Assembly: GCA_036338435.1 (NCBI GenBank)
Contig: JAYZCG010000009.1
Coordinates: forward strand, 7,733 to 71,732
Source of the DNA: Acidobacteriota bacterium
GTDB lineage: Bacteria > Acidobacteriota > UBA6911 > RPQK01 > JADFOI01
Reading direction: 5' to 3'
DNA: 64,000 nt
Position numbers and translations under genes: made by a program. This document shows, piece after piece, positions 1-64,000 of the stretch. The notes under the pieces were generated by a model that ran no database searches, was not told where the DNA came from, and was given only the letters and a program-made list of their open reading frames with translations. Positions within the stretch are counted from its first letter, which is position 1; each line of letters begins with the position of its first letter.

Positions 1-878
1 CGGGTTGATTTCACGATGTCGGCGCGCTCATCAATCCACCAGTCTTGTCTCAAACCATAGTGCCTCCCTGTACCAGGCATAAACTGCCAAACACCCCTCG
101 CTCCAGCTCGCGAATAAACAGCGGGCCTAAAATTGCTTTCAACATGGGCCATGTAAATCAGACTCTCCGGGATATTCTCTTCTTGAAAGATTTTACGGAA
201 CAAAGGCATGTATTTTCCCGAACGCCGCATGCCAATTTCCATCACCCTACGGCCTTTATTTTGAAAATAATCTAAGAGTCGCAAAACGTAGTCATTCAGG
301 TCGATAGGAATATCAAAGCGGGCATTCAGAAGATCCTGACTGACCTTCTCTTTAATCTCTTGAAGTTTGTCAGGTTCTACTTGGATGCCGAAAAGATCAA
401 GACCAGCCATTGCTTCCAAAGGAGTGGCTACGAACAAAGAGGATTCTATTTGTGATGGATGCGTCCAGATTTGAAGTTCTAGTTCCTGTGTATTCCTCAA
501 CAAGTCATAGTAGGTTTTTTCTAAATCCGGATACAAAAACAGATCGAATTTCGAGTCCTTCAGGTTACTCAATGCCCTCTCGAAGTACTCGCGAGCTTCT
601 TGAAAGAGTTCGTCCTTGAAGAGCTTCTCCCCCTCTTTGAAGAGATCTCTTGACCTTTGAATCAATGGAGCAATGGGATCAGTTTGAGGGATTTCATCAA
701 CAGGAGATTTAACAGGAGATTCAGCTACGGGACTAACCTCGGATACCGGTGCAACCACAACCGGATCGGGATTCTTACTGACCACTTGAGGAGAACTAGT
801 CCGTCTGGCACTACAAGCCGAGAAAAAGAGAAGTCCACTAATCGCTAGTGCTACTAATCTACACGTATCCCGGTGCAC
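1..878 (-). CDS. Lytic murein transglycosylase (MltD-like) lipoprotein, 3'-truncated by the window edge
   Basis: Not in the ORF track because it runs off the window. Manual translation gives GTG at 878 (MHRDTCRLVALAISGLLFFSAC, lipobox-like) in frame with SRAGARGVWQFMPGTGRHYGLRQDWWIDERADIVKST, the SLT-domain signature of MltD-type enzymes. The middle of the frame was not fully translated. Confidence 0.85.
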   Translation of the reverse strand, partial: MHRDTCRLVALAISGLLFFSACSARRTSSPQVVSKNPDPVVVAPVSEVSPVAESPVKSPVDEIPQTDPIAPLIQRSRDLFKEGEKLFKDELFQEAREYFERALSNLKDSKFDLFLYPDLEKTYYDLLRNTQELELQIWTHPSQIESSLFVATPLEAMAGLDLFGIQVEPDKLQEIKEKVSQDLLNARFDIPIDLNDYVLRLLDYFQNKGRRVMEIGMRRSGKYMPLFRKIFQEENIPESLIYMAHVESNFRPAVYSRAGARGVWQFMPGTGRHYGLRQDWWIDERADIVKST

Positions 879-914
879 TCTTACCCCACAACCCCAAATA
901 GGATTCTACAAACT

Positions 915-2609
915 TCACAGTCCTACATCATTGTTCTGCATCAAAGCCATAGCATCGGGCAGAAAATCAATAGCTTTCTGTAATTGATTATCAATTCTCA
1001 ATGCTACTCTAAAACCCTGCTCATCGCCAAAAAGACTCAATACCACTTCACGTTTTAATCGGTTCGCAATAACTTCACGATCCTCTTCAAAACTCTCATG
1101 TGTTAAATCGACTTCTTCCTCTTTCAAAAATTCCTCGAAGAGCTGCAGTGTATGGTCCGTCATTGTCAACGCTTCAATCCGCTGCCTGCGCTCCTCCTCA
1201 GTCAGATCAAACTGTTCTTTGCGATCAAATTGATATTGAGTATCGGATTGTATATCTCCGTCAACTAACTTAGCAGCAAACGCAACAAAGAACTGCTTTC
1301 GATTGATCATTCTCACCAAACTGCTATAGCTATCTAAAGCAACCTCTTGGTCAGGTCTAATGCCTCCGCCCCCAAAAACAGTACGCCCACTGTCGGTTTG
1401 AAAATCTTTACTTTCCGCCCCGGGATTATCGGAACGAGTCAAATAGTATTCATAGAAACTGCTGGAATAGTCACGCTGAATGAGACGATTACTCGGAGTT
1501 AAGTACTTTCCAGTCGTCAACGCCAACCCTCGATTGCCTTCCAAGGGAAAAACGGTCTGCACCAGGGCCTTGCCAAAACTAGTCTCACCCACGATCAGTG
1601 CTCGATCATGATCCTGAAGAGCACCGGAAACGATCTCACTGGCACTAGCGCTGTTCCTGTTAATCAAGACCACCATCGGATATTTGTACTTACCGCCCTC
1701 CTTAGCTCGAAACTCTCGGCCTCGGCCACTACGATTTAAGGTGCTCACAATGACCTGTCCCTTTTTCAAAAATCGATCTGAGACCGCCAAGGCCTGACTC
1801 AAGGCGCCTCCAGGATTATCACGCAAATCCAGCACAAGACCAGTGAGGCTTTCTTCATCTAACTTGGCCATGGCCTCATCAAGCTCGTCACCTGTTGTTT
1901 CAGAAAACTTGTTGATTCTGACGTAACCAATCCCCTGACCGAGCCGAAAAACATACTTGATCGTATACAGAGAAATCTCGTCACGTATTACTGTGAGCTC
2001 TATGGCTTCTCCCTCGCCTGGACGTTCAATGGTTATGTTGACTGGCGTGCCTTTAGGGCCCTTTAAATTAGGGATGACTTCTCCATTAAGATCCCAGTCA
2101 TCAATGGGAGTCCCCTCAATTTTAGAAATAACATCTCCAGCTCTCAATCCCACTTTGTAGGCTGGAGTCCCGGGGGATGGTGGTTCCATAATGGCCACCC
2201 TCCCACTACCCGGTGACTCAGCACGAATAGTAATCCCCAAGCCGTAGTACCGCCCGCGTTGCTCTTCTTGAAGCCGGTTATAGTTAGAGACACTAAAAAA
2301 GGAACTATGGGGATCAAATGTTCTCAGTAGGCCGTGAATTGCACTTTCCACCAATTCTTCTGTCGGTACTGGCTCGACATAGTGTTTCTGAGCGGCCGCC
2401 AGAGCCACTGCAAAAGTCTTTAGTAAACGAGTGGTATCACTTTCTAGCGGAGGCCCTGCAGTCAACGGCTTGCCAAACCAACCACCTAGCAAGGCGGTGA
2501 CCATAACGCTACTCAGTAAAAAGACCCCCAGTTTATTTTTCATCGGCTCTCTCACAGGACAGTATATCACTGTAATAAGCATCAAACGAGTCAATATGCA
2601 ATGGTTCAA
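915..2609 (-). CDS. S41 family C-terminal processing peptidase (CtpA/Prc-like) with PDZ domain
   Basis: Motifs DPHSSF, YYGLGITI (PDZ), LDLRDNPGG, SASASEIVSGALQD and GETSFGKALVQ. Likely true start is the ATG at 2543 (MKNKLGVFLL, signal or anchor). Confidence 0.92.
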   Translation of the reverse strand: MNHCILTRLMLITVIYCPVREPMKNKLGVFLLSSVMVTALLGGWFGKPLTAGPPLESDTTRLLKTFAVALAAAQKHYVEPVPTEELVESAIHGLLRTFDPHSSFFSVSNYNRLQEEQRGRYYGLGITIRAESPGSGRVAIMEPPSPGTPAYKVGLRAGDVISKIEGTPIDDWDLNGEVIPNLKGPKGTPVNITIERPGEGEAIELTVIRDEISLYTIKYVFRLGQGIGYVRINKFSETTGDELDEAMAKLDEESLTGLVLDLRDNPGGALSQALAVSDRFLKKGQVIVSTLNRSGRGREFRAKEGGKYKYPMVVLINRNSASASEIVSGALQDHDRALIVGETSFGKALVQTVFPLEGNRGLALTTGKYLTPSNRLIQRDYSSSFYEYYLTRSDNPGAESKDFQTDSGRTVFGGGGIRPDQEVALDSYSSLVRMINRKQFFVAFAAKLVDGDIQSDTQYQFDRKEQFDLTEEERRQRIEALTMTDHTLQLFEEFLKEEEVDLTHESFEEDREVIANRLKREVVLSLFGDEQGFRVALRIDNQLQKAIDFLPDAMALMQNNDVGL

Positions 2610-2628
2610 ACTAGAATTTGGGGGAGCA

Positions 2629-2658
2629 TTGACAATCCTGGCAACCTGCGCCTAACAT
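2629..2658 (+). promoter_or_regulatory. Putative sigma70 promoter for the NRAMP-family gene
   Basis: TTGACA (2629-2634), 18 nt, TAACAT (2653-2658), about 22 nt before ATG 2681. Confidence 0.4.
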
Positions 2659-2680
2659 CCTGTGTTGTCCCTTACACTTT

Positions 2681-3883
2681 ATGTCGAAATTATCCAACAT
2701 AGGGCCTGGGCTAGTTATTACCGCTGCCTTCATAGGTCCTGGCACTATCACCACATGCACTCTGGCCGGTAGCAACCTAGGCTACACTCTCCTGTGGGTC
2801 TTAATTTTTGCCAGTTTAGCAACCTTTGTTCTACAGGAGATGAGTGGTCGATTGAGCCTTGTGGGAGGTATGGGATTAGGAGAAGCCCTCCATGATGAAC
2901 TGCCCGGTCGAATCGTTCGTCTAATGGGACTCGTCATCGTAATTTGTGCTGTTGGTATCGGCAATGCGGCCTATCAAACGGGAAATTTCCTGGGAGCCTC
3001 CCTTGGCCTGTCAGCCTTAACCGGAACAGGAGTCCAGATGTGGCCTCTAATCGTCGGGACTATTGCATTCGTGCTACTGTGGATTGGCTCCTACAAGACA
3101 CTGGAGCGTGTTTTGTTTGGGTTCGTAATAATGATGAGTGCCTGCTTCGTTCTCACTGCCCTAATCACCCGACCCAACATGAGTCTACTTCTCAAAGGGA
3201 TGTTTCTTCCTCAACTTTCCGAAGATAGTATTTACATTGCTATTGGACTGGTTGGCACTACAATCGTCCCCTACAATTTGTTTCTCTACTCTTCAATTGT
3301 CCGAGAACGTTGGGGCACTGGGACAGATCTCCGAATTGCACGAACAGATCTGATGGTAGCGGTGCTACTGGGAGGGGGAATCTCCATGGCCGTTGTAACA
3401 ACAGCGGCATACGCCTTTTTCCAGAGGGAAATGGGAATCTCCAATGCAGCTGATATGGCGATCCAGCTAGAACCCCTACTGGGCAGTATGGCAAAAACGG
3501 CTATGGCCATAGGACTCTTTGGAGCCGGCATGTCCTCCGCTATAACCGCACCACTGGCCACCGCCTATGCCTTGCAGGGCATGTGCGGCTGGAAAGGGGG
3601 CCTCAAACAGGCACGTTTCCGTTTGATCTGGATTTCCACATTATTAACCGGAGTTGTTTTCTCGTCCATGGGCTTCCAGCCCGTTTCGGCTATTCTCTTT
3701 GCCCAAGTGGCCAACGGCATCATGCTCCCTTTCGTTGCCGTCTTCCTCCTATATGCCGCAAACAGTCGCCGATTGTTAGGTGATCAGGTAAATTCGTGGA
3801 AGGCTAACATGGCAGGAGGGCTGGTCATTGCCATCACTCTAGTGCTAGGGTTCCGTGGAGTAACGAAAATTCTTGATCTCTAG
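2681..3883 (+). CDS. NRAMP-family divalent metal transporter (MntH-like)
   Basis: N-terminal GPGLVITAAFIGPGTITT, LQEMSGRL and GTTIVPYNLFL motifs; about 11 hydrophobic segments. Confidence 0.85.
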   Translation: MSKLSNIGPGLVITAAFIGPGTITTCTLAGSNLGYTLLWVLIFASLATFVLQEMSGRLSLVGGMGLGEALHDELPGRIVRLMGLVIVICAVGIGNAAYQTGNFLGASLGLSALTGTGVQMWPLIVGTIAFVLLWIGSYKTLERVLFGFVIMMSACFVLTALITRPNMSLLLKGMFLPQLSEDSIYIAIGLVGTTIVPYNLFLYSSIVRERWGTGTDLRIARTDLMVAVLLGGGISMAVVTTAAYAFFQREMGISNAADMAIQLEPLLGSMAKTAMAIGLFGAGMSSAITAPLATAYALQGMCGWKGGLKQARFRLIWISTLLTGVVFSSMGFQPVSAILFAQVANGIMLPFVAVFLLYAANSRRLLGDQVNSWKANMAGGLVIAITLVLGFRGVTKILDL

Positions 3884-3913
3884 CCGGGTCAATAGGGCTA
3901 CTCGCAAGAACGG

Positions 3914-4483
3914 CTAGTGCATGTAGAAGAAACAACTGAAAATAGCAGGAGGCGCGTCCGGCAAAACATGTGAAACCTTTAGTACAACATCACCAAACTC
4001 CACCTCTTCAACACGCTCCCCCTCCTTACCAGAGGCCTCTACTCGGTGGGGAAGGACGATATCCTCAGGCGAGATTGAGCCAACATTGAAAGTTATCTCA
4101 GCTATGGGACCATTGGGGAGGGCTTTCCCACCCTGGACTGATAAGTGAAGTATGGAGATATCGCCTTCTGAACTATCCTGGATCTCTGCCTTGACCACCG
4201 CCCCAGCCAGATCTGCTGCAATCCCCGCTCGTGTGCTTAAGTAGGTAAGTTTGGATGTAGGAAATTCTAACCAATGCTCCAGTTGGGACATAGAAACATC
4301 CGGCGCATTCGAAAGTAGGATGGTCACATAAGTCCGTTGTCCAGGCTGTACCGTGGGAGAAGCAAGTACAATGGATGCCCTACCACTTTCCTCTTCTTCC
4401 TGACTCAGCTCTGGCACCTCGTCCTGGGCCCGAACCAGCCCAAAACTAAGTAGCAAGATCGCTACACCAGCAGTCTTGTACAT
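3914..4483 (-). CDS. Secreted cohesin-like beta-sandwich protein with C-terminal CFFYMH tail (copy 1)
   Basis: Sec-type signal peptide (MYKTAGVAILLLSFGLVRA), alternating beta-strand pattern (LEFPTSKLTY, GPIAEITFNV), ends PPAIFSCFFYMH*. The cohesin assignment is by pattern only. Confidence 0.75.
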   Translation of the reverse strand: MYKTAGVAILLLSFGLVRAQDEVPELSQEEEESGRASIVLASPTVQPGQRTYVTILLSNAPDVSMSQLEHWLEFPTSKLTYLSTRAGIAADLAGAVVKAEIQDSSEGDISILHLSVQGGKALPNGPIAEITFNVGSISPEDIVLPHRVEASGKEGERVEEVEFGDVVLKVSHVLPDAPPAIFSCFFYMH

Positions 4484-4610
4484 GACCTACTCCTCACTCT
4501 CAATACTCTCAAAATGCCCAGATCCACTGTCTAAAACTCAAAGTGATTCACGCAGTCGTAAGAGGTTTAAAACCGACCCCTAACTATATCACATTCCCGA
4601 TCAAGGCCCC

Positions 4611-5609
4611 TCAGACCCGAATAAGTCTCTTTATATTCTCCTCATAAATCTTCCCCTTGTCCTCTCCAGAGGCTTCCAGATCCTCCATCGTTTTGATGGT
4701 GTCACCGACAAAGACGTGGCCTCCTTCGGAGTCAAAAGGCATGTCCGAACCAAATAGGACTCGGTCCACACCGAAAAAATCAATTCCACACTCCAGGGCC
4801 GCAACTGAGCCATTGGTAGCTGTATCTGCATAGAACATCTTGAAATAATCATAGGGATGACGTTTGAGTTTACCTAATAGTTCCCGACCGGCATCCGATC
4901 TCTTGCCTACCTTGTTGTATCCCTGGAGAATTCTTCCGTGGGTATAGGGAACTAAACCACCAAGATGATGGGTTATGATCTTCAGAGTGGGATATTTGTC
5001 AAAAAGACCGGCAAAAACTAGTCGAGTCATGGCGGCCGTACTGTCATAAGTCCATCCGAAAATATGCCAGATATCGTATAACGACTCACTCTCAGCTGGA
5101 TAATCAGAGAACTTCCCATTCCGCCCTGGATGTAGCCAGATAGGCAAATCACATTCTGCCATTTTTTTAAAAATGGGCATGAATTCAGGGTCGTCTAAAG
5201 GACGCCCCTTAACATGGGTAAAAAGCTGGATGCCTTTGAGATCCAAATCGTTAATTGCCCTATCTATTTCAATCAGGGCTGCATCGGGATCGTTCATGGG
5301 AATACAGGCCACAGCCCCCACAAAACGATCCGGATATTTGGTAACCAACTCTGCCATTTCATCATTGGCAATGCGAGACATCTCCGCAGCCTCTTCCGGA
5401 TCGGCTATCACTTCCACAGGAGGATTAGCCATGGTCAAAATCTGGACGTAGTCATCGAACATATCCATGACTCTGAACCTCTCTTCAAGATTGATTATAG
5501 CGGGCATTGTCTTAAGCCGTGCCTCTAGACCCATCGAGGGTGGAGCCGCAGCTAAACGTCTTTTGTTAAACTCTGGTGTGAGGATATGGCAGAAAACATC
5601 AATTTTCAC
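4611..5609 (-). CDS. Amidohydrolase_2 family protein (cytoplasmic; nonoxidative decarboxylase/hydrolase class)
   Basis: MKIDVFCHI start, PIWLHP, IITHHLGGLVP and RVLFGSDMPF motifs; no signal peptide. Confidence 0.88.
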   Translation of the reverse strand: MKIDVFCHILTPEFNKRRLAAAPPSMGLEARLKTMPAIINLEERFRVMDMFDDYVQILTMANPPVEVIADPEEAAEMSRIANDEMAELVTKYPDRFVGAVACIPMNDPDAALIEIDRAINDLDLKGIQLFTHVKGRPLDDPEFMPIFKKMAECDLPIWLHPGRNGKFSDYPAESESLYDIWHIFGWTYDSTAAMTRLVFAGLFDKYPTLKIITHHLGGLVPYTHGRILQGYNKVGKRSDAGRELLGKLKRHPYDYFKMFYADTATNGSVAALECGIDFFGVDRVLFGSDMPFDSEGGHVFVGDTIKTMEDLEASGEDKGKIYEENIKRLIRV

Positions 5610-5613
5610 AACT

Positions 5614-5637
5614 CTGTACTCCTTTCTGTACTCCTTT
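5614..5637 (-). repeat. 12-bp tandem duplication containing the Shine-Dalgarno sequence
   Basis: CTGTACTCCTTT x2 on plus, which is AAAGGAGTACAG x2 on minus, directly upstream of GTG 5609. Confidence 0.85.
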
Positions 5638-5803
5638 AGTAGTCCTGGGTAAACATGGCCAGAGTTTAATTAGAGACTGCGTAGGTGTCAATGGAATGCA
5701 ACGACAGATTAAGAATACTATTGGACTAGCTAGTGTGTACACACCCCAATCCAGTCTTGACAAACCCATCTTGCGACTTTAGACTACACGCCCAACCACG
5801 ATA

Positions 5804-6784
5804 ATGAAAACTCAACCGTCGTCCCTTCCCTCCTTCAGCGGAATCATCGGGGCATGTCTGACGCCCTTTCACGAGGATGGTCAGATTAATTATGAGGCGC
5901 TGAAACAAGAAATCGACTTTATTGTCGAAGATGCAGACGCAATCTCCATTGCCGCTGTAGAAGCCGCAGAATACACGATGCTTTCCATCCAAGAACGGAA
6001 AGAGCTCATGAAGATCGCAACCGAGATGGTTGGGAAACGCATTCCGGTTATTCTCGGTGCATCCCATCCCTCTCCAAAGCGAGCTATCGAGCTATCTGAA
6101 TACTGCGCTGATGTGGGTGCCGACATGGTTCAAGTCTTAATGCCGCTCCGTCCTTGGGGAAACCAGCCAACCATGAAGGAATTAATTGATTATTTCACGG
6201 AAATCGCCATGGCTTGTCCCGTTCCCATCATTGCCTATCACAATCCTGGAGCGGGAGCAGATCCCGATATGGAAACAACCATACGCCTAAGTGATATCTT
6301 TAACATCTGTGCCTTCAAGGAAAGCTCTCGCGATATTACTAAAATAACAAGGATGATTGAGGAAATTGAGCTGAGTGGGAACGCCCAGTATTTCACAACC
6401 ATGCAACCACTTTTGATGACCCTGGTTATGGGGGGATCAGGCGCTACCATGCCACCTCCGGGAACCCGCATTGGCGCGAAGGTAGTAAAGGCATTTCGAG
6501 AGGGCGATCAGGAAAAAGCTAAATATTGGCAACGCTTTTACTCCATGTTTCCAGCTAAATGGGGTGCCTATGGACTACCGCCTGTGATGAAATCAGCCTT
6601 AAAACACTTCGACATTGACATGGGAGATCCATCTCCACCTTACAAGCCTGTTGATCCCCGAGACCACGCTCAAATCGGAGAGTTTTTCCGTCAAATTGGC
6701 CTCTTTGATAAAGGAGAACAAACGGAAGTATCCTTCACGGAAGTAGTCTCCAAAATGGGACGGAAAGATACCTTTCTCCGTTAG
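5804..6784 (+). CDS. Dihydrodipicolinate synthase-family (class I aldolase/lyase) protein
   Basis: IIGACLTPFHEDGQINYEAL, IAYHNP (Tyr) and AFKESS (Schiff-base Lys). Confidence 0.85.
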   Translation: MKTQPSSLPSFSGIIGACLTPFHEDGQINYEALKQEIDFIVEDADAISIAAVEAAEYTMLSIQERKELMKIATEMVGKRIPVILGASHPSPKRAIELSEYCADVGADMVQVLMPLRPWGNQPTMKELIDYFTEIAMACPVPIIAYHNPGAGADPDMETTIRLSDIFNICAFKESSRDITKITRMIEEIELSGNAQYFTTMQPLLMTLVMGGSGATMPPPGTRIGAKVVKAFREGDQEKAKYWQRFYSMFPAKWGAYGLPPVMKSALKHFDIDMGDPSPPYKPVDPRDHAQIGEFFRQIGLFDKGEQTEVSFTEVVSKMGRKDTFLR

Positions 6785-6813
6785 ACCAGTGAGGTATTAA
6801 TCCGGATAAATAA

Positions 6814-8199
6814 ATGCTGACAGTATTTTGGAGTATTGGTCTTATTTCGGTGTTCTTTGTCTTCCTGTTTGTGGGCAAAACCAAAGGTCCTTTCGAGCTG
6901 ATTAAACAATGGACGGACACCTGGATTTCTCGATTCTTGAGGTCAACCTCACACTTTGGCCAGGAACTCACTAAAGAAAGCCTTGCAGATCAAAGATGGT
7001 TGCGAAGAATACGTCTGCGGGATTTGCACTATCACGCTCCCACAATTATTACCCACCCTCGCCACAGAATCGTAGTATTAGGAGGGGGAAGCGGTGGCTT
7101 GGTCGCTGCTACTCAGCTAGCTCGAACACTCGGAACAGATCATGAGGTCATCCTGATTGATCGGCGTCCTGACCATGTCTTTATGCCAGCTTTTCTCTTC
7201 CTAATGGTAGGTCAACGACGTCCTCAGGATATCACTCGCAAACTGAAACGCCTTGAACGACACAACGTCAAAGTTGTCCAAGCTGAGATCGAAGGTATTG
7301 ATCCACAACGTCAAGAGATTATGCTGGACACAGATTCGCTTCACTACGACCATCTCATCATTTCTCTTGGGATGCAAACTGCCCCCGAGCTACTTACCGG
7401 ATTCACTGAAGCAGCTGAGCATAGTTGGGAGTTAGATGCCACTGTCAGTCTGCAGAAAACATTGCAATCCTTTGAAAAGGGACGCATTCTTGTTGGAGTC
7501 CCATCTGGTCCCTACCGGTGTCCACCTGCCCCCTACGAGGCTCAGTGGATGCTGGATAGTTATTTCAATGAGCGGGGCATTCGAGAAAAGATCAAAATTG
7601 AATTTTTTACAACCAGTCCTGAGCCAACAGGAGAAGAACGCACCCCTGCCGTGTGGATGGATGCACAAAGCAAAAAGCGGGGAATCAGGCAACACTACTC
7701 ATTCACTGCCCAATCGATTGATGCCGAACAACGAACCGTCAAGGGCCTTTATGGAGTTGAACTGCCCTACGACCTCCTGTTTATGGTTCCGCCTCACAAC
7801 CCAGCTCAAGCACTGGTCGACAGTGGGTTGGCAGAAACAAGAAACGGCATCCGCGTTGACTACGATACCATGGCAACACGCTGGAACAATGTTTACGCAA
7901 TTGGAGACTGTGCCGATATGCCAGTTTCCAAATCGGGCGGAGTAGCACACCAACAAGCCGAGCTGGTAGCCCATAATCTGATGGTTGAGCTAACCGGAGG
8001 AGGAGAACCCAAAACTTTACACTTACATGTTTTGTGACTACTTGCTTATGGCGCGGGCCGCGCCGCTGCTAATCGGACCATCTATCCTGCCAGCTGGCCC
8101 CCCTTTGGTTCGCCTGAGAGCCGTACTTGGGGCCCCTCTAGACTAATCTATGGAGCCAAGGTTGGTTTTGAAAAATGGTGGTTGTGGCGTTATTTTTGA
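6814..8199 (+). CDS. Sulfide:quinone oxidoreductase-like FAD-dependent oxidoreductase; candidate selenoprotein (in-frame TGA at 8035-8037)
   Basis: GGGSGG FAD motif, YRCPPAPYE and YAIGDCA. The ORF track stops at 8037, but the frame continues open for 53 codons (LLAYGAGRAA...GAKVGFEKWWLWRYF*) to TGA 8197-8199, supplying the typical SQR C-terminus. The family call is strong; readthrough is inferred. Confidence 0.75.
8050..8064 (+). promoter_or_regulatory. SECIS-like hairpin downstream of the in-frame UGA
   Basis: GGCGCG-GGC-CGCGCC perfect 6-bp stem starting 12 nt after the UGA, with a G-first apical loop. Confidence 0.5.
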
Positions 8200-8211
8200 G
8201 GAAATTAAGTA

Positions 8212-9720
8212 ATGAAAAGTACAAAAAATCAAACTCAGCACAATACTGTTACAGATCCGTCTAATGAGCAGACTATCCAGCTAGATTTGCGGGATTGGAT
8301 AGAGGAAATCAGAGAGCTAGGGAAATTAAAGGAAATACCAAGAGCCTCATGGGACCTGGAGATAGGCATTTTAACTGATCTCAATGTTAAATCCCATAAA
8401 TGGACACTCCTGTTTGATGAAATTGAAGATTATCCTGCCGGATATCGACTTCTGACGGGTTGTTGTCTCGACGCAAGTCGGGTTGCCCTGACCCTTGGTT
8501 TGTCTCCAAAATTAAATGATCTACAACTGGTCGAGGCATTGCGTCCCAAGCTGGATAAGATTGACTCCAACATCGGTCAGTTTCCTTTCATAGAGGTTTC
8601 GGATGCTCCGTTCCTGCAAAACCGCCAAGTAGGATCAGCAATTGACCTCGAGGCATTACCGGCCATGAGGTGGCATGAAAAGGATGGGGGACGCTATCTG
8701 GGCACCGTTGATGCGGTCGTCACTCGTGATCCAGATTCCGATTGGATTAATGTCGGAACCTATCGGATGATGATCCACGACAAACAACACCTGGGAACAC
8801 ATATCAATGTGTCTCACCACGCACGCCTGCATGCAGAAAAGTATTGGTCCCGTGGAGAAGACTGTCCAATAGCTATTTCTCTAGGTCAGCATCCTCTCAT
8901 TTCGCTTCTGGCTGGAATGGAAATACCTGTAGGAGTTTGTGAATATGATTACGCTGGCAGTCTATTATTGAGTCAATATCCGGTTGTGAAAGGACCCATC
9001 ACCAATCTACCTATCCCAGCAGATAGCGAGATTGTAGTGGAAGGATATCTCACTCAGGAATTAAGGAAAGAAGGGCCCTTCGGGGAATTTATGGGCTACT
9101 ATGCAGGAGGCACCATTGAAAATCCAGTGATCAGAGTAGAAGCGGTTTATTTTCGGGACAACCCCATCATCCTAGGCACAGCCGGTGGGCGACCTCCATA
9201 CGATTACTCGTATTATCGCTGCCCTCTCCGGTCAGCAATGCTTTGGAATGCTTTGGAAAAATCTGGAGTATCTGGAATAAAAGGGGTCTGGTGTCACGAA
9301 GCTGGCTATTCTCGTGCTCTTAACGTTTTGGCGCTGGAACAAGCCTACATGGGACATGCCGAGCAAGTTGGACATCTCGCTTCCCAGCTTCCGGAAGGTG
9401 TTTTCGGAGGCAAGTACGTAGTGGTGGTAGACTCGGACATCGATCCTTCCGACACCGACCAGGTGCTATGGGCGATTTGTTCCAGAACCGACCCAGCTGA
9501 AAATATTGAATTCATTCGTAATTCGTGGGGGATGAATCTAGATCCGATGGTCAAGATAGAACATGACAGCCAGCTTGGAGAGCTCCGAATGTCCCGAGCC
9601 ATCATCAACGCCTGCAAACCCTTCGACCGATTCATACGCGGGGACTTTCCCGAGGTCGTGGATCCTCCTGTCGAAATGAAGGATAAAATCCTGGCTAAAT
9701 GGGAGGACATCCTCGCTTAA
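8212..9720 (+). CDS. UbiD-family (prFMN-dependent) decarboxylase
   Basis: GGRYLGT, NVGTYRMM, EGPFGEFMGYY, VVVDSDIDP and LWAICSRTDP motifs. Confidence 0.92.
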   Translation: MKSTKNQTQHNTVTDPSNEQTIQLDLRDWIEEIRELGKLKEIPRASWDLEIGILTDLNVKSHKWTLLFDEIEDYPAGYRLLTGCCLDASRVALTLGLSPKLNDLQLVEALRPKLDKIDSNIGQFPFIEVSDAPFLQNRQVGSAIDLEALPAMRWHEKDGGRYLGTVDAVVTRDPDSDWINVGTYRMMIHDKQHLGTHINVSHHARLHAEKYWSRGEDCPIAISLGQHPLISLLAGMEIPVGVCEYDYAGSLLLSQYPVVKGPITNLPIPADSEIVVEGYLTQELRKEGPFGEFMGYYAGGTIENPVIRVEAVYFRDNPIILGTAGGRPPYDYSYYRCPLRSAMLWNALEKSGVSGIKGVWCHEAGYSRALNVLALEQAYMGHAEQVGHLASQLPEGVFGGKYVVVVDSDIDPSDTDQVLWAICSRTDPAENIEFIRNSWGMNLDPMVKIEHDSQLGELRMSRAIINACKPFDRFIRGDFPEVVDPPVEMKDKILAKWEDILA

Positions 9721-9798
9721 TAAAATAAGCCAACCTACTAAACGAGTGCCCCGTCAAGAAAGTGGAAAGTTCGTAGATTTGCACGACGGTTCCGCAGG

Positions 9799-10359
9799 CT
9801 AATGCATGTAGAAGAAACATGCAAACATGGGGAGGGCAACTATGACATTGCCGGCCTTAACTTCAACGTTTTGAATGTTCTCTCCATTAGCGTTTTCCAA
9901 AGAAGCCTCCACAATACTGACGAGAAAGTCCTGACTTTCACTCATCTCTTCTGAAGAATCAAAAATAATTTCCAGTAGAGTTCCCTCCACAATGGCTTGA
10001 GGTGAGTCTAATTCAATGGATACGGTCCCGATTGAGCCCTGAACTTCACTCAGTGATTCTACAACGGCGTTCAGGATAAGACCTTCCGTTTCCACCACGG
10101 GGGATCTTATTTCTGCAAAACTCATAACAGTTAATGGAAACTGAACCTTCAGTCTCATGTGTCGAACATCTTGATCTTCCAGCCCATCCACCTCAATCGG
10201 TATGGCCACTGCACGGCCAGCCTCACCAACCGTATCTCGCACCGATATAATAGGATTTTTGGACTCCTGCCCGGACATAGGAACCGAGAATAGTGTAAGG
10301 ATAACGGCTACTAGGCAGGTCTTCAACCACCTATGAGTAAGAATTTTGGAGAAGGCCAT
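9799..10359 (-). CDS. Secreted cohesin-like protein with C-terminal CFFYMH tail (copy 2)
   Basis: Likely start ATG 10359 (MAFSKILTHRWLKTCLVAVILTLFSVPMSG signal peptide); the ORF track extends to 10446. Contains VQFPLTVMSF and GTLLEIIF; ends ALPMFACFFYMH*. Confidence 0.75.
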   Translation of the reverse strand: MAFSKILTHRWLKTCLVAVILTLFSVPMSGQESKNPIISVRDTVGEAGRAVAIPIEVDGLEDQDVRHMRLKVQFPLTVMSFAEIRSPVVETEGLILNAVVESLSEVQGSIGTVSIELDSPQAIVEGTLLEIIFDSSEEMSESQDFLVSIVEASLENANGENIQNVEVKAGNVIVALPMFACFFYMH

Positions 10360-10568
10360 CTTATGTCCATTTGACTGACAGAAGGGGATATACAATCGAT
10401 ACTGTAGAAAAATTCCCACTCCCCAATTATAGCGCCCCTTCACCAAGGCCAGTCTTCCCTACGAATCAGGCTGTAATGTTAAGGAAGGAAGCTTGCTCTC
10501 CTTGACATTACCCCTACAACAAAAACAAACAAATGAGCATCTGTACGCAACACCAGCCAAAGTAGGAT

Positions 10569-12332
10569 CTAACCGTAGTTTGGATACTCCACTTTTTGAT
10601 TGGGATCCTTGTCAGGGTTGATATAAACAAACTTGCCCCCGATCATGGTCATCAAAACTGGAATGTCCCTGATCTTTTCCTTGGGCACCGTCAATATATC
10701 TTGCCCTAATACTACTAGGTCGGCTAACTTTCCAGTCTCTATAGAACCTTTAACATCTTCCTCAAAAGATGCATAAGCAGGGACAATAGTGCAAGCGCGG
10801 ATAGCCTCCTCTAAAGTCATACGCTCCTCTGGCTGAATGACCTTTCCTGATTTTCTAAACCGATTCACAGAAGCCCAAATAGTGTTGAGCGGTCCGATAG
10901 GTTTTTGATCCGTTCCCGTCATGACTTTAATTCCGCTATCCAAGTACGTTCTGGTGGGAATTGGTCCGTATCTTCCCGGCTCTACCTGGTTCTCCAAATC
11001 GTCGCTGGCGCGTAACAAACTACTCGTTTGAGGTTCCACCAACACATCATACTTCTTAAGAACCTCAATGTTTTCCCTGGAGGGATAACGAGCATGAGTT
11101 ATAACATGGCGAGCATCCTCACGTGGAAATTCTCGGTATGCCTCCTCCAGCGACTCGGTCACCACATCGAAGGATTCACCTCCACCAAGGTGAATGAACA
11201 TCTGCCAACCCGATTTGTGAGCAGCCTTGATGATAGCTTTCACCTTGTCCGGAGGAACACGCATTCCAGAACCATCCACGCTAATTTTTAGAGTCCCAAC
11301 CCGCAAGGAATCATTGCGAAATTCTGGAGCAAATAGAAAGCTGTCCAAAAAGGCCAGGTTCTGTTCTAGGGTTTCCACCCTAATGGGCATACGGATCATC
11401 GCATTGATTCGAACCGTCAATTTACCCTGTCGACTGAGACGCTGGTAGGCTTGCAGACCCGGCTGGTTGTCCATGGCCTTACCTATGTTGGTGCAGGGAT
11501 CATATAAACTGGTAAGTCCCTGCTTTACAACCGCTTTCGATCCTCTCAAGATATTTTCTTCCAGTACCTCAGTAGGATACAAATTAAAGGGTCCACGGGC
11601 TAATGTAGTCGCTCCTTTTTCCCTCAAAACCCCAGTTGGCTCACCAGTCTCAGGATCCTTCACAATCTCCCCTGCGAAGCCTCTCTCAGTAGGTTGAGGA
11701 GTATCCTTGGTGATGGTACCTACCATGTCTATTAATTTACTGTTTACAATCGTAGTATGATCCGCCCCAAAACCTAGAATAACAGGGTTATCCGGCGATA
11801 CCGGATCTAAATCATATCGTGTAGGCCATCGCTTTTCAGCGAGTTCGCTGGAACTTCGCACTCCACGAGAAAACCAAACAATCTCTCCGGGGGGTGTTTG
11901 TTCCACCTTCATTTGTAGTGCTTTTCTAACTGCCTCAATGGAACGTGCTTCACTAAACATGTCCTCGTAACGATCACTTGTCTTGCCCACCTTGTGGGCA
12001 AAGTGAACGTGGGGATCATTAAAGCCTGGGAGCACCGTACGACCCTCTAGATCAATCTCCTCTGTATTAGGTCCGATCAGTGCTTTGATGTCAGCATTGG
12101 TCCCAACAGCAATGAACCTGCCATCCTTAATGGCTACTGCTTCAGCAATACTGAATTCTTCATCGACAGTGACAATTTTGCCATTAAACAAAACCTTGTC
12201 AGGTTTCAGTGCATCCAGAGGATCAGCCGTAGCACCTATGACCGTGAAAATGCCAGGATGTAAGGCATTCAATCCTAATACGGCCACCAACAACAAACCG
12301 AACAACGCCGAATTTCTTGCAGACTTTTTCAT
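10569..12332 (-). CDS. Exported YtcJ-like metal-dependent amidohydrolase (Amidohydro_3), paralog A
   Basis: Start ATG 12332 with GGAAGGAG RBS; signal peptide. Motifs PGFNDPHVH, GTLKISVDG, MFIH, VITHA, GTDQKP and GSIETGKLADLVVL. Confidence 0.9.
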   Translation of the reverse strand: MKKSARNSALFGLLLVAVLGLNALHPGIFTVIGATADPLDALKPDKVLFNGKIVTVDEEFSIAEAVAIKDGRFIAVGTNADIKALIGPNTEEIDLEGRTVLPGFNDPHVHFAHKVGKTSDRYEDMFSEARSIEAVRKALQMKVEQTPPGEIVWFSRGVRSSSELAEKRWPTRYDLDPVSPDNPVILGFGADHTTIVNSKLIDMVGTITKDTPQPTERGFAGEIVKDPETGEPTGVLREKGATTLARGPFNLYPTEVLEENILRGSKAVVKQGLTSLYDPCTNIGKAMDNQPGLQAYQRLSRQGKLTVRINAMIRMPIRVETLEQNLAFLDSFLFAPEFRNDSLRVGTLKISVDGSGMRVPPDKVKAIIKAAHKSGWQMFIHLGGGESFDVVTESLEEAYREFPREDARHVITHARYPSRENIEVLKKYDVLVEPQTSSLLRASDDLENQVEPGRYGPIPTRTYLDSGIKVMTGTDQKPIGPLNTIWASVNRFRKSGKVIQPEERMTLEEAIRACTIVPAYASFEEDVKGSIETGKLADLVVLGQDILTVPKEKIRDIPVLMTMIGGKFVYINPDKDPNQKVEYPNYG

Positions 12333-12628
12333 GCTTATCTCCTTCCCTCCGTGACAACGTTCCCACATCTTGTGGCGGTGTGCAAGGTAATAGTCTCATC
12401 GTCCATTACCTTGTCTCCCCATAGTACTCAGCAATCCGGACACCTATGATATCCATTAAAGCAAAAGTACATTCGCACATCGGGCAGGATGGATTATTCC
12501 CCCCGACGGGCACATGCCCTCCAATCCATGTTGTTCATGCATTAGACCAGCAATTTTATTGATATCTAGCCGGTGAAATGCATGTGCGGATCAAAGCTGG
12601 ATTCAACAAAAATGCGGCCACACACGAG

Positions 12629-13120
12629 TTAACTGGTGATCACTTCACTGTCCAGTAGATACTGTAAAGGTAGTGCTGTAGTCTCTTTGTGGGTTGATAA
12701 GATGAGGTTGCTCCGTGTCGTTCTCACACCGGGCCATGACTGGATCTCTGCCAAAAGTTTCTCGAAGGTGCTCGTATTATGAGTTCTAATTTTCAGAATA
12801 TGAGACCCCTCGCCTGTAATCGCATGACACTCCAAGATCTCGTCGAAGGCGGCAGTACGTTCAATGATCTTAGGGTAATGTTTGGGAGACTCCGAAGTCA
12901 GAACGATGAAAGCCGTGATGTCAAGGTGCACTTTCTCAGCTTCAATCACAGCATTTATGCTGCGGATGAAACCAGCGTCACTGAGTTTACGGATCCGTTC
13001 ACTCACCGATGGAATGGAAAGTTTAACTTCTTCCGCCATTTCACTACGGCTACTCTGTCCATGGGTCTGCAGAATTTCCAAGATCCTGAGATCTATCTCA
13101 TCCAGCTTGTGTCCACTCAT
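12629..13120 (-). CDS. Lrp/AsnC family transcriptional regulator
   Basis: LDEIDLRILEILQ...LSIPSVSERIRKL HTH; ECHAITGEGSHILKI. Confidence 0.93.
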   Translation of the reverse strand: MSGHKLDEIDLRILEILQTHGQSSRSEMAEEVKLSIPSVSERIRKLSDAGFIRSINAVIEAEKVHLDITAFIVLTSESPKHYPKIIERTAAFDEILECHAITGEGSHILKIRTHNTSTFEKLLAEIQSWPGVRTTRSNLILSTHKETTALPLQYLLDSEVITS

Positions 13121-13218
13121 AAATTCAATTCCTTAAATTCTTCACCGTAGTGCATTGGTCGATCACTCGGAGTACCGTGCCGAAAGATCAAGAGATCTAT
13201 AAAAAATCACAACAGCTT

Positions 13219-14649
13219 TTAAAGATCAAAATAAAGCCCAAACTCTGCAGGATGCGGTCTGAGACGAACATGATCCACCTCATTTTCCCGTTTGTAACCA
13301 ATCCACTTTCTCAACAAATCTTCCGTAAAAACATCGCCCTTCAAGAGGTATTCATGATCTTTTTCTAGAGCATCAAGGACACTTTCTAAGGAGCCTGGCA
13401 CGGACTTTACCTGCCCCTTTTCTTCCGGAGACAACTCATACAGATCTCTATCAATAGGTGTTGGAGGGCTAATCTGGTTGTCAATCCCATCCAAACCTGC
13501 CATCACAATGGCCGCAAAGGCAAGATACGGATTACATGAAGCATCCGGAGTTCGAAATTCGATCCTCTTTGCTTTTTCGCTTGCGTGATACATGGGGATG
13601 CGGACACAGGCACTACGATTGCGCTGAGAATAAACAAGATTTATTGGTGCTTCGTAACCGGGAACAAGTCTTCTGAATGAGTTGGTGGTTGGATTCGTAA
13701 AGGCCAACAAACTTGAACAATGATGCAGTATTCCCCCTACAAAAAACTCTCCTAATGCACTCAGACCAGCATAACGATCTGGTCCAAAAAAAAGATTCTT
13801 TCCCTCCTTCCACAAACTGACGTGAACGTGCATTCCAGAACCGTTGTCCATGAAGATCGGCTTGGGCATAAAGGTGACCGTCTTGTTATGACGACGAGCC
13901 TCATTTTTGACAACGTATTTATACTTCATCAGACTATCCGCAGTGTGGATCAAGGTGTTGAATCGAATATCGATTTCAGCCTGTCCAGCGGTTCCTACTT
14001 CATGATGATGACATTCAGCCTCCACGCCAATCTCCAACATCGTTTTCACCATGGTGGAACGTAGATCCTGGTAATGATCCATAGGAGGTGTCGGAAAGTA
14101 GCCCTCTTTGTACCGAGGCTTGTATCCCAGATTCGGTTCGTCACCATTCCCTGAGTTCCAGAACCCTTCTACGGAGTCGACAGAGTAAAAACCGTGATTG
14201 GGGGTCTGGTCAAATCGGACATCATCAAAAATATAAAATTCAGCTTCCGGACCAAAATATGCCTCATCGGCAATCCCCATCCCATTTAGATATTCTTCAG
14301 CCTTTCGGGCGACATTACGTGGATCACGGGAGTAGATCTCTAGCGTGATTGGATCTTCAACAGAACAAATGAAGCTCAAAGTCACGTGCTCTGTGAATGG
14401 GTCGATGAAGGCTGTCCTTATGTCCGGTTTGAGCAACATGTCACTCTCGTTAATTGACTGAAATCCACGTATCGACGAACCGTCAAACCCTACCCCACTA
14501 ACAAATAAATCTTCGTCTAACCCTCCAGCAGGTATGGAAAAATGGTGCATGAGGCCAGGAAGATCGGTAAATTTCAAATCTATGAATTCAACTTTTTGTT
14601 CTTTTACCAGCTTGGTGACATCTTGAAATGTTTTGGGCTCTGTAATCAT
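13219..14649 (-). CDS. glnA: Glutamine synthetase type I
   Basis: [61 protein letters not shown] and the DRDLYEL adenylylation site. Confidence 0.97.
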
Positions 14650-14845
14650 AGTTTTCCTCTTTTCCTAGTTTAGATTTAGCCGACAGCTTCTGCACTACAA
14701 CAATCTAAATGATTTTCCAGTATAAAAACCTTACAAACATTATGAAATGAGAGAAAATTAAATAAAAAACATAAAATAAGCTTATTACCTTTATTTATTA
14801 ATGGTTACAAGCTTGTTTCATATTAATAAATATGGGTTTATGTCA

Positions 14846-14872
14846 TTTATACCAAAAAAATATTGGTATAAA
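14846..14872. promoter_or_regulatory. Perfect inverted repeat, candidate operator upstream of glnA
   Basis: TTTATACCAA-N7-TTGGTATAAA in an AT-rich intergenic stretch about 200 bp upstream of the glnA start. Confidence 0.5.
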
Positions 14873-15157
14873 ATTTTGAATTGTCGATATGGACGATAGC
14901 ATGCTAAACACAAAAATTTGGCTGCCACTATGGCAGAATGCGAACGCATCACGCAGAGTCAGTCATCAGGTCCACCAACAAACGATATGGACGAATGAGA
15001 GTAATGAAGGCAAGGTGAAATGGGCGTAGCTATCACAAACCGACCCCCTGCACTGAAGAAAACCCATCAGTCTTTCTCCAGACATGTGCCTGGCTAGCTT
15101 GCTTTAAATTTGGCTTCGTACGACCTGATCCAGAAGTAGTGTGGTGACATTTAGCGT

Positions 15158-15610
15158 CTAGGAATCTAGGGACTCGATCCCTCTCTGGATGCCGTCAACA
15201 AACTTTTCTAGATTCTTTTTGGCAACCCTTTCGAGAAGCCCTCCGCCACCGAAGGAGGCCAATTTACCCCCGACGGCGATGTCCCCGGACCAAATCACTT
15301 TTGTTTCCCCGGGCCCTGCCTCCTCAAGAGTGAAGTGAGTCGTCATATCCACAACACTGGCAAGACCTGATCCACGACCCACGACTTTTGCACTTACCGG
15401 TGATTCCTTGTCGAGGATCTGAAGCTTCATGACCATCGCACCCTTAATATAGGAAACTCCAACCTTAGCCTTCACTGTAAAGTTAGTTTGATCTTGAATG
15501 TCAACCTCCTCTACATCAGGCAGATAGTTACTAACCTGTTCGGGATCAATTAAGAATCCGTATGCCTTTTCTCGATCAGCTTTGACTATAAATTCCCCTT
15601 CCAATAGCAT
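15158..15610 (-). CDS. CoxG-like (SRPBCC) protein
   Basis: MLLEGEFIVKA, LIDPEQVSNYLP and GDIAVGGKLASFG, typical of CoxG. Confidence 0.85.
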   Translation of the reverse strand: MLLEGEFIVKADREKAYGFLIDPEQVSNYLPDVEEVDIQDQTNFTVKAKVGVSYIKGAMVMKLQILDKESPVSAKVVGRGSGLASVVDMTTHFTLEEAGPGETKVIWSGDIAVGGKLASFGGGGLLERVAKKNLEKFVDGIQRGIESLDS

Positions 15611-15710
15611 TAGCGTCTTTCTCCTAACATGTTAGATGTTGTTTTGCATTGAGCCATTTCAATGAATCTATCCCAACGAGTCTATCTTATAGCAAAGCAT
15701 CCCCTTCAGA

Positions 15711-16145
15711 TCAAAAAGTCGCCTTCTTCTCAAAGAAGTGATCTACGGCTCCTTGTGCTACAACTTGATCCTGTCCAGCTGTGCCGGCACTGATTCCTAC
15801 ACCGCCCACAACATCACCATCAATGACGATTGGAAGACCTCCGCCAATGACAGAAAATCGTCCCTGATTCGTAATGTGGATCCCGAAGGTGGGTTCACCC
15901 GGCACACATAATTGATTGTATTCATGGGTTCCCTTGCGGGCTGCGGCACCCGTGAAAGCCTTATCGATCGCAATAGAAATACTTGAAATTTTGGCTCCGT
16001 CCATTCTGGTAAAGGCAAGCAAGTTGCCTGACTCATCAGCCACTGCAATACACATCGGCACTTCAATTTCACGGGACTTTTCTTCCGCACCTTCTACTAA
16101 AATTCTAGCTTCATCTAATGAGAGCCTTTTTATACTAAGCATCAA
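15711..16145 (-). CDS. GlcG/HbpS family heme-binding protein
   Basis: CIAVADESGNLLAFTRMDGA, AIDKAFT, GGGLPI and GGVGISAGTAGQD. Confidence 0.9.
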   Translation of the reverse strand: MMLSIKRLSLDEARILVEGAEEKSREIEVPMCIAVADESGNLLAFTRMDGAKISSISIAIDKAFTGAAARKGTHEYNQLCVPGEPTFGIHITNQGRFSVIGGGLPIVIDGDVVGGVGISAGTAGQDQVVAQGAVDHFFEKKATF

Positions 16146-16307
16146 GCTACTCCTCCCTAATATTATAAACTTTCCACTCGCGACGATTCATACAATCGCA
16201 TTTGAGGCATAGAGTCAAGTATCTATGACCTAATCCAACTATGTGCTTAATCCAGCCTTGCCAACATCAAATATTTGAGTTATAAAGACCGGAGAACTGA
16301 CGTGACC

Positions 16308-17777
16308 ATGCTTAACAATCTTGGCCCTATACTGAAAGTGTTGTGCGGACCGGTTGCCTTTGGCGCCGTCTACGCAGCTCCCATGGAAGGACTTTCCTAT
16401 GAGGGACAAGTTGCTTTGGCAACCTTCGTCTGGGCAGTATTCTGGTGGATGGCCCGGCCGATACCCTGGGCGATCTCCTCATTGCTCCCTCTATTTGTTT
16501 TTCCAGCATTTCAGGTGATGTCGATTCGTGACGCTACAGGTCTCTACGGACAGAGGCTTTTCTTCTGGTTACTCGGTATTTCAATGATGGGCTACGCCTT
16601 GGAAAAACATGGAGTGGCTAAACGTATCGCACTGGTTTTTCTGCGACTCAAAGGAGTGGCAAACAGTACAGCGGCCCTTACCTTCATGTACATGCTCGTT
16701 GCCGCCGTCCTATCCTGGTTCATTGCCGATGCTGGCGTGATTGCCATGATGATGCCCATCGGGATGTCTCTTTATGCCTATATTGCCAGTGTGGGAGGCA
16801 TTAATCCTCCGGAAGGGCAAAAGAGCAGACTGGCCTCCTTTCTAGCGCTAGGGACTCTTTACGGGGCCGTTGCAGGAGGTGTAGGTACATTGGCGGGAGG
16901 CCCCCACAACGTCATCGCCGTAGCGCTTTCAGAGAGCCTAGCGGGAGAGTATGTTAGCTGGTTCAGATGGATGAAAGTGGGGGTACCCCTTTTCATCGTA
17001 CTTCTTGTCACCTTCTGGCTTCTACTCCGCTTTTTCTTCCCGCCGGAAATTAGCAAAATTCCCGGAGGGAGAGAATTTATACACGGGGAATTGCAGAAGC
17101 TAGGAAAGTTAACCCGAGGGGAAATTAATGTTCTGGTGGCTTTCGCCTGCATGGTTCTGATGTTCACAGGACCCTCAATAGTCTCCCTGGTGCTTGGAGC
17201 ACAACATCCCCTTGCCCTTTATCTGCGTGGTTCTCTAGCAACCTGGGTCGTTCCTCCGACCATTTTAATCCTCCTTTTCCTCCTGCCTGTCAACTTTAAG
17301 AAGGCAGAGGGGACACTAGTCTGGGACGATGTAGCCCAAAGAGCACCATGGAATATTATCTTCCTATGCACCGGTGGTGTGGCAATGGCCGATGCTCTTA
17401 TGGACTTTGGAGTCCTGGATTATACCCAAGGGGTCATCGGATCATTGGGTATCGGTGCAACAGGATTGCCCTTTTTGGCAGCTGGTTCCGTGGTTGTAGG
17501 CACCAACCTCTTCTCAGGAACCGCCGCTGCCACGCTATTTTGTAGCGTCTATATTCCGGCTGCAATGGATGTGGGATTCAACCCTGTCAGCATTGGCATA
17601 CTCGTGACCAATCTAGCCGTAGGCATTCTGTTCCCCTGGTCGGGCGCTTCAGCTGGAACCGCCTTTGCTTCCGGTTATCTGGACATGCAGGAGATGATTA
17701 AGGTAGGGATTGTGGGCACCGTGTTACTGATAGTACTCTCCGTGGGCATACACTTCATATTCGAGCCAATCCTCTAG
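16308..17777 (+). CDS. SLC13/DASS family anion (dicarboxylate/sulfate):Na+ symporter
   Basis: Multiple TM helices; GGVGTLAGGPHNVIA, LFSGTAAATL and PWSGASAGTAFASG. Likely start ATG 16308. Confidence 0.85.
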   Translation: MLNNLGPILKVLCGPVAFGAVYAAPMEGLSYEGQVALATFVWAVFWWMARPIPWAISSLLPLFVFPAFQVMSIRDATGLYGQRLFFWLLGISMMGYALEKHGVAKRIALVFLRLKGVANSTAALTFMYMLVAAVLSWFIADAGVIAMMMPIGMSLYAYIASVGGINPPEGQKSRLASFLALGTLYGAVAGGVGTLAGGPHNVIAVALSESLAGEYVSWFRWMKVGVPLFIVLLVTFWLLLRFFFPPEISKIPGGREFIHGELQKLGKLTRGEINVLVAFACMVLMFTGPSIVSLVLGAQHPLALYLRGSLATWVVPPTILILLFLLPVNFKKAEGTLVWDDVAQRAPWNIIFLCTGGVAMADALMDFGVLDYTQGVIGSLGIGATGLPFLAAGSVVVGTNLFSGTAAATLFCSVYIPAAMDVGFNPVSIGILVTNLAVGILFPWSGASAGTAFASGYLDMQEMIKVGIVGTVLLIVLSVGIHFIFEPIL

Positions 17778-17907
17778 GTCTGGGTTCAGGAACCGATGCG
17801 CTCTCCTCGGATACCGTGTCACGACAGGCTACAGCCAGCGCGCGAACCAAACATTAGCTAGGCTTCTCTTCTCCAAGTCAAAAACCCGTGGTGGTGGCGT
17901 GCGAAAT

Positions 17908-19662
17908 CTAAAATGCCCCCTCGACCTCATAAACAACCTTGCCATCCACGACGGTCATCAAGATTCGGAGTCGCTCAAGATCACTTTCTGGAAAAGTCAT
18001 ATAGTCTCCTGCAAGCACGACTAGATCAGCCAATTTACCGGGTTCGATTGAGCCCAGAATGTCCTCCTCCCCGCTATAAGCGGCGGCCCAAAGAGTGTAC
18101 ATATAAAGGGCCTCTTCCCTACTGACTTTCTCTTCCGGATCTAGCTGACGACCCTTTTGGTCAATGCGCCTCACCCAGTTTTGGATATTAAATAAGGGGA
18201 AAGCGGTGCGGTGAGTGAATGCATCCGCTTCTGCGGCCGGCCTGATGCCAGCTTCGATCAAAGACTTGACCGGTTGCATCTTGTACACTGCATCCATGCC
18301 ATACATTGTGACCAAAGCATCATTACCGTACATGGCTTTTGAATAAACGCTCGGAATAATATCCATTTCTTTGAGCTGTGCGTAGTGCTCTGGCTGCAAC
18401 ATTAGACCGTGATCAATGCTAAAATGGCGCCCTACTAAAGATTTTTCTTTGTGTGCTTCCTCAAAGACTTCAAGCATGAGGGTGTTGCTCATATCACCAC
18501 TACTATGGAGTGAAGAGACCGTCCAACCATAACGATTAGCCAAAATAATGCTTTGCCGGTCACTAGTAGCCAAATCACCGCTTTCTTCCCACTTGTTCAT
18601 TCCAAAAGGTCCGTAAGGATCCTCCGGCAGGAGCGTAGTCTTGGCCTTAGAAGTGTTAGCAGACCCATTGTTGGAGGTTCCATCGACAACCTGTACTGAC
18701 GTCCCGATTATTTTGAACCAGTCATTGCCAACATCAGTCAGGTTGCCTAATCTTTTTAAATAGGCCTCCGGATATCCATTTTGGCGCAGAAAATGGTGTG
18801 CTACCCGCACCCTCATCGTTAGCTCCCGATGCATCATCAGTTCCCGAAATACTGTAACCTCCAGGCCTCCAGCTCGCCCCATCAAGGTAGTTAATCCCAT
18901 CTCATTGTGACGACGGAAAGATGCCTTCTGCGGCTCCAGCAAAGACTCGACTTCCGGCCAAGGTTCTAGTTCGAATCCAGGAATTCCAGCGGCCGCGCCC
19001 CTGAGGTGTCCCGTCAAATCTCCGTTGTCATCTAGAACAATGCCTGCAACATCCTTGGGAATTCTGTCTAAGACTAGACTATTAGCTACCACCTGGTCAT
19101 TCATCGCCTCAATATAGAGAGGATTATTTGGAGCAACTTCATCCAAAAGATTCACGTTTAATTCATGGTTAACTACCGGATTGCTAGGCCCAGACAACGC
19201 TAAGAACTCTCCTGGCTGAGCTTCCTTGACTAACGTTCGTAGACCCTCTAAAGCACTCTCCAGAGTATCCCAATCAATGTCGTCATCGCTAAATGGAACC
19301 GCCATACTTCGATCTCGGGCCGGGCGCGTAACCCACGCTGAGTGCAAATGAGTGTCTATAAACCCCGGCACGACACTGCGCCCCTCTAGGTCTATCCTTT
19401 GGGTCTCTGGACCCGCCATGGCCAAAACCCTTTGGGTGGTTCCCACAGCCAGAAACTTGCCGTCTCGGATCGCCACCGCTTGGGCAATGGTAAATTGCTC
19501 GTCAGCAGTTATAACCTTGCCGTTATAAAAGACTGCGTCGGCATAAGCGACCACCTCCGCAGGCAGGGTACCGGCGCTTTGCCCCAATCCTGTCTGGGTC
19601 ATAGACAACAAAACTACTGCCATCCCACAGCAACGAAAATAACTCTTACAAATTCGAATCAT
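17908..19662 (-). CDS. Exported YtcJ-like amidohydrolase, paralog B
   Basis: Signal peptide; PGFIDTHLH, SSLHSSGD, SIDHG, AAEAD and GSIEPGKLADLVVL. Confidence 0.9.
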   Translation of the reverse strand: MIRICKSYFRCCGMAVVLLSMTQTGLGQSAGTLPAEVVAYADAVFYNGKVITADEQFTIAQAVAIRDGKFLAVGTTQRVLAMAGPETQRIDLEGRSVVPGFIDTHLHSAWVTRPARDRSMAVPFSDDDIDWDTLESALEGLRTLVKEAQPGEFLALSGPSNPVVNHELNVNLLDEVAPNNPLYIEAMNDQVVANSLVLDRIPKDVAGIVLDDNGDLTGHLRGAAAGIPGFELEPWPEVESLLEPQKASFRRHNEMGLTTLMGRAGGLEVTVFRELMMHRELTMRVRVAHHFLRQNGYPEAYLKRLGNLTDVGNDWFKIIGTSVQVVDGTSNNGSANTSKAKTTLLPEDPYGPFGMNKWEESGDLATSDRQSIILANRYGWTVSSLHSSGDMSNTLMLEVFEEAHKEKSLVGRHFSIDHGLMLQPEHYAQLKEMDIIPSVYSKAMYGNDALVTMYGMDAVYKMQPVKSLIEAGIRPAAEADAFTHRTAFPLFNIQNWVRRIDQKGRQLDPEEKVSREEALYMYTLWAAAYSGEEDILGSIEPGKLADLVVLAGDYMTFPESDLERLRILMTVVDGKVVYEVEGAF

Positions 19663-19691
19663 ACTATCTCCTTATTCGCACAAAGTCGGCA

Positions 19692-21701
19692 CTAGTCCAT
19701 AAGGGCTGCTTCCCTTTTTCCCTCTACTGTGAAGGCTTCACCAATTTCAGCAATTTCACTGTCTTCAAAGCTGTAGTGGGGACCTACCGGTGCGGTTTCC
19801 CATTCACTTGCCAAAGTCTCATTTAACACGATGACCTTTCCCCCCACCATAGTCATGAGCGGTCGAATCTTGAGAAGATCATCAACGGGAACAGTAAAAT
19901 AGTCTCGATCCATAACCATAAAATCTGCCCATTTCCCCGTCTCAAGGGTGCCAAGCTCATCCTCCTTCATGATGTAGCGAGAGGCCCAAGCGGTCCACAT
20001 CTTCAAAGCATGTACCCGATCAATCCGTTCCTCGGGTTGCCACACTCTCCCATCATATTTCCGGGTAATAGCTTGCCACAACATAAAGAAAGGTGGCTGG
20101 CGCTGCCCACGTCTCACAGTACCTTCGCCTCCTCCTCCTTTGAAAGCACCGCCGCCGTAGTGCTGTCCCACCAGATTTACTCCAGATTCGATCCAAGTCC
20201 TAAATGGAATGAAAAAGTCCTCAATGTTATCAGTGTAGGGACCATAATCCTTGATCCATGAACGCATCACACTCACGTAGTCGGGACCGCAACTAAGGAT
20301 GAGCCCATACCTCTTAATCTTGTCAATTACATCGGGCTGTTTCCCAATCAAATCACAATGCTCTAAGGCAAAGTGCTGATCATGAATGTCCTGCACCGAC
20401 ATACCTGTTAGTTCTCTAGCCTCATCGACCATCTCAATGAATCTTCTCAGACTTTCGCTGCCACAGGTATGTACTCCCTTAATCCTCCAGCCTGCCCTAA
20501 TTGCATTAACCAAAGTGTCCCAATGCAAATCCCCCTTTTGGGGACATGTCTCACGGGCCTTCAGGTGAGCCGGGGCATTGGTATCTGGTCCCAGACAGGA
20601 CTCTGGGAAGTGTGAATCCCATCGCTCTGAGGCCACACCATCAAACCAGAAATAGTCATTGCCAATCCCCTGCAAAACGCCGGTACGCCGATACAATTGT
20701 CGGGTCTCCTGGGGATCGGTCGGCATCCGGTGCACTTCGTAATGTGCGTTGAACCGGATTGGCATTTGTCCCATCTCGGCTAGTCTGGCATATCCGGTCA
20801 TCACTTTGGGAAACTGTACTCGACTTGAAAACGTTGTAACTCCTAAGGAGGCCCACGCCTCAGACTCCAGTTTTAGCATCTGAGCCAACGTATTGGGCTC
20901 CAGACCCTCCAGAAAGAGTTCCCAGGTGATCACCGACATTTCTTGACTCCCGACCCATCCGATATCCGGGATGTCTTCGCCAATCACATCGCCATGCATT
21001 GTCTCTTGGATAGAGGCAGAATAACCGGGCAGGAAATCATTGATAACCTCCAAACCTTTGGAGTTAATAAACCCTCGATTCCCAGGTCGCACCAGGATGG
21101 GATTATCAGGAGCCCACTGATCCAATGCACGGCGATTAGTCAAAACCCGTGTAGCTCCCCAAACACCTATCTGTTTAGGATCAGACGGATGACCATCAAC
21201 CGCAACCATGAGCCATTTACCGGGTTCCATGTTTGCCACGGCTTCTTGAATTCCATCTCGGAGAGCACCTTGAGTTCTCTCCAGATCCAACTCTGCCTCA
21301 ACTGTCACCTCCTCAGCCGGATACTCGTACCCAAAACGGTCTAACCAACGCAACGACCTTCCATAAATATGCTGGTGGGTCTCAATAATGCCCGGAATCA
21401 AGGTGCGTCCATTCAGGTCCAACACCTGGGTTCTGCGGCCAGCCAAAGAACGAATTTCCTCGTTAGTACCTAGCTTCATGATGGAATCACCTTTAACAGC
21501 TACAGCCTCATAGACATTGCCCACTTCAGCCGAAGCTGACTTGTCATCCATACTAACAACCTTACCCCCAACAAAGATCGTGTCGGCATAGCCCATGATC
21601 TCTACCTCGGGTGGCAGTTGCTGTGAGTACAAGAAAAATCCAGGCAAAAAAACGATGAGCACTGTGGCCCAAAACTTACATTTAGCAGTGTTGATTTTCA
21701 T
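19692..21701 (-). CDS. Exported YtcJ-like amidohydrolase, paralog C (divergent active site)
   Basis: Signal peptide; PGIIETHQH, KGVHTCG, ALEHCD and GTLETGKWADF; GQHYG where paralogs have GTD/EAD. Confidence 0.85.
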   Translation of the reverse strand: MKINTAKCKFWATVLIVFLPGFFLYSQQLPPEVEIMGYADTIFVGGKVVSMDDKSASAEVGNVYEAVAVKGDSIMKLGTNEEIRSLAGRRTQVLDLNGRTLIPGIIETHQHIYGRSLRWLDRFGYEYPAEEVTVEAELDLERTQGALRDGIQEAVANMEPGKWLMVAVDGHPSDPKQIGVWGATRVLTNRRALDQWAPDNPILVRPGNRGFINSKGLEVINDFLPGYSASIQETMHGDVIGEDIPDIGWVGSQEMSVITWELFLEGLEPNTLAQMLKLESEAWASLGVTTFSSRVQFPKVMTGYARLAEMGQMPIRFNAHYEVHRMPTDPQETRQLYRRTGVLQGIGNDYFWFDGVASERWDSHFPESCLGPDTNAPAHLKARETCPQKGDLHWDTLVNAIRAGWRIKGVHTCGSESLRRFIEMVDEARELTGMSVQDIHDQHFALEHCDLIGKQPDVIDKIKRYGLILSCGPDYVSVMRSWIKDYGPYTDNIEDFFIPFRTWIESGVNLVGQHYGGGAFKGGGGEGTVRRGQRQPPFFMLWQAITRKYDGRVWQPEERIDRVHALKMWTAWASRYIMKEDELGTLETGKWADFMVMDRDYFTVPVDDLLKIRPLMTMVGGKVIVLNETLASEWETAPVGPHYSFEDSEIAEIGEAFTVEGKREAALMD

Positions 21702-22001
21702 GGTAATGGACGTACTGGAATCTCAGGCTATCTTCTACCCGCTTCCAGCCGCACGCTCCTTTCACTTTGGTGGTCAAGATTTACAACATTTCAGGCCAGC
21801 TAGTAACGAAAATCGTGCCCAGGTCATTCTCGTTCTTCGACAAGAACTTAGCTTCACCTAGCCTAAGTCTAGAATTGGGAAAACAAACTGTCAAGACAGT
21901 CTAGGACGATTCTACACCACCCGCACCCGCCTCAGCGGCCCGTCTATCATCCTAGGCAAGTCAGTCCAGCCAGATTCCTGGGCAAATGGAGGGCTAATCC
22001 T

Positions 22002-22529
22002 TTAGTGCATATAGAAAAAGCACGCAGGTATGAATTCGATGGATGTGATCGATCCACTCAAACCTCGGGCTGCTAAATCATTTCCGTCCAATGATTTAGC
22101 ACTCTGGATAAGATTCTCTAATTGGATATCATGGTTAGCAGCAATCTCCTGGGAAATCTCAAAACTCAGCGTGACCAGCAACCCCTGGTCAATGGAACTA
22201 GTCGAAGAAATCTCCACTCTTAGAATTTTTTGTTCACCATCGCCATCATCTCGTACCTGGGTATTCAACTTAGCGCCTTGCACATCAACGGCACCACCAA
22301 GAACGGCATCAGTGAAAGAAAGTGACGTGGCGGGAAACGCCATCTCGAACACTACCAAACCCACCTGGGGATCGTTTCGGGTAACTACAGTGACAGGAAT
22401 CTCTGCCGTGTCGCCCTGGGTAAAGGTATCGACAAGAACCCCGAAATCAATATTGACACCAGGTACACCCTGGGGACTGACGACTACAATCACAAGCGCA
22501 AATAGGAAAGCTAGGGGAATACTCTTCAT
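22002..22529 (-). CDS. Secreted cohesin-like protein with C-terminal CFFYMH tail (copy 3)
   Basis: Signal peptide MKSIPLAFLFALVIVVVS; AEIPVTV, MAFPATSLSF and GLLVTLSFEI; ends IEFIPACFFYMH*. Confidence 0.75.
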   Translation of the reverse strand: MKSIPLAFLFALVIVVVSPQGVPGVNIDFGVLVDTFTQGDTAEIPVTVVTRNDPQVGLVVFEMAFPATSLSFTDAVLGGAVDVQGAKLNTQVRDDGDGEQKILRVEISSTSSIDQGLLVTLSFEISQEIAANHDIQLENLIQSAKSLDGNDLAARGLSGSITSIEFIPACFFYMH

Positions 22530-22626
22530 AAAACTCTACCGATCTCTTGTTCTGAACCGAAGAGAATATCGGTCTGTTAGTTAAAAATCCAGTTAAATTC
22601 TTGCCCTCAAAAGACGAACTCACGAT

Positions 22627-22655
22627 TTGACAAAAGTGTAGGATAGCCTTATGTT
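22627..22655 (+). promoter_or_regulatory. Putative sigma70 promoter of the aldolase/dehydrogenase/hydrolase operon
   Basis: TTGACA (22627-22632), 17 nt, TATGTT (22650-22655); GAAGGAG RBS before ATG 22713. Confidence 0.55.
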
Positions 22656-22712
22656 GACCCTGATCAGGCTAACCTAATCCAACGCATTATAATTACGAAG
22701 GAGTATGCCGAC

Positions 22713-23420
22713 ATGAACTTAGATGAAATAAAAGAAAAACTGGCCCGGGCTTGCCGTATCATCGAAATGGAGGGAGTGACACAGGACGGTCGGGGTCATA
22801 TCTCGTACCTGCACCCCGACGGAGACAAAGTTCTAATTCCTGGACACTTACACGACTATGGGAAAGCGATCGCAGATGTTCAAGCCGAAGATATAGTCAC
22901 TATGGATTTTGATGGAAACGTCATTGAGGGAAAGCACCCTGAGCCGATGGGTGAGTTCTACGTCTATGTGGCCGCGTTTCAAGCCCGCGAAAACATTAAG
23001 AGTGTTTCCCATTTTCATCCCCCATACGCCAACATACTGGCTGCTTCCGGAAATAGTATCTTGCCAATCGCCCGTGATGGTTGTGTCTTCTACGATGGAG
23101 TTCCTGTTTACGAGGGATACCCTCTATACGTCGGAACCAAAGAGATGGGTGAAGATGTAGTCACCACACTGGGCGACAAAAAAGCCGTCCTCCATAAGGG
23201 ACATGGTGCCTTTGTGGTAGGGGGAACTGTTGAAGAGACTTTGTTCAGATCAGTAAGTCTCGAAAAAGCTGCCAAAACCCAAGTTTACGCTTCCATCATG
23301 GGTGAATTATCTCCCATTCCAATTGGATCCATGACAGAACGAGAAAAACATCCAGATGCTCATATTGTGGATGACTTTTTCGGATACTATACAGGCAAAA
23401 TGGAGAAACTAGGAAGGTAA
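22713..23420 (+). CDS. Class II aldolase/adducin family protein
   Basis: GRGHISY, VSHFHPPYA and AVLHKGHGAFVVGGTVEE metal-binding pattern. Confidence 0.9.
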   Translation: MNLDEIKEKLARACRIIEMEGVTQDGRGHISYLHPDGDKVLIPGHLHDYGKAIADVQAEDIVTMDFDGNVIEGKHPEPMGEFYVYVAAFQARENIKSVSHFHPPYANILAASGNSILPIARDGCVFYDGVPVYEGYPLYVGTKEMGEDVVTTLGDKKAVLHKGHGAFVVGGTVEETLFRSVSLEKAAKTQVYASIMGELSPIPIGSMTEREKHPDAHIVDDFFGYYTGKMEKLGR

Positions 23421-23508
23421 GTACAGACCTGAATTTAAGTGTTGCGATGGATCGAAAACTGCCCCAACAAAACTCGACGATTATGCCATCATAGCACCAC
23501 ATAAGGAC

Positions 23509-24486
23509 ATGTCTATGCCTGACGCTAAGGTCATCTTCCTTCACGGCTTAAACCAGAAAATTCTCGATTTAATAACCTCCTATGCACCCGCTGGGTTCGA
23601 TGTTGTCGTGATCAATGGAGAGCAGTCCGAACAGAAACAAATTAAAGCCATCAAAGACGTCGATTTCCTGATGGTTTATCGGGCTCATTTGAGCGATCCA
23701 GTGCTTAGAGCGGCTACTCAACTACGTCTAATTCAACTACTGGCCGCAGGACATAATCACATGAATCTCAAACTAATGGGAGAGCTTGGCATTCCCTGTG
23801 CTTCAAATGGAGGAGCTAATGCTTGGGCCGTGGCAGATCATACTGTGTTGCTAATTTTGGCAATCTATAGGCGTCTAATACCGGCTGATCGAGCTGTCCG
23901 TGAGAGCCGTTGGAGATCCCCCATTGACGGATTTAATACCTTCGAGTTGGCCAAGAAAACAGTCGGCATACTAGGTATGGGCAATATCGGACAAAAGGTA
24001 GTCATGCGTCTCCAGGGTTTCGGTGTTACGATTCAATACTCCGACAAATATCCCCTGACACAGGAGAAAGAACAGTCACTCGGAGTAAAACAAGTTACAC
24101 TGGAGGAACTCTTTCAAAGTTCGGACATCATCACCTGCCATGCGCCCTTGACCCCCGAGACCCATCACATAATCAACAAAAAAAGCCTCTCTCTCATGAA
24201 GCCCACCGCCATTTTGATTAATACTAGCCGAGGATCGATAGTTGATGAACTTGCCTTGGTTGCGGCACTTCAAGACAGACAGATCGCTGGCGCAGGCCTC
24301 GATGTTTTTGAAATGGAACCACCTGTCAAAAATAATGTTCTTTTGGGAATGGAGAACGTGGTTTTAACCGCTCACAATGCCGGCACCACTTTCGACACTT
24401 GGCAACGCCGCGCTGAATTTGCCTATCAAAACATGCAAAGGGTACTGGACGGACAACCTCCCCAGGCAATAGCCCAAAACTATTGA
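23509..24486 (+). CDS. D-isomer-specific 2-hydroxyacid dehydrogenase
   Basis: GILGMGNIG, CHAPLTPET, INTSRG, GAGLDVFEMEP and LTAHNAG. Confidence 0.93.
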   Translation: MSMPDAKVIFLHGLNQKILDLITSYAPAGFDVVVINGEQSEQKQIKAIKDVDFLMVYRAHLSDPVLRAATQLRLIQLLAAGHNHMNLKLMGELGIPCASNGGANAWAVADHTVLLILAIYRRLIPADRAVRESRWRSPIDGFNTFELAKKTVGILGMGNIGQKVVMRLQGFGVTIQYSDKYPLTQEKEQSLGVKQVTLEELFQSSDIITCHAPLTPETHHIINKKSLSLMKPTAILINTSRGSIVDELALVAALQDRQIAGAGLDVFEMEPPVKNNVLLGMENVVLTAHNAGTTFDTWQRRAEFAYQNMQRVLDGQPPQAIAQNY

Positions 24487-24547
24487 TACCACTTCAAACC
24501 AATGTCCCATCACCGCACCATCGCTAGCCCATTCTCGATTCAAATAC

Positions 24548-26350
24548 ATGAAAGGATCTACCCTTATGAAACAGACTAAAACCCTTACTCCAACACTACT
24601 AGGCGTGTACCTTTTGTTGATTGCCAGTATTTCAGATCTGGCCGCTGTCGCCCCCCTACCCATGGACTGTAGTGCTCACATTGGATCAACCCGCATTCTG
24701 CAGGGACGCACAATTGGCCCCGAAACCTGTAATATCATTGAAGAACCAGAACTAATCAACTCTTCAGGTGCTCCCTACCGCCGCCGCCGCATTGAAATTA
24801 GTGGGTCGATAGAGGGCTACACGGTGCAAGAACGTCCTCGTTTAGAAATGCTGACTGATCTCCCCGAATTTGCATTAGCTCAGCGGGGAAATCTAGGGCC
24901 CTACTACCATGTGATTGGCGACTATCATGCAGAGAAAGGAAGTAGTGTGACGCTGTTCCTGCCTAAGTCTAATGTTGACTGGAATGGAAAGCTTTTCGTC
25001 CTGGTTCATGGCATGTCCTCCTACGGTTCTGTGGGCGAGCTTCAACCTAGAAAGCCGGATCAGTACAACCCTTTGATGGGCGACAATGCATTTGCCGGAC
25101 TTATGATTGATAAAGGCTATGCTGTTGCTTACACAAGCCGACCGGCAGCCCGTCATGAAAACGGCGCTAGCGAGAAGGCTACTATGATCGACGGCACGAT
25201 ACTAGATGGGAAAAGTTTTGGGTATCACGCGGGTTTAATTCGCGACTGGACTAAAATTTCTGAAAATCTTGTTCAAGCAGAGTTGGGTCGTGCACCGGAA
25301 CAAACCTATTTCTATGGGAAATCAGCTGGAGCCAGTCTGGGAAGACTTTTCAACTATGCCCCTGAAGCCAACTATTTCACTGATGGGGAAAGAGTTTTCG
25401 ATGGCTTTCTGGCTGACGATGCGGGTGGAGGATGGTATATGCCAACGATTGAGTTCGTGCGACGAGATGCTCCCGATGGTACCTTTCGACTAGAGAAAGA
25501 TGTTCGAGATCACCTAGTATTTGATGAGGCCCACAGAAACTCCTTTTCTCCTCAAATAGATGTTGTACATCAGGCCTATGTCGGCGCTGATTTTGTGGCA
25601 GGCGACTATCTTTCAAACAAACGCAAAAATGTTCGCCTATTAAATAAGAAAGGTTTGGGAAACAAGAGTAGAACTTATGAGATCGTGGGTCTGAGTCACG
25701 GTGACGCTGGCACCGTTTGGCCGGATAAACGGTGGGTTGAGAATCTCGATTTAAGTGGAATTTTCGACTCATTGATTGACGTCTTGGACAATTGGTCAGA
25801 AAAAGGAATACAACCAGTCCCCACCCGATCCGACGACTACAATCTCGGTGACATTGACCGTGATGGAATATTAGAGAACCCAGCTATCAGACTTCCTGAG
25901 ATCGCCTGCCCCACCGGAGTTTACTATGAATTTCCACTTGGCATCTCAAGACCCGGTAGCACCGGCTTCTCTCCTTACCTGGATGTAGAGCGTTTCCCTA
26001 TCAACGCCGACACAACTCCTCTCCTCGCCAAGGATCGAATTCGAAATAGCCTGGGCCGGCCTGATTTCAGGGAAGATTGGTTAGAGCCGCTGGACAACAG
26101 AGGTAGACCTCTGGACATGAATCACAATCATGTCCGGGATACCCGTGAAACGGTCGAGCAAGCCTGGAAAAGACGAGCTGTGGAAGGTAAGAGACACGGC
26201 ACCCTAAATCCCGATGAAGTACTGACACACGCCCGGTATGTGGCCTGTGTGGCCTCAGTGGCTTCGGAGTTATTCACACAGAAATTTCTAAGCGGCAACG
26301 CCATGGTGCACTATACCAAAAAGGCAGTCGAGTCAGCTGTTGGTCGGTGA
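24548..26350 (+). CDS. Secreted alpha/beta-hydrolase-fold protein (tannase/esterase-like), function unknown
   Basis: Signal peptide; WNGKLFVLVHG, nucleophile elbow YGKSAGA and candidate catalytic His in GLSHGD. Confidence 0.65.
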   Translation: MKGSTLMKQTKTLTPTLLGVYLLLIASISDLAAVAPLPMDCSAHIGSTRILQGRTIGPETCNIIEEPELINSSGAPYRRRRIEISGSIEGYTVQERPRLEMLTDLPEFALAQRGNLGPYYHVIGDYHAEKGSSVTLFLPKSNVDWNGKLFVLVHGMSSYGSVGELQPRKPDQYNPLMGDNAFAGLMIDKGYAVAYTSRPAARHENGASEKATMIDGTILDGKSFGYHAGLIRDWTKISENLVQAELGRAPEQTYFYGKSAGASLGRLFNYAPEANYFTDGERVFDGFLADDAGGGWYMPTIEFVRRDAPDGTFRLEKDVRDHLVFDEAHRNSFSPQIDVVHQAYVGADFVAGDYLSNKRKNVRLLNKKGLGNKSRTYEIVGLSHGDAGTVWPDKRWVENLDLSGIFDSLIDVLDNWSEKGIQPVPTRSDDYNLGDIDRDGILENPAIRLPEIACPTGVYYEFPLGISRPGSTGFSPYLDVERFPINADTTPLLAKDRIRNSLGRPDFREDWLEPLDNRGRPLDMNHNHVRDTRETVEQAWKRRAVEGKRHGTLNPDEVLTHARYVACVASVASELFTQKFLSGNAMVHYTKKAVESAVGR

Positions 26351-26416
26351 AGATAGACTTTTTCCTGGGGGGGGTAGGATACACGACCGTACCAACAGTA
26401 CCCCTAAAGTGCAGAA

Positions 26417-28126
26417 TTATTCAGATCTGCCGGAGTGAGTAGCCCCCCACTGGGCTCTTAGGGATTTCAATGTGTCCTTTTCCCCGACAGTAACCCTGGT
26501 ATTCTTTAACTTCTCCTCCAGCCGACCATACTCACTAGCAGCAGCAAGCTGTGCTTCTTCATCCAAATCGTCCGGCCACAACCCCATCGTATAACCATAC
26601 CAAGGCTCTCGAGGTGTCAGCTCAGGAAGCCCCAATTCTTCCCAAATTGTCCTAGCCTGCTCCATGTATTCTTTTTTTGGAAGGGAGAGGGGAGGAAAGT
26701 CCGCCTTACGAGTTGCATCGATCAGGAGGGAAGACTCCTGATGATCGTAGTAACTGGTAGGATGATTTGCCACCATGCCAATCGGAGTTGCTCCAAAGGG
26801 CCTATCTCCTACGATTTCGGTATCCTTGTGGGGCTGGGAACGATGAGTAATAGACCAAATAACCGCCAAAGGGTCGGCCGGATTAACATCTTCGTCCACG
26901 GCAACGATAAGTTTTCCCACTCTATCTCCATACTCCAACACTGCATGCATGGCTTCCCTTGGATCTTGTCGGGTCTTCTTCTTCATTCGTAGAACCACAT
27001 AGGGACGCAGATTGACCAGTGGTTCCGTCAGGGAAACTTCTAAAACACTAGAGAAACCACGATTATGAAGGTAGCGGTGTATGAGAGTCGACATACCCAT
27101 GGCCTTTATCTTGGAACTCTCACTCGGAGTGACCTGACTTATAATCGAAACCCAGATGGGGTTCTTTCTATGGGTCACACAGCTGAGCTCGAAGACTGGA
27201 CTAAGAGTTCGCGGATCGACTACCCCCATCGATTCTCCAAAAGGGCCCTCCTCTTCTAAGTAAGTAGTGGGAATAACCCCCTCGAAAACGATTTCGGAGG
27301 TGGCTGGAACCTCCAAATCAACAGTCTGACACTTAACCAACTGAACGGGTTCACCCACTAATCCACCCGCTAGACTCATTTCATCCATGGAATGAGGTAC
27401 CTTTTGGCAAGCTGCATAGGAGACCGAAGGGACGGTTCCGACGGCCACTGCAACTTCAAGAGGCTTGCCCATTTTCCGACACTTTTCCCAGTGCTGGGAG
27501 AGATCTTGGGGCGTACCGATCATGAGCCCACTCAGACCGGGACCACGGATTAAACCTCGGTAATTGCCCATGTTTCTTGCTCCTGTTTCGGGATCCTTGG
27601 TAATCCAATGTCCAGCGGTGATGTAAGGTCCATTATCAAAACCAGGAGTGGAAATAGGGATGGGAAACTCGTTGAAACCGCCGTGACTGAGGAGATCTGG
27701 GCCACTATGAATCTCTTCCGTGGCCGGACCATCCCTAACGATCTCAGGCTCTATGGGGCTGTCCAAAGCACTCTTCCATCGATCAGCCATTTCTTCAGGC
27801 TTACATTGGACTCCTAAACAGTAGATGTCAGCTGATCCTGCCAGTCCACCCACCAAAACAGAACCCTTGTACTTTCTTTTTTGGGAATCTGTGACATTCT
27901 CAAAAAGAAAAGCCTTCCGATCCTCCTCCTCTAACCCTCTAAACTGCCATCGGACCAGGGGTTGAAGTTCTGTGTCTTTGTTAATCTCTCGATCAATACG
28001 GAAAAGTTTGTCCTTGTCTTCGAGTGCCTGAACAAATTCCCGTAGATCTTGGTAATAAGTCTTATTTGATTTCATAATAGTCAGGATGTTTTCACCCACC
28101 TCAGTTGGCAAGTAGAACGTTTTCAC
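26417..28126 (-). CDS. UbiD-family decarboxylase (second, divergent)
   Basis: DLREFVQALE, RNMGNYR, EEGPFGES, VAVDEDVNP and LLIDAT. Confidence 0.9.
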   Translation of the reverse strand: MKTFYLPTEVGENILTIMKSNKTYYQDLREFVQALEDKDKLFRIDREINKDTELQPLVRWQFRGLEEEDRKAFLFENVTDSQKRKYKGSVLVGGLAGSADIYCLGVQCKPEEMADRWKSALDSPIEPEIVRDGPATEEIHSGPDLLSHGGFNEFPIPISTPGFDNGPYITAGHWITKDPETGARNMGNYRGLIRGPGLSGLMIGTPQDLSQHWEKCRKMGKPLEVAVAVGTVPSVSYAACQKVPHSMDEMSLAGGLVGEPVQLVKCQTVDLEVPATSEIVFEGVIPTTYLEEEGPFGESMGVVDPRTLSPVFELSCVTHRKNPIWVSIISQVTPSESSKIKAMGMSTLIHRYLHNRGFSSVLEVSLTEPLVNLRPYVVLRMKKKTRQDPREAMHAVLEYGDRVGKLIVAVDEDVNPADPLAVIWSITHRSQPHKDTEIVGDRPFGATPIGMVANHPTSYYDHQESSLLIDATRKADFPPLSLPKKEYMEQARTIWEELGLPELTPREPWYGYTMGLWPDDLDEEAQLAAASEYGRLEEKLKNTRVTVGEKDTLKSLRAQWGATHSGRSE

Positions 28127-28267
28127 GCCACCCGACGGTTTGCACGTTCCACATTGGGTTTAGGAAACATGGGAATTGAGTTTCTGCCGCTTGCGACACC
28201 TTCCTTTATGTTGTGTTTACTATTTTTCCACCTTAACCGTGGAACAGCCCACATGGATAGGTGTAAC

Positions 28268-30007
28268 TTAAAATGCACCAACAGCTTCATGGACCACTTC
28301 TCCACCTACTATGGTCATAAGAACACGGAGCTTGTCTAAATCCTCCTCAGGAAAAGTCAAATAATCACCTCCTAGGACCACAAGATCGGCTAGCTTGCCC
28401 GGCTCGATGGAACCCAGAATGTCCTCCTCCCCGCTGTAAGCGGCGGCCCAAAGAGTGTACATGTAAAGGGCCTCTTCCCGACTGGCTTTCTCATCAGGAT
28501 CCATCTGGCGGCCTTTGTCATCCTTCCGGGTTATCCACCTTTGCATGTTGTAAAGAGGTGCTGCGTAACGACCACGGGTGTCGGCTTCTGCCGCTGGCCT
28601 GAGGCCTGCCTCTATCAGGGACTTGACCGGCTGCATCTTGTAGACCGCATCCATTCCATACATATGAATTAACTTGTCGTTGTTAAAGAGAGCTTTAGAG
28701 TAGAGACTAGGAATGACGTCCATCGCTTTGATTTTTTCGTAGTGTTCAGGCTTCAGCATCATACCGTGATCGATTCCAAAATGGCGACCGACCAAAGACC
28801 TCTCTCTATGTGCTTCTTCAAAGACCTCCAGCAATAGAGTGTTGCTCAAATCACCGCTACTGTGTAGCGAGGAAACCGACCACCCATAACGATTAGCCAA
28901 TAGGATGCTTTGGCGGTCACTAGTAGCTAAATCACCGCTTTCTTCCCACTTGTTCATGCCGAAAGGTCCATAAGGATCTCCTGGAACCATGTTAATTTTG
29001 GCTTGAGAAGTTGCAGCTGAACCGTTCCCGGCAGTGCCATCCACCACTTGAACTGAGGTCCCAATGATTTTGAACATGTCATTCCCGACGTCAGTTAGGT
29101 TGCCTAGCCTCTTCAGGTAGGCCTCAGCGAATCCATTCTGGCGCAAAAAGTGGTGAGCCACACGGACTCTCATGGTTAGTTCATCCCGCGTCATCAGGTC
29201 CCTAAAGACCGACACCGACAAACCGCCCGATCGCCCCATTAAAGTGGTCAATCCCATCTCATTGTGGAGTAGAAAGGTATTTTTTTGAGCTTCCAACAAA
29301 GATTCTACTTCCGGCCACGGCGCTAGTTCGAATGTTGGAACCCCAGCAGCAGCTCCTCTTAGTTGGCCTGTCATCTGACCTCTAGCGTCTCTTTCAATGC
29401 CGGGGGTATCGACTGGAACTCGTTTTAAAACAAGGCTGTTTGCTGCAATCTGATCATTTGAAGCTTCGATCCAAAGCATATTCTTGGGAGCAATTTCATC
29501 GAGGAGAGTAACGTTTAACTCTTGTGTCACTACGTCGTTGCTTGGGCCGCTGAGGGCAATGACCTCACCAGGTTGGGCGGCTTGCACACGGGTCCGTAAT
29601 CCCTCAAGGGCTCCCTCAAGAGTTTCGTAATTGATCTCCGGTCCATCATTAGCCCTAGCCCCTGGGGGGCGAACCACCCAGGCAGAATGTAGATGGGTAT
29701 CTATAAATCCGGGCACCACGCTTCGTCCCTCGAGATCAATGCTCCGAGTCTTGGGACCTGCCATAGCTCTAATCCTGGTACTACCTCCCGAAGCCAAAAT
29801 TTTTCCGTCTCTAATAGCGACGGCCTCGACAATCGTGAACTGCTCGTCGGCTGTCAAAATCATGCCATTGTAAAAGACTATATCGGCATACGCGATGACC
29901 TCGTCAGGAAGGTCTTGGACATTCTGAGCCTGTAGAGTACACACACACAATATGGACAACAGTGAGAGCAAAAAAAGACGATTCATTCTCATAACGAATT
30001 CCTCCAA
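28268..30007 (-). CDS. Exported YtcJ-like amidohydrolase, paralog D (close duplicate of B)
   Basis: Signal peptide; PGFIDTHLH, SSLHSSGD, GIDHG and AAEAD; long stretches identical to 17908-19662. Confidence 0.9.
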   Translation of the reverse strand: MEEFVMRMNRLFLLSLLSILCVCTLQAQNVQDLPDEVIAYADIVFYNGMILTADEQFTIVEAVAIRDGKILASGGSTRIRAMAGPKTRSIDLEGRSVVPGFIDTHLHSAWVVRPPGARANDGPEINYETLEGALEGLRTRVQAAQPGEVIALSGPSNDVVTQELNVTLLDEIAPKNMLWIEASNDQIAANSLVLKRVPVDTPGIERDARGQMTGQLRGAAAGVPTFELAPWPEVESLLEAQKNTFLLHNEMGLTTLMGRSGGLSVSVFRDLMTRDELTMRVRVAHHFLRQNGFAEAYLKRLGNLTDVGNDMFKIIGTSVQVVDGTAGNGSAATSQAKINMVPGDPYGPFGMNKWEESGDLATSDRQSILLANRYGWSVSSLHSSGDLSNTLLLEVFEEAHRERSLVGRHFGIDHGMMLKPEHYEKIKAMDVIPSLYSKALFNNDKLIHMYGMDAVYKMQPVKSLIEAGLRPAAEADTRGRYAAPLYNMQRWITRKDDKGRQMDPDEKASREEALYMYTLWAAAYSGEEDILGSIEPGKLADLVVLGGDYLTFPEEDLDKLRVLMTIVGGEVVHEAVGAF

Positions 30008-30138
30008 ATCAATTTTAAAATATTTATCATATCGGTGAAAATAAATGGAAGACCCTGGCGAACCACAAACACAAAATACAAAATGGACTTGCGGACTGAA
30101 CCCCGGAATTTGAAGTTCTAAATTGTTGCTGCAAACCT

Positions 30139-31863
30139 CTAGCGCTCATATACAACCTTGCCCCCTACAATCGTCAAATCTACTTCCAATTCGGATATTT
30201 GATCTTCTGATACGCTCATATAATCGCCATCCAACACTGCTAGATCGGCTAACTTGCCAACCTCGATGCTGCCCAGCTTTTTCTCATCTCCTACATAGGC
30301 CGCTGCCCAGATTGTTTTCATGCGTAGAGCATCCTGTCGGGAAACTTTTTGCTCCTTTCCCCAAATCCGATCAGATCCGTCAACACAACGACAGACAGCT
30401 TTCCCAACAGTCCATATGGGACGTCCCAGAGCTTCATCACCCATGTCAGCTTCCACGGTGGGGCGAATACCAAAGTCTAAGTACTTCTTGAGAGGTAACA
30501 TCTCATTGACATAGTCCGCACCAAAAACCTCCCGATAGACTGAAGAGCCTTCCCCGTGCAAGTCACTAAAAACGTTTTTGAGGCTACTACTGGGAATTAC
30601 TCCCAGTTGCCGGATGCGGGAGATATCCGCATCGTCAAGTTCCATCATGTGATCCATAGTAAATCGCTGATTCGAGCTCTTCACTATTTGATTCTCTTGT
30701 GCTTCTTCAATCAGATCTAGTATGGCTCGAACTGCGATATTGCCCTTTATATGGCTATTTGGAGTACTCCACCCGTAACGTAATGCTTCCAATATATCTC
30801 GACGTCTTTGTGGCCAGCCCGCAAGCGTATCTGTGGTAGCCGGTATTTTAGTTGTCCAGTGACCCATGGCTTCTTCCGATCCAGGAACTGCCATGCCACC
30901 GCCCGCCCCTGCAATACGGAACCAATCATCACCAATGTCACTTAGATTCCCGGTATTGGGGAAATTCACAGGACCCGGAAACCCCACTCGCCAACGGACC
31001 GTCAAGCCACCTTGAAGCCAGATCTCACGCAACGAATTAAATTGGTCGACAGTGATGCGAGTTACTGCCATAGTTAGGCCCCAGCTGTTAACCAAGCCCA
31101 TTATTTTCTTGTGCCAAAAAATCTTCTTTTCAACTGGCATCGTATTGATGATATGTTTGCCCAGTTCTATAGCAGCACGATCAGAGATTAGAGTTGAGCC
31201 ATCCGCAGGCATCCCTGGCATATCAGGGGAAATCGTGGCCCATTCCAAGGCTTTTGTGTTGACGATCACTGGCCTTAATTGGGCAGCTGCCACAACTACC
31301 ACCGGGTTTCGTGGAGCCACCGAATCGAGCTTATGACGGGTTACACTTCTAAGAATTCCAGCATTGCGAGCAGGAACTCGAACCAGGTCACCTGAACTTA
31401 CAGCCTCTACAGCACGTTGTATATCCCGCAATGCCTCGTCGGGATCCTCCCAGAGTAAACCTAACAGTTCTACCTTCCCCTCCCACTGTACCCCGTTTTC
31501 CTCTAGCAACATGTGACGGAACACATAATCACCCAGGTGGTAATGAGTGTCTAGAAACCCAGGTACAACTGTTTTCCCCTTGAGATCAATGATCTGAGTA
31601 TTAGGACCCGACATTCTCAAGATCATAGAATCCTTGCCTACAGCTAGGAAGTGGCTATCTCGGATAGCCACTGCCTGCACTATCGAAAAATCGTCGTCTA
31701 CGGTTAGGATCTTGCCATTCAACAATATGATTTCAGGATAGGACAAAATCTCAGGAGGAAGGTCCTCTAGAGATGTCCCAGGCAGAGAACTCTGGGCGTA
31801 TCCAGCACAAAAAACGAGTGTAAAAACCCATGCCCCAAAAAGTTGAAATGCTATTCGGATCAT
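30139..31863 (-). CDS. Exported YtcJ-like amidohydrolase, paralog E
   Basis: Signal peptide; PGFLDTHYH, PNSHIKG, TMDHM, TVEAD and GSIEVGKLADLAVL. Confidence 0.88.
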   Translation of the reverse strand: MIRIAFQLFGAWVFTLVFCAGYAQSSLPGTSLEDLPPEILSYPEIILLNGKILTVDDDFSIVQAVAIRDSHFLAVGKDSMILRMSGPNTQIIDLKGKTVVPGFLDTHYHLGDYVFRHMLLEENGVQWEGKVELLGLLWEDPDEALRDIQRAVEAVSSGDLVRVPARNAGILRSVTRHKLDSVAPRNPVVVVAAAQLRPVIVNTKALEWATISPDMPGMPADGSTLISDRAAIELGKHIINTMPVEKKIFWHKKIMGLVNSWGLTMAVTRITVDQFNSLREIWLQGGLTVRWRVGFPGPVNFPNTGNLSDIGDDWFRIAGAGGGMAVPGSEEAMGHWTTKIPATTDTLAGWPQRRRDILEALRYGWSTPNSHIKGNIAVRAILDLIEEAQENQIVKSSNQRFTMDHMMELDDADISRIRQLGVIPSSSLKNVFSDLHGEGSSVYREVFGADYVNEMLPLKKYLDFGIRPTVEADMGDEALGRPIWTVGKAVCRCVDGSDRIWGKEQKVSRQDALRMKTIWAAAYVGDEKKLGSIEVGKLADLAVLDGDYMSVSEDQISELEVDLTIVGGKVVYER

Positions 31864-31935
31864 GTATCACCTCCAACACTTAAACACCGAGGGAGCAGAC
31901 AGTTTAGATCTAACCACTACGTAGGTTGACTGCTT

Positions 31936-34353
31936 TTATGGATTTAAAAGCCCCCAGATGGCTTCCGATGAAAAAGGCAAGTCCCTAGGCTTGACCCCGA
32001 ATGGATGTAGGGCATCTTCGATGGCACTAGCAAGAGCTGCAGGAGATGGGATAGCCGCTCCTTCTCCCGCAGCTTTTTGCCCCAAAGCACTAAATGGAGA
32101 AGGCACCTGGTAGTGCTCAATTTCGACCTCAGGAATTTCCATGGTAGAAGCCTTCGAGCAATCGGTTAAAGTGAGCGTTAACAACTGCCCTTCGGAGTCA
32201 TATACGAATCCTTCCCCTAGAGCAACTGAAATTCCATGGGCAACGGATCCGTAGATCTGCCCATCCACTACCCCTGGATTGATGATAGTGCCATTGTCGC
32301 TCACAATAACATAACGGACAACCTGAGTACGGCCGGTCTCAATATCAACTTCCACCACAGCTGCATGGGCCGCTGCCGAAAAAGTGAATTGTGCACGTAC
32401 GCGACCCTGTTTATCTGGCAACATAAAAGGCTCAGCGTGGGGGAACTTGTAGTAGTAAGTAGTTTCCAAACCTCCCTCTACATCTTCCGGTATATAAGAT
32501 TGGTTCCCGTAGGCAAGTTTCCCCAACCTCTTTAAGGTTACATTCTGGTCAGCTGACTCTTTAGAGGAAACGAGGTCCCCCTCAATGGTCAACTCTTCGG
32601 GAACAGTCGAGAGTATATGAGAAGCGAGTTTTAAAATTTTTTCACGTAGTTGCAGAGAAGCACCATGAACCGCCCCGATGTCATAAAGGTGGAAATTGTT
32701 CCCAGTGTTGGACGAGCCAACGCCCCAGGGCGATAGCCGACTATCCCAACTACTCACCACATTAATCTGTTCTGGAGAAACTCCTAAGGCTTCCGCCACT
32801 ACTTGAGATGTAGTGGTTTCATGAAACTGGCCGCAACTAGGCGCACCCAAAACAACGGTTATAGTTCCATTCCTCTCAAGTTTGAGGGTAGCGCCCTCCA
32901 CTCCTCCTGCTCCCGGCATTTCCTTAGCATCCGGAAAGATAGCCATATCACGTGCCGCGTTTCTACCTCCTGGCTCTAACCCAACTACCACCCCAACACC
33001 TATGTATCGGCCTTCCTTTCTCGCCTTTGTCTGCCCAGCCTTCACTTTTTCAAACTCAACGTTCTTCAGGGCTCTCTTGAGCAATTCGGGATAATCACCA
33101 CTATCGTATACATTCCCATTGGGCGCCTGATAGGGAAACTCGTCCGGCTGAACTAGGTTGACCAGTCGCACATCGGCAGGACTCATCCCTAGTTCCTCCG
33201 CTATACGATCCATTATGCGTTCCCAAATGAAACACATACTCGGCTTACCAATACCTCGATTAGGCACGACTGGACACTTGTTGGTTACAACCGCTTGGCC
33301 TTCGAGACGCAAGCTTTTTACTTTGTATGTACTAAACAAATTATTCAGTTTGTTGGTGAAATGGATGGTCAACGTGCTAACCGAGCCACCCACATCGTCT
33401 ATTTCCTGAATGCTCAACCCCAGCACAGTCCCGTCCTCTTTGATAGCTGCTTCCACATCGAATTCCATCCCACATGACTGTCCTGCAGCTAGCATGTGCT
33501 CGCTACGATCTTCGATCCACTTAACAGGCCTACCGGTTTGCAGTGCCATCAGACTGGTTAATACGATGTACTTACGAATGAGATGGATCTTCTGACCAAA
33601 ACCACCTCCAATATCTGGGATAACTACCCGATAGTCTTCCAAACTGAGTGCCTCTGACAGAGCGTCATAGACAACCTCAGGATTTTGCCCATTACACCAA
33701 ACATCCAACTGGTGACTGACGGCGTCAAAAGAAGCAAGGCAACCTAGAGGCTCCAGAGGAGTCGAACTATAGCGATGAGTCTTCAGACTTTCCCGAACAA
33801 GCCGATCTGCTGATTGAAAAGCCTCCTCCACATCTCCATAAGAAACCCCTCCCTTCCAGGCAACATTAGAACCCAATTCCTCAAAAAGGAGAGGGGCCGA
33901 AGACTCCATTGCCTCGCGGGAATCCATCACTGTGGGGAGCGGTTCATACTCAACAGAAATGAGCTCCAGGGCATCCTCTGCGATGGAGCGACTTTGGGCA
34001 GCCAGCATCGCTATTGGCTCACCTAGGTAGCGGACTTTATCAATGGCTGTGGCATATTCAGTAACAGGCTTTCGCAGCCCTGCGGCATAGCGTCCCGGTT
34101 TAAATGGGCGAGTCTTCTGCTTAACTACATCAGGAGTAACAACGGCAACCACACCAGGTACTTCCAACGCTTCCTGGGCATCTACTTTAAGAATGCGAGC
34201 ATGGGGATATGTGCTACGAAGCACTATCCCGTGTAACATCCCCGGAAGAGTAAAATCGTCGGTAAATTGCCCGCGGCCACTGACGTGGCGAGGACCCTCT
34301 TTACTACGAATGGTTTTACCCAGATATTTGGTTTCAGTCACCCTTGCTCCCAC
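31936..34353 (-). CDS. Xanthine dehydrogenase-family molybdopterin-binding large subunit (CoxL-like Mo-hydroxylase)
   Basis: DKVRYLGEPIA, PDIGGGFGQK, YDSGDY, INPGVVDGQIYG and KAAGEG (catalytic Glu). Confidence 0.92.
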   Translation of the reverse strand: MGARVTETKYLGKTIRSKEGPRHVSGRGQFTDDFTLPGMLHGIVLRSTYPHARILKVDAQEALEVPGVVAVVTPDVVKQKTRPFKPGRYAAGLRKPVTEYATAIDKVRYLGEPIAMLAAQSRSIAEDALELISVEYEPLPTVMDSREAMESSAPLLFEELGSNVAWKGGVSYGDVEEAFQSADRLVRESLKTHRYSSTPLEPLGCLASFDAVSHQLDVWCNGQNPEVVYDALSEALSLEDYRVVIPDIGGGFGQKIHLIRKYIVLTSLMALQTGRPVKWIEDRSEHMLAAGQSCGMEFDVEAAIKEDGTVLGLSIQEIDDVGGSVSTLTIHFTNKLNNLFSTYKVKSLRLEGQAVVTNKCPVVPNRGIGKPSMCFIWERIMDRIAEELGMSPADVRLVNLVQPDEFPYQAPNGNVYDSGDYPELLKRALKNVEFEKVKAGQTKARKEGRYIGVGVVVGLEPGGRNAARDMAIFPDAKEMPGAGGVEGATLKLERNGTITVVLGAPSCGQFHETTTSQVVAEALGVSPEQINVVSSWDSRLSPWGVGSSNTGNNFHLYDIGAVHGASLQLREKILKLASHILSTVPEELTIEGDLVSSKESADQNVTLKRLGKLAYGNQSYIPEDVEGGLETTYYYKFPHAEPFMLPDKQGRVRAQFTFSAAAHAAVVEVDIETGRTQVVRYVIVSDNGTIINPGVVDGQIYGSVAHGISVALGEGFVYDSEGQLLTLTLTDCSKASTMEIPEVEIEHYQVPSPFSALGQKAAGEGAAIPSPAALASAIEDALHPFGVKPRDLPFSSEAIWGLLNP

Positions 34354-34356
34354 ATG

Positions 34357-34851
34357 TCAGCCTTTTTTGTACTCCTTACCCGCAGCTGTCACAGCCTTGA
34401 TTATTTGAGTATAACCCGTACACATACATAGGTTTCCTGCGAGTCCTTGCCTAATTTCCTTCTCGCTGGCATTAGGATTTTTGGTTAACAGATGGTGTCC
34501 GGCCAAAACCATTCCCGATGTGCAATAGCCGCATTGAAGAGCATAGTGCTCAACAAAGGCCTCCTGAATCGGATGAAGTGTCCCCTCAGTTGCTAAGCCC
34601 TCAACAGTAACAATTTCTTTCTCGTGAACCCGCACAGCCAGAACCAGACATGACTTCACCAACTGCCCCTCAAGAAGTACAGAACAAGCACCACATTCTC
34701 CGACAATACACCCGATATGCGTTCCGGTAAGGCCCACCTGCTCACGAAGGAAAAAAGACAACAACATTCTTGGATCAACTTCTTCACGGTAGCGTTGTCC
34801 ATTGATTGTCACACAAACTAGTTGCTTCATTCGGGGAGACTGTAGCTCCAC
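34357..34851 (-). CDS. 2x[2Fe-2S] small subunit (CoxS-like)
   Basis: [20 protein letters not shown] and NLCMCTGY. Confidence 0.95.
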
Positions 34852-34961
34852 TTGCCCCCAGTGTCAATGCACCACAATTCATAGGCTTAAATAGCACGCC
34901 TCCAACAAGCTCCGTTACGTTGACTTGTCAAGCACTCGTGTCATACACTTGCCCGCTAGCG

Positions 34962-35192
34962 ATGTGGAATCTAGGCTTTCCAGAGTTAATTGTTATTTTT
35001 GTTGTGGCCCTGGTTATTTTTGGCCCCCGAAAATTGCCTGAATTAGGCCGTTCTCTGGGCAAAAGTCTATCTGAATTCAAAAGAGCCTCCAATGAGCTCA
35101 AACGGACCTGGGAGAGCGAAGTAGACGCCTTAGAACATGAAGTAAACACTCACAAAGAAGAGCTGACTAAGATCGAGGCAGACCTCGATTAG
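34962..35192 (+). CDS. tatA: Twin-arginine translocase TatA/E subunit
   Basis: [40 protein letters not shown]; the start was refined from the 128-aa ORF. Confidence 0.9.
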
Positions 35193-35251
35193 ACCGTGAC
35201 CCCAGATATCTCTACTACAGGTTAGTCCAAACCCGTTTCCGATGACTGCTT

Positions 35252-36169
35252 ATGACAGACGGCACCAGCAAACCTCCTTCAACCGAACCGCCGGACACCG
35301 ACACCCATTCGGTTAAAGATTCTCCCCCCGATCCCACGCCTTCGAATACCCCTCCACCTCACCCCCCCAGCAATATTGATCATGAAGACAACCTTGACGA
35401 TGGGGAGAAAGAAATTGGAGGCACCATGACCTTCCTAGAACATCTGGACGAATTGCGCAAACGGGTCGTCCATAGCGCTTCGGCGGTTGCCATCGCTTTC
35501 ATAGCGTGCTGGATCTTCAGAGAGGAAATTTTCAGAATTCTGGCAGTACCCATTGCCGATGTGATAGCTCCTGGTCAAGGAATTGAGGCAGGGATGAAAG
35601 AGCTGGTATTCCTGAGGCCTACGGAGCCCTTTTCCATCTGGATGAAAGTGTCTTTTGTCGGAGCAATTTTTGCAGCTTCCCCCTACATACTCCTCCAGGT
35701 TTGGTTCTTCATCGCACCCGGCTTGTACAGAAAAGAGAAGTCCTATGCTATTCCATTTCTAGTCTCCTCTACCGGACTCTTCATGGCGGGTGGAATTTTT
35801 GCCTACTATGTCATCCTGCCCACAGCTCTCTCATTCCTCATCAATCAGTTTGGTAGACTCTTCCGACCGATGGTAAGTGCCATCGAATTTTTTAACTTTG
35901 AAATGGTCATCCTGGTGGGTATGGGAGTGATTTTCCAACTGCCCGTCCTCATTGCTTTTCTCTCCCTTTTTGGGCTGGTGACACCAGGTTTCTTGTGGAG
36001 AAATTTCCGCTATGCTTTCCTAATAATACTCATAGTAGCTGCCGTGGCGTCACCGACGGCTGACATCCTCAATCTATTTATGTGGTGCGGCCCAATGGTG
36101 GTGCTATATCTTATGAGCATCGTCGTCTCGTGGTTCTTCCAACGAAGGAGATCACGGGAAAAACCCTAA
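35252..36169 (+). CDS. tatC: Twin-arginine translocase TatC
   Basis: MTFLEHLDELRKR, PTEPF, FIAPGLYRKEK, FQLPV and ASPTAD; Pro-rich N-terminal extension. Confidence 0.96.
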   Translation: MTDGTSKPPSTEPPDTDTHSVKDSPPDPTPSNTPPPHPPSNIDHEDNLDDGEKEIGGTMTFLEHLDELRKRVVHSASAVAIAFIACWIFREEIFRILAVPIADVIAPGQGIEAGMKELVFLRPTEPFSIWMKVSFVGAIFAASPYILLQVWFFIAPGLYRKEKSYAIPFLVSSTGLFMAGGIFAYYVILPTALSFLINQFGRLFRPMVSAIEFFNFEMVILVGMGVIFQLPVLIAFLSLFGLVTPGFLWRNFRYAFLIILIVAAVASPTADILNLFMWCGPMVVLYLMSIVVSWFFQRRRSREKP

Positions 36170-36283
36170 TGCAAAACCCAAAACAAATGTTTCCGAGACT
36201 TCCTTCTGCGCATCGAATACACACTGGGCAGTTTTCTGTGTGTGAAGGATTATGGCTTGCCTTACCCCTACCATGGAAGCTTG

Positions 36284-37342
36284 TTACAGCCCGTTGACAT
36301 CGTACTCTTTACGGTACTCTGGAGCCACGTAAATATAGCTTTGTTCGCGTATTCCATCTACGAATTCTTTTACCTGCGGCCCTGCTTTAACTTGGTATAG
36401 TTCCTGGGAAATCTCGGATCTTACCTCCTCTAACGGCCTCTGATAGGGTTCTTTCTTGCTAACGACCCTGAGAATCTGTAGTCCATATTCGGTTTCAATG
36501 ATCCCGCTAACTCCACCCACCTCCATCTTGAAAACAACATCCTCGATGGGTGCAGCCATAGAGCCCTGCTGGAAGCTGCCAATATTGCCCCCTCTGGAAG
36601 CACTGGGTCCTTCCGAATACTCTCTCGCCGTGTCTTCAAACGAACCTGGAGAGCTGAGTTTGGCGAGAGCCTCCTCGGCTCTCCTACGAAGCGCTGAAAT
36701 CTCCCGGCCCTCTTTCAGAAACAAAATTTCCTGCAACTCAATTTCAGCTCTCTCGGTAAAGCGACTAATATGCTCGTTGTAGTAGGCCTGGATTTCAGGG
36801 GTCAGAAGAATGATCTTCGAATATACGAATTGATTCAGTAAAGAGTCAATTATCATCCTCTCCGTCAGCGTCTCCCTGTATCTATCCAGTGAAGAACCTT
36901 GTTGACGAAGATATTGGTCTAAAACCTCCATATCGGGAATACCTGATGACTTTCTCATCTCTTCCAGCGTGGTACTCACCCTCACATCAATGTCAGATGT
37001 CATTCCAAATTCTTCAGCTCGTTGCACTAGCATCTTGTTCTGGATCATAACTCTCAATACGCCAGACTTCTGTTCTTGGAATTGATCTTCCAGGTCCTGC
37101 AGACTTGGATTGTCTTGCCGAAGAGTGGCTTTAAGCTCTTCAAGTTCACGATTTAACTCAATCATGGTTATGATTTCGTCGTTGACCTTGGCAACAATCT
37201 CATCCAGGAGAACGACCTCTTGGGCCCAGAGCGCCCCGCCCCATTGAGCCGTAACCGTAGTCAGGGCTAGGAGATTCACTGTCAAAAATCTACTGAATTT
37301 TTCCACTACTTTCGTCCCATTTGATGTCCAAATTATCATCAT
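36284..37342 (-). CDS. SurA-like peptidyl-prolyl isomerase/chaperone
   Basis: DEIVAKVNDEIIT SurA N-domain; FEDTAREYSEGPSASRGGNIG rotamase motif. Confidence 0.85.
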   Translation of the reverse strand: MMIIWTSNGTKVVEKFSRFLTVNLLALTTVTAQWGGALWAQEVVLLDEIVAKVNDEIITMIELNRELEELKATLRQDNPSLQDLEDQFQEQKSGVLRVMIQNKMLVQRAEEFGMTSDIDVRVSTTLEEMRKSSGIPDMEVLDQYLRQQGSSLDRYRETLTERMIIDSLLNQFVYSKIILLTPEIQAYYNEHISRFTERAEIELQEILFLKEGREISALRRRAEEALAKLSSPGSFEDTAREYSEGPSASRGGNIGSFQQGSMAAPIEDVVFKMEVGGVSGIIETEYGLQILRVVSKKEPYQRPLEEVRSEISQELYQVKAGPQVKEFVDGIREQSYIYVAPEYRKEYDVNGL

Positions 37343-38240
37343 GCACTTCGACGGAAACAGTCTCTAAGAGTTGCTCCATATACTGATCAAGGGCAATGCG
37401 TTCCTTGTCAGTGATTAGTTTGTCAAAGATTACTTCCTGAACTTCATAAAATTTTTGAGCATGGCGCTGAACCCATTCCTCCATCATAAAAATATGAAAA
37501 CCCTCTACAGAACGGAATACCGGACTGATTTCCCCAGGTGTGAGCGTAAATATTGTTTTCTCAAAATCCTCAGGAAGCTCTCCGCGCTCAAACATTCCCA
37601 AATCTCCACCCGATTCGGCTGTCAAGCCTTTGGAATATTCCTGTGCCAAATTCTTAAAGGTTTTGACATCACCAAAAATTAACTGGCTGCGGATTTCTTC
37701 CGCTTGATTCCGTTCGTCAAGTAACAACTCCAACACATGCGCTTGATCATTGATAATAAAATCTTTTTCATGGGCCCGGTAATAATTGTACATTTCCTGG
37801 TTGCTAATCGTGATCTTGTCCCCAACTTCCTGTTTGATAAACTTTTGAATTTTCAAAAGAGCTCTGACGCGTTCCTGTAAAGCTGGGGTTACCGACTGCC
37901 CTCCGGAAAACCAGTCGGCAAGTTGTTGCTGAACTTCTTCGTCGAGAACACTAACTCCTGCTTTATCTGCTTCCCTAAGTACAAGCTGCTCGGCCACCAT
38001 TTCTCGAAATAGTATATTCTTTCGAGAAATGGAGGAATCACTTTCCGGTTCGTCTGGATCCAGGGAAACAAAGTCCTCGAATTGTCGCTCACGAATAGGT
38101 TCTCCATTAATAACAGCGATCGTGGAGGACGTAGGCCCGACGGTCTGAGCCACGTCCTCCTGTTGACACGCTAACGCAGCAACAGCAATACATGCAAAAA
38201 CAATAGTACGTATAATAATCATGTTTTCGAAGTTGCTCAT
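37290..38240 (-). CDS. PpiC-type peptidyl-prolyl isomerase (lipoprotein-like)
   Basis: LAC lipobox-like signal, IAVINGEPI, and AQEYSKGLTAESGGDLGMFERGELP. Confidence 0.85.
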   Translation of the reverse strand: MSNFENMIIIRTIVFACIAVAALACQQEDVAQTVGPTSSTIAVINGEPIRERQFEDFVSLDPDEPESDSSISRKNILFREMVAEQLVLREADKAGVSVLDEEVQQQLADWFSGGQSVTPALQERVRALLKIQKFIKQEVGDKITISNQEMYNYYRAHEKDFIINDQAHVLELLLDERNQAEEIRSQLIFGDVKTFKNLAQEYSKGLTAESGGDLGMFERGELPEDFEKTIFTLTPGEISPVFRSVEGFHIFMMEEWVQRHAQKFYEVQEVIFDKLITDKERIALDQYMEQLLETVSVEVHDDNLDIKWDESSGKIQ

Positions 38241-41200
38241 TCTAGCACAGCGATCTCATCCAGGAGTGTGTGAATCTGTTTCACTAGTTCGTGGGAATCT
38301 CCCGAAGTTAATTCTGCAACCATAATGCCTTCTGGAGTCAAGGACAGTAATCGATCCCGTTGTACCAACTCGATAACATTACGTCGAGATACAGGGGTGT
38401 CCTCACGAAACTTCAAAAAGATTCTAGATCCCTTTTTCTCTAAAGAAGTGATACTTAGATCCTGGGTTCTTAGGCGTAGCTTCGCGCACTCAAACAAATT
38501 GTTGACAGAGCGTGGATATTTTCCAAAACGATCGACGATCTCTTCCTCGAGACCTATTAACCCAGCTTTGTGTTTCGTAGATGATATCCGTTTGTACAAC
38601 CAAAGACGCATACTGGCATCCATGATGTAGTCCTCAGGAATTTGTACATCTAGTCGAAGATCAATCGTGGTTTGGACTTCTTCTTGAACCTGTTCACCCT
38701 TCAATTCTCCCATGGCTTCATCTAGCAATTTTATGTACAACTCAAAACCTACAGCGTCAATTTGCCCATGTTGTTCCGCGCCCAAAAGATTTCCAGCGCC
38801 CCGAATCTCCAGGTCACGTGCGGCTATCCTAAACCCAGCTCCCAACTCACTAAATTCCTTGAGTGTAGCTAATCGGCGGTTTGCATCTCGAGTTAGTGTC
38901 TCCTCCGACGGTACCAGAAAATATGCATAAGCCCGACGATGTGACCGTCCCACCCGTCCCCTTAACTGATAAAGCTGTGCCAAACCAAAACGATCGGCTC
39001 TATTGACTATTAGCGTATTGGCACGAGGAATATCTAACCCATTTTCAATGATAGTGGTTGAGACGAGAAGGTCATATTGGTAATTCAGAAATCCAACCAT
39101 AACCTCCTCAAGCTGTTTTTCTCTCATTTGCCCATGGGCAACAGCCACTCGCACTCCTGGAACAATTTTCCTAATCTTGTTAGCAATCGAATCAATAGTC
39201 TCCACCGTATTGTGAAGAAAAAATACTTGCCCCTCCCGTTTTAGTTCTAGTTCAATGGCACTACGTATGATGTTTTCGCTGAATCTGATCACGACGGTTT
39301 GTATAGATAGGCGATCTCTGGGCGGGGTCTCAATGATAGAAATATCACGCAAACCCACAAGTGACATATTTAAGGTTCGAGGAATAGGAGTAGCGGAAAG
39401 AGACAATACATCGACTGATGGTTTCATTTGTTTAAACCGTTCCTTCTGGGCTACTCCAAAGCGCTGTTCTTCATCAACTACAATCAGCCCCAAATCACGA
39501 AATTCGACATCCTTTGATAGAAGTCGATGAGTTCCGATGAGCACATCCACTATCCCAGATTTTGCCCTTCGGAGTGTCTTTGACTGTTCCCTTAGGCTCT
39601 GAAAACGGCTGACCATTTCAATATTTACCGGAAAACCCTGAAAACGCTCTTTGAAAGTGCTGAGATGCTGAAAGACGAGAACCGTAGTAGGGGCCAACAC
39701 GGCCACTTGTTTGTTGCCATTAACGGCCTTGAAAGCCGCTCTCATCGCAATCTCAGTTTTCCCGTAGCCGACATCCCCACAAATGAGACGATCCATTGGT
39801 GACGTTGCTTCCATATCCGATTTCACATCCTGGATAGCTGCTAATTGATCGAATGTTTCATCATGTTCAAACACTTCATCAAACTCACAGCTCAAGATGT
39901 CATCGGGAGAAAAGGAATGTCCCTGGGCAAGTTCCCGGCGAGCATAGAGTTTGAGCAAGTCCCCAGCCAAATCACGCATTGATCTCCTAATGCGTTTTTT
40001 TGTTTTACTCCAAGAAGCGCCTCCTAACCTGTCGACACGCGGCGATGCATCACCCGCTCCGCTGTACTTGTGTACGAGATCCAGTCGATCGATAGGGAGA
40101 TATAGCTTAGCTCCATTCTGATATATAAGAACTACAAATTCTTTTTTCTCCCTGCCCACTCCAAGTTGCTTCAGCCCGCCGAATCTCCCAATACCATGAT
40201 CCAGATGAACGACGTAGCTGCCCTCCTTAAGATCCCGAAAATCGGACAGAAATTTTGAGGTTATCTCACTGTGGGTAGTCCTCCTGGTAACTGACTTGAG
40301 CTGGCTTTCTTCAAAAATATTGTCTTGAGTTAGAACGTGAAGCCCTAATTCAGCGGAGTAGAATCCCTCCGAAAGATTTCCTTGCAGAACCGAGATATTA
40401 TGTGACAGTGCCTGATCGATTCCACTCTTCACAAGATGTACCTGGACCTCATACTCACCCAAAAGATCAATGATGCGTTCGGCTATTCCCAAAGAATTGG
40501 TGACAAAAACAACTCTTTCTTGAGCCACCCGCCACTTCTCTACATCAGCCATAAAATCCTGAATTCTACCTTGATACTTGCGTTCTAACTGGAAATCAAA
40601 ACGGGAGATATCCTCATTGGAATCAATAATTTGAGCGACAGAAAACATCTTGTGTGTTGATAGTTCTTGACACAATGACGGAGCATCAAAAAATAGCTTA
40701 TCTGGAGGTAGGACAAGTCCTCCACTCGCATGTCTTTCCTGAAAAATCCCTCTTTGACGGATATGAAATAATTCAAGTTCTTCCAGAAAACTATCCAAGT
40801 GAGGTGCAATAACCGTACAATTCTGTACATCTGGGAAAAATTCTAAAAGACAATGAGTGTGATCTTTCACCAAGGGGAAGGCATATTCAAAACCATTGAA
40901 CAGTTCTCGGCTTCCGGTGAATTGCATCTTTTCCTGCAAAGCTGCAGCAAAACGGACCTCATTCCAGTACTCAGGAGCTTCCTCATGCCAGCGTAACACC
41001 TCGGAGTCGGTCAAAACCATCTCGCGCATAGGTACCACTTCACAAAAATCAATTCGTTTGATTGAACGCTGGGTGACCGGATCAAATTCTCGAATGGACT
41101 CAATTTCATCTCCAAAAAACTCAACTCGCACGGGATTACTTTGAGCGGGGGAAAAAATATCTAGGATTCCTCCCCTAACTGAATAGTCACCGACCTCACT

Positions 41201-41767
41201 GACTGGATCTTGCAACAAATAACCAGCCTGCACAATTTTATTGATCAAGTGATCCAGAGGCAAAAAGCTGCCCGATTCTAGATGAACGCAATGGCTCATA
41301 AAGTCCACAGGCGATGGCATCTTGGTTGCCATGGATGTCATAGGAACTACAACGAATCCCTTATATCCATTTAAAAGCTTCCAAAGAGCAGTGGACCGTT
41401 TTGATGCAATTGCCGGATGCGGGGAAAGATCTCGGTACGGATCTGTCTCGACACCGGGGAGGATGAGAATCTTGTCGCGCCTCCCCGGGGCCATGAAAAC
41501 GCTCAAATTAGCTGCTATCGTCTCAGCTTCTCGATTGTTGAGGCACAGCCAGAGATAAAGGCCGGGAGCTCGCCGAAAAAGTGAAGAAAAAACTAGGGTA
41601 GAATCAGGCCCGTGAAGACCCTCTAGAAGAGTAAACCCTTCCAGCTTGTCGGCCAACTGCTGGAAGATTGTCAAACTATCGTCCGCAAATCGATAAGTAC
41701 TTTTATCCTCGGACCTTTTGTATGATGCGTGATGTTGAGAATTCTTCTTCAAAATCGACTGAGACAA
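38237..41767 (-). CDS. mfd: Transcription-repair coupling factor
   Basis: VRGGILDIF, CarD-like domain, [33 protein letters not shown] and [12 protein letters not shown]. The true start may lie downstream of the ORF-track start. Confidence 0.97.
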
Positions 41768-42182
41768 CCCTTCCCTGATTTGCTTCCACCACTTGTCTCC
41801 CTAGGATCTCATCCACAGGCCAATCACCTCCCTTTACTAAAACTGTAGGCAATAGCTCCTCAATCAGATTTTCAGGGGTCTCCTCCTCAAATACAGTAAC
41901 AAAATCAACACAACTCAAAGCACCCATAATTTCCATTCTCTCCTTTTCAGAGAGAATGGGTCGAGCTTCTCCTTTAATGTGCCTGACCGACCTATCACTA
42001 TTAAGAGCTACGATCAGTACATCCCCTTGAATTCGGGCTTTCTCCAGATACCGTACATGCCCAGGATGGAGCAAATCAAAACATCCGTTGGTGAAAACGA
42101 CAGTTTTCCCGTCAGATTTGAGTCCCTCTACAATTTTCCGCAATGCCTGACGTGATTTGATCTTTGATTGAGCACTTCTCAT
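41703..42182 (-). CDS. rfaE2: D-glycero-beta-D-manno-heptose 1-phosphate adenylyltransferase
   Basis: [26 protein letters not shown] and LVKGGDW. Confidence 0.9.
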
Positions 42183-42330
42183 TTTTAAAACAGAAAAAAC
42201 AAAATATAAGAAAAATACAAATACCGGAAATCAGATTCTACAACCAACATGCAAAGTTTGGCCTCCATGTTAGTTGTCAACTGGGAAAGATCTACTTCAC
42301 AAGTTGGCGTCACTGAAAATAGATGCCTCA

Positions 42331-43689
42331 TTAATTAAGCTCTTTATCACCCAGTTTTTCCTCAAACTGAAACGCAATGGCTTCTGCATGATGTCTAATT
42401 TCCTTTTCTCTTTCCCCCTCCACCATAACCCGTACTAATCGTTCCGTTCCCGAGTAACGAACCAACACCCTTCCCGTTTTACCCAATCTCTTCTCAGCCA
42501 TCTTAATCTCATGCTGGATCCCCGGAATCTGTGAGAAGTCTTTCTTTTCCTTGATTGGGACATTAAGAATGATCTGCGGCAGTTTCCAGAAACCGTCTAC
42601 TAACTCTCCTAACGATCTTCCTTCCCGAATCATGATGTCAGCCATTTTCAACGCCGTAATGATTCCATCACCGGCTAAAGAGTGTGCTCTCATAATGATG
42701 TGCCCAGAAGGCTCTCCTCCTAATACATGATTTTCCCGGAGCATCGTAGCCAACACATGCCGGTCCCCAACTTGGGTACGCACAATCCTCAAGTTTTCTC
42801 TTTCAAGAGCTATTTCTAAACCCTGATTTGCCATAACCGTTGTCACTACACATTGACTTGGTAACTCATTCATCTTTTGGAAAAACCGAGCTAGAACGTA
42901 TAGAATCTGATCACCGTCCAGTACATTGCCTTCCCCGTCACAAAAGACAGATCGATCGGAGTCTCCATCAAGTGCTACCCCCAGGGAGGCTTTGGTATCA
43001 ATGACTTTACGGATCATTTCGGTAGGACAAACTGCCCCACAATCTTCGTTAATATTGTGTCCATTCGGATTGACATTGAGAGGCACAACCTCAACTCCTA
43101 AATCCTCGAAAACATGAGCGGCAATGTGAAATGCCGCTCCATGAGCACAATCAATCACTATCTTCAAATGACTCAACGAGTCTACCGATGGCACAGACTT
43201 GAGAAATGAAATGTAACTATTGACCAATTCCTGGTCGAATGAACAGATTTCCGGTGGCTCAGTCTGTTCGGTAATTAGCGGCAAAGTGTCTAGATCAGAA
43301 TCAGCAACTACTGCCTGTTCAATCCATTTTTCTTCTTCATCAGTTAGCTTTAGTCCTTCATTGGAGAAAATCTTAATACCATTGTCCCCGAAGGGATTGT
43401 GTGAAGCAGAGATCATAATTCCGGCATCAAAATCTCTCTGACTGCAAAGAATTGCTATAGCTGGAGTGGTAATCACATTAGCCAAGGTAACCTCCCCACC
43501 CACACCCACGATAGCCTCTTCGAGAACTCGAGTGATCCAAGGTCCACTAATACGGGTATCACGGCCAATCAGGACCTTGCGTCTTCCCGAACGGACGATA
43601 GCCTTACCTAGTTTATAAATGGTAGCCACATCTATGGGCTCTTGACCGGCAACTCCGCGAATGCCATCTGTCCCAAACATCCTGCGCAT
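42331..43689 (-). CDS. glmM: Phosphoglucosamine mutase
   Basis: FGTDGIRG, ISASHNP, DGDSDR and GGEPSGH; start refined to 43689. Confidence 0.95.
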   Translation of the reverse strand: MRRMFGTDGIRGVAGQEPIDVATIYKLGKAIVRSGRRKVLIGRDTRISGPWITRVLEEAIVGVGGEVTLANVITTPAIAILCSQRDFDAGIMISASHNPFGDNGIKIFSNEGLKLTDEEEKWIEQAVVADSDLDTLPLITEQTEPPEICSFDQELVNSYISFLKSVPSVDSLSHLKIVIDCAHGAAFHIAAHVFEDLGVEVVPLNVNPNGHNINEDCGAVCPTEMIRKVIDTKASLGVALDGDSDRSVFCDGEGNVLDGDQILYVLARFFQKMNELPSQCVVTTVMANQGLEIALERENLRIVRTQVGDRHVLATMLRENHVLGGEPSGHIIMRAHSLAGDGIITALKMADIMIREGRSLGELVDGFWKLPQIILNVPIKEKKDFSQIPGIQHEIKMAEKRLGKTGRVLVRYSGTERLVRVMVEGEREKEIRHHAEAIAFQFEEKLGDKELN

Positions 43690-43690
43690 A

Positions 43691-44392
43691 TTACCTGCTA
43701 GGCATTCTTTGTTCTGGGGTAGAATCGGGTACGTTAATCGTTTTGTCTTCTTGCTCTTCTTCAATAGTTATGACTATGACGGTTGAAGGAGGATCAATCC
43801 GAACGCCACTACCGTAAGTGTCCATGGATACCTCCCGGACTATGGAAGAAGACAGGCCCTCTATATTTATCGGTTCGGCTTGAACTTCATTGACATTTAC
43901 CACACGGGACTCGGGCCCTCGTACTGTTACCACCTGAGTTTCAACACTGGTCACTTCGAAGCCATCAGCCGGATCTCCTAGAAGTTGTGGCGTCACCTTA
44001 ATCGTCTTTCCAATAGTCCTGTCTAATTGCAACCTAATGCGAGCTGGTGTGAAACCCAGCACATCTACATCATAGGGTCTATTGAGAATTCTCTCGGAAT
44101 TCAGGGGGAAAGACCGTTCAACACCTGGCTCAATTCCTCTCAAATCAACCACAACAGCTAGTTCCCTCTCATCGAAACTAGCTGTACTTCTAGCGCGGAT
44201 GACGACTTCAACTTCTCTTTCGTAGTCGTTTGTGATCTCCATTTCTGAAGGTATATTCACAAATTCGACTGGAAGCAGGAGGGTTCTCTGAACCGGTTGA
44301 CCAGCAATCTGAAACCAAAGCAGGATTGCTAACAACAAGGAACCTACCTTGAGTTCTATATTACTGACCAACAGATCCTTTAAAATACTCAT
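43691..44392 (-). CDS. cdaR: CdaR/YbbR-like regulator of diadenylate cyclase
   Basis: N-terminal TM anchor (LKVGSLLLAILLWF), YbbR-like repeats, and position between cdaA and glmM. Confidence 0.8.
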   Translation of the reverse strand: MSILKDLLVSNIELKVGSLLLAILLWFQIAGQPVQRTLLLPVEFVNIPSEMEITNDYEREVEVVIRARSTASFDERELAVVVDLRGIEPGVERSFPLNSERILNRPYDVDVLGFTPARIRLQLDRTIGKTIKVTPQLLGDPADGFEVTSVETQVVTVRGPESRVVNVNEVQAEPINIEGLSSSIVREVSMDTYGSGVRIDPPSTVIVITIEEEQEDKTINVPDSTPEQRMPSR

Positions 44393-45228
44393 ACAGCCTC
44401 TTGTTGTTCCGTCTTTTCGTCCCCCCCTGCCTTAACTTTCACAACTCGTGTATCAGAATGAGTCATCTTTTGGAAAATCGTGAGTAGCCGATCCCTATCC
44501 AGACCTTGCATAATTTCTCCATCAACGACTGCTGAAATATCACCAGTTTCCTCGGAGACGACTACTACCAAAGCGTCACTCTCTTCAGTAATGCCGATAG
44601 CTGCTCGGTGCCGAGTTCCCAATTCCTTGCTCAGATAAGGATCCAAAGTCAGTGGCAAAAAGCAGGAGGCTGCGCTAATGCGATTCCCTTGAATGATCAC
44701 TGCTCCATCATGCAGCCGACTCTTGGGGCTAAAGATGGTCAGTAGGAGATCGTAAGTGAGAAATGCATCCAACTTAACCCCCCCCTCAATATGATTTCTG
44801 AGTCCAATTTCTCGCTCAATGACAATCAGGGCCCCGATCTTTTTGCTGGATAGGGTCGTGGCAGTTAGAATGATCTCGTCAAATCGTTCTGATGTTTTTC
44901 TCCCGGTCAACTTTTTAAAAAATAGAGGAGAAAAACGTCCTCTACCTATTTGTGCGAGCCCTCGACGAATTTCTGACTGAAAAATTACTATCAACGCAAA
45001 AATGACGTAGGTTAAAAAATTTGCGAATAACCACTCAATGGTTCTCAGACCCAGGAGCCTAATCACGACGTAAAATAAAGACAACGAGATGATGCCCAAT
45101 GTCATCTGCCAACCCCGGGTGCCCTTGATAAGCAGTAAGGTGTGATAGACGATAAAGGAAATCACCAGGATGTCAATGACATCCCTCAGTTGTAATTGCG
45201 TCAAGGTGGCAAAAAAATCGATCATCAT
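44389..45228 (-). CDS. cdaA: Diadenylate cyclase CdaA
   Basis: Three N-terminal TMs, FQSEIRRGL, LHDGAVII and LGTRHRAAIG; start refined to about 45228. Confidence 0.95.
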   Translation of the reverse strand: MMIDFFATLTQLQLRDVIDILVISFIVYHTLLLIKGTRGWQMTLGIISLSLFYVVIRLLGLRTIEWLFANFLTYVIFALIVIFQSEIRRGLAQIGRGRFSPLFFKKLTGRKTSERFDEIILTATTLSSKKIGALIVIEREIGLRNHIEGGVKLDAFLTYDLLLTIFSPKSRLHDGAVIIQGNRISAASCFLPLTLDPYLSKELGTRHRAAIGITEESDALVVVVSEETGDISAVVDGEIMQGLDRDRLLTIFQKMTHSDTRVVKVKAGGDEKTEQQEAV

Positions 45229-46064
45229 TGTAGTGATCCCTCTGTCGCAACAGCATCGGTGATCTGTGCCACTTGGCACATTTCTTCGACATCGTGTACT
45301 CTCACTATGTGTGCACCACGCATGATCGAGACAACAACCGAGGCTGCACTACCCAAAAGCCTATCCTGAACCGGAAGATCTAGGAGATCACCAATAAAAC
45401 TCTTCCGAGAAGTACCGACCACAATCGGCAAATTAAAGGAGTCCAAACGGGAGAGCTGATTCAAAATCTTGCAGTTATTCTCAAGTGTTTTCCCGAAACC
45501 AATACCTGGATCAATCATAATCTTTCCCTTCGAGATTCCACTTTTCATTGCCTTGTCAACGGCTATCTGTAGATCGGCTATAACCTCTTCTAGTATGTCC
45601 TTACTAGGAGCGATACGATGCATAGTTTGGGAAGTACCTCGCATATGCATCAGAATCACTCCGGCGTCCCACCTTCTAACAATTCCAGGTAGCTCGGAGT
45701 CAAATCGGAAAGCACTAATGTCATTAATGATGTCCGCTCCCTCTCTAAGAGCTTCTTCTGCCACTACCGCCCTGTATGTATCAATTGAGATCGGCAGCGA
45801 AACTACCTTACGTACTACTTCGAGTACTGGCAAAATACGGTCCAATTCTTCTTCCCCAGAAATTGGCTTGGCTCCGGGTCGGGAAGATGCACCACCCAAA
45901 TCCAGGATGTCTGCTCCGCTTTCAACTAACTCCAAACAGCGATCAATTGCCTGCGATGGTTCTAAGAATCGACCCCCGTCAAAGAAAGAATCCGGCGTCG
46001 CGTTCACCACACCCATAATGTGTGTGCGGCTTCCTAGCGACAGTTGCTTGTCCCGGGCCCGCAT
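45225..46064 (-). CDS. folP: Dihydropteroate synthase
   Basis: MGVVNATPDSFFDGG, ISIDT, IDPGIGFGK, GTSRKSF and VRVHDV. Confidence 0.96.
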   Translation of the reverse strand: MRARDKQLSLGSRTHIMGVVNATPDSFFDGGRFLEPSQAIDRCLELVESGADILDLGGASSRPGAKPISGEEELDRILPVLEVVRKVVSLPISIDTYRAVVAEEALREGADIINDISAFRFDSELPGIVRRWDAGVILMHMRGTSQTMHRIAPSKDILEEVIADLQIAVDKAMKSGISKGKIMIDPGIGFGKTLENNCKILNQLSRLDSFNLPIVVGTSRKSFIGDLLDLPVQDRLLGSAASVVVSIMRGAHIVRVHDVEEMCQVAQITDAVATEGSLQ

Positions 46065-46136
46065 GGTACAGGCTCTTCTCATATACGGTGGGTTTTCTTG
46101 AGTTAGAGCCGTTTGCACCACTTTCGCTCACTTTGA

Positions 46137-48089
46137 TTAGGCAGGAGCTGGACTGTCGTCAGGATGTGCCAGCGGAGAAATCACTTGCTTCTTTTCTTTC
46201 TGTTCTTTGTCCTTCCGTTTCGGCTCGAGCTGATCGGAATTGTCCGACCCGAGGTCTCTCTGGATTTTTTCTCCCTTAATAGTGGCTACGATTTCTTCGG
46301 AGTCGAGGGTTTCGTATTCCAAAAGGGCTTCCGCTAGACGAATTAAAGCCTCCCGTTGATCTTCCAGAATGGATTTGGCCTTGGTGCGACCCTCCAGAAC
46401 CAGCCTTTTTACTTCCTGGTCAATCTTAATGGCAGTCTCTTCACTGTAGTCTTGGTGCTGGGCAATCTCTCTACCTAGAAAGATCTGCTCCTCCTTCTTA
46501 CCAAAGGTTAAGGGACCCATCTCCTCGCTCATACCCCACTCGCAAACCATTTTTCGGGCACGATCCGTTACCCGCTCCAAATCGTTGGAAGCGCCCGTAG
46601 TACAACTCCCTAAAAAGATCTCTTCGGCACTCCTCCCGGCTAGCAAGATGGCGATCGAAGCTTCCATGTATTCTTTAGTGTAATTGTAAGTATCCTCTGC
46701 GGGGAGTTGCATGGTAACACCCAGAGCCCGCCCTCGTGGAATGATCGTAACTTTGTGTAACGGGTCCGCGTCCGGAAGTATATAAGCCACCAACGCATGT
46801 CCCGCCTCATGATAGGCGGTATTACGTTTCTCCTTGTCGCTCATAATCATGGACTTACGCTCTTTGCCCATCAACACCTTATCTTTGGCTTCCTCGAAGT
46901 CCACCATGGTAACTGATTGCCGGCTATACCGAGCTGCTATCAAAGCGGCCTCATTGACCAGATTGGCCAACTGAGCCCCCGAAAACCCAGGAGTACCTCT
47001 GGCTAAAATGGAGATGTCAACATCCTCCCCCAGCGTAACCTTTCGACTGTGCACTCTGATGATTCCTTCTCTTCCCTTAATGTCTGGCAAACTCACTACA
47101 ACTTCCCTATCGAAACGGCCGGGACGCAAAAGCGCAGGATCTAAAACATCCGGACGGTTGGTGGCGGCGATTAGAATAACTCCCTCGTTGGACTCAAACC
47201 CATCCATTTCCACCAGAAGCTGATTGAGCGTCTGCTCCCTCTCATCATGTCCCCCTCCCAGGCCAGCACCACGATGCCTTCCCACAGCATCTATTTCGTC
47301 AATAAAGATAATACATGGAGCATTCTTTTTTCCTTGTTCGAAAAGATCTCTTACGCGGCTTGCTCCTACACCCACGAACATCTCCACAAAATCAGATCCA
47401 CTTATGCTGAAGAAGGGGACATTGGCTTCTCCGGCGATAGCTCTAGCCAACAAAGTCTTTCCGGTCCCTGGAGGCCCCATCACTAGAACTCCCTTGGGTA
47501 TTCTCCCACCCAACTTCTGAAATTTCTGTGGCTCCTTCAAAAATTCAACGATCTCCTCAAGCTCTTCCTTGGCTTCCTCTACACCAGCTACGTCCTCAAA
47601 TGTCACTTTTTCCTGTTGATTAGTGGAAAGCTTGGCACGGCTTTTACCAAATGAAAGCGCCTTATTACCACCACTTTGCATCTGTCGCATCAGGAAAATC
47701 CAGAAACCCACGAACAGAATGATAGGGAACCAGGAAGTAAGGAGCATATAAAATATAGAGCCTCCATCATCATCACTTACTTTAACGATGATCTCCTTTT
47801 CATTAAGGGTGTTGGCAATAGTCTCTTCAGATCCCTTTGGTATTACCGCTCTGAAACGCTGTTCTCTATCATTGGCGTCAATGTATTTACCTTCGACTTC
47901 ATTGTTGGTTAATATAACTGGATCACTGGGATAGCTCCGGATCTTGTTATCCTTTACCATGGAGGTAAACTCGGAATAATTGACCTCCTCAACATTTTCA
48001 CTACGCACCGTGTTGAGAAAATTCCAGAGAACTGCGACGGCGACAATAATGACAATCCAGAAGAAGACGTTTTTGGCAGTGGCGTTCAA
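46137..48089 (-). CDS. ftsH: ATP-dependent zinc metalloprotease FtsH
   Basis: [23 protein letters not shown] and HEAGH. Confidence 0.98.
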
Positions 48090-48265
48090 CTTTCGCTAGA
48101 CCTCCAGGCAAATTGATAATCCATACTCTCTAATTATAGGCTAAACTAGCCGGCCAGAACCAGATGAACTGACAGAACCCTCAACTTTTTCACGCTTTGG
48201 ACCTATTTTCGTTTCAATTTTAACTCAATTACCTCGACTGAATATCTCGCTAGAAAGACCGTACT

Positions 48266-49666
48266 TCACCCCACATGGTCGATTGTGTCACTTTGAACTA
48301 CAATCTCTATCGCAACTGAATCATCACTTGAAATCCGATGATCTGGGTGAGGGGGAAAGCCCTCTACCCACATAATCTGGTTGTTTCCTTCCAGTATCAA
48401 CAACTTGTCGCGTCTGCTCTTGGAAATCCGCTTACTCTGAAGTAATTCTTTGAGTTTCTTGGACCCAGATCTGGAGGAAGTACGATATTCATCCCCAGGA
48501 CGACGATTTCGGACAATCAGACTGTCCGTTTCCCACCTAACAAAGATCCCCTTATCCTCTACTTTGTCCACCTTTCGAACCATGATGGATTTTTCCGCCT
48601 CCTTTATACGAACCTTTCCCGGCACACTGAGCTGATACCAAAAAGCACTGGAAAAGGATTCTTGTGTGAAACGCAGTTCTTCAAACTCTCTTTGTACCCT
48701 AAGACCCCCAGGAAGATGGACTTCTCTACCACTGCCCGATGTGCACAACTCAGCCACTGCGGCAATGTGCTTAAAAGTGATACCACGCAGATCTCCCTTC
48801 GTGCTCATCACACCTTGCCTCAACACCTGCTTCTGAATGATTGAAGGAAATGTCTCCAACTCTTCTATCTGGATCCGAATCTCCCCCTCTTGCTGGACAA
48901 GACATTGCTCAAACGCTTTCCTACCATGTAGCACCAGATAGTCATCGATTTCCTTAAAAAGTTGGCTGGATCGGTGTAATGTCTCCACAATCGCTGGATT
49001 TAATTTGTTTTGTAGAAGGGGGAGTAGTTCATGACGAACCCAGTTCCGGTCGTAACTTAAATCTCGGTTAGAACGATCCTCTCGATAATCTTGCTTATTC
49101 TCTTTAAGGTAAGCAAGAATATCCACCCGTGAGACTTCTAAAAGTGGTCTCACTATCATAGTAGTGCCTGTCTGGGAACCAGTGTTCAAGTTACTGGACC
49201 TCACCAGAGTCGAAATACCGGAAAGACCTGTAGATCCTGCTCCCCGTACTAGCCTCATCAAGAAAGTCTCCACTTGGTCATTTAGAGTGTGTCCGGTCGT
49301 GACCTTATGTTTTGGGGAAAGTGCAAGCTGGCCGAAAAAATCATAGCGAAGTCTTCGTGCACAACTCTGGAGATTCTCTCCACTAGATCTAACTTCCCGT
49401 CGCGTATCAACCCTTTGCACTTCAATAGGTATTCCAATCTCTTGGCACAAATCGCACACAAATCGCTCATCCTCATCCGACTCTTCTCCCCTCAACAAGT
49501 GGTTTACATGAGCTGCAGACACGTGTAGAGAGAGACTCTTTGTTAATTCTTTTAAAACCAATAACAGGGCCACGGAATCAGAACCACCCGAGAGCGCGAC
49601 AATTATCCGGTCTCCTGCCTCGAAAAGTTGGTGTCGACGAACAGTCTCTAAAACTTTGTTAATCAT
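48266..49666 (-). CDS. tilS: tRNA(Ile)-lysidine synthetase
   Basis: ALSGGSDS, AHVNH, ARRLRY, HTLNDQVET, RPLL and DRSN; start refined to 49666. Confidence 0.95.
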   Translation of the reverse strand: MINKVLETVRRHQLFEAGDRIIVALSGGSDSVALLLVLKELTKSLSLHVSAAHVNHLLRGEESDEDERFVCDLCQEIGIPIEVQRVDTRREVRSSGENLQSCARRLRYDFFGQLALSPKHKVTTGHTLNDQVETFLMRLVRGAGSTGLSGISTLVRSSNLNTGSQTGTTMIVRPLLEVSRVDILAYLKENKQDYREDRSNRDLSYDRNWVRHELLPLLQNKLNPAIVETLHRSSQLFKEIDDYLVLHGRKAFEQCLVQQEGEIRIQIEELETFPSIIQKQVLRQGVMSTKGDLRGITFKHIAAVAELCTSGSGREVHLPGGLRVQREFEELRFTQESFSSAFWYQLSVPGKVRIKEAEKSIMVRKVDKVEDKGIFVRWETDSLIVRNRRPGDEYRTSSRSGSKKLKELLQSKRISKSRRDKLLILEGNNQIMWVEGFPPHPDHRISSDDSVAIEIVVQSDTIDHVG

Positions 49667-49716
49667 ACCTTTGCTTACTTGACAGAATAACTTAACTGGT
49701 CGTATTATCACACTCG

Positions 49717-49820
49717 GAACTTATCAAGAGTGGCGAAGGGAACGGGCCCGTAGATGCCACAGCAACCAGCCTAAAAGAGCGTGGTGCTAATTCCCGCAGG
49801 GTGTTCTGGGAGATAAGTTC
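49717..49820 (+). promoter_or_regulatory. SAM-I (S-box) riboswitch
   Basis: P1 GAACTTATC...GATAAGTTC with core ATCAAGAG, GAAGGGA, GGCCC, GCAACC and GTGCTAATTCC matching the S-box consensus. Confidence 0.93.
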
Positions 49821-49837
49821 GATGTCGAAAAACATCG

Positions 49838-49871
49838 AAGCCCTTTCTTACCAGGAAGGGCTTTTGTTTTT
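49838..49871 (+). terminator. Intrinsic terminator of the riboswitch expression platform
   Basis: AAGCCCTTTC-TTACCA-GGAAGGGCTT stem (one G-U pair) followed by TTGTTTTT, between the aptamer and ATG 49939. Confidence 0.8.
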
Positions 49872-49938
49872 ATGGGCTCACGTTCTATCGAGTTCTGGCT
49901 TCGGCCAGAGGGACGTTTTGCCGGAAAGAATACGGAGT

Positions 49939-51201
49939 ATGAGCTATTTAAAAAGCTTGCAGTGTAAACATTGCGGGAAAGAATATCCGCCTGATCGAAG
50001 CTTTGTTTGCCTAGAATGTTTTGGTCCTCTGGAAGTCACCTATGATTACGCAGCGATTCAGACCGATATTAGTCCAATAGTTTTTAGCCAGCGGGCACAG
50101 AATTTATGGCGATATCGGGAGTTACTCCCGTTGGAAGGAGACCCCATTCAGGGGTTTAACTCAGGCTACACCCCATTGGTAAAAGCAAAACGACTAGCCA
50201 AATATTTAAATGTCAAAGAACTCTACCTCAAAGATGATTCGGTCAACCATCCTACTCTCTCTTACAAGGATAGAGTCGTCCCAATTGCTTTGAGCCGGGG
50301 TGCTGAGTTGGGTTACACGGTTTTTTCCTGTGCCTCCACGGGCAACTTAGCTAGTTCCGTAGCCGCCCACTGTGCCCGGGCTGGCTTCCCCTGCCTCCTT
50401 TTTATTCCCCACGATATCGAATCGGCTAAGATCACTGGCTCCCTGCTTTATAAACCTCACATAATTGCGCTGGAAGGCAATTATGACGATGTCAATCGCC
50501 TATGTGCAGAGATCGGCGATCACTATGGTTGGGGTTTCGTCAATGTTAATCTGAGGCCGTACTATACTGAAGGGGCAAAAACCATGGGCTATGAAATAGC
50601 CGAACAATTGGGTTGGAAACTCCCTGATCACATGGTCTTACCCACTGCTGGCGGAACTCTTCTCCCCAAAGTGGCCAAAGCCTTCCGAGAGCTAATTGAC
50701 TTGGACTGGGTTGAGGGTCAGTGCCGCATCCACTCTGCGCAAGCAGCAGGGTGTGCGCCGATTATCCGCGCCCTTCATGATGGGCATGATGCCATCGAAC
50801 CGGTGAAACCGGATACGCTGGCCAAATCGATCGCCATCGGCAATCCCGCTGATGGGCCTTACGTTCTCCAGGCAGTGCGCGACTCCGGGGGTTGGGGTGA
50901 ATCTGCAACCGACCCAGAAATCTTAGAGGCGGTTGAGCTGCTAGCTAAGATGGAGGGGATTTTTACAGAACCTGCTGGGGGAACTACTCTTGCAGCAACC
51001 ATAAAGCTGATCCACCAAAAACGGATTGACCCGAACGACACGATCGTAGTAGCTATTACCGGAAACGGCTACAAAACTCTCGATGTCTTTGAGTCTCAAA
51101 GACATGTGGACGTGACCTTGAGACCAAATTTACGGGTCTTTCGTGAATGGTACGAGGAACACCAATTAGTCTCCAAAACCCAGGTGGAAATGCCTGCCTA
51201 A
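49939..51201 (+). CDS. thrC: Threonine synthase-like PLP enzyme
   Basis: CxxC...CxxC N-terminus, PTLSYKDR (PLP Lys), CASTGNLA and ITGNGYKT; start refined to 49939. The actual reaction may differ (see findings). Confidence 0.8.
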   Translation: MSYLKSLQCKHCGKEYPPDRSFVCLECFGPLEVTYDYAAIQTDISPIVFSQRAQNLWRYRELLPLEGDPIQGFNSGYTPLVKAKRLAKYLNVKELYLKDDSVNHPTLSYKDRVVPIALSRGAELGYTVFSCASTGNLASSVAAHCARAGFPCLLFIPHDIESAKITGSLLYKPHIIALEGNYDDVNRLCAEIGDHYGWGFVNVNLRPYYTEGAKTMGYEIAEQLGWKLPDHMVLPTAGGTLLPKVAKAFRELIDLDWVEGQCRIHSAQAAGCAPIIRALHDGHDAIEPVKPDTLAKSIAIGNPADGPYVLQAVRDSGGWGESATDPEILEAVELLAKMEGIFTEPAGGTTLAATIKLIHQKRIDPNDTIVVAITGNGYKTLDVFESQRHVDVTLRPNLRVFREWYEEHQLVSKTQVEMPA

Positions 51202-52436
51202 TGATCCATCCCACCAAAATCAAGAAATATGGCGGCAGTTCAGTTGCCTCTGTGGAACACATATGCAGAGTGGCCCAGGATCTCGTATCTGAACATCAGA
51301 AAGACATCTCCCAAGTAGTCGTTGTTTCGGCAATGTCCAAGACCACCGACCAGCTAATGAACATGGCCCTGCAGGTGAATGCCAACCCTCGGGCCAGAGA
51401 ACTCGATATGCTCTTGACTACGGGAGAGCAAGTGTCCGTTTCCTTGCTCACCATGGCCCTCCATAATCTTGGAGCTAAGGCCATAGCGCTTACCGGGGCA
51501 CAATGTGGCATTCTGACGGACGGCAAGTTCGCTCAAGCTCGTATTCAGAACATCGAAATCGAGAAGATAAAACGTCTACTAGATGACAACAACATAGTAG
51601 TCGTGACTGGGTTTCAGGGCATCACCACAGACCACGAGATTACAACTTTAGGTAGAGGGGGATCCGACACTACTGCGACTGCACTGGCTGCAGCTGTGCA
51701 ATCGTCTGTGTGCGAGATCTATACTGATGTGGACGGCGTCTTCACGGCCGACCCTCGCCTTGTTCCTGAAGCTCGACTACTAAAGTTCATCGGCTATGAT
51801 GAGATGCTGGAATATGCCGCATCCGGCTCCAGAGTATTGCATCCCAGATGTGTGGAGTTGGCAAAAAAGTTCGATGTTCCCCTAGTGGTACGATCCAGCT
51901 TACACCACCGACCTGGCACTACTATCGTTAAGGAGGAAACCTTGGAAAAAATAGAAATCACAGGGGTAACAGGTGACGCTGGAATCGCCCGCATCGCACT
52001 GACACAAGTAAAGAACATTCCAGGCACAGCAGCCAAGATTTCAGCATGTCTGTCCGAAGCAGATATCTCTATCCGTCTCATTATTCAGGGTATCCGTCAT
52101 GATGCGACTAACGACTTTTCACTGATCATCTCCGAGGAAGATGCTGAACACGCCAAAACCATTTTGGAAAAGGCGGCCCAGACAGTTGGAGCCGAAAAAG
52201 TCAAAGTTAATACCAACGTCGCCAAAGTCTCAGTAATTGGATCAGGTGTGGCCAGCAATCCTCGGGTTGCAACGGGTATGTTTCGGGCTCTGGCAGATCA
52301 AGATATTAACATCGAGCTTATCAGTTCATCTGAAGTGAGAATCGCATGCATTATTAAACAGGATCAACTAGATTCAGCTATTCTGGCGATCCACAAAAAA
52401 TTCGATTTGGCAAATTTTGAACGGCACGAGATATAA
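51201..52436 (+). CDS. lysC: Aspartate kinase
   Basis: KYGGSSV, SAMSKTTD, TLGRGGSDTTA, YTDVDGVFTADP and two ACT domains; TAATG overlap with the upstream gene. Confidence 0.95.
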   Translation: MIHPTKIKKYGGSSVASVEHICRVAQDLVSEHQKDISQVVVVSAMSKTTDQLMNMALQVNANPRARELDMLLTTGEQVSVSLLTMALHNLGAKAIALTGAQCGILTDGKFAQARIQNIEIEKIKRLLDDNNIVVVTGFQGITTDHEITTLGRGGSDTTATALAAAVQSSVCEIYTDVDGVFTADPRLVPEARLLKFIGYDEMLEYAASGSRVLHPRCVELAKKFDVPLVVRSSLHHRPGTTIVKEETLEKIEITGVTGDAGIARIALTQVKNIPGTAAKISACLSEADISIRLIIQGIRHDATNDFSLIISEEDAEHAKTILEKAAQTVGAEKVKVNTNVAKVSVIGSGVASNPRVATGMFRALADQDINIELISSSEVRIACIIKQDQLDSAILAIHKKFDLANFERHEI

Positions 52437-52579
52437 TCCTTCCCTCCGCTCAAAATATCTAACACATCCCCCCAATCCAATACACCAACATGCTCACTAG
52501 ACCTAACAACCCGGTGGGTTAACTCGGGTCGCTATGGGCCGTTCAAGCTACCCTTTCGTGTCCATAAATTGATCACTTC

Positions 52580-52614
52580 GTCACTTTGACAAAGTGACAA
52601 CTATCGCTTAAAAT
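52580..52614 (+). promoter_or_regulatory. Sigma70 promoter of carD with a perfect palindrome over the -35 box
   Basis: TTGACA 52586-52591, 17 nt, TAAAAT 52609-52614; GTCACTTTG-A-CAAAGTGAC at 52580-52598; AGGAGG RBS before ATG 52650. Confidence 0.7.
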
Positions 52615-52649
52615 GAACCCAACTCATCATGTGAGATTCAGGAGGCTTC

Positions 52650-53165
52650 ATGAACTATAAAATCGGCGAAAAAGTTATCTACCCCAACCAAGGAGTGGGG
52701 GTGATTGAGGAAATTTGCACAAAAAATATCGCTGGACAAAAGGGCGAATTCTACATGCTCCGGATAGTCTCCAACAACTCTACGGTGATGATCCCAAAAA
52801 ACAACATGGAGAACGTGGGCATCCGAAGACTTTGCGGTCGACGAGATGTTAAAACTCTTCTCGAGATCCTCAGGGACGGACTCAGCGAACATCATTCTGA
52901 TTGGAAGAACCGGTATAAGATAAATGTCGAAAGGATGAATTCAGGATCAATTCTGGAGGTCGCCCAAGTCCTCAAAAACCTTTTTTTCCTAAATTTTCAG
53001 AAGAGTCTCTCCTTCCGTGAGAAGAAAATGTTCGACCGTGCCCGACAGCTAGTGGTCTCAGAAATTGCTACGGTTCAAGACCAAAGCCTGGACGAGGTTG
53101 AAGAAATGGTCAATAACTTGCTCACCGAAACCTACGAGCAAGTTCAAACTCCGATGCCCAACTAG
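52650..53165 (+). CDS. carD: CarD family transcriptional regulator
   Basis: YKIGEKVIYPNQGVG, WKNRYK and EKKMFDRARQLVVSEIA. Confidence 0.93.
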   Translation: MNYKIGEKVIYPNQGVGVIEEICTKNIAGQKGEFYMLRIVSNNSTVMIPKNNMENVGIRRLCGRRDVKTLLEILRDGLSEHHSDWKNRYKINVERMNSGSILEVAQVLKNLFFLNFQKSLSFREKKMFDRARQLVVSEIATVQDQSLDEVEEMVNNLLTETYEQVQTPMPN

Positions 53166-53267
53166 ACTGTTACTTCTATTCCTTCTCGCTGCTACAAGTC
53201 GTCTTGGAATCCGGTCAGCGAAGAATGTCAGGATCTCAGGCTGTAAACGCGCGGGCCACCCCGCAAA

Positions 53268-54272
53268 TTATAGATCCCCTTTACGGATCATTAGAGCTGC
53301 TTCCTTAGCAAAATAGGTGAGAATCAAATCAGCTCCGGCACGACGGATAGCTAACAAACTCTCCGCTATCACCTCTTCTCTTTTTAGCCACCCTTGGTTG
53401 GAAGCTGCGCACAGAGACGAGTACTCACCACTAACTTGGTAAGCAGCAACCGGAACTGTTGTCAATTGACTCACCTGATAAATCACATCGAGACAAGGCA
53501 ATGCCGGTTTGACCATGACAATATCAGCTCCCTCATCCAAATCTAGCTGCACCTCCTTGAGAGCTTCGCGAGAGTTGGCCGGATCCATTTGGTAGCTTCT
53601 ACGATCGCCTAGCTGGGGTGTAGATCTAGCAGCATCTCGGAAAGGGCCATAGAAACTGGAAGCGTACTTGACAGCATAAGAGAGAATCGGCACATCTTCC
53701 CTACGCTCCTGATCGAGAGCGATTCGAATAGCGGCTACCCGGCCATCCATCATGTCAGAAGGGGCAACAACGTGGGCTCCTGCGTCGGCATAGGCCACCG
53801 CGGCTTGGGCTAATAGTACTAAAGTCTCATCATTCTGGACGGTTACCTGATCGGTTTCCGAATTGCGGTCTACAATTCCACAATGTCCATGATCAGTGTA
53901 CTCACATAGGCATACGTCAGCAAAAAGCAGTAGATTGGGAACTTCTTTTCGAGCCGTTTCTAGTGCCCGACAGATTACTCCGTCCCGTGCATAACCGGCA
54001 CTCCCTTTTGCATCTTTTTTGTCATCGCCAGGAATCCCAAAAAGCATTACAGCCGGTATAGAAAGTTCCCTAACCCGTTGTAATTCCTCAATTAGAGTGT
54101 CTTGAGAAAACCGGTATTGACCTGGCATGGATACAATTTCCTCTCTAATCCCTTTCCCTTCCACTACAAATACCGGATAGATTAATTGAGTAGTTGAGAG
54201 GCGGGTCTCACGTACCATTCGTCTCAGAATAGGGTTCTCACGCAAGCGACGGGGTCTCAATACTGGCTTCAT
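53268..54272 (-). CDS. hemB: Porphobilinogen synthase
   Basis: RPRRLR, DVCLCEYTDHGHCG (Zn type), APSDMMDGR, SSFYGPFR and MVKP; start refined to 54272. Confidence 0.96.
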   Translation of the reverse strand: MKPVLRPRRLRENPILRRMVRETRLSTTQLIYPVFVVEGKGIREEIVSMPGQYRFSQDTLIEELQRVRELSIPAVMLFGIPGDDKKDAKGSAGYARDGVICRALETARKEVPNLLLFADVCLCEYTDHGHCGIVDRNSETDQVTVQNDETLVLLAQAAVAYADAGAHVVAPSDMMDGRVAAIRIALDQERREDVPILSYAVKYASSFYGPFRDAARSTPQLGDRRSYQMDPANSREALKEVQLDLDEGADIVMVKPALPCLDVIYQVSQLTTVPVAAYQVSGEYSSLCAASNQGWLKREEVIAESLLAIRRAGADLILTYFAKEAALMIRKGDL

Positions 54273-54300
54273 AACATTCTTCTTGAGGACGGAGTTTCTA

Positions 54301-54373
54301 TGGCGGTGGAGGGATTCGAACCCCCGACGCAGCGGATATGAGCCGCTTGCTCTAACCACTGAGCTACACCGCC
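54301..54373 (-). tRNA. tRNA-Met(CAT), elongator type
   Basis: GGCGGTGTAGCTCAGTGGTTAGAGCAAGCGGCTCATATCCGCTGCGTCGGGGGTTCGAATCCCTCCACCGCCA forms a full cloverleaf with a CAT anticodon and G1-C72 pair; CCA is not encoded. Confidence 0.93.
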
Positions 54374-54425
54374 GTTGAACTGATAATGATAACAAACAGG
54401 AGTAGGGCTTGGAAACCGTCCGCCT

Positions 54426-55718
54426 TCACTCCGTAATAATCGGGATCACAAAAGGGTCAACGCAGTTGAAGTCTAAAGACTTCATTTCCTCCACGGCTTC
54501 CTGCATGGGGGAGAACCCAGTGGGTTCGACTGTAATGACAAAAGGGAAGTTAGAGCGATCTGACCAACTCTCCTGAAGAACCAAATCTATATTGATGTTT
54601 CGATCTGCTAAAATCTGGGTCAAGGTAGCGATGATACCAGGCTGATCCTTCACGAAAAACCTCATGTAAAAAGGATATAAATCCTCATCTCCGCCGCCTA
54701 TGGCCATTTCTCCCAAAGAGAATTGTGTGCCAACTGTCTGCTGCTCTTGCTGGGCAGCACGTAGAATATCCGCCACAACTGAGACCGCAGTGGGGCCTTC
54801 TCCCGCACCACTTCCACTCAACAATACTGGACCCAGCGTCGCTCCCGTGACTTCAATGGCATTAAGAACTCCGGAAATCTTGGACAATGGAAGGCTGTTG
54901 CCCACCAAAAAGGGTCCTACGCGGAGGTGTAACTGGTCTGATTGTGTGGTCGTAACACCCAGCAACTTAATTGTGGAATCGATCTTCCGAGCATACAAAA
55001 AATCCACTGCATTTACTTCTTCGATCCCCTGTGTGGGGATTTCTTGTGAATCAACATTGGTATGAAAACAAAGCGTGCTCAAAATGGCCAACTTGTCACG
55101 GGCATCTACTCCGGAGACATCTAGTGTGGGATCGCTCTCAGCATACCCAAGAGATTGGGCTTTGGTGAGAGCATCTTGGTAGTTAGTTTTCCCATCACTC
55201 ATGGCCGAAAGAACGAAGTTGCACGTTCCATTCAAGATACCCCGAATCCGCAGGATTTGATCCGAAGAAAGAGAATTATTGACCACCTGAATTATGGGAA
55301 TACCCCCAGCCACTGATGCTTCGAATCCGAGATGAACGGCAGCTTTAGTAGCCTGTTGCCTGTAATCCGTACCGTGGAGGGCCATCAACGCCTTATTCGC
55401 TGTTACTACACTCTTTCTATCTCCCAGAGCCGAACGAATGATCTGATCAGCAGGATCAATCCCACCGATTAGTTCGACTACTATGTCCGCAGGAACCTTT
55501 AGGAATTCATCCAGCGAATTAGTGAAGATTGGTTCCGATAATATCCACGAGGTATCTTTCTTCTGGTAGCTACGATCCAAAATCATTACCAGTTCAAGAT
55601 CAATGCCGAATCTCTCACTATAACGAGAGGCTTCTCGTTGTAGGAGTCGAACCACACCACGCCCCACCGTACCGAACCCGGCCATAGCTACACAGACTTT
55701 ACCGGAAGTTGATGCCAT
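54426..55718 (-). CDS. hom: Homoserine dehydrogenase with ACT domain
   Basis: AGFGTVGRG, VVTANKAL, FEASVAGGIP, GILNGTCNF, GAGEGPTAVSVVAD and FFVKDQPG. Confidence 0.95.
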   Translation of the reverse strand: MASTSGKVCVAMAGFGTVGRGVVRLLQREASRYSERFGIDLELVMILDRSYQKKDTSWILSEPIFTNSLDEFLKVPADIVVELIGGIDPADQIIRSALGDRKSVVTANKALMALHGTDYRQQATKAAVHLGFEASVAGGIPIIQVVNNSLSSDQILRIRGILNGTCNFVLSAMSDGKTNYQDALTKAQSLGYAESDPTLDVSGVDARDKLAILSTLCFHTNVDSQEIPTQGIEEVNAVDFLYARKIDSTIKLLGVTTTQSDQLHLRVGPFLVGNSLPLSKISGVLNAIEVTGATLGPVLLSGSGAGEGPTAVSVVADILRAAQQEQQTVGTQFSLGEMAIGGGDEDLYPFYMRFFVKDQPGIIATLTQILADRNINIDLVLQESWSDRSNFPFVITVEPTGFSPMQEAVEEMKSLDFNCVDPFVIPIITE

Positions 55719-56081
55719 CGCCCCATCCTCACTTTCTGGATCTACCAAGAAGAGTATATCTCACGACCTATCCAGTATTATGCATAAATTATCTCCTGAG
55801 ATGCCGAAATCATTCGTCCTAATTCTGGAGACCTATGTTCGGTCTATACGACACGCTCTTAAAACACCCCTCTCCAGTCCATATTGACATCGCAAACTCA
55901 TGCCCTTCACAACAAAACCAGGTTCGGAATCCATGCCTTAATTTGTATGGCAAAGTACTCCTGAAAATTAACATCATTCTTTAATTGATTTTTTAAGAAA
56001 GATAAATATTTTATGAGGTCTCGTATGTCCTCACCCTGATATGATTGACCACCTCTAATTGGAAAGCGATTTTATTGAACG

Positions 56082-58385
56082 ATGGAAACTCTATTTACTT
56101 TCCTGTTTAAGTATGAGCCGTTCGTCTTTGATAGAGGGCAACTCACATTCCAATGGAGTCTGGACGCATGGGTGACAACTCTGATTCTACTAATCCTGGC
56201 GATCTTCCTCTTTCTTGTCCACCGCCGTTCTTTCCCTCGTTCTCAAGGGTTAGACGGATGGATCTTACTAACCCTACGTAGCAGTTTCTTCTTTCTACTC
56301 TTCCTGCTGGCTATGAGACCCAGTCTAATCATTCCCCAACTGGTTCCCAAAGAGAACCTACTGGCCATATTGGTGGACAATTCGCGAAGTATGGGCATTG
56401 ACGCTAACAACAAAAAACCTCGTGGAGTGCATGTACAGGAATTAGTTGAGAAGGACTCCGATTTTCTAAAAGACTTAGATGAAAAATTTTCCCTTCGGCT
56501 CTTCCAATTTGACTCAAAGGTAAGCGAACCTAACCGTTCCTTAGAATTAGACTGGCTTGGAGATCAAACTAATATTGTCTTGGGACTGAAAGAGGTATTG
56601 GCAAGCACCAAGAATATGCCCCTTGCTGGCATTCTGCTTTTCTCAGATGGCTCAGACAACAGCTATCGTGATCTACAAGAGGTACTGTCCGAGCTAAAGA
56701 CTCGGCAAATCCCAGTCCACACCATTGGAATGGGCCCAGAATCGCCGACTCGAGACATCGAAATTACCCAAGTCAGTGCTCCACGTGTCTTGATTCCAGA
56801 AACCATCTCAGAAGTTCGTGTCACCTTCCGACACCATGGTTTTGGAGGTAGCCTAGGCCATCTTGAAGTGCGTGAAAGTAATTCGCTGATCATGACCCAG
56901 GAAATCCACTTTCCACGTGACTCCAACACTCTTACAACAACAGTCAAAATAGCTCCCAAGTCAGCGGGAATTAAAAGCTATCATTTCACTCTCCAGCCAC
57001 TTGTAGGTGAAGAAATCCAGAAAAACAATTCCCGTACTGCGATTGTCCAAGTCCGTAATCTGCCGGCTCGAATCCTCTATGTCGAAGGCCATCCACGATG
57101 GGAATACAAGTTTATACGACGTGCCCTCGTTGGAGACGACCATCTCCGTCTGGTCACACTGCTACGTACTGCGCTTAACAAATTCTATCGTCAGGGCATC
57201 GAAGAAGAAACAACTCTGGCAACTGGCTTTCCTTCAAAACGAGACGAACTATTTAACTACCAAGGTGTTCTCTTTGGCAATGTTGAGTCCTCATTTTTCA
57301 GTTATCAGCAGATGGAAATGGTTCGTGATTTTGTAGGACAACGGGGCGGTGGATTTCTCATGCTGGGAGGCAGTAGCGCCTTTGCCGCAGGCAAATATCA
57401 AAACACGCCAATTGAAGAAATCCTCCCGGTCTGGCTCTATGAAGAGGAAGATCGACCCCGATCACTTTACATCCAGGAAGAAAGTAAGATTCAACTTACC
57501 AATCAAGGCCTCCGGCATCCTGCTTTCCAGCTTTCTGGTGAAGATGCACAAAACTTGTCTCAGTGGGATTCTATCCCGGCACTGCTAGACTGGAATGTTG
57601 TCAAAGGTATTAAGTCAGGAGCAACCATTCTGGCAAGGCTCAACACCTCGATGGGAAACACCCCCGAAAATGACAATCCTCCACTTTTTGTTTCCCAGCG
57701 CTATGGCCGCGGCCACACACTGGCCATGCTTACGGGAAGTAGCTGGCAGTGGCAAATGCTTCGTGATCACGAGGATCAAACCCACGAGATATTTTGGAGG
57801 CAAATCATGAGATGGCTGGTCAGTTCAGCCAGGGATCACATAACCATTGAAACCGACCGCGAAGTCTATTCTCAGAACGAACCCGTCCATCTGCGAGCTG
57901 AGATTAGAGACAAGTCTTTTAGTCTTATCAACGACGCACAGGTTGAGGCCTCCATCACCTCTCCAGGAGGAGAAGTCGAGGCTGTGGCACTACAGTGGGA
58001 CGCGCATGAAGATGGAGTTTATCGAGCTCAATGGACTACCCATGAGGATGGCCTCCACACCGTTGGGTTAACAGCCAAAACCAAGACCCAAGAAAACATC
58101 AAAACTTTTGAAACGGACACTGCCTTTCTGACCTCGACTGGGTCGCAGGAATATTTTGAGGCCTTTCAAAAAAAGGACTTCCTCGAAAAACTCGCCCTGG
58201 AAACAGGGGGATCCTACTACACCGTATCTGAAACGGACCAGATTCCTGAGCAAATCATGTACACCAAGTCTCACACATCCGTAATCAAAATACTCGATAT
58301 ATGGGATATGCCCTTTAATTTATTTGTGATGATATCGCTTCTTTCTGCAGAGTGGATCCTTCGAAGAAGATATGGACTGATATAA
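56082..58385 (+). CDS. Membrane protein with vWA-like and GATase1-like domains
   Basis: N- and C-terminal TMs; LVDNSRSM and FSDGSD (MIDAS-like), LYVEGHPRWEYKF, and GGGFLMLGG. Confidence 0.75.
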   Translation: METLFTFLFKYEPFVFDRGQLTFQWSLDAWVTTLILLILAIFLFLVHRRSFPRSQGLDGWILLTLRSSFFFLLFLLAMRPSLIIPQLVPKENLLAILVDNSRSMGIDANNKKPRGVHVQELVEKDSDFLKDLDEKFSLRLFQFDSKVSEPNRSLELDWLGDQTNIVLGLKEVLASTKNMPLAGILLFSDGSDNSYRDLQEVLSELKTRQIPVHTIGMGPESPTRDIEITQVSAPRVLIPETISEVRVTFRHHGFGGSLGHLEVRESNSLIMTQEIHFPRDSNTLTTTVKIAPKSAGIKSYHFTLQPLVGEEIQKNNSRTAIVQVRNLPARILYVEGHPRWEYKFIRRALVGDDHLRLVTLLRTALNKFYRQGIEEETTLATGFPSKRDELFNYQGVLFGNVESSFFSYQQMEMVRDFVGQRGGGFLMLGGSSAFAAGKYQNTPIEEILPVWLYEEEDRPRSLYIQEESKIQLTNQGLRHPAFQLSGEDAQNLSQWDSIPALLDWNVVKGIKSGATILARLNTSMGNTPENDNPPLFVSQRYGRGHTLAMLTGSSWQWQMLRDHEDQTHEIFWRQIMRWLVSSARDHITIETDREVYSQNEPVHLRAEIRDKSFSLINDAQVEASITSPGGEVEAVALQWDAHEDGVYRAQWTTHEDGLHTVGLTAKTKTQENIKTFETDTAFLTSTGSQEYFEAFQKKDFLEKLALETGGSYYTVSETDQIPEQIMYTKSHTSVIKILDIWDMPFNLFVMISLLSAEWILRRRYGLI

Positions 58386-58423
58386 AGGACACTAAAGTGA
58401 ACGCGCGTGGAAGAAAGGAAGTT

Positions 58424-59413
58424 ATGATCCACAATTTGACGTGTGCAGACACAAGGACACTCATCTTGTCCCTTTTGTCTACTCTTGCTCTATTCTCCTC
58501 GTTGGCAGCCACACAGGCCACCGACAATCGCGTCTGCCTCGTTGTCACCGGATTGGGGGGACTGCCTCAATACGAAGAGAACTTTCTGAACTGGGGGAAT
58601 GACACTCAAACGATCTTTGAGGACCGACTGGGCAGCAAAGTTTACTACCTAGATGGCCGAGTACAAAAAAAAGCTGACATACTCAACGTATTCAATGAAA
58701 TCTCGTCATCTGGCGCCCTCGATGAACTTTGGTTTTTTGTAATTGGACATGCCAGCTACGACAATCTACAGTACAAGTTCAACATTTCTGGACCTGACCT
58801 GACAGACACGGAGATCAAAGACTTCCTGGACTCTCTGGGCGATACCAGAGTGTTCCTAATTGCCGCCACTAGCGCTAGCGGAGTGCTGACTTCCAAGTTA
58901 ACCCAGGAAAACCGTGTCATCATCACGGCTACAAAGAATCAAAATGAAAAACAGCCGCCTTTGTTTATGTCTTTTTTTCTAGAGGCTATTGACTCTGCCA
59001 CAGCCGACATCGACAAGAACGGGCGCGTTTCGTTGTTGGAGGCATACCTTTTCAGCCATCACAAGATTGCAACCTGGTTCAAGGATAAAGGCCGCATCCA
59101 AACCGAACATGCCCTTCTGGAAGACAACGGACAAGTTCGTCTAGGAGACAAAGACGATACCCTTCTTGAAAAAAACCCAGGAATCGCAGCTACTCTGCTT
59201 GCCTCGATGGCATATCTATCTCCTCCGCTTGGATCAATCTATACCTCCCAGCACGCTCAAGAACTAGCATTGGAACGAGTTCGAATCGAGAGAGAAATTG
59301 AAGACCTCAAATTTCGTAAAACTCAGCTTTCAGAATCCTCATACTACCACCTCCTTGAAGAACTTTTGATTAAACTGGCCACTCTCAACCAACGCATGAA
59401 AGAGGCGGAATAA
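58424..59413 (+). CDS. Exported hypothetical protein, possibly caspase/hemoglobinase-like fold
   Basis: Signal peptide; VIGHAS, AATSASG and DIDKNGRVSLLEA; coiled-coil C-terminus. The fold call is tentative. Confidence 0.55.
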   Translation: MIHNLTCADTRTLILSLLSTLALFSSLAATQATDNRVCLVVTGLGGLPQYEENFLNWGNDTQTIFEDRLGSKVYYLDGRVQKKADILNVFNEISSSGALDELWFFVIGHASYDNLQYKFNISGPDLTDTEIKDFLDSLGDTRVFLIAATSASGVLTSKLTQENRVIITATKNQNEKQPPLFMSFFLEAIDSATADIDKNGRVSLLEAYLFSHHKIATWFKDKGRIQTEHALLEDNGQVRLGDKDDTLLEKNPGIAATLLASMAYLSPPLGSIYTSQHAQELALERVRIEREIEDLKFRKTQLSESSYYHLLEELLIKLATLNQRMKEAE

Positions 59414-59418
59414 CAACC

Positions 59419-61893
59419 ATGAAACCGCTCCTACTAATTTTCCTGGCTTTCTCTCTAACTCCTGGATATTCGCAGGAAAATGAGACTGATCGTGCCCCCA
59501 AGGCATTGCTTACCGAAATTAAACAGCTGATGCACCATGGACATTATGAGAGAGCACAAGAACTCCTTCGGAACGGTCCTAGAAACGACCCGTTCATTTT
59601 ACGACTCCTGCTTGAATTGGCTCAGCGACAAGGCCGGGACGATGAAGTTAATGACTACGCCCATAGTCTTCTGGACCTATATGCCTCCGAACAACTCATA
59701 GACTCTGATGAGATCGTTCAGGCGGCTTATGGGGCATGGAAATTGGGCCAGTTCCAGAATTCTAACCAGATTTTTATCGCCGCAGGAAAGACCAAGCCCA
59801 CCACAGTATCCATGTTCATCGACTGGGGACACTTGTATCTTACAAAATACAATGCCGCTGAAGCTGAGGCCATTTTCCGAGACGCCATCATGGTTGAGTA
59901 TCCGTCTTTGGCATATACCCGTTGGGACATGGATGCAGCATATGTTGGACTTGCTCAGGCTCTCGACGCTCAGTTCAAGACGGGCGCCGATGAAGCTCTC
60001 AACAAAGCACTTGAACTCAATCCTGAGAATCTAGAGGCCCGGGTTCTTAAAGCTCAGCGAGCTCTCAAAAAAACTCGTTGGCAGGAAGCCAAAAAGTGGC
60101 TAGAGGAGGGCTTAGAGATTAACCCCAACTACCTTCCCCTTCTAGAAGTAAAAGGCTCGTCCCAATTCCTCCAAGGGAAAGACAGTGCCTTTGAAAAAAC
60201 CCGTTCCAAAATTCTGAAAATCAATCCTAACAACGGTGATTTTTTCGAGATGCTGGGCGATTTTTCTGTTTTCCAAAGACACTTCGACCAAGCAATTGAT
60301 TTTTTCCGTCAGGCACTAAAACACAATCCTCGACAAGCGTCTGCCAGGGCTTCCTTGGGAATAAATCTGCTCCGAATGGGCCACGAAGAGGAAGGCGCAA
60401 AAATTTTAGAAGTGGCCTATACACAGGATCCTTTTAACATCTGGACTGTCAATACACTGCGCCTGCTAGACAGTTTTGATCACTTCGTCCGGGTTGAAAC
60501 ACCGAACCTGCAGATCAAACTACATGAAAGCGAGGCTGACGTTTTAAAACCCTACGCAGAAGAACTGGCACAACGAAGTTTGAAAACGCTACAGGATAAA
60601 TACAACCATCAGATTTCCGACAAATATATCTTTGAAATGTACCCTGACCATGCAGACTTTGCAGTCCGCACATTAGGCCTTCCCGGTCTCGGGGCCCTTG
60701 GTGCCACCTTTGGAAGAATTGTGGCGATGGATTCTCCCTCAGCGCGACCCAAGGGAGAATTCCACTGGGGATCCACCCTGTGGCACGAAATGGCCCATGT
60801 AGTAACTCTTTCTTTGAGTAACGACAGAGTTCCCCGATGGCTGACCGAAGGAATCTCGATGATGGAAGAACGTCAGGCAGGTGCCGGATGGGGAGAACCT
60901 CTCACCGTTGGATTCGTGAAAGCCTACGAACAAAATGCCTTGCTTCCCCTCGCCGATCTTAACTTAGGATTTGAACAACCTAAAAACCGGCAACAACTGA
61001 CCTTAAGTTATTTCCAGGCAGGCTGGGTCTGTGAGTTTCTGTTCCGGCGATATGGACTTGAAAAAATCAGATCAATGCTGGTGGCCTTTGGACAAGAAAC
61101 CACTGCTGAAAAAGTATTCCAAAAAGTACTGCAATCCTCCATCGAAGAGGTAGATGAACAGTTTCACAAGGAGTTGAGTGCAACCCTTACGCCTCTAATC
61201 AAACGCTTGAGTCAACTCCCCAGTATGCCGTTGCGTAACATCCCCATGGAAGGGCCGCAGAACACCGGAGAAGATAGCATGTACAATTTGGAGAGCTTGG
61301 AGAAGTCTTGGCAGATCAATCCCGACAATTATTTCCTGAATCTACAACTAGGTTCCATGCTTAAAGCTCTGGGCCGACCCCAGGAAGCACTCCTCTATTT
61401 GGAAACGGCCCTCGACTTGTTCCCCGCTCATGCGGATAGATCAAGTCCGTACGCCCTACTCTCTGCGATATACGAAGAATTGAGCCAGAAAGACAACGCC
61501 ATTGAAATGAGACGACGCTGGTGGCAGGCTCGCCCCCTCTACGTCGAAAATGCATACAAGCTGTCCAGCCTACTTATCGAAACGAATCAACACCAAGAAG
61601 CGGCACAATATTTAGAAGAAGTAATGTATCTAGATCCGTTTCACTCAGAAACCCATGAACGTCTTGGAGAAATCTATTTAGAGTCTGGGCAATTCAAGAA
61701 AGCGATCCGTGAATTTGAAGTTTTCTTAAGCCTTTCCCCTATTGATATAGCAACTGCTCATTATAAAATGGCCCAAGCATTTTCCCAGTTGGGCAATGTT
61801 GAAAGTTCGCGCAAACATGTTTTGCTCTCACTAGAAATTGCACCGGGACACGAGGAAGCCCAAGAACTCTTATTGAAACTGGTTCGAAAATGA
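59419..61893 (+). CDS. Exported TPR protein with a peptidase MA-like zincin domain
   Basis: Signal peptide; multiple TPR-like repeats; LWHEMAH...PRWLTEG. Confidence 0.85.
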   Translation: MKPLLLIFLAFSLTPGYSQENETDRAPKALLTEIKQLMHHGHYERAQELLRNGPRNDPFILRLLLELAQRQGRDDEVNDYAHSLLDLYASEQLIDSDEIVQAAYGAWKLGQFQNSNQIFIAAGKTKPTTVSMFIDWGHLYLTKYNAAEAEAIFRDAIMVEYPSLAYTRWDMDAAYVGLAQALDAQFKTGADEALNKALELNPENLEARVLKAQRALKKTRWQEAKKWLEEGLEINPNYLPLLEVKGSSQFLQGKDSAFEKTRSKILKINPNNGDFFEMLGDFSVFQRHFDQAIDFFRQALKHNPRQASARASLGINLLRMGHEEEGAKILEVAYTQDPFNIWTVNTLRLLDSFDHFVRVETPNLQIKLHESEADVLKPYAEELAQRSLKTLQDKYNHQISDKYIFEMYPDHADFAVRTLGLPGLGALGATFGRIVAMDSPSARPKGEFHWGSTLWHEMAHVVTLSLSNDRVPRWLTEGISMMEERQAGAGWGEPLTVGFVKAYEQNALLPLADLNLGFEQPKNRQQLTLSYFQAGWVCEFLFRRYGLEKIRSMLVAFGQETTAEKVFQKVLQSSIEEVDEQFHKELSATLTPLIKRLSQLPSMPLRNIPMEGPQNTGEDSMYNLESLEKSWQINPDNYFLNLQLGSMLKALGRPQEALLYLETALDLFPAHADRSSPYALLSAIYEELSQKDNAIEMRRRWWQARPLYVENAYKLSSLLIETNQHQEAAQYLEEVMYLDPFHSETHERLGEIYLESGQFKKAIREFEVFLSLSPIDIATAHYKMAQAFSQLGNVESSRKHVLLSLEIAPGHEEAQELLLKLVRK

Positions 61894-62639
61894 AACACGG
61901 TTTGTGCTTAACATTAGCTTTTCTAATACTTTGGGGAACCTCTATCTTCGTTTTTAGCCTCGATGAAATCACTATCCAGACAAACGCCCATAGTCCAACT
62001 TTATTCCAATTTGTCCGTGTTCGATATAACGGATATGTGGCGTTTCTGAGCTCACAGCGATGGGGTCCCCCTCCCTGGGCGCATGACTATCCCAGAGCTG
62101 AGCGCAACCTCTTACAGATTCTACAAGAGCTCACAACCATTCAGACCACACCCGATTCCTATCTCGTTCTGGATCTCCACGATCCTGAAATAATGAACTA
62201 TCCGTTTCTCTATATGAGCGAACCAGGCTATTGGAATATCACTGAAAAAGAGGCCAACAACTTTCGACAGTATCTATTGAGGGGAGGCTTTGTTGTTTTT
62301 GATGATTTCCGCGGTGAAAGTGAATGGGCAAATCTCACCAACGCCATGAAAAAGGTCCTACCAGAATCAAGCTTCCAATTACTGGAGGCTGACCAGCCAA
62401 TCTTTCATTGCTATTACGACATCGACACCTTGGATATGATCCCCCCCTATAATGTCCCCGGACCACCACAATTCTACGGCCTATTTGATCTGCACAACCG
62501 TCTCGTGGCTGTAGCTAATTACAACAATGATATCGGAGACTATTGGGAATGGGCGGATGATTCATTAAGCCCCCTCGATCTATCCAACGAAGCTTTCAAA
62601 TTTGGAGTCAACTACGCTATTTATGGAATAACTCATTGA
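61890..62639 (+). CDS. DUF4159 domain protein
   Basis: WAHDYPRAERNL, YPFLYMSEPG, YLLRGGFVVFDDF and NYNNDIGDYWE. Confidence 0.85.
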   Translation: MKHGLCLTLAFLILWGTSIFVFSLDEITIQTNAHSPTLFQFVRVRYNGYVAFLSSQRWGPPPWAHDYPRAERNLLQILQELTTIQTTPDSYLVLDLHDPEIMNYPFLYMSEPGYWNITEKEANNFRQYLLRGGFVVFDDFRGESEWANLTNAMKKVLPESSFQLLEADQPIFHCYYDIDTLDMIPPYNVPGPPQFYGLFDLHNRLVAVANYNNDIGDYWEWADDSLSPLDLSNEAFKFGVNYAIYGITH

Positions 62640-62793
62640 ACGCCTTACCGACACTTGCTTTCGAAATAAGGCGAAGTGGAGCGACGCACATGAAAAAATT
62701 GAGACAAACTAGCCAAGCTTTGGCAAGAAGTTCTCTAAATTGGACAATAGCAGAAGATAATAAAGAGATTACCCAACAGTGGAGGGGGAAGCT

Positions 62794-63819
62794 ATGAAAG
62801 ACGTGACTCCAACTGGACACGCCAGCATACAAAAATCAGTGGATGCCATGCTAGGTTCTCAGAAGAGAATTGTGCAGGAACTGCGAAAAGTGATAGTCGG
62901 ACAGGACAATGTAATAGAACAAGTATTGATTGCACTGTACGTAGGAGGACACTGCCTTATCACAGGGTTTCCGGGACTGGCAAAAACCCTTCTGGTCAGA
63001 AGCATCTCCCAAACACTGGGGTTAACTTTCAAGCGTATTCAGTTTACTCCTGATCTCATGCCTACCGATATCACAGGCACAGAAATCATTGAGGAAGATC
63101 CGACCACGGGCCGACGGGAACTGGAATTCGTAAAAGGACCGATTTTTGCCAACGTCATTCTAGCAGATGAAATTAATCGTACCCCGCCTAAAACACAAGC
63201 AGCTTTGCTGGAGGCAATGCAAGAAAGAAAGGTAACAGTGCGGGGCGTCACATATGACCTGGATGCACCATTCTTTGTTCTCGCCACTCAAAATCCGATT
63301 GAACTAGAAGGGACCTATCTTCTGCCGGAAGCGCAGTTGGATCGATTTATGTTCAATATTTTCATTGACTATCTGCCTGAAGATCAAGAGGTTCAAGTTG
63401 TCCAGAAAACTACGGGAGAAACACCAGATAAGATCGAGCAGGCGGTTTCGGGCGAGGCGATCCTGGACTATCAGAAATTACTGAAAAAAATCCCTGCTAA
63501 CGAAGAAATAGTGAACTATGCCGTTCGAATCGTGGGAGCCAGCCGTCCTGGTGACAACTCGACATCTGATTTTGTTAAAGACTGGGTCCGGTATGGTGCT
63601 AGCCTGCGAGCCTCCCAATTCATGGTACTGGGAGGAAAAGTACGGGCTCTTCTACATGGACGCTTCACTGTATCAGTGCAAGACATTCAAGCCCTCGCCA
63701 AACCAGTACTTCGCCACCGCATTTTAACTAATTTTAATGCTGAATCCGAGGGAATAACCCCAGACGACATAATTGAGAAACTTCTAGAGCTTGTTCCCGC
63801 TCCCCAGTCTGGACTTTAG
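62794..63819 (+). CDS. MoxR-family AAA+ ATPase
   Basis: GFPGLAKT, RIQFTPDLMP, LADEINRTPPKTQAALLEAM, ATQNPIE and LPEAQLDRF. Confidence 0.95.
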   Translation: MKDVTPTGHASIQKSVDAMLGSQKRIVQELRKVIVGQDNVIEQVLIALYVGGHCLITGFPGLAKTLLVRSISQTLGLTFKRIQFTPDLMPTDITGTEIIEEDPTTGRRELEFVKGPIFANVILADEINRTPPKTQAALLEAMQERKVTVRGVTYDLDAPFFVLATQNPIELEGTYLLPEAQLDRFMFNIFIDYLPEDQEVQVVQKTTGETPDKIEQAVSGEAILDYQKLLKKIPANEEIVNYAVRIVGASRPGDNSTSDFVKDWVRYGASLRASQFMVLGGKVRALLHGRFTVSVQDIQALAKPVLRHRILTNFNAESEGITPDDIIEKLLELVPAPQSGL

Positions 63820-63823
63820 TCTT

Positions 63824-64000
63824 ATGAGAACTGCCACCATCGATCGTTTCATTGATCCGTATACCCTGTCTCGTATTCGGAATTTGAAACTCGTCGCCAA
63901 AACTGTGGTGGAAGGTTTTCTCTCCGGCTTAAATAATTCGCTCTATCATGGCTTTAGTCTGGACTTCATCGAATATCGAGAGTACGCACCCGGAGACGAC
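63824..64000 (+). CDS. DUF58 protein, 3'-truncated by the window edge
   Basis: Manual translation gives MRTATIDRFIDPYTLSRIRNLKLVAKTVVEGFLSGLNNSLYHGFSLDFIEYREYAPGDD, a typical DUF58 N-terminus following MoxR. Confidence 0.88.
   Translation, partial: MRTATIDRFIDPYTLSRIRNLKLVAKTVVEGFLSGLNNSLYHGFSLDFIEYREYAPGDD

What the first reader, a model, noticed from the sequence alone, without database searches (positions are those of the whole stretch)
3914..22529. Three divergent secreted cohesin-like proteins share an invariant C-terminal CFFYMH-stop tail
Seen: ORFs 3914-4483, 9799-10359 and 22002-22529 (all minus, about 175-190 aa, Sec signal peptides, beta-sandwich pattern) are visibly poorly similar over their bodies. 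All end in exactly CFFYMH* (PPAIFSCFFYMH, LPMFACFFYMH, EFIPACFFYMH). The tail codons differ only at synonymous positions (TGT TTC TTC TAC ATG CAC TAG / TGT TTC TTC TAC ATG CAT TAG / TGC TTT TTC TAT ATG CAC TAA; tails at 3914-3934, 9799-9819, 22002-22022). Selection therefore appears to act on the peptide and on a free terminal His, not on a DNA repeat. I do not recognise this motif from any characterised family. Inference: the tail is the functional unit, displayed on a carrier domain. Candidate roles are (i) a soft-metal (Cu/Zn/Ni) ligand set of Cys+Met+His+carboxylate, (ii) a RiPP-like core that is post-translationally modified, (iii) a C-terminal sorting or anchoring signal, or (iv) a tail that docks into a partner enzyme's metal site.
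Basis: partly seen in the sequence, partly recalled or inferred. Interest (0 to 1): 0.92.

Follow-up and report, generated by a model that had tools for sequence, protein, structure and literature searches.

The report
Exported cohesin proteins with invariant CFFYMH tail
Three secreted cohesin-fold proteins in this window belong to a large, unnamed Acidobacteriota family in which every member ends in the same six residues (Cys-Phe-Phe-Tyr-Met-His), usually sits next to a secreted metal-dependent amidohydrolase gene, and has a tail whose job is still unknown.

Summary
Three minus-strand ORFs (3914-4483, 9799-10359, 22002-22529) are 24-26% identical paralogues with N-terminal export signals, and all end in CFFYMH-stop with synonymous codon differences.

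- **Body:** it is a true cohesin fold by AlphaFold2/Foldseek and by profile matches to scaffoldin cohesins. The tail is a disordered C-terminal arm.
- **Family:** an unbiased HMM search found 1913 representatives. Of the top 121 short ones, 120 end in C-[FLY]-[FY]-[YF]-[MLVTS]-H at the exact C-terminus. Cys and His are invariant; Tyr and Met are not.
- **Carriers:** DNA scans found the tail only on cohesin carriers, apart from one TPR-cohesin-tail fusion. GTDB hits lie almost only in Acidobacteriota MAGs, with several tail genes each (up to five found).
- **Annotation:** no Pfam, NCBIfam or paper describes the motif.
- **Neighbours:** 47 of 95 non-redundant genes directly adjoin an exported YtcJ-like Amidohydro_3 gene. 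TonB-dependent receptors and transporters are also nearby. The ORF1 clade always adjoins an S41 C-terminal processing protease. No RiPP maturases were seen.

My best guess, at low confidence, is a thiol/imidazole/carboxylate ligand arm that docks at partner metallohydrolases, in the manner of SoxY or a cysteine switch. An envelope anchor is a close rival. I class this as a new variant of a known kind, and it is testable.

The parts
3914..4483 (-). ORF1, 189 aa: export signal, cohesin-fold domain (about aa 35-170, nt 3974-4381), Pro-rich linker HVLPDAPPAIFS, then tail CFFYMH (nt 3917-3934) and stop TAG (3914-3916)
   Evidence: Pfam Cohesin E 4.7e-4, 20.8 bits, below the cut-off of 24.1; AF2 pLDDT 81; strands at 36-170; tail below 50; Foldseek top hits are all cohesins
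9799..10359 (-). ORF2, 186 aa (ATG start; a TTG at 10446 would give 215 aa): export signal, cohesin-like body, tail CFFYMH (nt 9802-9819), stop TAG
   Evidence: (P0003 is the same 186-aa protein)
22002..22529 (-). ORF3, 175 aa: export signal, cohesin-like body, very short linker (SIEFIPA), tail CFFYMH (nt 22005-22022), stop TAA
   Evidence: (Pfam Cohesin E 4.4e-4); orthologues in L001, L029, L033 keep the same neighbours
10569..12368 (-). Exported YtcJ-like Amidohydro_3 (599 aa), directly upstream of ORF2 on the same strand; the same pairing is kept in L079 and L101
   Evidence: signal peptide; closest PDB entry 3icj, an uncharacterised metal-dependent hydrolase; HxH motif kept
19692..21701 (-). 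Exported Amidohydro_3 (669 aa), directly downstream of ORF3 on the same strand
17908..19662 (-). Second exported Amidohydro_3 (584 aa) in the same gene string downstream of ORF3
915..2609 (-). S41 C-terminal processing peptidase (PDZ + Peptidase_S41). It is the conserved downstream neighbour of ORF1-type genes in other genomes; here an Nramp gene lies between them
   Evidence: TIGR00225 prc, 284 bits against a cut-off of 218.6; 11 non-redundant loci
2681..3883 (+). Nramp divalent-metal transporter lying between ORF1 and the S41 gene; also adjacent to tail genes in L011 and L115
4611..5609 (-). Amidohydro_2 protein (332 aa, no signal peptide) upstream of ORF1; this neighbour is kept in L008, L009 and L152

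Best explanation
Shown: the three genes belong to an unnamed family found almost only in Acidobacteriota MAGs. Its members are exported single-cohesin proteins. A well-folded but fast-diverging cohesin beta-sandwich carries a flexible C-terminal arm, (P-P)-[IVL]-x-[ASG]-C-F-F-Y-M-H-COOH. In that arm only the lone Cys, the last His and the free C-terminus are invariant. The genes sit inside envelope nutrient-scavenging gene strings: a TonB-dependent receptor, exported YtcJ-type metallo-amidohydrolases or an M20 peptidase, and an inner-membrane symporter.

Inferred (my preferred mechanism): the arm is a ligand arm. Its thiolate, imidazole and carboxylate, held in a hydrophobic Phe-Phe-Tyr/Phe collar, dock into a conserved metal-containing pocket of the partner hydrolases. 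The arm would either cap the metal centre, deliver a metal to it, or present a covalently bound group to it. The variable cohesin body would supply paralogue-specific surface contacts. This works like the SoxY swinging arm with the dimetal hydrolase SoxB, or like a cysteine-switch propeptide. It is not homologous to either.
For: - **Family and invariance:** (120 of 121 short representatives end C..H at the terminus; free synonymous variation and all three stop codons).
- **Arm on a fold:** (tail pLDDT below 50, body above 90; cohesin fold and sequence matches).
- **Lone thiol:** (no other Cys in the mature part in 165 of 173 members).
- **Gene context:** (an AH3 gene directly adjacent in 47 of 95 non-redundant genes, often co-directional with gaps of -74 to +170 nt). 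One search shows AH3 frequency of 39% and 30% at positions -1 and +1, against mostly 4-18% further out (up to 29-33% at -5/-6). One search shows 13 distinct tail clades that all pair with AH3 genes.
- **Partners are exported metalloenzymes:** the AH3 proteins have signal peptides and keep the HxH metal motif. Other neighbours are also exported metalloproteins or envelope parts: an M20 peptidase, a cupin, a TonB-dependent receptor, an SSF symporter and Nramp.
- **Reducing enzyme nearby:** a periplasmic DsbD_N/AhpC-TSA thiol-disulfide oxidoreductase lies next to tail genes in 4 loci.
- **Precedent:** SoxY carries intermediates on a Cys in a swinging arm that reaches the two metal ions of SoxB (PMC5336275).
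Against:
- About half of the tail genes have no adjacent AH3 gene. The ORF1 clade (next to S41 protease, CoxG or a cytoplasmic Amidohydro_2) and the TPR-cohesin-tail fusions in MoxR/VWA operons keep the same tail without an AH3 neighbour. That points to a partner that does not depend on gene context.
- These genomes are rich in AH3 genes, so part of the adjacency is regional.
- There is no deep co-diversification of tail bodies with adjacent AH3 proteins (r = 0.08 for distant pairs).
- Four bulky aromatic or hydrophobic residues between the two ligands are unusual for known metal-binding tails, and differ from SoxY's Gly-rich arm.
- Met and Tyr are not invariant.
Confidence: 0.3

Rival explanations
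1. Envelope anchor or tether. The cohesin body docks a partner protein such as the neighbouring amidohydrolase. The invariant tail fixes the complex to a membrane or envelope component, either by modification of the Cys (the context [IVL]-x-[ASG]-C resembles a lipobox placed at the C-terminus) or by interfacial insertion of the aromatic tail. This would work like single-cohesin anchoring scaffoldins such as ScaE (LPXTG) or OlpA (SLH).
For: - The architecture (signal peptide, one cohesin, a linker that is Pro-rich in the ORF1 type but very short in ORF3, then a conserved C-terminal motif) mirrors anchoring scaffoldins (PMC5301203). The best PDB sequence matches are anchoring-protein cohesins.
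- An invariant tail on divergent bodies in many paralogues is the logic of a signal read by one shared machinery.
- Position -1 is A/S/G in 104 of 112 and position -9 relative to the C-terminus (lipobox -3) is I/V/L in 92 of 112.
- Wimley-White interfacial energy of the tail is about -4.7 kcal/mol.
- The module is appended after a disordered linker to a TPR protein in MoxR/VWA operons, which reads like a localisation module.
- It explains tail conservation in loci without an AH3 gene.
Against: - There is no transmembrane helix or basic cluster as in every known sorting signal, and only 5 residues follow the Cys.
- The tail is never found directly on amidohydrolases or on any non-cohesin passenger among 121 DNA matches and 113 locus ORFs. 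That is odd for a generic anchor that would be easy to acquire.
- No dockerin-like partner was found in any locus (a small clostridial model only).
- The invariant terminal His has no obvious role.
- No candidate sortase-like gene recurs nearby.
Confidence: 0.25
2. Autonomous metal or haem binding site, acting as a periplasmic metallochaperone or buffer. Cys thiolate, His imidazole, the terminal carboxylate and usually Met or Tyr bind Cu, Zn, Ni or haem on their own, without entering a partner's active site.
For: - Cys, Tyr, Met and His can act as ligand residues and the two Phe are aromatic.
- The Cys is the only one in the mature protein.
- Nramp, exported metalloenzymes and a thiol-disulfide oxidoreductase occur nearby.
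Against: - Met and Tyr are replaceable.
- The strictly hydrophobic spacer is unlike the composition-only conservation of known chaperone tails.
- No conserved body His or Cys completes a site.
- No metal-resistance or haem-uptake genes recur nearby.
Confidence: 0.12
3. C-terminal recognition tag for a peptide-binding domain, either the PDZ domain of the S41 C-terminal processing protease or TPR adaptors. The tail would recruit, activate or be clipped by Ctp. The small residue before Cys fits a Ser/Lys-protease P1 site.
For: - ORF1-type genes are followed by an S41 Ctp gene in at least 10 non-redundant loci spanning 45-98% identity.
- The S41 protein is a bona fide prc-type peptidase with PDZ domains.
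- Exported TPR proteins are fused to, or directly downstream of, some tail proteins.
- The exact free C-terminus is required.
Against: - Only one clade shows S41 adjacency, and that may be inherited synteny with a housekeeping S41-SLT/LysM block. In the window and in L011 an Nramp gene separates the two.
- AF2 does not dock the tail into the fused TPR.
- From my own knowledge, a C-terminal His is atypical for PDZ ligands.
- A tag that is removed would not be expected to keep an invariant Cys.
Confidence: 0.1
4. RiPP-like or pheromone-like product. The hexapeptide is modified (for example a Tyr-x-His or Cys cross-link) and/or released as a small molecule.
For: The core is invariant while the rest of the protein is divergent. 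From my own knowledge, the C-terminal Y-x-H resembles the biarylitide core.
Against: - No radical-SAM, YcaO, MNIO, P450 or similar maturase recurs near tail genes.
- The precursor is a 15-kDa folded, Sec-exported domain.
- Tyr is replaced by Phe in some members.
- Conservation runs opposite to usual RiPPs, which have a conserved leader and a variable core.
Confidence: 0.05

Closest known systems
Single-cohesin anchoring scaffoldins of cellulosomes (R. flavefaciens ScaE; C. thermocellum OlpA/OlpC; A. cellulolyticus ScaC cohesins)
   Same: The cohesin fold is homologous (Foldseek E about 1e-8, TM 0.7-0.79 on the target; profile to PDB 4uyp 4.7e-9 and 3ul4; profile hits an 8-cohesin scaffoldin at 2.7e-53). 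The layout also matches: signal peptide, one cohesin, linker, conserved C-terminal element.
   Different: The hosts are Gram-negative Acidobacteriota. No dockerin-bearing partners were found. The neighbours are amidohydrolases, not glycoside hydrolases. The C-terminal element is a 6-residue Cys...His-COOH peptide rather than LPXTG plus a TM helix, or SLH repeats.
SoxY sulfur-carrier protein (SoxYZ) with its C-terminal Cys swinging arm
   Same: A small exported carrier protein (beta-sandwich fold from my own knowledge) with an invariant peptide arm near its C-terminus (from my own knowledge). The arm bears the single functional Cys and enters partner enzymes, including the dimetal hydrolase SoxB (PMC5336275). 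Here the partners are encoded alongside.
   Different: No sequence relationship (no SoxY Pfam hit at E<=1) and no SoxZ or Sox genes. The arm is aromatic (CFFYMH), whereas SoxY's is Gly-rich (GGCGG, from my own knowledge). No evidence exists for a covalent cargo.
Non-cellulosomal cohesins (Archaeoglobus fulgidus 2xdh, Clostridium perfringens 2jh2)
   Same: Stand-alone cohesin-fold modules outside cellulosomes (ranks 7, 23).
   Different: Those lack the CFFYMH tail and the amidohydrolase context.
C-terminal sorting signals (LPXTG/sortase, PEP-CTERM/exosortase, GlyGly-CTERM/rhombosortase) and the N-terminal lipobox
   Same: A short invariant motif on many divergent paralogues. The context [IVL]-x-[ASG]-C is lipobox-like.
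   Different: No TM helix or basic tail. The motif sits at the extreme C-terminus and occurs only on one domain family. No dedicated processing-enzyme gene recurs nearby.
Cysteine-switch propeptides of metalloproteases; tail-specific (Ctp/Prc) protease substrates
   Same: A lone conserved Cys that could ligate a catalytic metal. A free hydrophobic C-terminus of the kind read by PDZ domains. An S41 gene lies next to one clade.
   Different: The tail is on a separate protein, not a propeptide, and nothing here was tested biochemically. The terminal His is atypical for PDZ ligands (from my own knowledge).

Membership tests
Cohesin domain (Pfam PF00963) superfamily | Pfam Cohesin HMM score above the gathering threshold | tested here: inconclusive
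   Window ORF1 scores 20.8 bits and ORF3 20.9 bits against a cut-off of 24.1. ORF2 has no hit. Many homologues carry precomputed PF00963 hits.
Cohesin domain (Pfam PF00963) superfamily | Beta-sandwich fold that superposes on solved cohesin modules | tested here: met
   AF2 model pLDDT is 81, with the body above 90. The listed top 50 Foldseek PDB hits are cohesin or cohesin-like modules, E down to 9e-9, TM on target 0.7-0.79.
Cohesin domain (Pfam PF00963) superfamily | Sequence-profile homology to bona fide scaffoldin cohesins | tested here: met
   The family profile hits multi-cohesin proteins (P0055 at E 2.7e-53). P0055 has 8 Pfam Cohesin domains plus CBM3 and a dockerin. PDB cohesins match at 4.7e-9 to 1.8e-5.
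Cohesin-dockerin system | Dockerin-bearing partner proteins encoded in the genome or neighbourhood | tested here: not met
   A dockerin HMM built from 7 clostridial dockerins found no hit (E<=1) in 2,882 ORFs of the window and the loci fetched up to then. Pfam found no dockerin on any scanned neighbour. This is a limited test: only neighbourhoods were scanned and the model is narrow.
Anchoring scaffoldins (ScaE/OlpA type) | A recognised C-terminal anchoring module (LPXTG sortase signal with TM helix, or SLH repeats) | tested here: not met
   The proteins end 5 residues after the Cys. There is no LPXTG, TM segment or SLH.
PEP-CTERM / GlyGly-CTERM / other exosortase- or rhombosortase-type sorting domains | Tripartite signal: motif, then a TM helix, then a basic cluster at the C-terminus; NCBIfam models exist | tested here: not met
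   No NCBIfam hit at E<=1. The tail is too short for a TM helix.
Bacterial lipoproteins (Lgt/LspA substrates) | Lipobox [LVI][ASTVI][GAS]C at the end of an N-terminal signal peptide | tested here: not met
   A lipobox-like [IVL]-x-[ASG]-C is present, but at the C-terminus, and position -2 is mostly Phe. The N-terminal signals have no lipobox Cys. Whether the Cys is lipidated cannot be tested here.
SoxY sulfur carrier | SoxY domain homology, a GGCGG C-terminus, and SoxZ/SoxB/SoxAX genes alongside | tested here: not met
   No SoxY Pfam hit. The tail is CFFYMH. No Sox genes occur among the neighbours. The resemblance is functional only.
RiPP precursor | A short cytoplasmic precursor with an adjacent maturase (rSAM, YcaO, MNIO, P450, lanthionine synthetase and so on) | tested here: not met
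   The proteins are 175-190 aa, exported and folded. No maturase family was found among window neighbours or among recurrent neighbours in about 100 loci.
Cupredoxin / type-1 copper site | Cupredoxin fold with His ... Cys-x(n)-His-x(n)-Met ligands | tested here: not met
   The fold is cohesin, not cupredoxin. No body His is conserved, and Met is replaceable.
Substrate or ligand of S41 C-terminal processing protease | Binding or cleavage of the C-terminal tail by the Ctp PDZ/protease | not testable with these tools
   Only gene adjacency is available, and only for the ORF1 clade.

The most novel reading that the evidence does not exclude
The CFFYMH-COOH arm could be a previously unknown kind of C-terminal functional device in the envelope of Gram-negative bacteria. 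One form would be a 'reverse lipobox', meaning a new Cys-based C-terminal lipidation or attachment signal that needs no transmembrane helix. The other would be a SoxY-like covalent carrier or cysteine-switch arm that services a whole fleet of exported amidohydrolases. Either would define a new system specific to Acidobacteriota.
Probability: 0.25. Interest if true: 0.85.

Novelty: new variant of a known kind. Interest (0 to 1): 0.62.

Why it matters
- **Ecological relevance:** Acidobacteriota are abundant in soils, sediments and oceans, yet they are poorly cultured and few of their proteins have been characterised. This family is large (1913 representatives at 50% clustering, 648 of them at E<=1e-10), multi-copy per genome, and wired into operons for exported amidohydrolases, TonB-dependent receptors and transporters. 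Those operons probably process organic nitrogen or amide compounds.
- **A sharp, testable signature:** a six-residue C-terminus held under absolute constraint (Cys, His and the terminus itself) on a body that diverges to about 20% identity is one of the cleaner unexplained short motifs in bacterial exported proteins. It can be probed directly by mass spectrometry, metal analysis, fractionation and pull-downs.
- **Payoff either way:** if the tail is an anchor, it is a new sorting chemistry. If it is a ligand arm, it is a new accessory-subunit principle for amidohydrolase-superfamily enzymes.
- **Immediate use:** the family deserves its own HMM and name, for example 'cohesin-like, CFFYMH-CTERM'.

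Tried and rejected
- **Tail-only protein searches failed.** I used a degenerate DNA scan of metagenome contigs instead.
- **AF2 of the natural TPR-cohesin-tail fusion.** This tested whether the tail docks in the TPR groove. The tail stays at pLDDT about 40, so there is no support, though the result is inconclusive.
- **Dockerin search in all loci:** nothing found.
- **Disulfide partner.** I checked for an odd Cys count in adjacent amidohydrolases and found no pattern.
- **Mirror-tree test of tail bodies against adjacent amidohydrolases.** Overall r = 0.62, but this comes from orthologues; r = 0.08 among distant pairs. There is no evidence that the pairs duplicated together.
- **OMP beta-signal mimicry.** A neighbouring TonB-dependent receptor ends in ...LKLLW, unlike the tail, so I rejected this.
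- **Promoter and terminator scan of 3500-23000:** counts equal to shuffles.
- **DNA or RNA repeat explanation.** Free synonymous variation and unrelated 3' flanks rule it out.
- **Literature:** 'CFFYMH' in 0 papers; 'FFYMH' in 1 unrelated paper.
- **Cupredoxin, CaaX box (Cys + 3 residues) and biarylitide readings.** I considered these and set them aside because of fold, spacing, context, or Tyr-to-Phe variants.
Full report
**1. Observation**

The three minus-strand ORFs at 3914-4483, 9799-10359 and 22002-22529 translate to proteins of 189, 186 and 175 aa. They end in ...PPAIFSCFFYMH*...LPMFACFFYMH* and ...EFIPACFFYMH*.

The degenerate pattern TGY TTY TTY TAY ATG CAY TRR occurs three times in the window, against 0.00 in 100 shuffles. 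No further copy exists in any of the six frames. The bodies are true but distant paralogues at 24-26% identity, with pairwise E of 1e-11 to 3e-11. All three start with a strongly hydrophobic N-terminal segment typical of Sec signals.

**2. What the body is**

Pfam gives only sub-threshold Cohesin hits for ORF1 and ORF3 (20.8 and 20.9 bits against a cut-off of 24.1) and nothing for ORF2. NCBIfam gives nothing.

An AlphaFold2 model of ORF1, built with a 26-sequence family alignment, has a confident beta-sandwich at residues 35-170. The N-terminal signal region and the last roughly 19 residues are low-confidence or disordered.

- Foldseek against the PDB returns cohesin or cohesin-like modules for all 50 listed top hits (E down to 9e-9, TM 0.7-0.79 normalised to the target).
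- The family profile matches PDB cohesins by sequence, for example ScaC 4uyp at 4.7e-9 and OlpA 3ul4.
- In a 1.84-billion-protein library the profile also hits multi-cohesin scaffoldins. One of these, P0055, has 8 Pfam Cohesin domains, a CBM3 and a dockerin.

The body is therefore a genuine, divergent cohesin.

**3. The tail defines a large family**

- *Word-indexed search.* It found 54 relatives, and 53 of them end in C[FL]FY[ML]H.
- *Unbiased HMM search.* It found 1913 representatives at E<=1e-3 and 648 at E<=1e-10. Among the 150 best, 121 are short proteins of about 140-275 aa. Of these, 120 end at the exact C-terminus in C-[FLY]-[FY]-[YF]-[MLVTS]-H, and 103 are CFFYMH. The other 25 new hits are long multi-cohesin scaffoldin-like proteins without the tail.
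- *Which positions are fixed.* Cys and His are invariant. Tyr can be Phe, and Met can be Leu, Val, Thr, Ser or Ile.
- *Upstream context.* It is (Pro-Pro)-[IVL]-[F/I/P/T]-[A/S/G]-Cys.
- *Selection.* In 41 distinct genes the synonymous sites vary freely and all three stop codons are used. Selection is on the peptide and on termination right after His.
- *Lone Cys.* The tail Cys is the only Cys of the mature protein in 165 of 173 members.
- *Annotation.* No paper contains the motif, and source annotations say only 'hypothetical protein'.

**4. Carrier specificity and taxonomy**

- About 70 matches are 160-290 aa ORFs that hit a body-only HMM, with the tail removed, at E of 1e-11 to 1e-63.
- The rest are chance matches (ORFs of 2-30 aa, or TGG in place of a stop) or truncated and frameshifted family members.
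- The only other architecture is a signal peptide-TPR-cohesin-tail fusion (L139; family P0201-P0204 ending CFFY[MI]H).

All 113 ORFs in the fetched loci that hit the body HMM carry the tail. The tail and this cohesin subfamily are inseparable, so the tail is not a generic signal attached to diverse passengers.

A GTDB scan returned 29 loci. Nearly all are titled Acidobacteriota or Acidobacteria MAGs; three contigs come from one MAG titled 'uncultured bacterium', and one short contig was binned as Binatia. Most MAGs yielded 2-5 tail genes, and one yielded a single full-length gene. That scan used only the patterns [IM][FP][AS]CFFYM, so the taxonomic limit is provisional.

**5. Genomic context**

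In the window, ORF2 lies directly downstream of an exported Amidohydro_3 gene (10569-12368). ORF3 lies directly upstream of two more (19692-21701 and 17908-19662). ORF1 lies between a cytoplasmic Amidohydro_2 gene and, across an Nramp gene, an S41 C-terminal processing protease.

Across 99 non-redundant tail genes, 95 have at least one visible neighbour. In 47 of those 95, an Amidohydro_3 (AH3) gene is directly adjacent. The commonest arrangement is upstream on the same strand, with gaps of -74 to +170 nt.

| Position relative to tail gene | AH3 frequency |
|---|---|
| -1 | 39% |
| +1 | 30% |
| ±2 to ±8 | mostly 4-18% (up to 29-33% at -5/-6) |

Thirteen different tail clades have AH3 neighbours from different AH3 clades.

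The AH3 proteins carry signal peptides and keep the HxH metal motif. They match no named NCBIfam equivalog, and their closest PDB relative is an uncharacterised metal-dependent hydrolase, 3icj.

Other recurrent neighbours are:

- SusC-like TonB-dependent receptors with a CarboxypepD_reg domain, giving strings such as receptor-AH3-tail or receptor-tail-AH3;
- SSF or Na-sulfate-type symporters;
- a DUF5916/CBM9 protein, probably of the outer membrane;
- an exported M20 peptidase and an exported cupin;
- exported TPR proteins;
- in four loci, a DsbD_N plus AhpC/TSA thiol-disulfide oxidoreductase.

ORF1-type orthologues (45-98% identity) are followed by the S41 protease in at least 10 non-redundant loci. 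No RiPP maturase, sortase-like or Sox gene recurs. The TPR-cohesin-tail fusions sit at the end of MoxR/DUF58/VWA operons. The window itself has a MoxR gene at 62779-63819 beside TPR and DUF4159 genes.

**6. Mechanism**

*Shown.* This is an exported cohesin module with a flexible C-terminal arm. The invariant chemistry of the arm is one thiol, one imidazole and the alpha-carboxylate, separated by four hydrophobic or aromatic residues. The module is embedded in envelope scavenging operons built around metallo-amidohydrolases.

*Inferred.* A tail that is identical on bodies with no conserved surface residues implies one common partner site for the tail and paralogue-specific roles for the bodies.

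*Preferred reading (confidence about 0.3).* The arm is a ligand arm that docks at the conserved metal pocket of partner hydrolases. It could cap the site, deliver a metal or present a bound group.
- The functional precedent is SoxY. Its swinging-arm Cys carries intermediates to the dimetal hydrolase SoxB (PMC5336275).
- A second precedent, from my own knowledge, is the cysteine-switch propeptide of metalloproteases.

*Main rival (about 0.25).* The tail is an envelope anchor, by analogy with homologous single-cohesin anchoring scaffoldins such as ScaE, which has an LPXTG signal (PMC5301203).
- For it: the lipobox-like context of the Cys, and the tail's conservation in loci without AH3 genes (the ORF1 clade and the TPR fusions).
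- Against it: there is no TM segment, the tail never occurs on other passengers, and no dockerins were found.

*Lesser rivals.* These are an autonomous metal or haem site (0.12), a PDZ/TPR-read tag for the S41 protease (0.10) and a RiPP-like product (0.05). AF2 of the TPR fusion did not dock the tail, and no multimer prediction was available. The choice between these readings remains open.

**7. Comparison and novelty**

By fold and sequence the family belongs to the cohesin superfamily. It fails the defining features of:

- cohesin-dockerin systems, because no dockerin was found;
- anchoring scaffoldins, because there is no LPXTG or SLH;
- known C-terminal sorting domains, because there is no TM helix or basic cluster;
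- lipoproteins, because the lipobox-like motif is at the wrong end;
- SoxY, RiPP precursors and cupredoxins.

I rate it a new variant of a known kind: a non-cellulosomal cohesin subfamily defined by an undescribed, absolutely conserved C-terminal hexapeptide and a new gene context.

Interest is moderately high at 0.62. The signature is clean, widespread in an important phylum and directly testable, but its function is unresolved. The most novel reading still open is a new C-terminal attachment chemistry or a new carrier-arm system. I give that about 0.25 probability, and it would merit about 0.85 interest if true.

Noticed in passing
window 10569-31863: An island with five exported YtcJ-like Amidohydro_3 paralogues (10569-12368, 17908-19662, 19692-21701, 28268-30007, 30139-31863). 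It also holds two UbiD-family decarboxylases (8212-9720, 26417-28126), an exported Abhydrolase_10-like protein (24548-26350), a class II aldolase and a 2-hydroxyacid dehydrogenase. It looks like a catabolic island for amide or aromatic compounds. The gene order is conserved in L001, L029 and L033.
   Followed up: partly
window 31936-34851: Large subunit (MoCoBD_1/2) and [2Fe-2S] subunit of a xanthine-dehydrogenase/aldehyde-oxidase-family molybdenum hydroxylase. Homologues also lie next to tail genes in L021 and L058.
   Followed up: no
window 56082-63819; L139, L157: A gene string with a GATase1-like/MG2 protein, a TPR + Peptidase_MA_2 protein, DUF4159 and a MoxR AAA+ ATPase. In other genomes a MoxR/DUF58/VWA operon ends in a TPR-cohesin-CFFY[MI]H fusion protein (P0201-P0204).
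   Followed up: partly
L024 2769-3638, L034 971-1834, L134 3881-4750: A 289-aa protein with AhpC/TSA (thioredoxin-like) and DsbD_N domains lies convergent with tail genes, 12-16 nt away, in four non-redundant loci. This could be a periplasmic reductant for the lone tail Cys.
   Followed up: partly
L021 9186-10495, L024 1638-2752, L030 5525-6459, L044 5361-6332: Tail genes also occur as tandem pairs, some overlapping by about 20 nt. The two copies have different linker types, for example ...AIPACFFYMH followed by ...AVFGCFFYMH.
   Followed up: no
window 22030-22584 (+): A 184-aa ORF lies antisense to ORF3. It is almost certainly a shadow ORF, because the minus-strand gene is the one conserved across the family.
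   Followed up: partly
P0014, P0170; L120, L154, L102, L149; L018 12902-13120: Several family members in public assemblies are frameshifted or truncated. Examples are P0014, which lacks the tail, and a 72-aa remnant ending CFSYMH in L018. These are probably assembly errors or pseudogenes.
   Followed up: no
L004, L008, L010-L013 downstream of the S41 gene: The S41 protease gene is itself followed by a conserved block: a 579-aa SLT + LysM lytic transglycosylase and an FAA_hydrolase. The ORF1-S41 adjacency may therefore partly reflect a conserved cell-wall housekeeping block.
   Followed up: partly
P0051 context: A gene string of TonB-dependent receptor, Amidohydro_3 and tail gene (4-nt overlap), followed by a Lactamase_B-Rhodanese fusion (persulfide-dioxygenase-like) and a convergent TauE sulfite-exporter family gene. 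This is a sulfur-themed context and could be relevant to a thiol carrier reading.
   Followed up: no

Follow-up and report, generated by a model that had tools for sequence, protein, structure and literature searches.

To our knowledge, cohesins are known almost only as the dockerin receptors of cellulosomes. ScaE, for example, is a cell-surface cohesin that tethers the cellulosome (PMC5429695). The proteins studied here, which end in the peptide CFFYMH, resemble ScaE of R. flavefaciens and OlpA and OlpC of C. thermocellum in being exported, in consisting essentially of a single cohesin module with a short element at the C-terminus, in being encoded near the enzymes (here putatively) served, and in a strong structural match (Foldseek). 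Unlike in cellulosomal systems, the putative partners are Amidohydro_3 (AH3, PF07969) enzymes without dockerin and not glycoside hydrolases, and the host belongs to the diderm Acidobacteriota. Furthermore, the CFFYMH chain ends in an invariant six-residue peptide and not, as in ScaE- or OlpA-type scaffoldins, in an LPXTG sortase signal or SLH; neither SLH nor LPXTG models of Pfam and NCBIfam matched the CFFYMH proteins. The non-cellulosomal cohesins of Archaeoglobus fulgidus (2xdh, among the best Foldseek matches with a TM of 0.80 normalised to the target) and C. perfringens (2jh2) likewise represent a stand-alone cohesin fold outside cellulolytic systems, but they have neither the invariant C-terminal hexapeptide nor a reported link to amidohydrolases.

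Tail-inserting inhibitors include the potato and leech carboxypeptidase inhibitors, which use a C-terminal tail, and the serralysin inhibitor AprI/Inh, which uses an N-terminal tail and is encoded beside the protease; in the cysteine switch of pro-MMPs, a metallohydrolase is inhibited by a metal-ligating thiol. The likeness lies in a small exported β-rich protein or prodomain with a flexible terminal peptide that carries a metal-ligating group and, for AprI, in a gene adjoining that of a metallohydrolase. However, these inhibitors are unrelated in sequence and fold, their targets are zinc proteases whereas TIM-barrel amidohydrolases are concerned here, the binding considered here is putative, and a single accessory gene is often found with several enzyme genes. 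The lipase foldase Lif is helical and anchored to the membrane by its N-terminus. In its operon, as here, the gene of an exported enzyme precedes that of a small exported accessory protein, but Lif is not homologous to the CFFYMH family and lacks a conserved C-terminal peptide.

Protein architecture and the C-terminal tail

In a six-frame scan of the whole 64-kb window (the entire stretch of DNA analysed, 64,000 nucleotides), three open reading frames ending in CFFYMH-stop were found and no more, all of them on the minus strand (Table 1). For copy 2, the mechanical open reading frame runs further, to a TTG at 10446. The common plan of the proteins is a signal peptide, a cohesin β-sandwich, a flexible, Pro-rich linker of 10-18 residues and a C-terminus of the form C-[FL]-F-[YF]-x-H-COOH. 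The Pfam Cohesin model (PF00963) matched copy 1 (E 4.7e-4, 20.8 bits) and copy 3 (E 4.4e-4, 20.9 bits) below its cut-off of 24.1, and did not match copy 2; several orthologues of copy 3 carry a precomputed PF00963 match. The AF2 model of copy 3 (pLDDT 83.8, pTM 0.75) contained a β-sandwich at residues 24-163, and the best 50 Foldseek matches of this model in the PDB were all cohesins (best E 2.4e-10, target-normalised TM 0.78-0.80). According to the model, copy 3 thus has the cohesin β-sandwich (jelly-roll) fold. The tail was modelled with low pLDDT and is therefore probably flexible.

Table 1 Coordinates of the features in the 64-kb window
Feature	Position	Strand	Description
S41 C-terminal processing peptidase with PDZ	915-2609	-	Pfam Peptidase_S41 E 5e-50 plus PDZ
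CFFYMH copy 1	3914-4483	-	189 aa; signal peptide, cohesin-like domain, linker LPDAPPAIFS, CFFYMH tail
Tail codons C-F-F-Y-M-H, copy 1	3917-3934	-	Six-frame scan
Amidohydro_2	4611-5609	-	332 aa; PF04909 E 1.7e-39; upstream of copy 1
CFFYMH copy 2	9799-10359	-	186 aa from ATG 10359; downstream of AH3 paralogue A
Tail codons, copy 2	9802-9819	-	Six-frame scan
AH3 paralogue A	10569-12368, likely start ATG 12332	-	PF07969 E 2.6e-76; upstream of copy 2
AH3 paralogue B	17908-19662	-	PF07969 E 4.8e-53; second gene after copy 3; signal peptide
AH3 paralogue C	19692-21701	-	669 aa; PF07969 E 2.9e-31; directly downstream of copy 3
CFFYMH copy 3	22002-22529	-	175 aa; heads the array copy 3 - AH3_C - AH3_B
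Tail codons, copy 3	22005-22022	-	Six-frame scan
AH3 pair D and E	D 28268-30007, E 30139-31863	-	Pfam; exported

Family searches yielded 1225 representatives at 50% clustering and E <= 1e-3, 438 of them with E <= 1e-10, and genomes carry at least 10 copies. Judged from their sequences, the CFFYMH proteins are an Acidobacteriota-specific, multi-copy family of Sec-exported proteins with a single cohesin fold. Where source records name them at all, they are called 'hypothetical protein'; no NCBIfam model matched at E <= 1. A full-text literature search for 'CFFYMH' returned no paper, and one on cohesins, Acidobacteria and amidohydrolases nothing relevant.

The tail was profiled in 149 family representatives, among which C(-6), F(-4), Y(-3) and H(-1) were invariant, the representatives having been picked by the pattern C..Y.H-end; separate tail variants have F at -3. 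The Cys is preceded by [ILV]-[FP]-[ASG], with I/V/L in 88%, F/P in 78% and A/S/G in 93%. At position -2, Met can give way to S, T, N, V or L and is therefore not a required ligand. In 162 of 173 proteins the tail Cys is the only Cys (144 residues before the tail without another one), and the cohesin body is poor in His (1.0%), Met (1.2%), Cys (0.1%) and also Tyr. Bodies diverge down to about 20% identity with few invariant positions, and the tail is invariant. A cohesin HMM built without the tail matched 172 of the 173 tail-bearing proteins; the tail is therefore no general tag on diverse proteins.

Synonymous sites vary among the three window copies (Cys TGT/TGT/TGC, Tyr TAC/TAC/TAT, stops TAG/TAG/TAA in copies 1/2/3), i.e. 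the tail is kept as protein and not as DNA, and no conservation was found in the sequence 3' of the three stops. On both grounds, a DNA-level element over the ends of the reading frames (repeat, terminator or mobile-element end) is excluded. Promoter and terminator scans of the gaps in the window gave chance-level results. All orthologues of copy 1 (49-98% identity) keep the tail. Homologues of copy 2 were found as well (P0018-P0020), and the layout around copy 3 recurs at 71% identity in three further loci (L239-L241).

Association with exported Amidohydro_3 genes

The initial annotation had described three CFFYMH genes, each co-oriented with an amidohydrolase neighbour, which holds within the window: the gaps amount to 127 bp between copy 1 and Amidohydro_2 (4611 to 4483), 209 bp between copy 2 and AH3 paralogue A (10569 to ATG 10359) and 300 bp between copy 3 and AH3 paralogue C (22002 to 21701). 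Neighbours were assigned by Pfam. All five AH3 paralogues of the window exceeded the PF07969 cut-off (E 2.6e-76 to 2.9e-31) and contain an HxH motif, located at 119 in paralogue A, which has the signal peptide MKKSARNSALFGLLLVAVLG, and at 108 (HQH) in paralogue C, in which a signal peptide is also present. Inspection for signal peptides indicated export of the AH3 partners, which also keep the HxH metal motif (present in 74-77 of 79 AH3s from related loci). The D/E pair indeed has no adjacent CFFYMH gene, as had been pointed out, and lies in the same island; in L239, the syntenic island is arranged in the same way, with one cohesin gene between two AH3 arrays.

The case of copy 1 is different. 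The N-terminus of Amidohydro_2 (MKIDVFCHILTP) contains no signal peptide, in agreement with the earlier caveat that this neighbour is cytoplasmic, and only in the four closest genomes does the gene adjoin an orthologue of copy 1. Amidohydro_2 is probably not a functional partner of copy 1, judging by these features, and its pairing with copy 1 drops out of the pattern as local synteny. A more deeply conserved neighbour of the copy-1 subfamily than Amidohydro_2 is the S41/PDZ protease, found within one or two genes of copy-1-type genes in seven of eight loci; family-wide, it showed no flank enrichment.

Chance adjacency had been named as a caveat, since amidohydrolases are abundant here. When all amidohydrolases were considered, 8 of the 42 non-amidohydrolase genes in the window flank one, and the probability that all three CFFYMH genes do so is about 0.005 (hypergeometric); for AH3 only, two of the three adjoin one (permutation p = 0.11). 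Taken alone, the window is therefore suggestive but falls short of being decisive. We analyzed 170 further CFFYMH genes collected by pattern scans of genome and metagenome DNA. In the genome scan, amidohydrolase homologues made up 38/127 of the flanking genes, 13/93 at distance two, 4/61 at distance three and 1/73 at distance four or more, compared with 1/343 in control loci with chance matches; by Pfam, the 127 flanking ORFs included 32 Amidohydro_3, 3 Amidohydro_2 and 4 of the next family. The independent metagenome scan gave 53/137 in flanking position versus 3/69 at distance four or more. In the combined scans, AH3 accounted for 88 of 252 flanking genes (35%) versus 11 of 224 (5%) at least three genes off (OR 10.4, p 2e-17), and after dereplication at 70% identity for 42/127 versus 10/181 (OR 8.4, p 2e-10); these p-values are approximate because the loci are short and phylogenetically non-independent. 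When gene order was permuted within loci, 54.4 +/- 4.2 adjacencies were expected, and none of 5000 permutations reached the 82 observed. Thus, the proposed enrichment against shuffled order was found elsewhere as well, specific to exported AH3, and outside the window the link is highly non-random.

The wording 'every CFFYMH gene' nevertheless fits the window only. In the wider sample, 84 of 166 informative CFFYMH genes, i.e. about half, are AH3-adjacent, and 64% of the adjacent pairs lie on the same strand (28 are convergent, 7 divergent). At 45% identity, 23 of 43 informative clusters have an AH3-adjacent member. The most frequent arrangement is an AH3 gene upstream of a CFFYMH gene on the same strand (n=44), with a median gap of 35 bp and 19 gaps of 20 bp or less. 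In one locus (L116, P0020) the AH3 stop overlaps the CFFYMH start. In another (L152, Ga0209980_10008869) the AH3 reading frame continues into a cohesin domain and tail, with neither a stop nor a signal peptide in between, the reading being broken solely by a 1-nt shift at a T9 run; this contig thus contains an apparent AH3-cohesin-CFFYMH fusion. A survey of long tail-bearing ORFs also revealed a TPR-cohesin-tail protein (L036). In the remaining long ORFs, the extra length appears to come from ORF calls that run on upstream, and not from real coding sequence.

These data bear on the explanation that there is no physical partnership at all and that CFFYMH and AH3 genes co-proliferate in catabolic islands by segmental duplication or shared regulation, the cohesin protein having an unrelated role, e.g. 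in substrate or polymer binding or in processing by the S41/PDZ protease. Islands rich in AH3, UbiD, tannase-like, aldolase and Mo-hydroxylase genes would suit this explanation, as would the mixed orientation of the pairs, the synteny of the S41/PDZ protease with the copy-1 subfamily and the copy-2 orthologue in L001, which adjoins a TonB-dependent receptor and UbiD and not AH3. Co-divergence of adjacent cohesin and AH3 paralogues, which would be missing in such a case, was not detected by mirror-tree analysis (rho 0.14, Mantel p 0.057; none among paralogous pairs). On the other hand, the enrichment is confined to the immediate flanks and to AH3, with no such excess of UbiD, aldolase, Mo-hydroxylase, TonB-dependent OMP or Abhydrolase_10 from the islands in the combined scans; it withstands within-locus permutation and dereplication, and the tight or overlapping junctions and the apparent fusion also argue for a partnership. 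We regard mere co-proliferation as very unlikely. A generic adaptor for any exported enzyme or TonB-dependent receptor was dropped as the main pattern, only AH3 being clearly flank-enriched. From their gene content, the islands appear to serve the catabolism of aromatic or N-heterocyclic compounds.

Candidate functions of the CFFYMH proteins

Altogether, some functional partnership between CFFYMH proteins and AH3 is, in our judgement, likely, and the adjacency points to an undescribed enzyme-accessory pairing. Of the two-component extracytoplasmic system suggested initially, the AH3 link is supported beyond chance by flank enrichment, tight or overlapping junctions, recurrence in 23/43 clusters and the apparent fusion. 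An extracytoplasmic location of the pairing seems reasonable because both partners carry signal peptides; copy 1 with Amidohydro_2 stands outside. The cohesin fold, as modelled, fits a protein-binding role as scaffold or adaptor. For the cohesins outside the cellulosome, a specific and testable class of partners, the exported Amidohydro_3 enzymes, would thereby be gained.

As a tentative explanation, held with less than even confidence, we propose that the CFFYMH protein is an accessory dedicated to AH3 and that its Cys...His-COOH tail engages the metal site of these enzymes. CFFYMH proteins would serve as dedicated accessory subunits of exported AH3 metallohydrolases, which would fold and take up metal outside the cytoplasm. 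The β-sandwich would carry the tail and dock it on AH3, and the invariant tail, as the working end, would enter the metal-containing active-site funnel, possibly the one feature common to all the divergent AH3 paralogues. There, thiolate, imidazole and terminal carboxylate could ligate or hand over metal while F-F-Y would fill the hydrophobic substrate channel, resulting in a trans-acting plug similar to a 'cysteine switch' or in a factor for metal-site maturation. The prerequisites are present, namely a tail that is flexible in the AF2 model, a lone Cys and a terminal His. Thioredoxin-fold genes (TlpA-like, thioredoxin-like) flank two subfamilies, which fits a thiol that needs to be kept reduced.

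Several observations speak against this explanation. One cohesin gene often accompanies an array of two to three AH3 genes (in the window and in L239), which suits a stoichiometric plug poorly, about half of the CFFYMH genes have no adjacent AH3, and adjacent pairs showed no co-divergence in the mirror-tree analysis. The hydrophobic FFY core and the lipobox-like context would suit a membrane or anchor role equally, and for latency there is no clear biological need in periplasmic catabolic enzymes. Variants of the mechanism were rejected: an intermolecular disulfide that joins the tail to a conserved Cys of AH3 (there is no Cys in mature AH3_B and AH3_D), docking through an N-terminal 'PPEV' motif shared by the neighbouring enzymes (it occurs mainly in AH3 of the B-E type and in one further family and is not general), and a tail Cys standing in for a missing metal-bridging Lys. 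Most partner AH3s do differ from paralogue A at the Lys of the K-x-x-x-D-G motif, and most B-E-type AH3s have no such Lys, but this is uncorrelated with adjacency.

The main rival is an anchoring adaptor. Here the exported enzyme would be bound by the cohesin body, and the tail would serve as a new signal for envelope anchoring or sorting, recognised by a common receptor or enzyme; for example, the lone Cys could be lipidated or covalently attached, or FFYMH could insert into the membrane interface. In a diderm, such a protein would correspond to the anchoring scaffoldins with a single cohesin, ScaE or OlpA for instance, and the structural matches include ScaE (2zf9), OlpA (3ul4) and OlpC (4dh2). 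An invariant tail on a variable body is what a shared anchor with variable cargo binding would produce, and the apparent AH3-cohesin fusion retains the tail. Some members adjoin other exported proteins (family unk470, with marginal flank enrichment at p 0.048; family unk554, for which flank enrichment was not found). As in the LPXTG/sortase, PEP-CTERM/exosortase and GlyGly-CTERM/rhombosortase systems, a short invariant C-terminal motif occurs in many paralogues per genome within a restricted lineage. Unlike those general signals, the CFFYMH tail is confined to one domain family, has only five residues after the Cys with neither a TM helix nor a basic cluster, and matched no NCBIfam sorting-signal model. 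The [ILV]-[FP]-[ASG] context of the single Cys resembles a lipobox, but the lipobox [LVI][ASTVI][GAS]C ends an N-terminal signal peptide, whereas the CFFYMH Cys is at the C-terminus of a folded domain.

Further points against the anchoring adaptor concern its partners. Dockerins were sought in the window AH3s (Pfam) and among the 25 listed Pfam families of the 127 flanking ORFs and none was found, and the Ca-loop pattern D-x-[DN]-x-[DN]-G was absent from the six window amidohydrolases. No candidate sorting enzyme recurs near CFFYMH genes, enzymes of a diderm periplasm have no obvious need for an anchor, and the body-AH3 co-divergence predicted by cargo-specific binding was not detected. We consider the anchoring adaptor rather unlikely. 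An outer-membrane β-signal, i.e. the C-terminal aromatic residue (usually Phe) of a β-barrel, was rejected; the terminal residue is invariantly His and the fold is a soluble β-sandwich.

It is conceivable, if short of probable, that CFFYMH is a new functional C-terminal peptide of exported bacterial proteins. One option is a thiol 'switch' acting in trans, or a tail that matures the metal site, which would be presented on a cohesin carrier and be dedicated to periplasmic enzymes of the amidohydrolase superfamily; the other is a new lipobox-like attachment signal, located C-terminally and served by an undiscovered processing enzyme of its own. Either would, if true, represent a new two-component system with at least several hundred divergent members in Acidobacteriota. 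A tail that regulates or matures the metal site would mean a new control of amidohydrolase-superfamily enzymes outside the cytoplasm, and an anchoring tail a new sorting signal in a phylum that is abundant in the environment and has been little studied.

A third possibility is a private periplasmic foldase or metallochaperone that is not inhibitory and transiently aids folding or metal loading of Sec-exported AH3, with the Cys/His tail as a transient metal carrier; models would be Lif for lipases and PCuAC/Sco for copper centres. The AH3-then-CFFYMH order is like that of lipase-foldase operons, a single accessory gene per AH3 array would suit a catalytic helper, and Cys, His and a terminal carboxylate are good metal ligands. 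However, the Pfam chaperone families were unmatched, and the AH3 variation at the K-x-x-x-D-G Lys does not follow adjacency. Known metallochaperone motifs are also absent from the His- and Met-poor body, and a PCuAC-, CusF- or Sco-type metallochaperone was rejected for this composition and for the lack of a Pfam or NCBIfam match. Overall, such a helper appears improbable. The TlpA-like or thioredoxin-like neighbours and the Nramp gene that adjoins copy 1 and two of its orthologues would agree with it, but each is limited to single subfamilies. An accessory protein could matter for heterologous expression of the uncharacterised hydrolases of the islands.

CFFYMH genes in the window

A six-frame scan of the window yielded exactly three ORFs encoding the small exported proteins that end in Cys-Phe-Phe-Tyr-Met-His (CFFYMH), all on the minus strand, and Pfam confirmed the neighbouring genes as the initial annotation had described them. 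Each copy starts with a hydrophobic, signal-peptide-like segment, and copies 1 and 3 gave sub-threshold matches to Pfam Cohesin (E about 5e-4). Conservation of the hexapeptide is seen in the protein and not in the DNA: third codon positions and stop codons vary among the copies, and the three share no similarity beyond the stop codon. A 184-aa antisense ORF overlapping almost all of copy 3, which took its place in naive longest-ORF calling, is probably spurious because copy 3 has conserved homologues. The gap between copy 3 and paralogue C contains a sigma-70-like match (TTGACA-17-TAGACT, 10/12), a candidate from which paralogue C may have its own promoter; promoter matches across the region were at chance level overall.

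Features of the window (AH3, exported Amidohydro_3 metallohydrolase, PF07969)
Feature	Position	Strand	Location	Source
S41/PDZ C-terminal-processing protease	915-2609	minus		
CFFYMH copy 1	3914-4483	minus		six-frame scan
Amidohydro_2	4611-5609		127 bp upstream of copy 1	Pfam
Gene island	5804-34851			
CFFYMH copy 2	9799-10359 (mechanical ORF up to 10446)	minus		six-frame scan
AH3 paralogue A	10569-12368		209 bp upstream of copy 2	Pfam
AH3 paralogue B	17908-19662		pairs with C, downstream of copy 3	Pfam
AH3 paralogue C	19692-21701		begins 300 bp downstream of copy 3	Pfam
Sigma-70-like match	21866-21894	minus	between copy 3 and C	
CFFYMH copy 3	22002-22529	minus		six-frame scan
184-aa ORF	22030-22584	plus	antisense to copy 3	
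AH3 pair D/E	28268-31863		without CFFYMH neighbour	Pfam
Bat-like cluster	56082-63819		right end	

Since the window's right half, from 34 to 64 kb, carries housekeeping genes (Mfd, FtsH, TilS, HemB and others) and no amidohydrolase genes, the left 34 kb was regarded as an island. It is syntenic with the related loci L239-L241 and contains, besides the five AH3 genes, genes for two UbiD decarboxylases, an Abhydrolase_10/tannase-like protein, a class II aldolase, a 2-hydroxyacid dehydrogenase, a Mo-hydroxylase large subunit with its 2Fe-2S subunit, CoxG, an HbpS-like protein and a Na/sulfate-family symporter. Such a complement of genes points to the breakdown of aromatic or N-heterocyclic compounds.

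Genomic coupling of CFFYMH and AH3 genes

Given that 8 of the 42 other window genes flank an amidohydrolase of any type, three out of three has a P of about 0.005 (authors' calculation); for AH3 only, two of the three CFFYMH genes are adjacent (permutation p = 0.11). Judged from the window by itself the adjacency is only suggestive, and the decisive evidence comes from outside it.

Contigs of one genome per species were scanned with a DNA pattern of CFFYMH-stop, which gave at least 114 loci. Among the matches listed, about 77 end cohesin-like ORFs of at least 90 aa, almost exclusively in MAGs labelled Acidobacteriota (plus one Binatia and one 'uncultured bacterium' MAG), with copy numbers of up to at least 10 per genome; the remaining roughly 40, chance matches in very short ORFs of unrelated phyla, served as negative control. 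Homologues of the window amidohydrolases made up 38 of the 127 ORFs flanking real CFFYMH genes in this set, 13/93 at distance two, 4/61 at three and 1/73 at four or more, compared with 1/343 around control loci. By Pfam, 32 of the 127 were Amidohydro_3 and three Amidohydro_2, any other family occurring at most four times. An independent metagenome scan with 93 further CFFYMH genes replicated the adjacency (53/137 flanking ORFs vs 3/69 at distance four or more; 50 of 88 informative CFFYMH genes amidohydrolase-adjacent).

When both scans were combined, AH3s accounted for 88/252 flanking ORFs vs 11/224 three or more genes away (odds ratio 10.4, Fisher p 2e-17), and after dereplication at 70% identity for 42/127 vs 10/181 (odds ratio 8.4, p 2e-10); these p-values ignore residual phylogenetic non-independence and ORF calling was crude, but the effect size is too large to depend on kinship or on such flaws. 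A within-locus permutation of gene order, which is a conservative test, gave 54.4 ± 4.2 expected adjacencies vs 82 observed, a value reached in 0 of 5000 permutations, and 23 of 43 informative sequence clusters (45% identity) contained an AH3-adjacent member. Mere co-localisation of CFFYMH and AH3 genes is quite improbable: TonB-dependent receptor, UbiD, Abhydrolase_10, Mo-hydroxylase, CoxG and class II aldolase genes are also island residents, and none was enriched in the flanks in the combined scans.

The initial annotation had placed every CFFYMH gene beside a co-oriented amidohydrolase gene, which proved too broad, as an AH3 adjoins 84 of the 166 informative genes (51%). Co-orientation is indeed common, and not universal: AH3 precedes CFFYMH on the same strand in 44 pairs (median gap 35 bp; at most 20 bp in 19) and follows it in 18, while 28 pairs are convergent and 7 divergent. 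Copy 1 with its Amidohydro_2 had to be removed from the pattern; this enzyme has no signal peptide and flanks copy-1 orthologues in the four closest genomes only. The S41/PDZ protease gene lies within one or two genes of copy-1-type genes in seven of eight loci (window, L001, L019, L026, L044, L054, L094), and its family-wide flank enrichment was not significant (3/252 vs 1/224); PDZ domains recognise free C-termini. In a 2.1-Mb relative, the orthologue of copy 2 adjoins genes for a TonB-dependent receptor and UbiD, without an AH3 neighbour, and a copy-2 homologue at 42% identity is coupled to AH3 by overlapping stop and start codons. The layout with copy 3 heading an AH3 array is preserved, at 71% identity, in an island that shares synteny with the window.

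On the metagenome contig of locus L152 (Ga0209980_10008869, 544-2993, minus) an AH3 ORF continues into a cohesin domain without a stop codon or signal peptide between them and, once the frame shifts by 1 nt at nine consecutive T (around 901-909), on to ...ACFFYMH-stop. This apparent AH3-cohesin-tail fusion may be intact with a sequencing error, or may be decaying.

The cohesin-fold carrier, its tail and the probable AH3 partner

The AlphaFold2 model of copy 3 (mean pLDDT 83.8, pTM 0.75) comprises a beta-sandwich (residues 24-163) followed by a C-terminal extension of low confidence. Cohesins, including non-cellulosomal and cell-surface anchoring ones, account for all of the 50 highest-ranking Foldseek matches among PDB structures. 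The protein belongs among cohesins by fold, the sequence match being borderline. Run against 1.84 billion cluster representatives, a profile matched 1225 proteins at E <= 1e-3 (438 at E <= 1e-10), mostly of 170-220 aa and aligned to the end of the profile. The short ones terminate in the consensus C-[FL]-F-[YF]-x-H (with variants such as CLFYMH, CFFFSH, CFFFTH and CFFFNH), which follows [ILV]-[FP]-[ASG] and a linker rich in Pro. An HMM of the cohesin domain that omitted the tail matched 172 of 173 tail-bearing ORFs, hence the tail occurs in this domain family only. No other Cys precedes that of the tail within 144 residues in 162 of the 173 proteins, whose body is acidic and low in His, Met and Tyr. 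Source databases give the family no name other than 'hypothetical protein', and a full-text literature search found no paper containing the motif.

At positions -9 to -6, [ILV]-[FP]-[ASG]-C resembles a lipoprotein lipobox placed at the C-terminus rather than after a signal peptide. The main alternative to a role at the AH3 enzymes, that the tail anchors or sorts a cohesin adaptor, draws on this context of the Cys, on the hydrophobic FFY core and on the analogy with scaffoldins; we consider it rather unlikely, as there is no dockerin and no TM segment, a recurrent processing enzyme was not found and the tail is restricted to one domain family. Without a dockerin the protein also differs from the cohesin-dockerin system, and without LPXTG or SLH from anchoring scaffoldins; the tail is neither a tripartite C-terminal sorting signal, nor that of a lipoprotein, nor an OMP beta-signal.

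All AH3 neighbours have a Sec signal peptide or lipobox and an almost invariant HxH motif; no dockerin was found on them. In a MAFFT alignment only A-type AH3s keep the Lys of the K-x-x-x-D-G motif, the usual carbamylated bridging Lys, which is replaced by S, T, G, R, C or N in window paralogues B-E and in 67 of 79 AH3s of related loci; the alignment suggests a different metal-site subtype. Directly after the predicted signal-peptide cleavage site, B-E types carry a conserved [QD]-L-P-P-E-[VI]-x-x-Y-A-D motif (e.g. the window AH3s starting at 21701 and 19662), and a similar NPPSEV is present in exported proteins of about 460 aa from an unrelated family.

CFFYMH proteins are exported cohesin-fold carriers of a flexible, invariant C-terminal hexapeptide with a lone Cys, and their genes are specifically coupled to those of exported AH3s. 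A functional partnership of the two is very probable. More tentatively, we propose that the tail engages the AH3 metal site or active-site funnel, where it would act in trans as a 'cysteine-switch'-like plug or as a metal-site maturation tail. This possible role is favoured because no partner family other than AH3 is clearly enriched in the flanks, because an invariant tail should recognise the invariant catalytic centre of very divergent AH3 paralogues, and because Cys and His are metal ligands; from its position exactly at the C-terminus, the free carboxylate would be read as well. Since the body evolves almost freely, without visible co-divergence with the neighbouring AH3, a carrier fits better than a cargo-specific binder. 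Tail-inserting metallohydrolase inhibitors and private periplasmic chaperones may work similarly, but the CFFYMH protein belongs to none of these families, and that it is itself a foldase or metallochaperone is improbable. We rate it as an accessory built on a cohesin, new in its tail and in its class of partner, and there is a real possibility that the mechanism of the tail is new as well.

Other recurrent neighbours

Exported thioredoxin-fold genes flank two CFFYMH subfamilies, each type confined to one: an AhpC/TSA-redoxin + DsbD_N fusion at seven loci (L206, L170, L043, L217, L187, L216, L067) and a Thioredoxin_7 lipoprotein at three (L155, L199, L195). They may matter for keeping the lone Cys of the tail in reduced form. 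At L036 (5659-7338), a 559-aa TPR + cohesin + CFFYMH protein ends a Bat-like MoxR-DUF58-VWA-VWA operon, and DUF58/VWA genes adjoin several other CFFYMH genes (L061, L010, L014, L116 10716-13573); the Bat-like cluster of the window encodes GATase1_like/MG2, TPR + Peptidase_MA, DUF4159 and MoxR.

An exported family of about 550 aa with invariant His/Asp/Gly positions is common in the same islands (L108 4053-5717, L102 703-2364, L018, L053, L066, L069, L072 and others). It had no Pfam or NCBIfam match and no significant flank enrichment, and a PDB profile search gave weak PDZ-like matches near residues 77-145 (E 0.01-0.9). A small ORF of ~150 aa, without a Pfam match, lies directly upstream of the '...VFACFFYMH' subfamily at eight loci (L231 647-1123, L086, L119, L148, L179, L189, L197, L137), with AH3 convergent on the other side.

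Follow-up and report, generated by a model that had tools for sequence, protein, structure and literature searches.

The window, a 64,000-nt stretch of Acidobacteriota bacterium DNA, carries at nt. 6814–8199 (forward strand) a gene for which the sequence evidence strongly supports a selenoprotein, miscalled as a truncation at the second redox-cysteine position of a sulfide:quinone oxidoreductase (SQR)-like flavoprotein. Its product is very probably a membrane-associated FAD flavoprotein of 461 residues from the SQR/FCSD superfamily, with selenocysteine (Sec) in place of the second active-site cysteine.

The reading frame and its relatives

As annotated, the ORF (nt. 6814–8037, 407 a.a., last residues ...LHLHVL) closes on a TGA codon at nt. 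8035–8037. The frame past this codon is open as LLAYGAGRAAANRTIYPASWPPFGSPESRTWGPSRLIYGAKVGFEKWWLWRYF and closes at a terminal TGA (nt. 8197–8199), giving a full CDS of 461 codons plus the terminal stop if codon 408 is read as Sec (Sec408, motif H-V-L-U). The initial annotation had described 53 open codons after the TGA and an end that falls 12 nt before the start of a UbiD gene and overlaps a GAGGA sequence; we recovered the same frame to nt. 8199, with the UbiD ATG at nt. 8212 and GAGGA at nt. 8198–8202. Given that TGA is the ordinary stop of 12 of the 43 long ORFs in the window, the window does not use a genetic code in which TGA is a sense codon. Automated annotation had been expected to render the gene as a truncated protein, and the databases do so: the best 120 homologues all end at the TGA column except two full-length forms (carrying Cys and Asn), and the public entries for the clade that we examined (NCBI, JGI, ENA, and Logan) are 407-, 386- or 329–331-residue forms, all cut at the Sec codon and left without the catalytic residue and the predicted membrane helix.

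The TGA is present in 77 of the 77 species-level genome loci that cover the codon 408 column, drawn from the Acidobacteriota, Binatia, Thermodesulfobacteriota/'delta', Chloroflexota, Verrucomicrobiia, and Eisenbacteria, and also in an independent assembly of a 98% identical strain (locus L082). A DNA pattern search of metagenome contigs, which permitted TGA, TGC or TGT before the hairpin described below, returned TGA in 80 of 80 loci; in the 79 of these whose tail is complete, it invariably ends at codon 54. The terminal stop lies 54 codons after the internal TGA in the genome loci as well and differs among them (TAG in 33, TAA in 23, and TGA in 21). The case raised initially as evidence of a recent nonsense mutation, in which close relatives would all have Cys with neither TGA nor hairpin, is not what is seen; TGA, tail, and hairpin occur together in 77/77 loci. 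Cysteine does occupy the column in other relatives, as TGC in the homologue P0020 (locus L081) and in most of the full-length outgroups (35–39% identical), and this is the TGA/Cys alternation that the initial annotation had suggested looking for. The column also aligns with the second redox Cys of human SQOR, which bears out the position proposed for the TGA, and a published Desulfosediminicola protein has U there.

The 53-codon C-terminal extension (nt. 8038–8196), which would be translated only upon recoding, keeps its frame in all loci, with same-frame coding conservation 3′ of the shared UGA in the 77 genome and 80 metagenome loci; judged from these alignments, it evolves as coding sequence. 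Entropy per codon position in the tail is 0.36/0.26/1.23, against 0.48/0.30/1.33 upstream of the TGA, and the five differences between the window and L082 in this region are all synonymous (5/5). The last 14 residues (AKVGFEKWWLWRYF, nt. 8155–8196) probably form a membrane-binding amphipathic helix: the C-terminal K..FEKWWLWRYF motif is conserved, and K..FEK.WL.RWF is kept among the Cys outgroups. A helix at residues 367–384 is predicted in a structural model of P0020, where the pLDDT is below 40 because the alignment in that region is only two sequences deep.

A candidate SECIS element

A SECIS-like hairpin lies at nt. 8049–8065 on the forward strand, its stem formed by nt. 8049–8054 and 8060–8065 (a U-G pair, then five G-C/C-G pairs). 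In the window, the additional pair G8055–C8059 produces a 7 bp stem (including the U-G), a GGC loop, and a UGA-to-loop distance of 18 nt, the invariant loop GG being nt. 8056–8057; the family form has a 6 bp stem beginning 11 nt past the UGA, an NGGNC loop, and a UGA-to-loop distance of 17 nt. The hairpin had been proposed as GGCGCG-GGC-CGCGCC (nt. 8050–8064), 12 nt past the TGA, with a bacterial SECIS layout and a G-first loop. The GC hairpin and its layout stand, but the family stem starts at 11 nt rather than 12, with a U-G pair in the window, and the GGC triloop comes from the extra window pair and is not general.

Folded alone, nt. 8030–8100 are no better than dinucleotide shuffles (z = +0.97), so the single-sequence fold is no evidence by itself, and it is the relatives that lift the hairpin above chance. 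Stem pairing holds in 99.3% of family cells, compared with 15–62% for slid registers. Wobble sites within the stem are pyrimidines in 307 of 308 cases (297 C and 10 T, with one G), compared with 470 of 1001 at the remaining wobble sites; elsewhere, Gly, Ala, and Arg codons take all four bases, and the wobble sites of the loop and flanks are variable. The difference in codon use between stem and non-stem positions gives Fisher p values of 5e-14 to 4e-23 per codon family, uncorrected for phylogeny. A lower stem is weakly supported (89% paired). No double-sided covariation was found in the stem across the loci, because the partner of each variable base is always a first or second codon position, which is fixed, and a C..G/T..A correlation between loop positions 20 and 23 was discarded as confounded by genomic GC content. 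The G-x-G-[RK]-A protein motif is also kept in the Cys outgroups, so the GC-rich hairpin sequence is partly explained by the protein. In the Cys form P0020, FEPGK stands in place of [YF]GAGR, and there is no GC hairpin. A SECIS laid over the codons of an already conserved G-x-G-R/K-A motif would offer an unusually clean case of RNA-level constraint at synonymous sites.

The minimum free energy (MFE) is −11.0 kcal/mol for the window hairpin, with a family median of −11.4 and a span of −8.9 to −15.3 kcal/mol. The bSECIS criteria of the Zhang & Gladyshev model, as restated in PMC13188914, comprise a 3–9 nt apical loop, a 4–16 bp upper stem, a G in the first two loop positions, a UGA-to-loop distance of 16–37 nt, and an MFE ≤ −7.5 kcal/mol, and both the window and the family hairpin fall within every one of these bounds. 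Rfam yielded no SECIS or tRNA-Sec match, either across the window at the gathering threshold or for nt. 7980–8220 at E ≤ 10; the matches obtained were a SAM riboswitch, a tRNA-Met, and one chance match only. Given that the SECIS signature pulled only TGA-bearing genes from metagenomes, it may be used directly to find and fix misannotations of this kind.

The flavoprotein, its gene neighborhood, and the proposed recoding

The SQR/FCSD domain architecture and the GxGxxG FAD motif are both present in the encoded protein. It matches Pyr_redox_2 (PF07992, 72 bits; cutoff 26) from residue 85 and FCSD_central (PF21706, 37.5 bits; cutoff 27), and in its GGGSGG dinucleotide (FAD) binding motif (residues 90–95, nt. 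7081–7098) G90, G91, G92, G94, and G95 are invariant in our alignment (A1). The CPxAPYE-type motif is present, as first described, in the form YRCPPAPYE, and its first redox cysteine, Cys236 (TGT, nt. 7519–7521), is likewise invariant in A1 and aligns with chain position 161 of human SQOR (the Cys in 'VKCAGAP'), which we take to be Cys201 of the precursor. By alignment, two redox positions flank the flavin, Cys236 and codon 408, the second predicted to be Sec; these are presumably the equivalents of Cys201 and Cys379 in human numbering, and the Sec408 column corresponds to the human cysteine that carries the outgoing persulfide. Among PDB sequences, human SQOR ranks first (3e-32), followed by FCSD and bacterial SQRs, and the folds closest to an AlphaFold model of P0020 are those of SQRs (TM 0.65–0.68). 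The core of this model (pTM 0.69) is usable; residues 330–385 have a pLDDT below 40, and the active-site geometry is not readable. SQR activity is predicted only from homology at 23–32% identity.

An N-terminal module of ~82 a.a. (nt. 6814–7059), comprising a hydrophobic helix and FGQELT..DQRWLRRIRLRDLH, is in most relatives encoded by a small independent ORF upstream; this is so in Binatia/'delta' loci, where the counterpart peptide reads MEWIKDLSDKL..FGKELT..EQ.LWREQRLRNL. The module is fused in the window and in loci L003, L005, and L013, with a shorter fused module in L001, L002, and L004, and showed no Pfam or NCBIfam match. A possible second conserved TGA between this module and the Rossmann domain in Binatia was rejected, given that the stops there are TAA, TAG or TGA in differing frames, which indicates that the module is a small independent gene there and is fused in the clade of the window.

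Upstream lies a DHDPS-family (class I aldolase-like) gene (nt. 5804–6784, forward strand; Pfam DHDPS, 4e-37), a conserved operon partner that is found directly upstream in 72–73 of 78 loci at 64–79% identity and reaches the cutoff of no specific NCBIfam model. The gene downstream of the SQR-like gene varies from locus to locus. In the window, it encodes a UbiD family protein (TIGR00148), and a functional partnership with UbiD was rejected, as this gene is downstream only in L026 and L082 and its adjacency is incidental. The conserved neighbors (DHDPS, cyclase, and haem-oxygenase-like genes) do not point to sulfide metabolism and offer a hint of a different physiological substrate.

As had been stated for the window, none of selA, selB, selD or tRNA-Sec (the latter by ARAGORN) was found in its 64 kb, nor in the flanks of 60 related loci. 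Sec users have been reported in the Acidobacteriota, Chloroflexota, and Desulfobacterota, and in Syntrophobacter. No second selenoprotein gene was found in the window among same-frame ORF pairs joined by a TGA; the sole other long junction of this type (nt. 31936–34863, reverse strand) is an ordinary CoxS then CoxL gene pair. A TGA-junction scan over 80 loci likewise returned the SQR family only, the other clusters being off-frame artefacts or adjacent genes.

In the mechanism that we propose, modelled on established bacterial Sec insertion, UGA 8035–8037 would escape release factor 2, with SelB-GTP-Sec-tRNA(Sec) tethered to the GC-rich hairpin (nt. 8049–8065) 11–12 nt downstream and the invariant loop guanines (nt. 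8056–8057) presented to SelB. The 53 further codons, once translated, would complete the active-site strand (ULLAYGAGRAA) and add the amphipathic helix at the C-terminus, and Cys236 (CPPAPYE) and Sec408 would form a redox pair beside the flavin, like Cys201/Cys379 of human SQOR. The substrate would most likely be sulfide, or a related persulfide, thiol or selenide, with electrons passing via FAD to quinone.

UGA 8035–8037 could instead be recoded to cysteine or another standard residue, either by a SelC*-type tRNA(ReC) acting through SelB and the SECIS or by near-cognate read-through. Genes for tRNA(ReC)-like molecules, which support SECIS-dependent UGA-to-Cys decoding, occur in 13–17% of genomes surveyed, including Desulfobacterota (2026 paper); in the same work, however, tRNA(ReC) accompanies canonical SelC and does not replace it. 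A plain TGC or TGT would be a cheaper route to Cys, yet TGA is retained in 157 of 157 hairpin-bearing loci, and near-cognate read-through would place Trp or Arg at the catalytic Cys column, so we regard recoding to a standard residue as unlikely.

The probability is lower still that the TGA is a genuine stop, with a 407-residue product followed by 159 nt that act as a conserved untranslated/regulatory element or encode a separately translated peptide. All gene callers and databases annotate it in this way, and the hairpin could in principle be an attenuator or terminator-like structure, but the tail is coding-conserved in frame, varies at third positions, and differs between strains by synonymous changes alone. 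It is homologous to the C-terminal end of the full-length Cys relatives and has neither a start codon nor an RBS of its own. The 407-residue product would moreover lack one of two catalytic residues and the membrane helix, and the downstream gene is not constant between loci. A single base change from TGC or TGT would suffice for a recent nonsense mutation (a pseudogene) or for a sequencing or assembly error, and one Cys form is known; the TGA, however, recurs in 77 species-level genomes from six phyla, in 80 metagenome contigs, and in the independent assembly of a near-identical strain, with the downstream frame intact at every locus. The comparative data refute this last reading, to which we assign next to no probability.

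Beyond the Sec-containing SQR-like enzyme that we favor, the clade may, more tentatively, represent a distinct, obligately selenium-dependent flavoenzyme lineage instead of one further Sec variant of a sulfide-detoxifying SQR. It would work within a conserved cassette and, in uncultured bacteria of soil and sediment (e.g., Binatia), perform a quinone-linked oxidation of a kind not yet described. The cassette in this doubtful but possible case would consist of the DHDPS-type aldolase, an arylformamidase-like cyclase, a haem-oxygenase-like/CADD-PqqC-type di-iron enzyme, and a small membrane partner protein, the last being fused to the enzyme in Acidobacteriota. The suggestion derives from the fixation of TGA in >150 lineages, spread over at least six phyla, and from the great rarity of Cys forms.

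Comparison with known SECIS elements and SQRs

The archetypal bacterial SECIS is that of E. coli fdhF, and the 11 nt between the UGA and the window-family stem is the spacing of the minimal fdhF element. With the bacterial SECIS consensus, the candidate element shares its location directly 3′ of the UGA in the coding region, a 6–7 bp stem, a 3–5 nt loop, G-G in the first loop positions, and a UGA-to-loop distance of 17–18 nt. It differs in that the window-family stem is very short and perfectly GC-paired, lacks a bulged U, and belongs to no Rfam family.

P0020, encoded on a JGI metagenome contig, is 64% identical to the window protein and shares its core length and its tail (...AKVGFEKWWLWRYF). 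It differs in the TGC codon and the absent hairpin noted above and in its neighbors, with no DHDPS gene called in the short upstream stretch and a cytochrome c gene downstream. The natural Cys/Sec pair predicted within the window protein would allow a test of what selenium gains in persulfide/trisulfide chemistry, with P0020 as the natural Cys comparison.

The window gene is not entirely new, given that a related Sec-containing SQR was predicted in Desulfosediminicola in 2025 (deep-Sep) and is represented by the NCBIfam model NF049943 ("type III SQR, selenoprotein subtype", HxxU motif). The initial view that a Cys/Sec pair is unusual for SQR-like proteins thus has a precedent against it, though the window's clade falls below the cutoff of that model. 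Both systems are computational predictions within one superfamily and share the H-x-x-U motif at one column (H-V-L-U in the window, H-T-I-U in its relatives, and H-A-V-U in Desulfosediminicola). The window and Desulfosediminicola proteins also share a Sec column 45 residues past the [IL]GD motif and lack the ~13-residue insertion before 'SK.G.VAH' that is found in most Cys relatives. However, the two are only 32% identical, and although NF049943 is the best NCBIfam match of the window protein, it scores 246.7 bits with C at residue 408 (248.4 for P0020) against a cutoff of 525, so that the NCBI pipeline would leave it unnamed. Together, the identity and the score place the window protein in a separate, widespread, and uniformly misannotated clade. 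The peptide after Sec is ULLAYGAGRAA in the window and UFIESGFGKAY in Desulfosediminicola, which presumably entails different SECIS elements, and the window C-terminus (...FEKWWLWRYF) contrasts with a longer tail there. The window's clade also occurs in other taxa (Binatia, Acidobacteriota, and others) and has the conserved DHDPS-family partner. Given the truncated entries and a model that does not reach the clade, hundreds of genomes probably under-report a selenoprotein and the selenium trait.

With human SQOR (PDB 6OI5, 6MO6, and 8DHK), the window protein shares a sequence and fold match, the FAD Rossmann motif, and both active-site columns. The bacterial SQRs of Aquifex (3HYV) and Acidithiobacillus ferrooxidans (3T2Y/3SZ0) also match in sequence and fold, over residues 85–459, which include the C-terminal helix motif. 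At 23–26% identity to these human and bacterial enzymes, the window protein differs from them in its extra fused N-terminal transmembrane module and in the predicted presence of selenium in place of sulfur at the second redox residue.

Reading frame and conservation of the in-frame TGA

The gene encoding the sulfide:quinone reductase (SQR)-like flavoprotein is called as a 407 aa ORF (nt. 6814–8037, forward strand) that stops at TGA (nt. 8035–8037). Translation in the same frame past this codon yields 53 more codons, LLAYGAGRAAANRTIYPASWPPFGSPESRTWGPSRLIYGAKVGFEKWWLWRYF, followed by a second TGA (nt. 8197–8199) that overlaps a GAGGA; after a 12-nt gap comes the ATG of a UbiD-family gene (nt. 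8212–9720, forward strand; TIGR00148). The ORF, TGA, extension, hairpin, UbiD spacing, and GAGGA overlap are thus all present as described in the initial annotation. An alternative genetic code with TGA as a sense codon was ruled out, given that 12 of the 43 long ORFs in the window stop normally at TGA. Elsewhere in the window, a CoxS-like 2Fe-2S subunit (nt. 34357–34851) and a CoxL-like molybdopterin subunit (nt. 31936–34353) share a frame on the reverse strand with a single TGA between them; this junction was rejected as a selenoprotein, being an ordinary adjacent gene pair (nt. 31936–34863).

When 5.8 billion proteins were searched, 2456 homologues were recovered; the top 120 (63–99% identity; 407, 386, or 329–331 aa long) cover the query only to residue 407. 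Among 25 aligned homologues, 23 end at the identical column; NCBI entries of the clade likewise end there, bearing out the expectation that automated annotation would call the protein truncated. The remaining two are full-length, one with Cys at the column (P0020; ...LHTI-C-LLAFEPGKAAANR...FEKWWLWRYF) and one with Asn (P0024). The latter (NCBI, 383 aa, 60% identity) also has Thr for Tyr before the first Cys (GPTRCPPALYE) and is possibly a catalytically altered paralogue.

Scanning one genome per species identified 80 loci, from MAGs labelled Acidobacteriota, Binatia, Thermodesulfobacteriota/‘delta proteobacterium’/Syntrophobacter, Chloroflexota, Verrucomicrobiia, and Eisenbacteria. The proposed check for TGA/Cys alternation found TGC in P0020 versus TGA in 77 of the 77 loci reaching the column, all of which continue with 53 conserved in-frame codons ending FEKWWLWR[YF]F and a terminal TAG (33), TAA (23), or TGA (21). 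Entropy by codon position agrees between this tail (0.36/0.26/1.23 bits) and the 50 codons upstream (0.48/0.30/1.33), indicating that the tail is under protein-coding selection. A near-identical strain that was assembled independently (Logan SRR28397287, 98% DNA identity) retains both TGA and hairpin, and all five of its differences from the window within the tail are synonymous. A metagenome scan whose pattern required the hairpin and allowed TGA, TGC, or TGT at the column gave at least 120 matches; among the matches listed, TGA occurs in 80 of 80 loci even so, and a stop at codon 54 in all 79 with a complete tail. A recent nonsense mutation, with close relatives all carrying Cys and neither TGA nor hairpin, had been raised as the counter-case; the relatives instead carry TGA (77/77) and a conserved hairpin. 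This comparative sequence evidence is the main and, in our assessment, decisive support for reading codon 408 as putative selenocysteine (Sec). One relative (L029, MAG MFD09730.bin.4.339, nt. ~7072–7360) has a frameshift ~20 codons before the Sec codon, with the TGA, hairpin, and tail kept in the new frame, which points to a pseudogene of very recent origin or else to an error in the assembly.

The SECIS-like hairpin

Sequence and folding place a GGCGCG-GGC-CGCGCC hairpin just past the TGA (nt. 8050–8064, forward strand), although dinucleotide-shuffled versions of nt. 8030–8100 fold at least as well (z = +0.97), such that the hairpin alone is not significant. Across 77–78 sequences (numbered with the T of TGA as 0), a conserved six-pair stem joins C14-G15-G16-C17-G18-C19 with G25-C26-G27-C28-C29-G30 around the loop N20-G21-G22-N23-C24, in which GG is invariant; pairing holds in 99.3% of cells, versus 15–62% with the 3′ arm slid by 1–3 columns. 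In the window, position 14 is T, hence a U-G pair, and position 20 is G, giving an extra G-C pair and shrinking the loop to GGC.

Double-sided covariation was absent from the stem in these 77–78 sequences and is in fact impossible, as the stem varies only at third codon positions, each paired to a fixed first- or second-position G, which makes synonymous sites the informative test. The four stem wobble positions hold C 297 times, T 10 times, and G once, C and T being exactly the bases able to pair with G, versus 470 pyrimidines and 531 purines at 13 other nearby wobble positions. Where Gly, Ala, and Arg codons fall in the loop or beyond the stem, all four bases occur. This difference is seen inside one and the same set of sequences (Fisher p from 5e-14 to 4e-23 for individual codon families and 1.5e-81 for all together, significance that is overstated by ignoring shared ancestry).

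As proposed from its layout, the hairpin agrees with the published bacterial SECIS model (bSECIS) in apical loop (3–5 nt; model 3–9), upper stem (6–7 bp; model 4–16), loop guanines (GG beginning at loop position 1 or 2; model, G at positions 1 and 2), UGA-to-loop distance (17–18 nt; model 16–37), and minimum free energy (−8.9 to −15.3 kcal/mol, −11.0 in the window; model ≤ −7.5). The Cys form (L081, the locus of P0020) has TGC and FEPGK in place of [YF]GAGR, and lacks this hairpin. Just past its TGC (nt. 1431–1500), another, unlike hairpin is predicted (CCUUGC...GCAAGG, loop of 11 nt), which in a single sequence may be chance. Given that G-x-G-[RK]-A is conserved in Cys outgroups also, the SECIS appears to have taken shape on codons of a pre-existing motif that were GC-rich and self-complementary by nature.

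Protein identity, probable recoding, and gene neighbourhood

With Cys set at codon 408, the protein matches Pyr_redox_2 and the flavocytochrome c sulfide dehydrogenase (FCSD) central domain in Pfam; the solved structures closest by sequence are human SQOR (3e-32), FCSDs, and the Aquifex, Acidithiobacillus, and Acidianus SQRs. An AlphaFold model of P0020 (pTM 0.69, tail at low confidence) ranks SQRs first in a PDB fold search (TM 0.65–0.68). Aligned with human SQOR, Cys236 of YRCPPAPYE lies opposite the Cys of VKCAGAP and codon 408 opposite that of YTSCPLVTG, which agrees with the proposal that the TGA occupies the place of the second redox Cys. We take these SQOR residues to be Cys201 and Cys379. 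The catalytic trisulfide of human SQOR is held by Cys201 and Cys379.

We consider it very likely that the TGA is recoded as Sec. Searches for sel genes and tRNA-Sec found none in the 64-kb window, as the initial annotation stated for selA, selB, selD, and tRNA-Sec, nor in the flanks of relatives; we infer the Sec trait of the source organism from the gene itself and reported Sec use in the same phyla. Standard bacterial Sec insertion is the best-supported reading, with tRNA(ReC)-type insertion of Cys at the UGA a minor alternative. Under Sec insertion, SelB with Sec-tRNA(Sec) would bind the hairpin as the ribosome sits on the UGA, Sec408 would be inserted, and translation would run on to nt. 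8199, giving a Cys236/Sec408 redox pair beside FAD and a C-terminal amphipathic helix. Homology, at 23–32% identity only, suggests that the enzyme probably oxidizes sulfide or related sulfur/selenium species, coupled to quinone reduction.

Because of the gene neighbourhood, classical SQR activity is a tentative assignment, somewhat under an even chance. The upstream DHDPS-family gene (nt. 5804–6784, forward strand) is a conserved partner (72–73 of 78 loci), preceded in most Binatia/‘delta’ loci by genes for an arylformamidase-like cyclase (PF04199; 57 loci) and a haem-oxygenase-like/CADD-PqqC-type protein (PF14518; 54 loci). This cassette precedes the Sec gene in ~55 loci (e.g., nt. 3452–4192 and 4125–4862 in the relative L006); all three proteins score under specific NCBIfam cutoffs, and the pathway does not look like sulfide detoxification. 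The UbiD gene falls outside the conserved unit; it follows the SQR-like gene in the closest relatives alone (L026 and L082). The ~82-residue N-terminal module (nt. 6814–7059, forward strand; a hydrophobic helix plus FGQELT...RLRDLH) matched nothing in Pfam or NCBIfam; by sequence comparison, it appears as a separate small conserved ORF just upstream of the SQR-like genes in most relatives (MEWIKDLSDKL..WFL..TSGFGKELT..EQ.LWREQRLRNLKGL; e.g., L014, L016, L022, and L053) and fused in the window's own Acidobacteriota-type clade.

Further afield, five Amidohydro_3 paralogues (nt. 10569–12368, 17908–19662, 19692–21701, 28268–30007, and 30139–31863, all reverse strand) and two UbiD-family decarboxylase genes (nt. 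8212–9720, forward; 26417–28126, reverse) within 32 kb, with an Amidohydro_2 gene (nt. 4611–5609) adjoining the DHDPS gene, suggest a gene island for the breakdown of aromatic or heterocyclic compounds. A SAM riboswitch (nt. 49718–49819, forward strand; 79 bits) extends over the GTG called as the start (nt. 49801) of a gene for a PLP-dependent (PALP) enzyme (nt. 49801–51201), the true start of which is therefore probably farther downstream; an aspartate kinase gene follows, with a homoserine dehydrogenase gene nearby.

Relation to the previously predicted Sec-SQR

The deep-Sep study (PMC12013277) predicted a Sec-SQR in Desulfosediminicola ganghwensis and D. flagellatus (...SDGHAV-U-FIESGFGKAY... 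in its supplement), and is credited by the NCBIfam model NF049943 (type III SQR, selenoprotein subtype). Full-text searching for selenocysteine with SQR found no further paper, and a broader search on selenoproteins in Binatia/Acidobacteriota found none describing the window clade, the NCBI entries of which are truncated and named only “NAD(P)/FAD-dependent oxidoreductase”. The window protein scores 246.7 bits against NF049943, below its cutoff of 525 and thus outside the family. It shares 32% identity with the Desulfosediminicola Sec-SQR, with U opposite codon 408 and Sec 45 residues past the [IL]GD motif in both, placing it in a kind of protein already known. The putative Cys/Sec pair of the window protein, considered unusual for SQR-like proteins in the initial annotation, has its Sec at the same column and is therefore not unprecedented. 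Given the low NF049943 score and the absence of other literature, we rate the window clade as a separate, large clade beside that of NF049943, of the same known kind of Sec-SQR.
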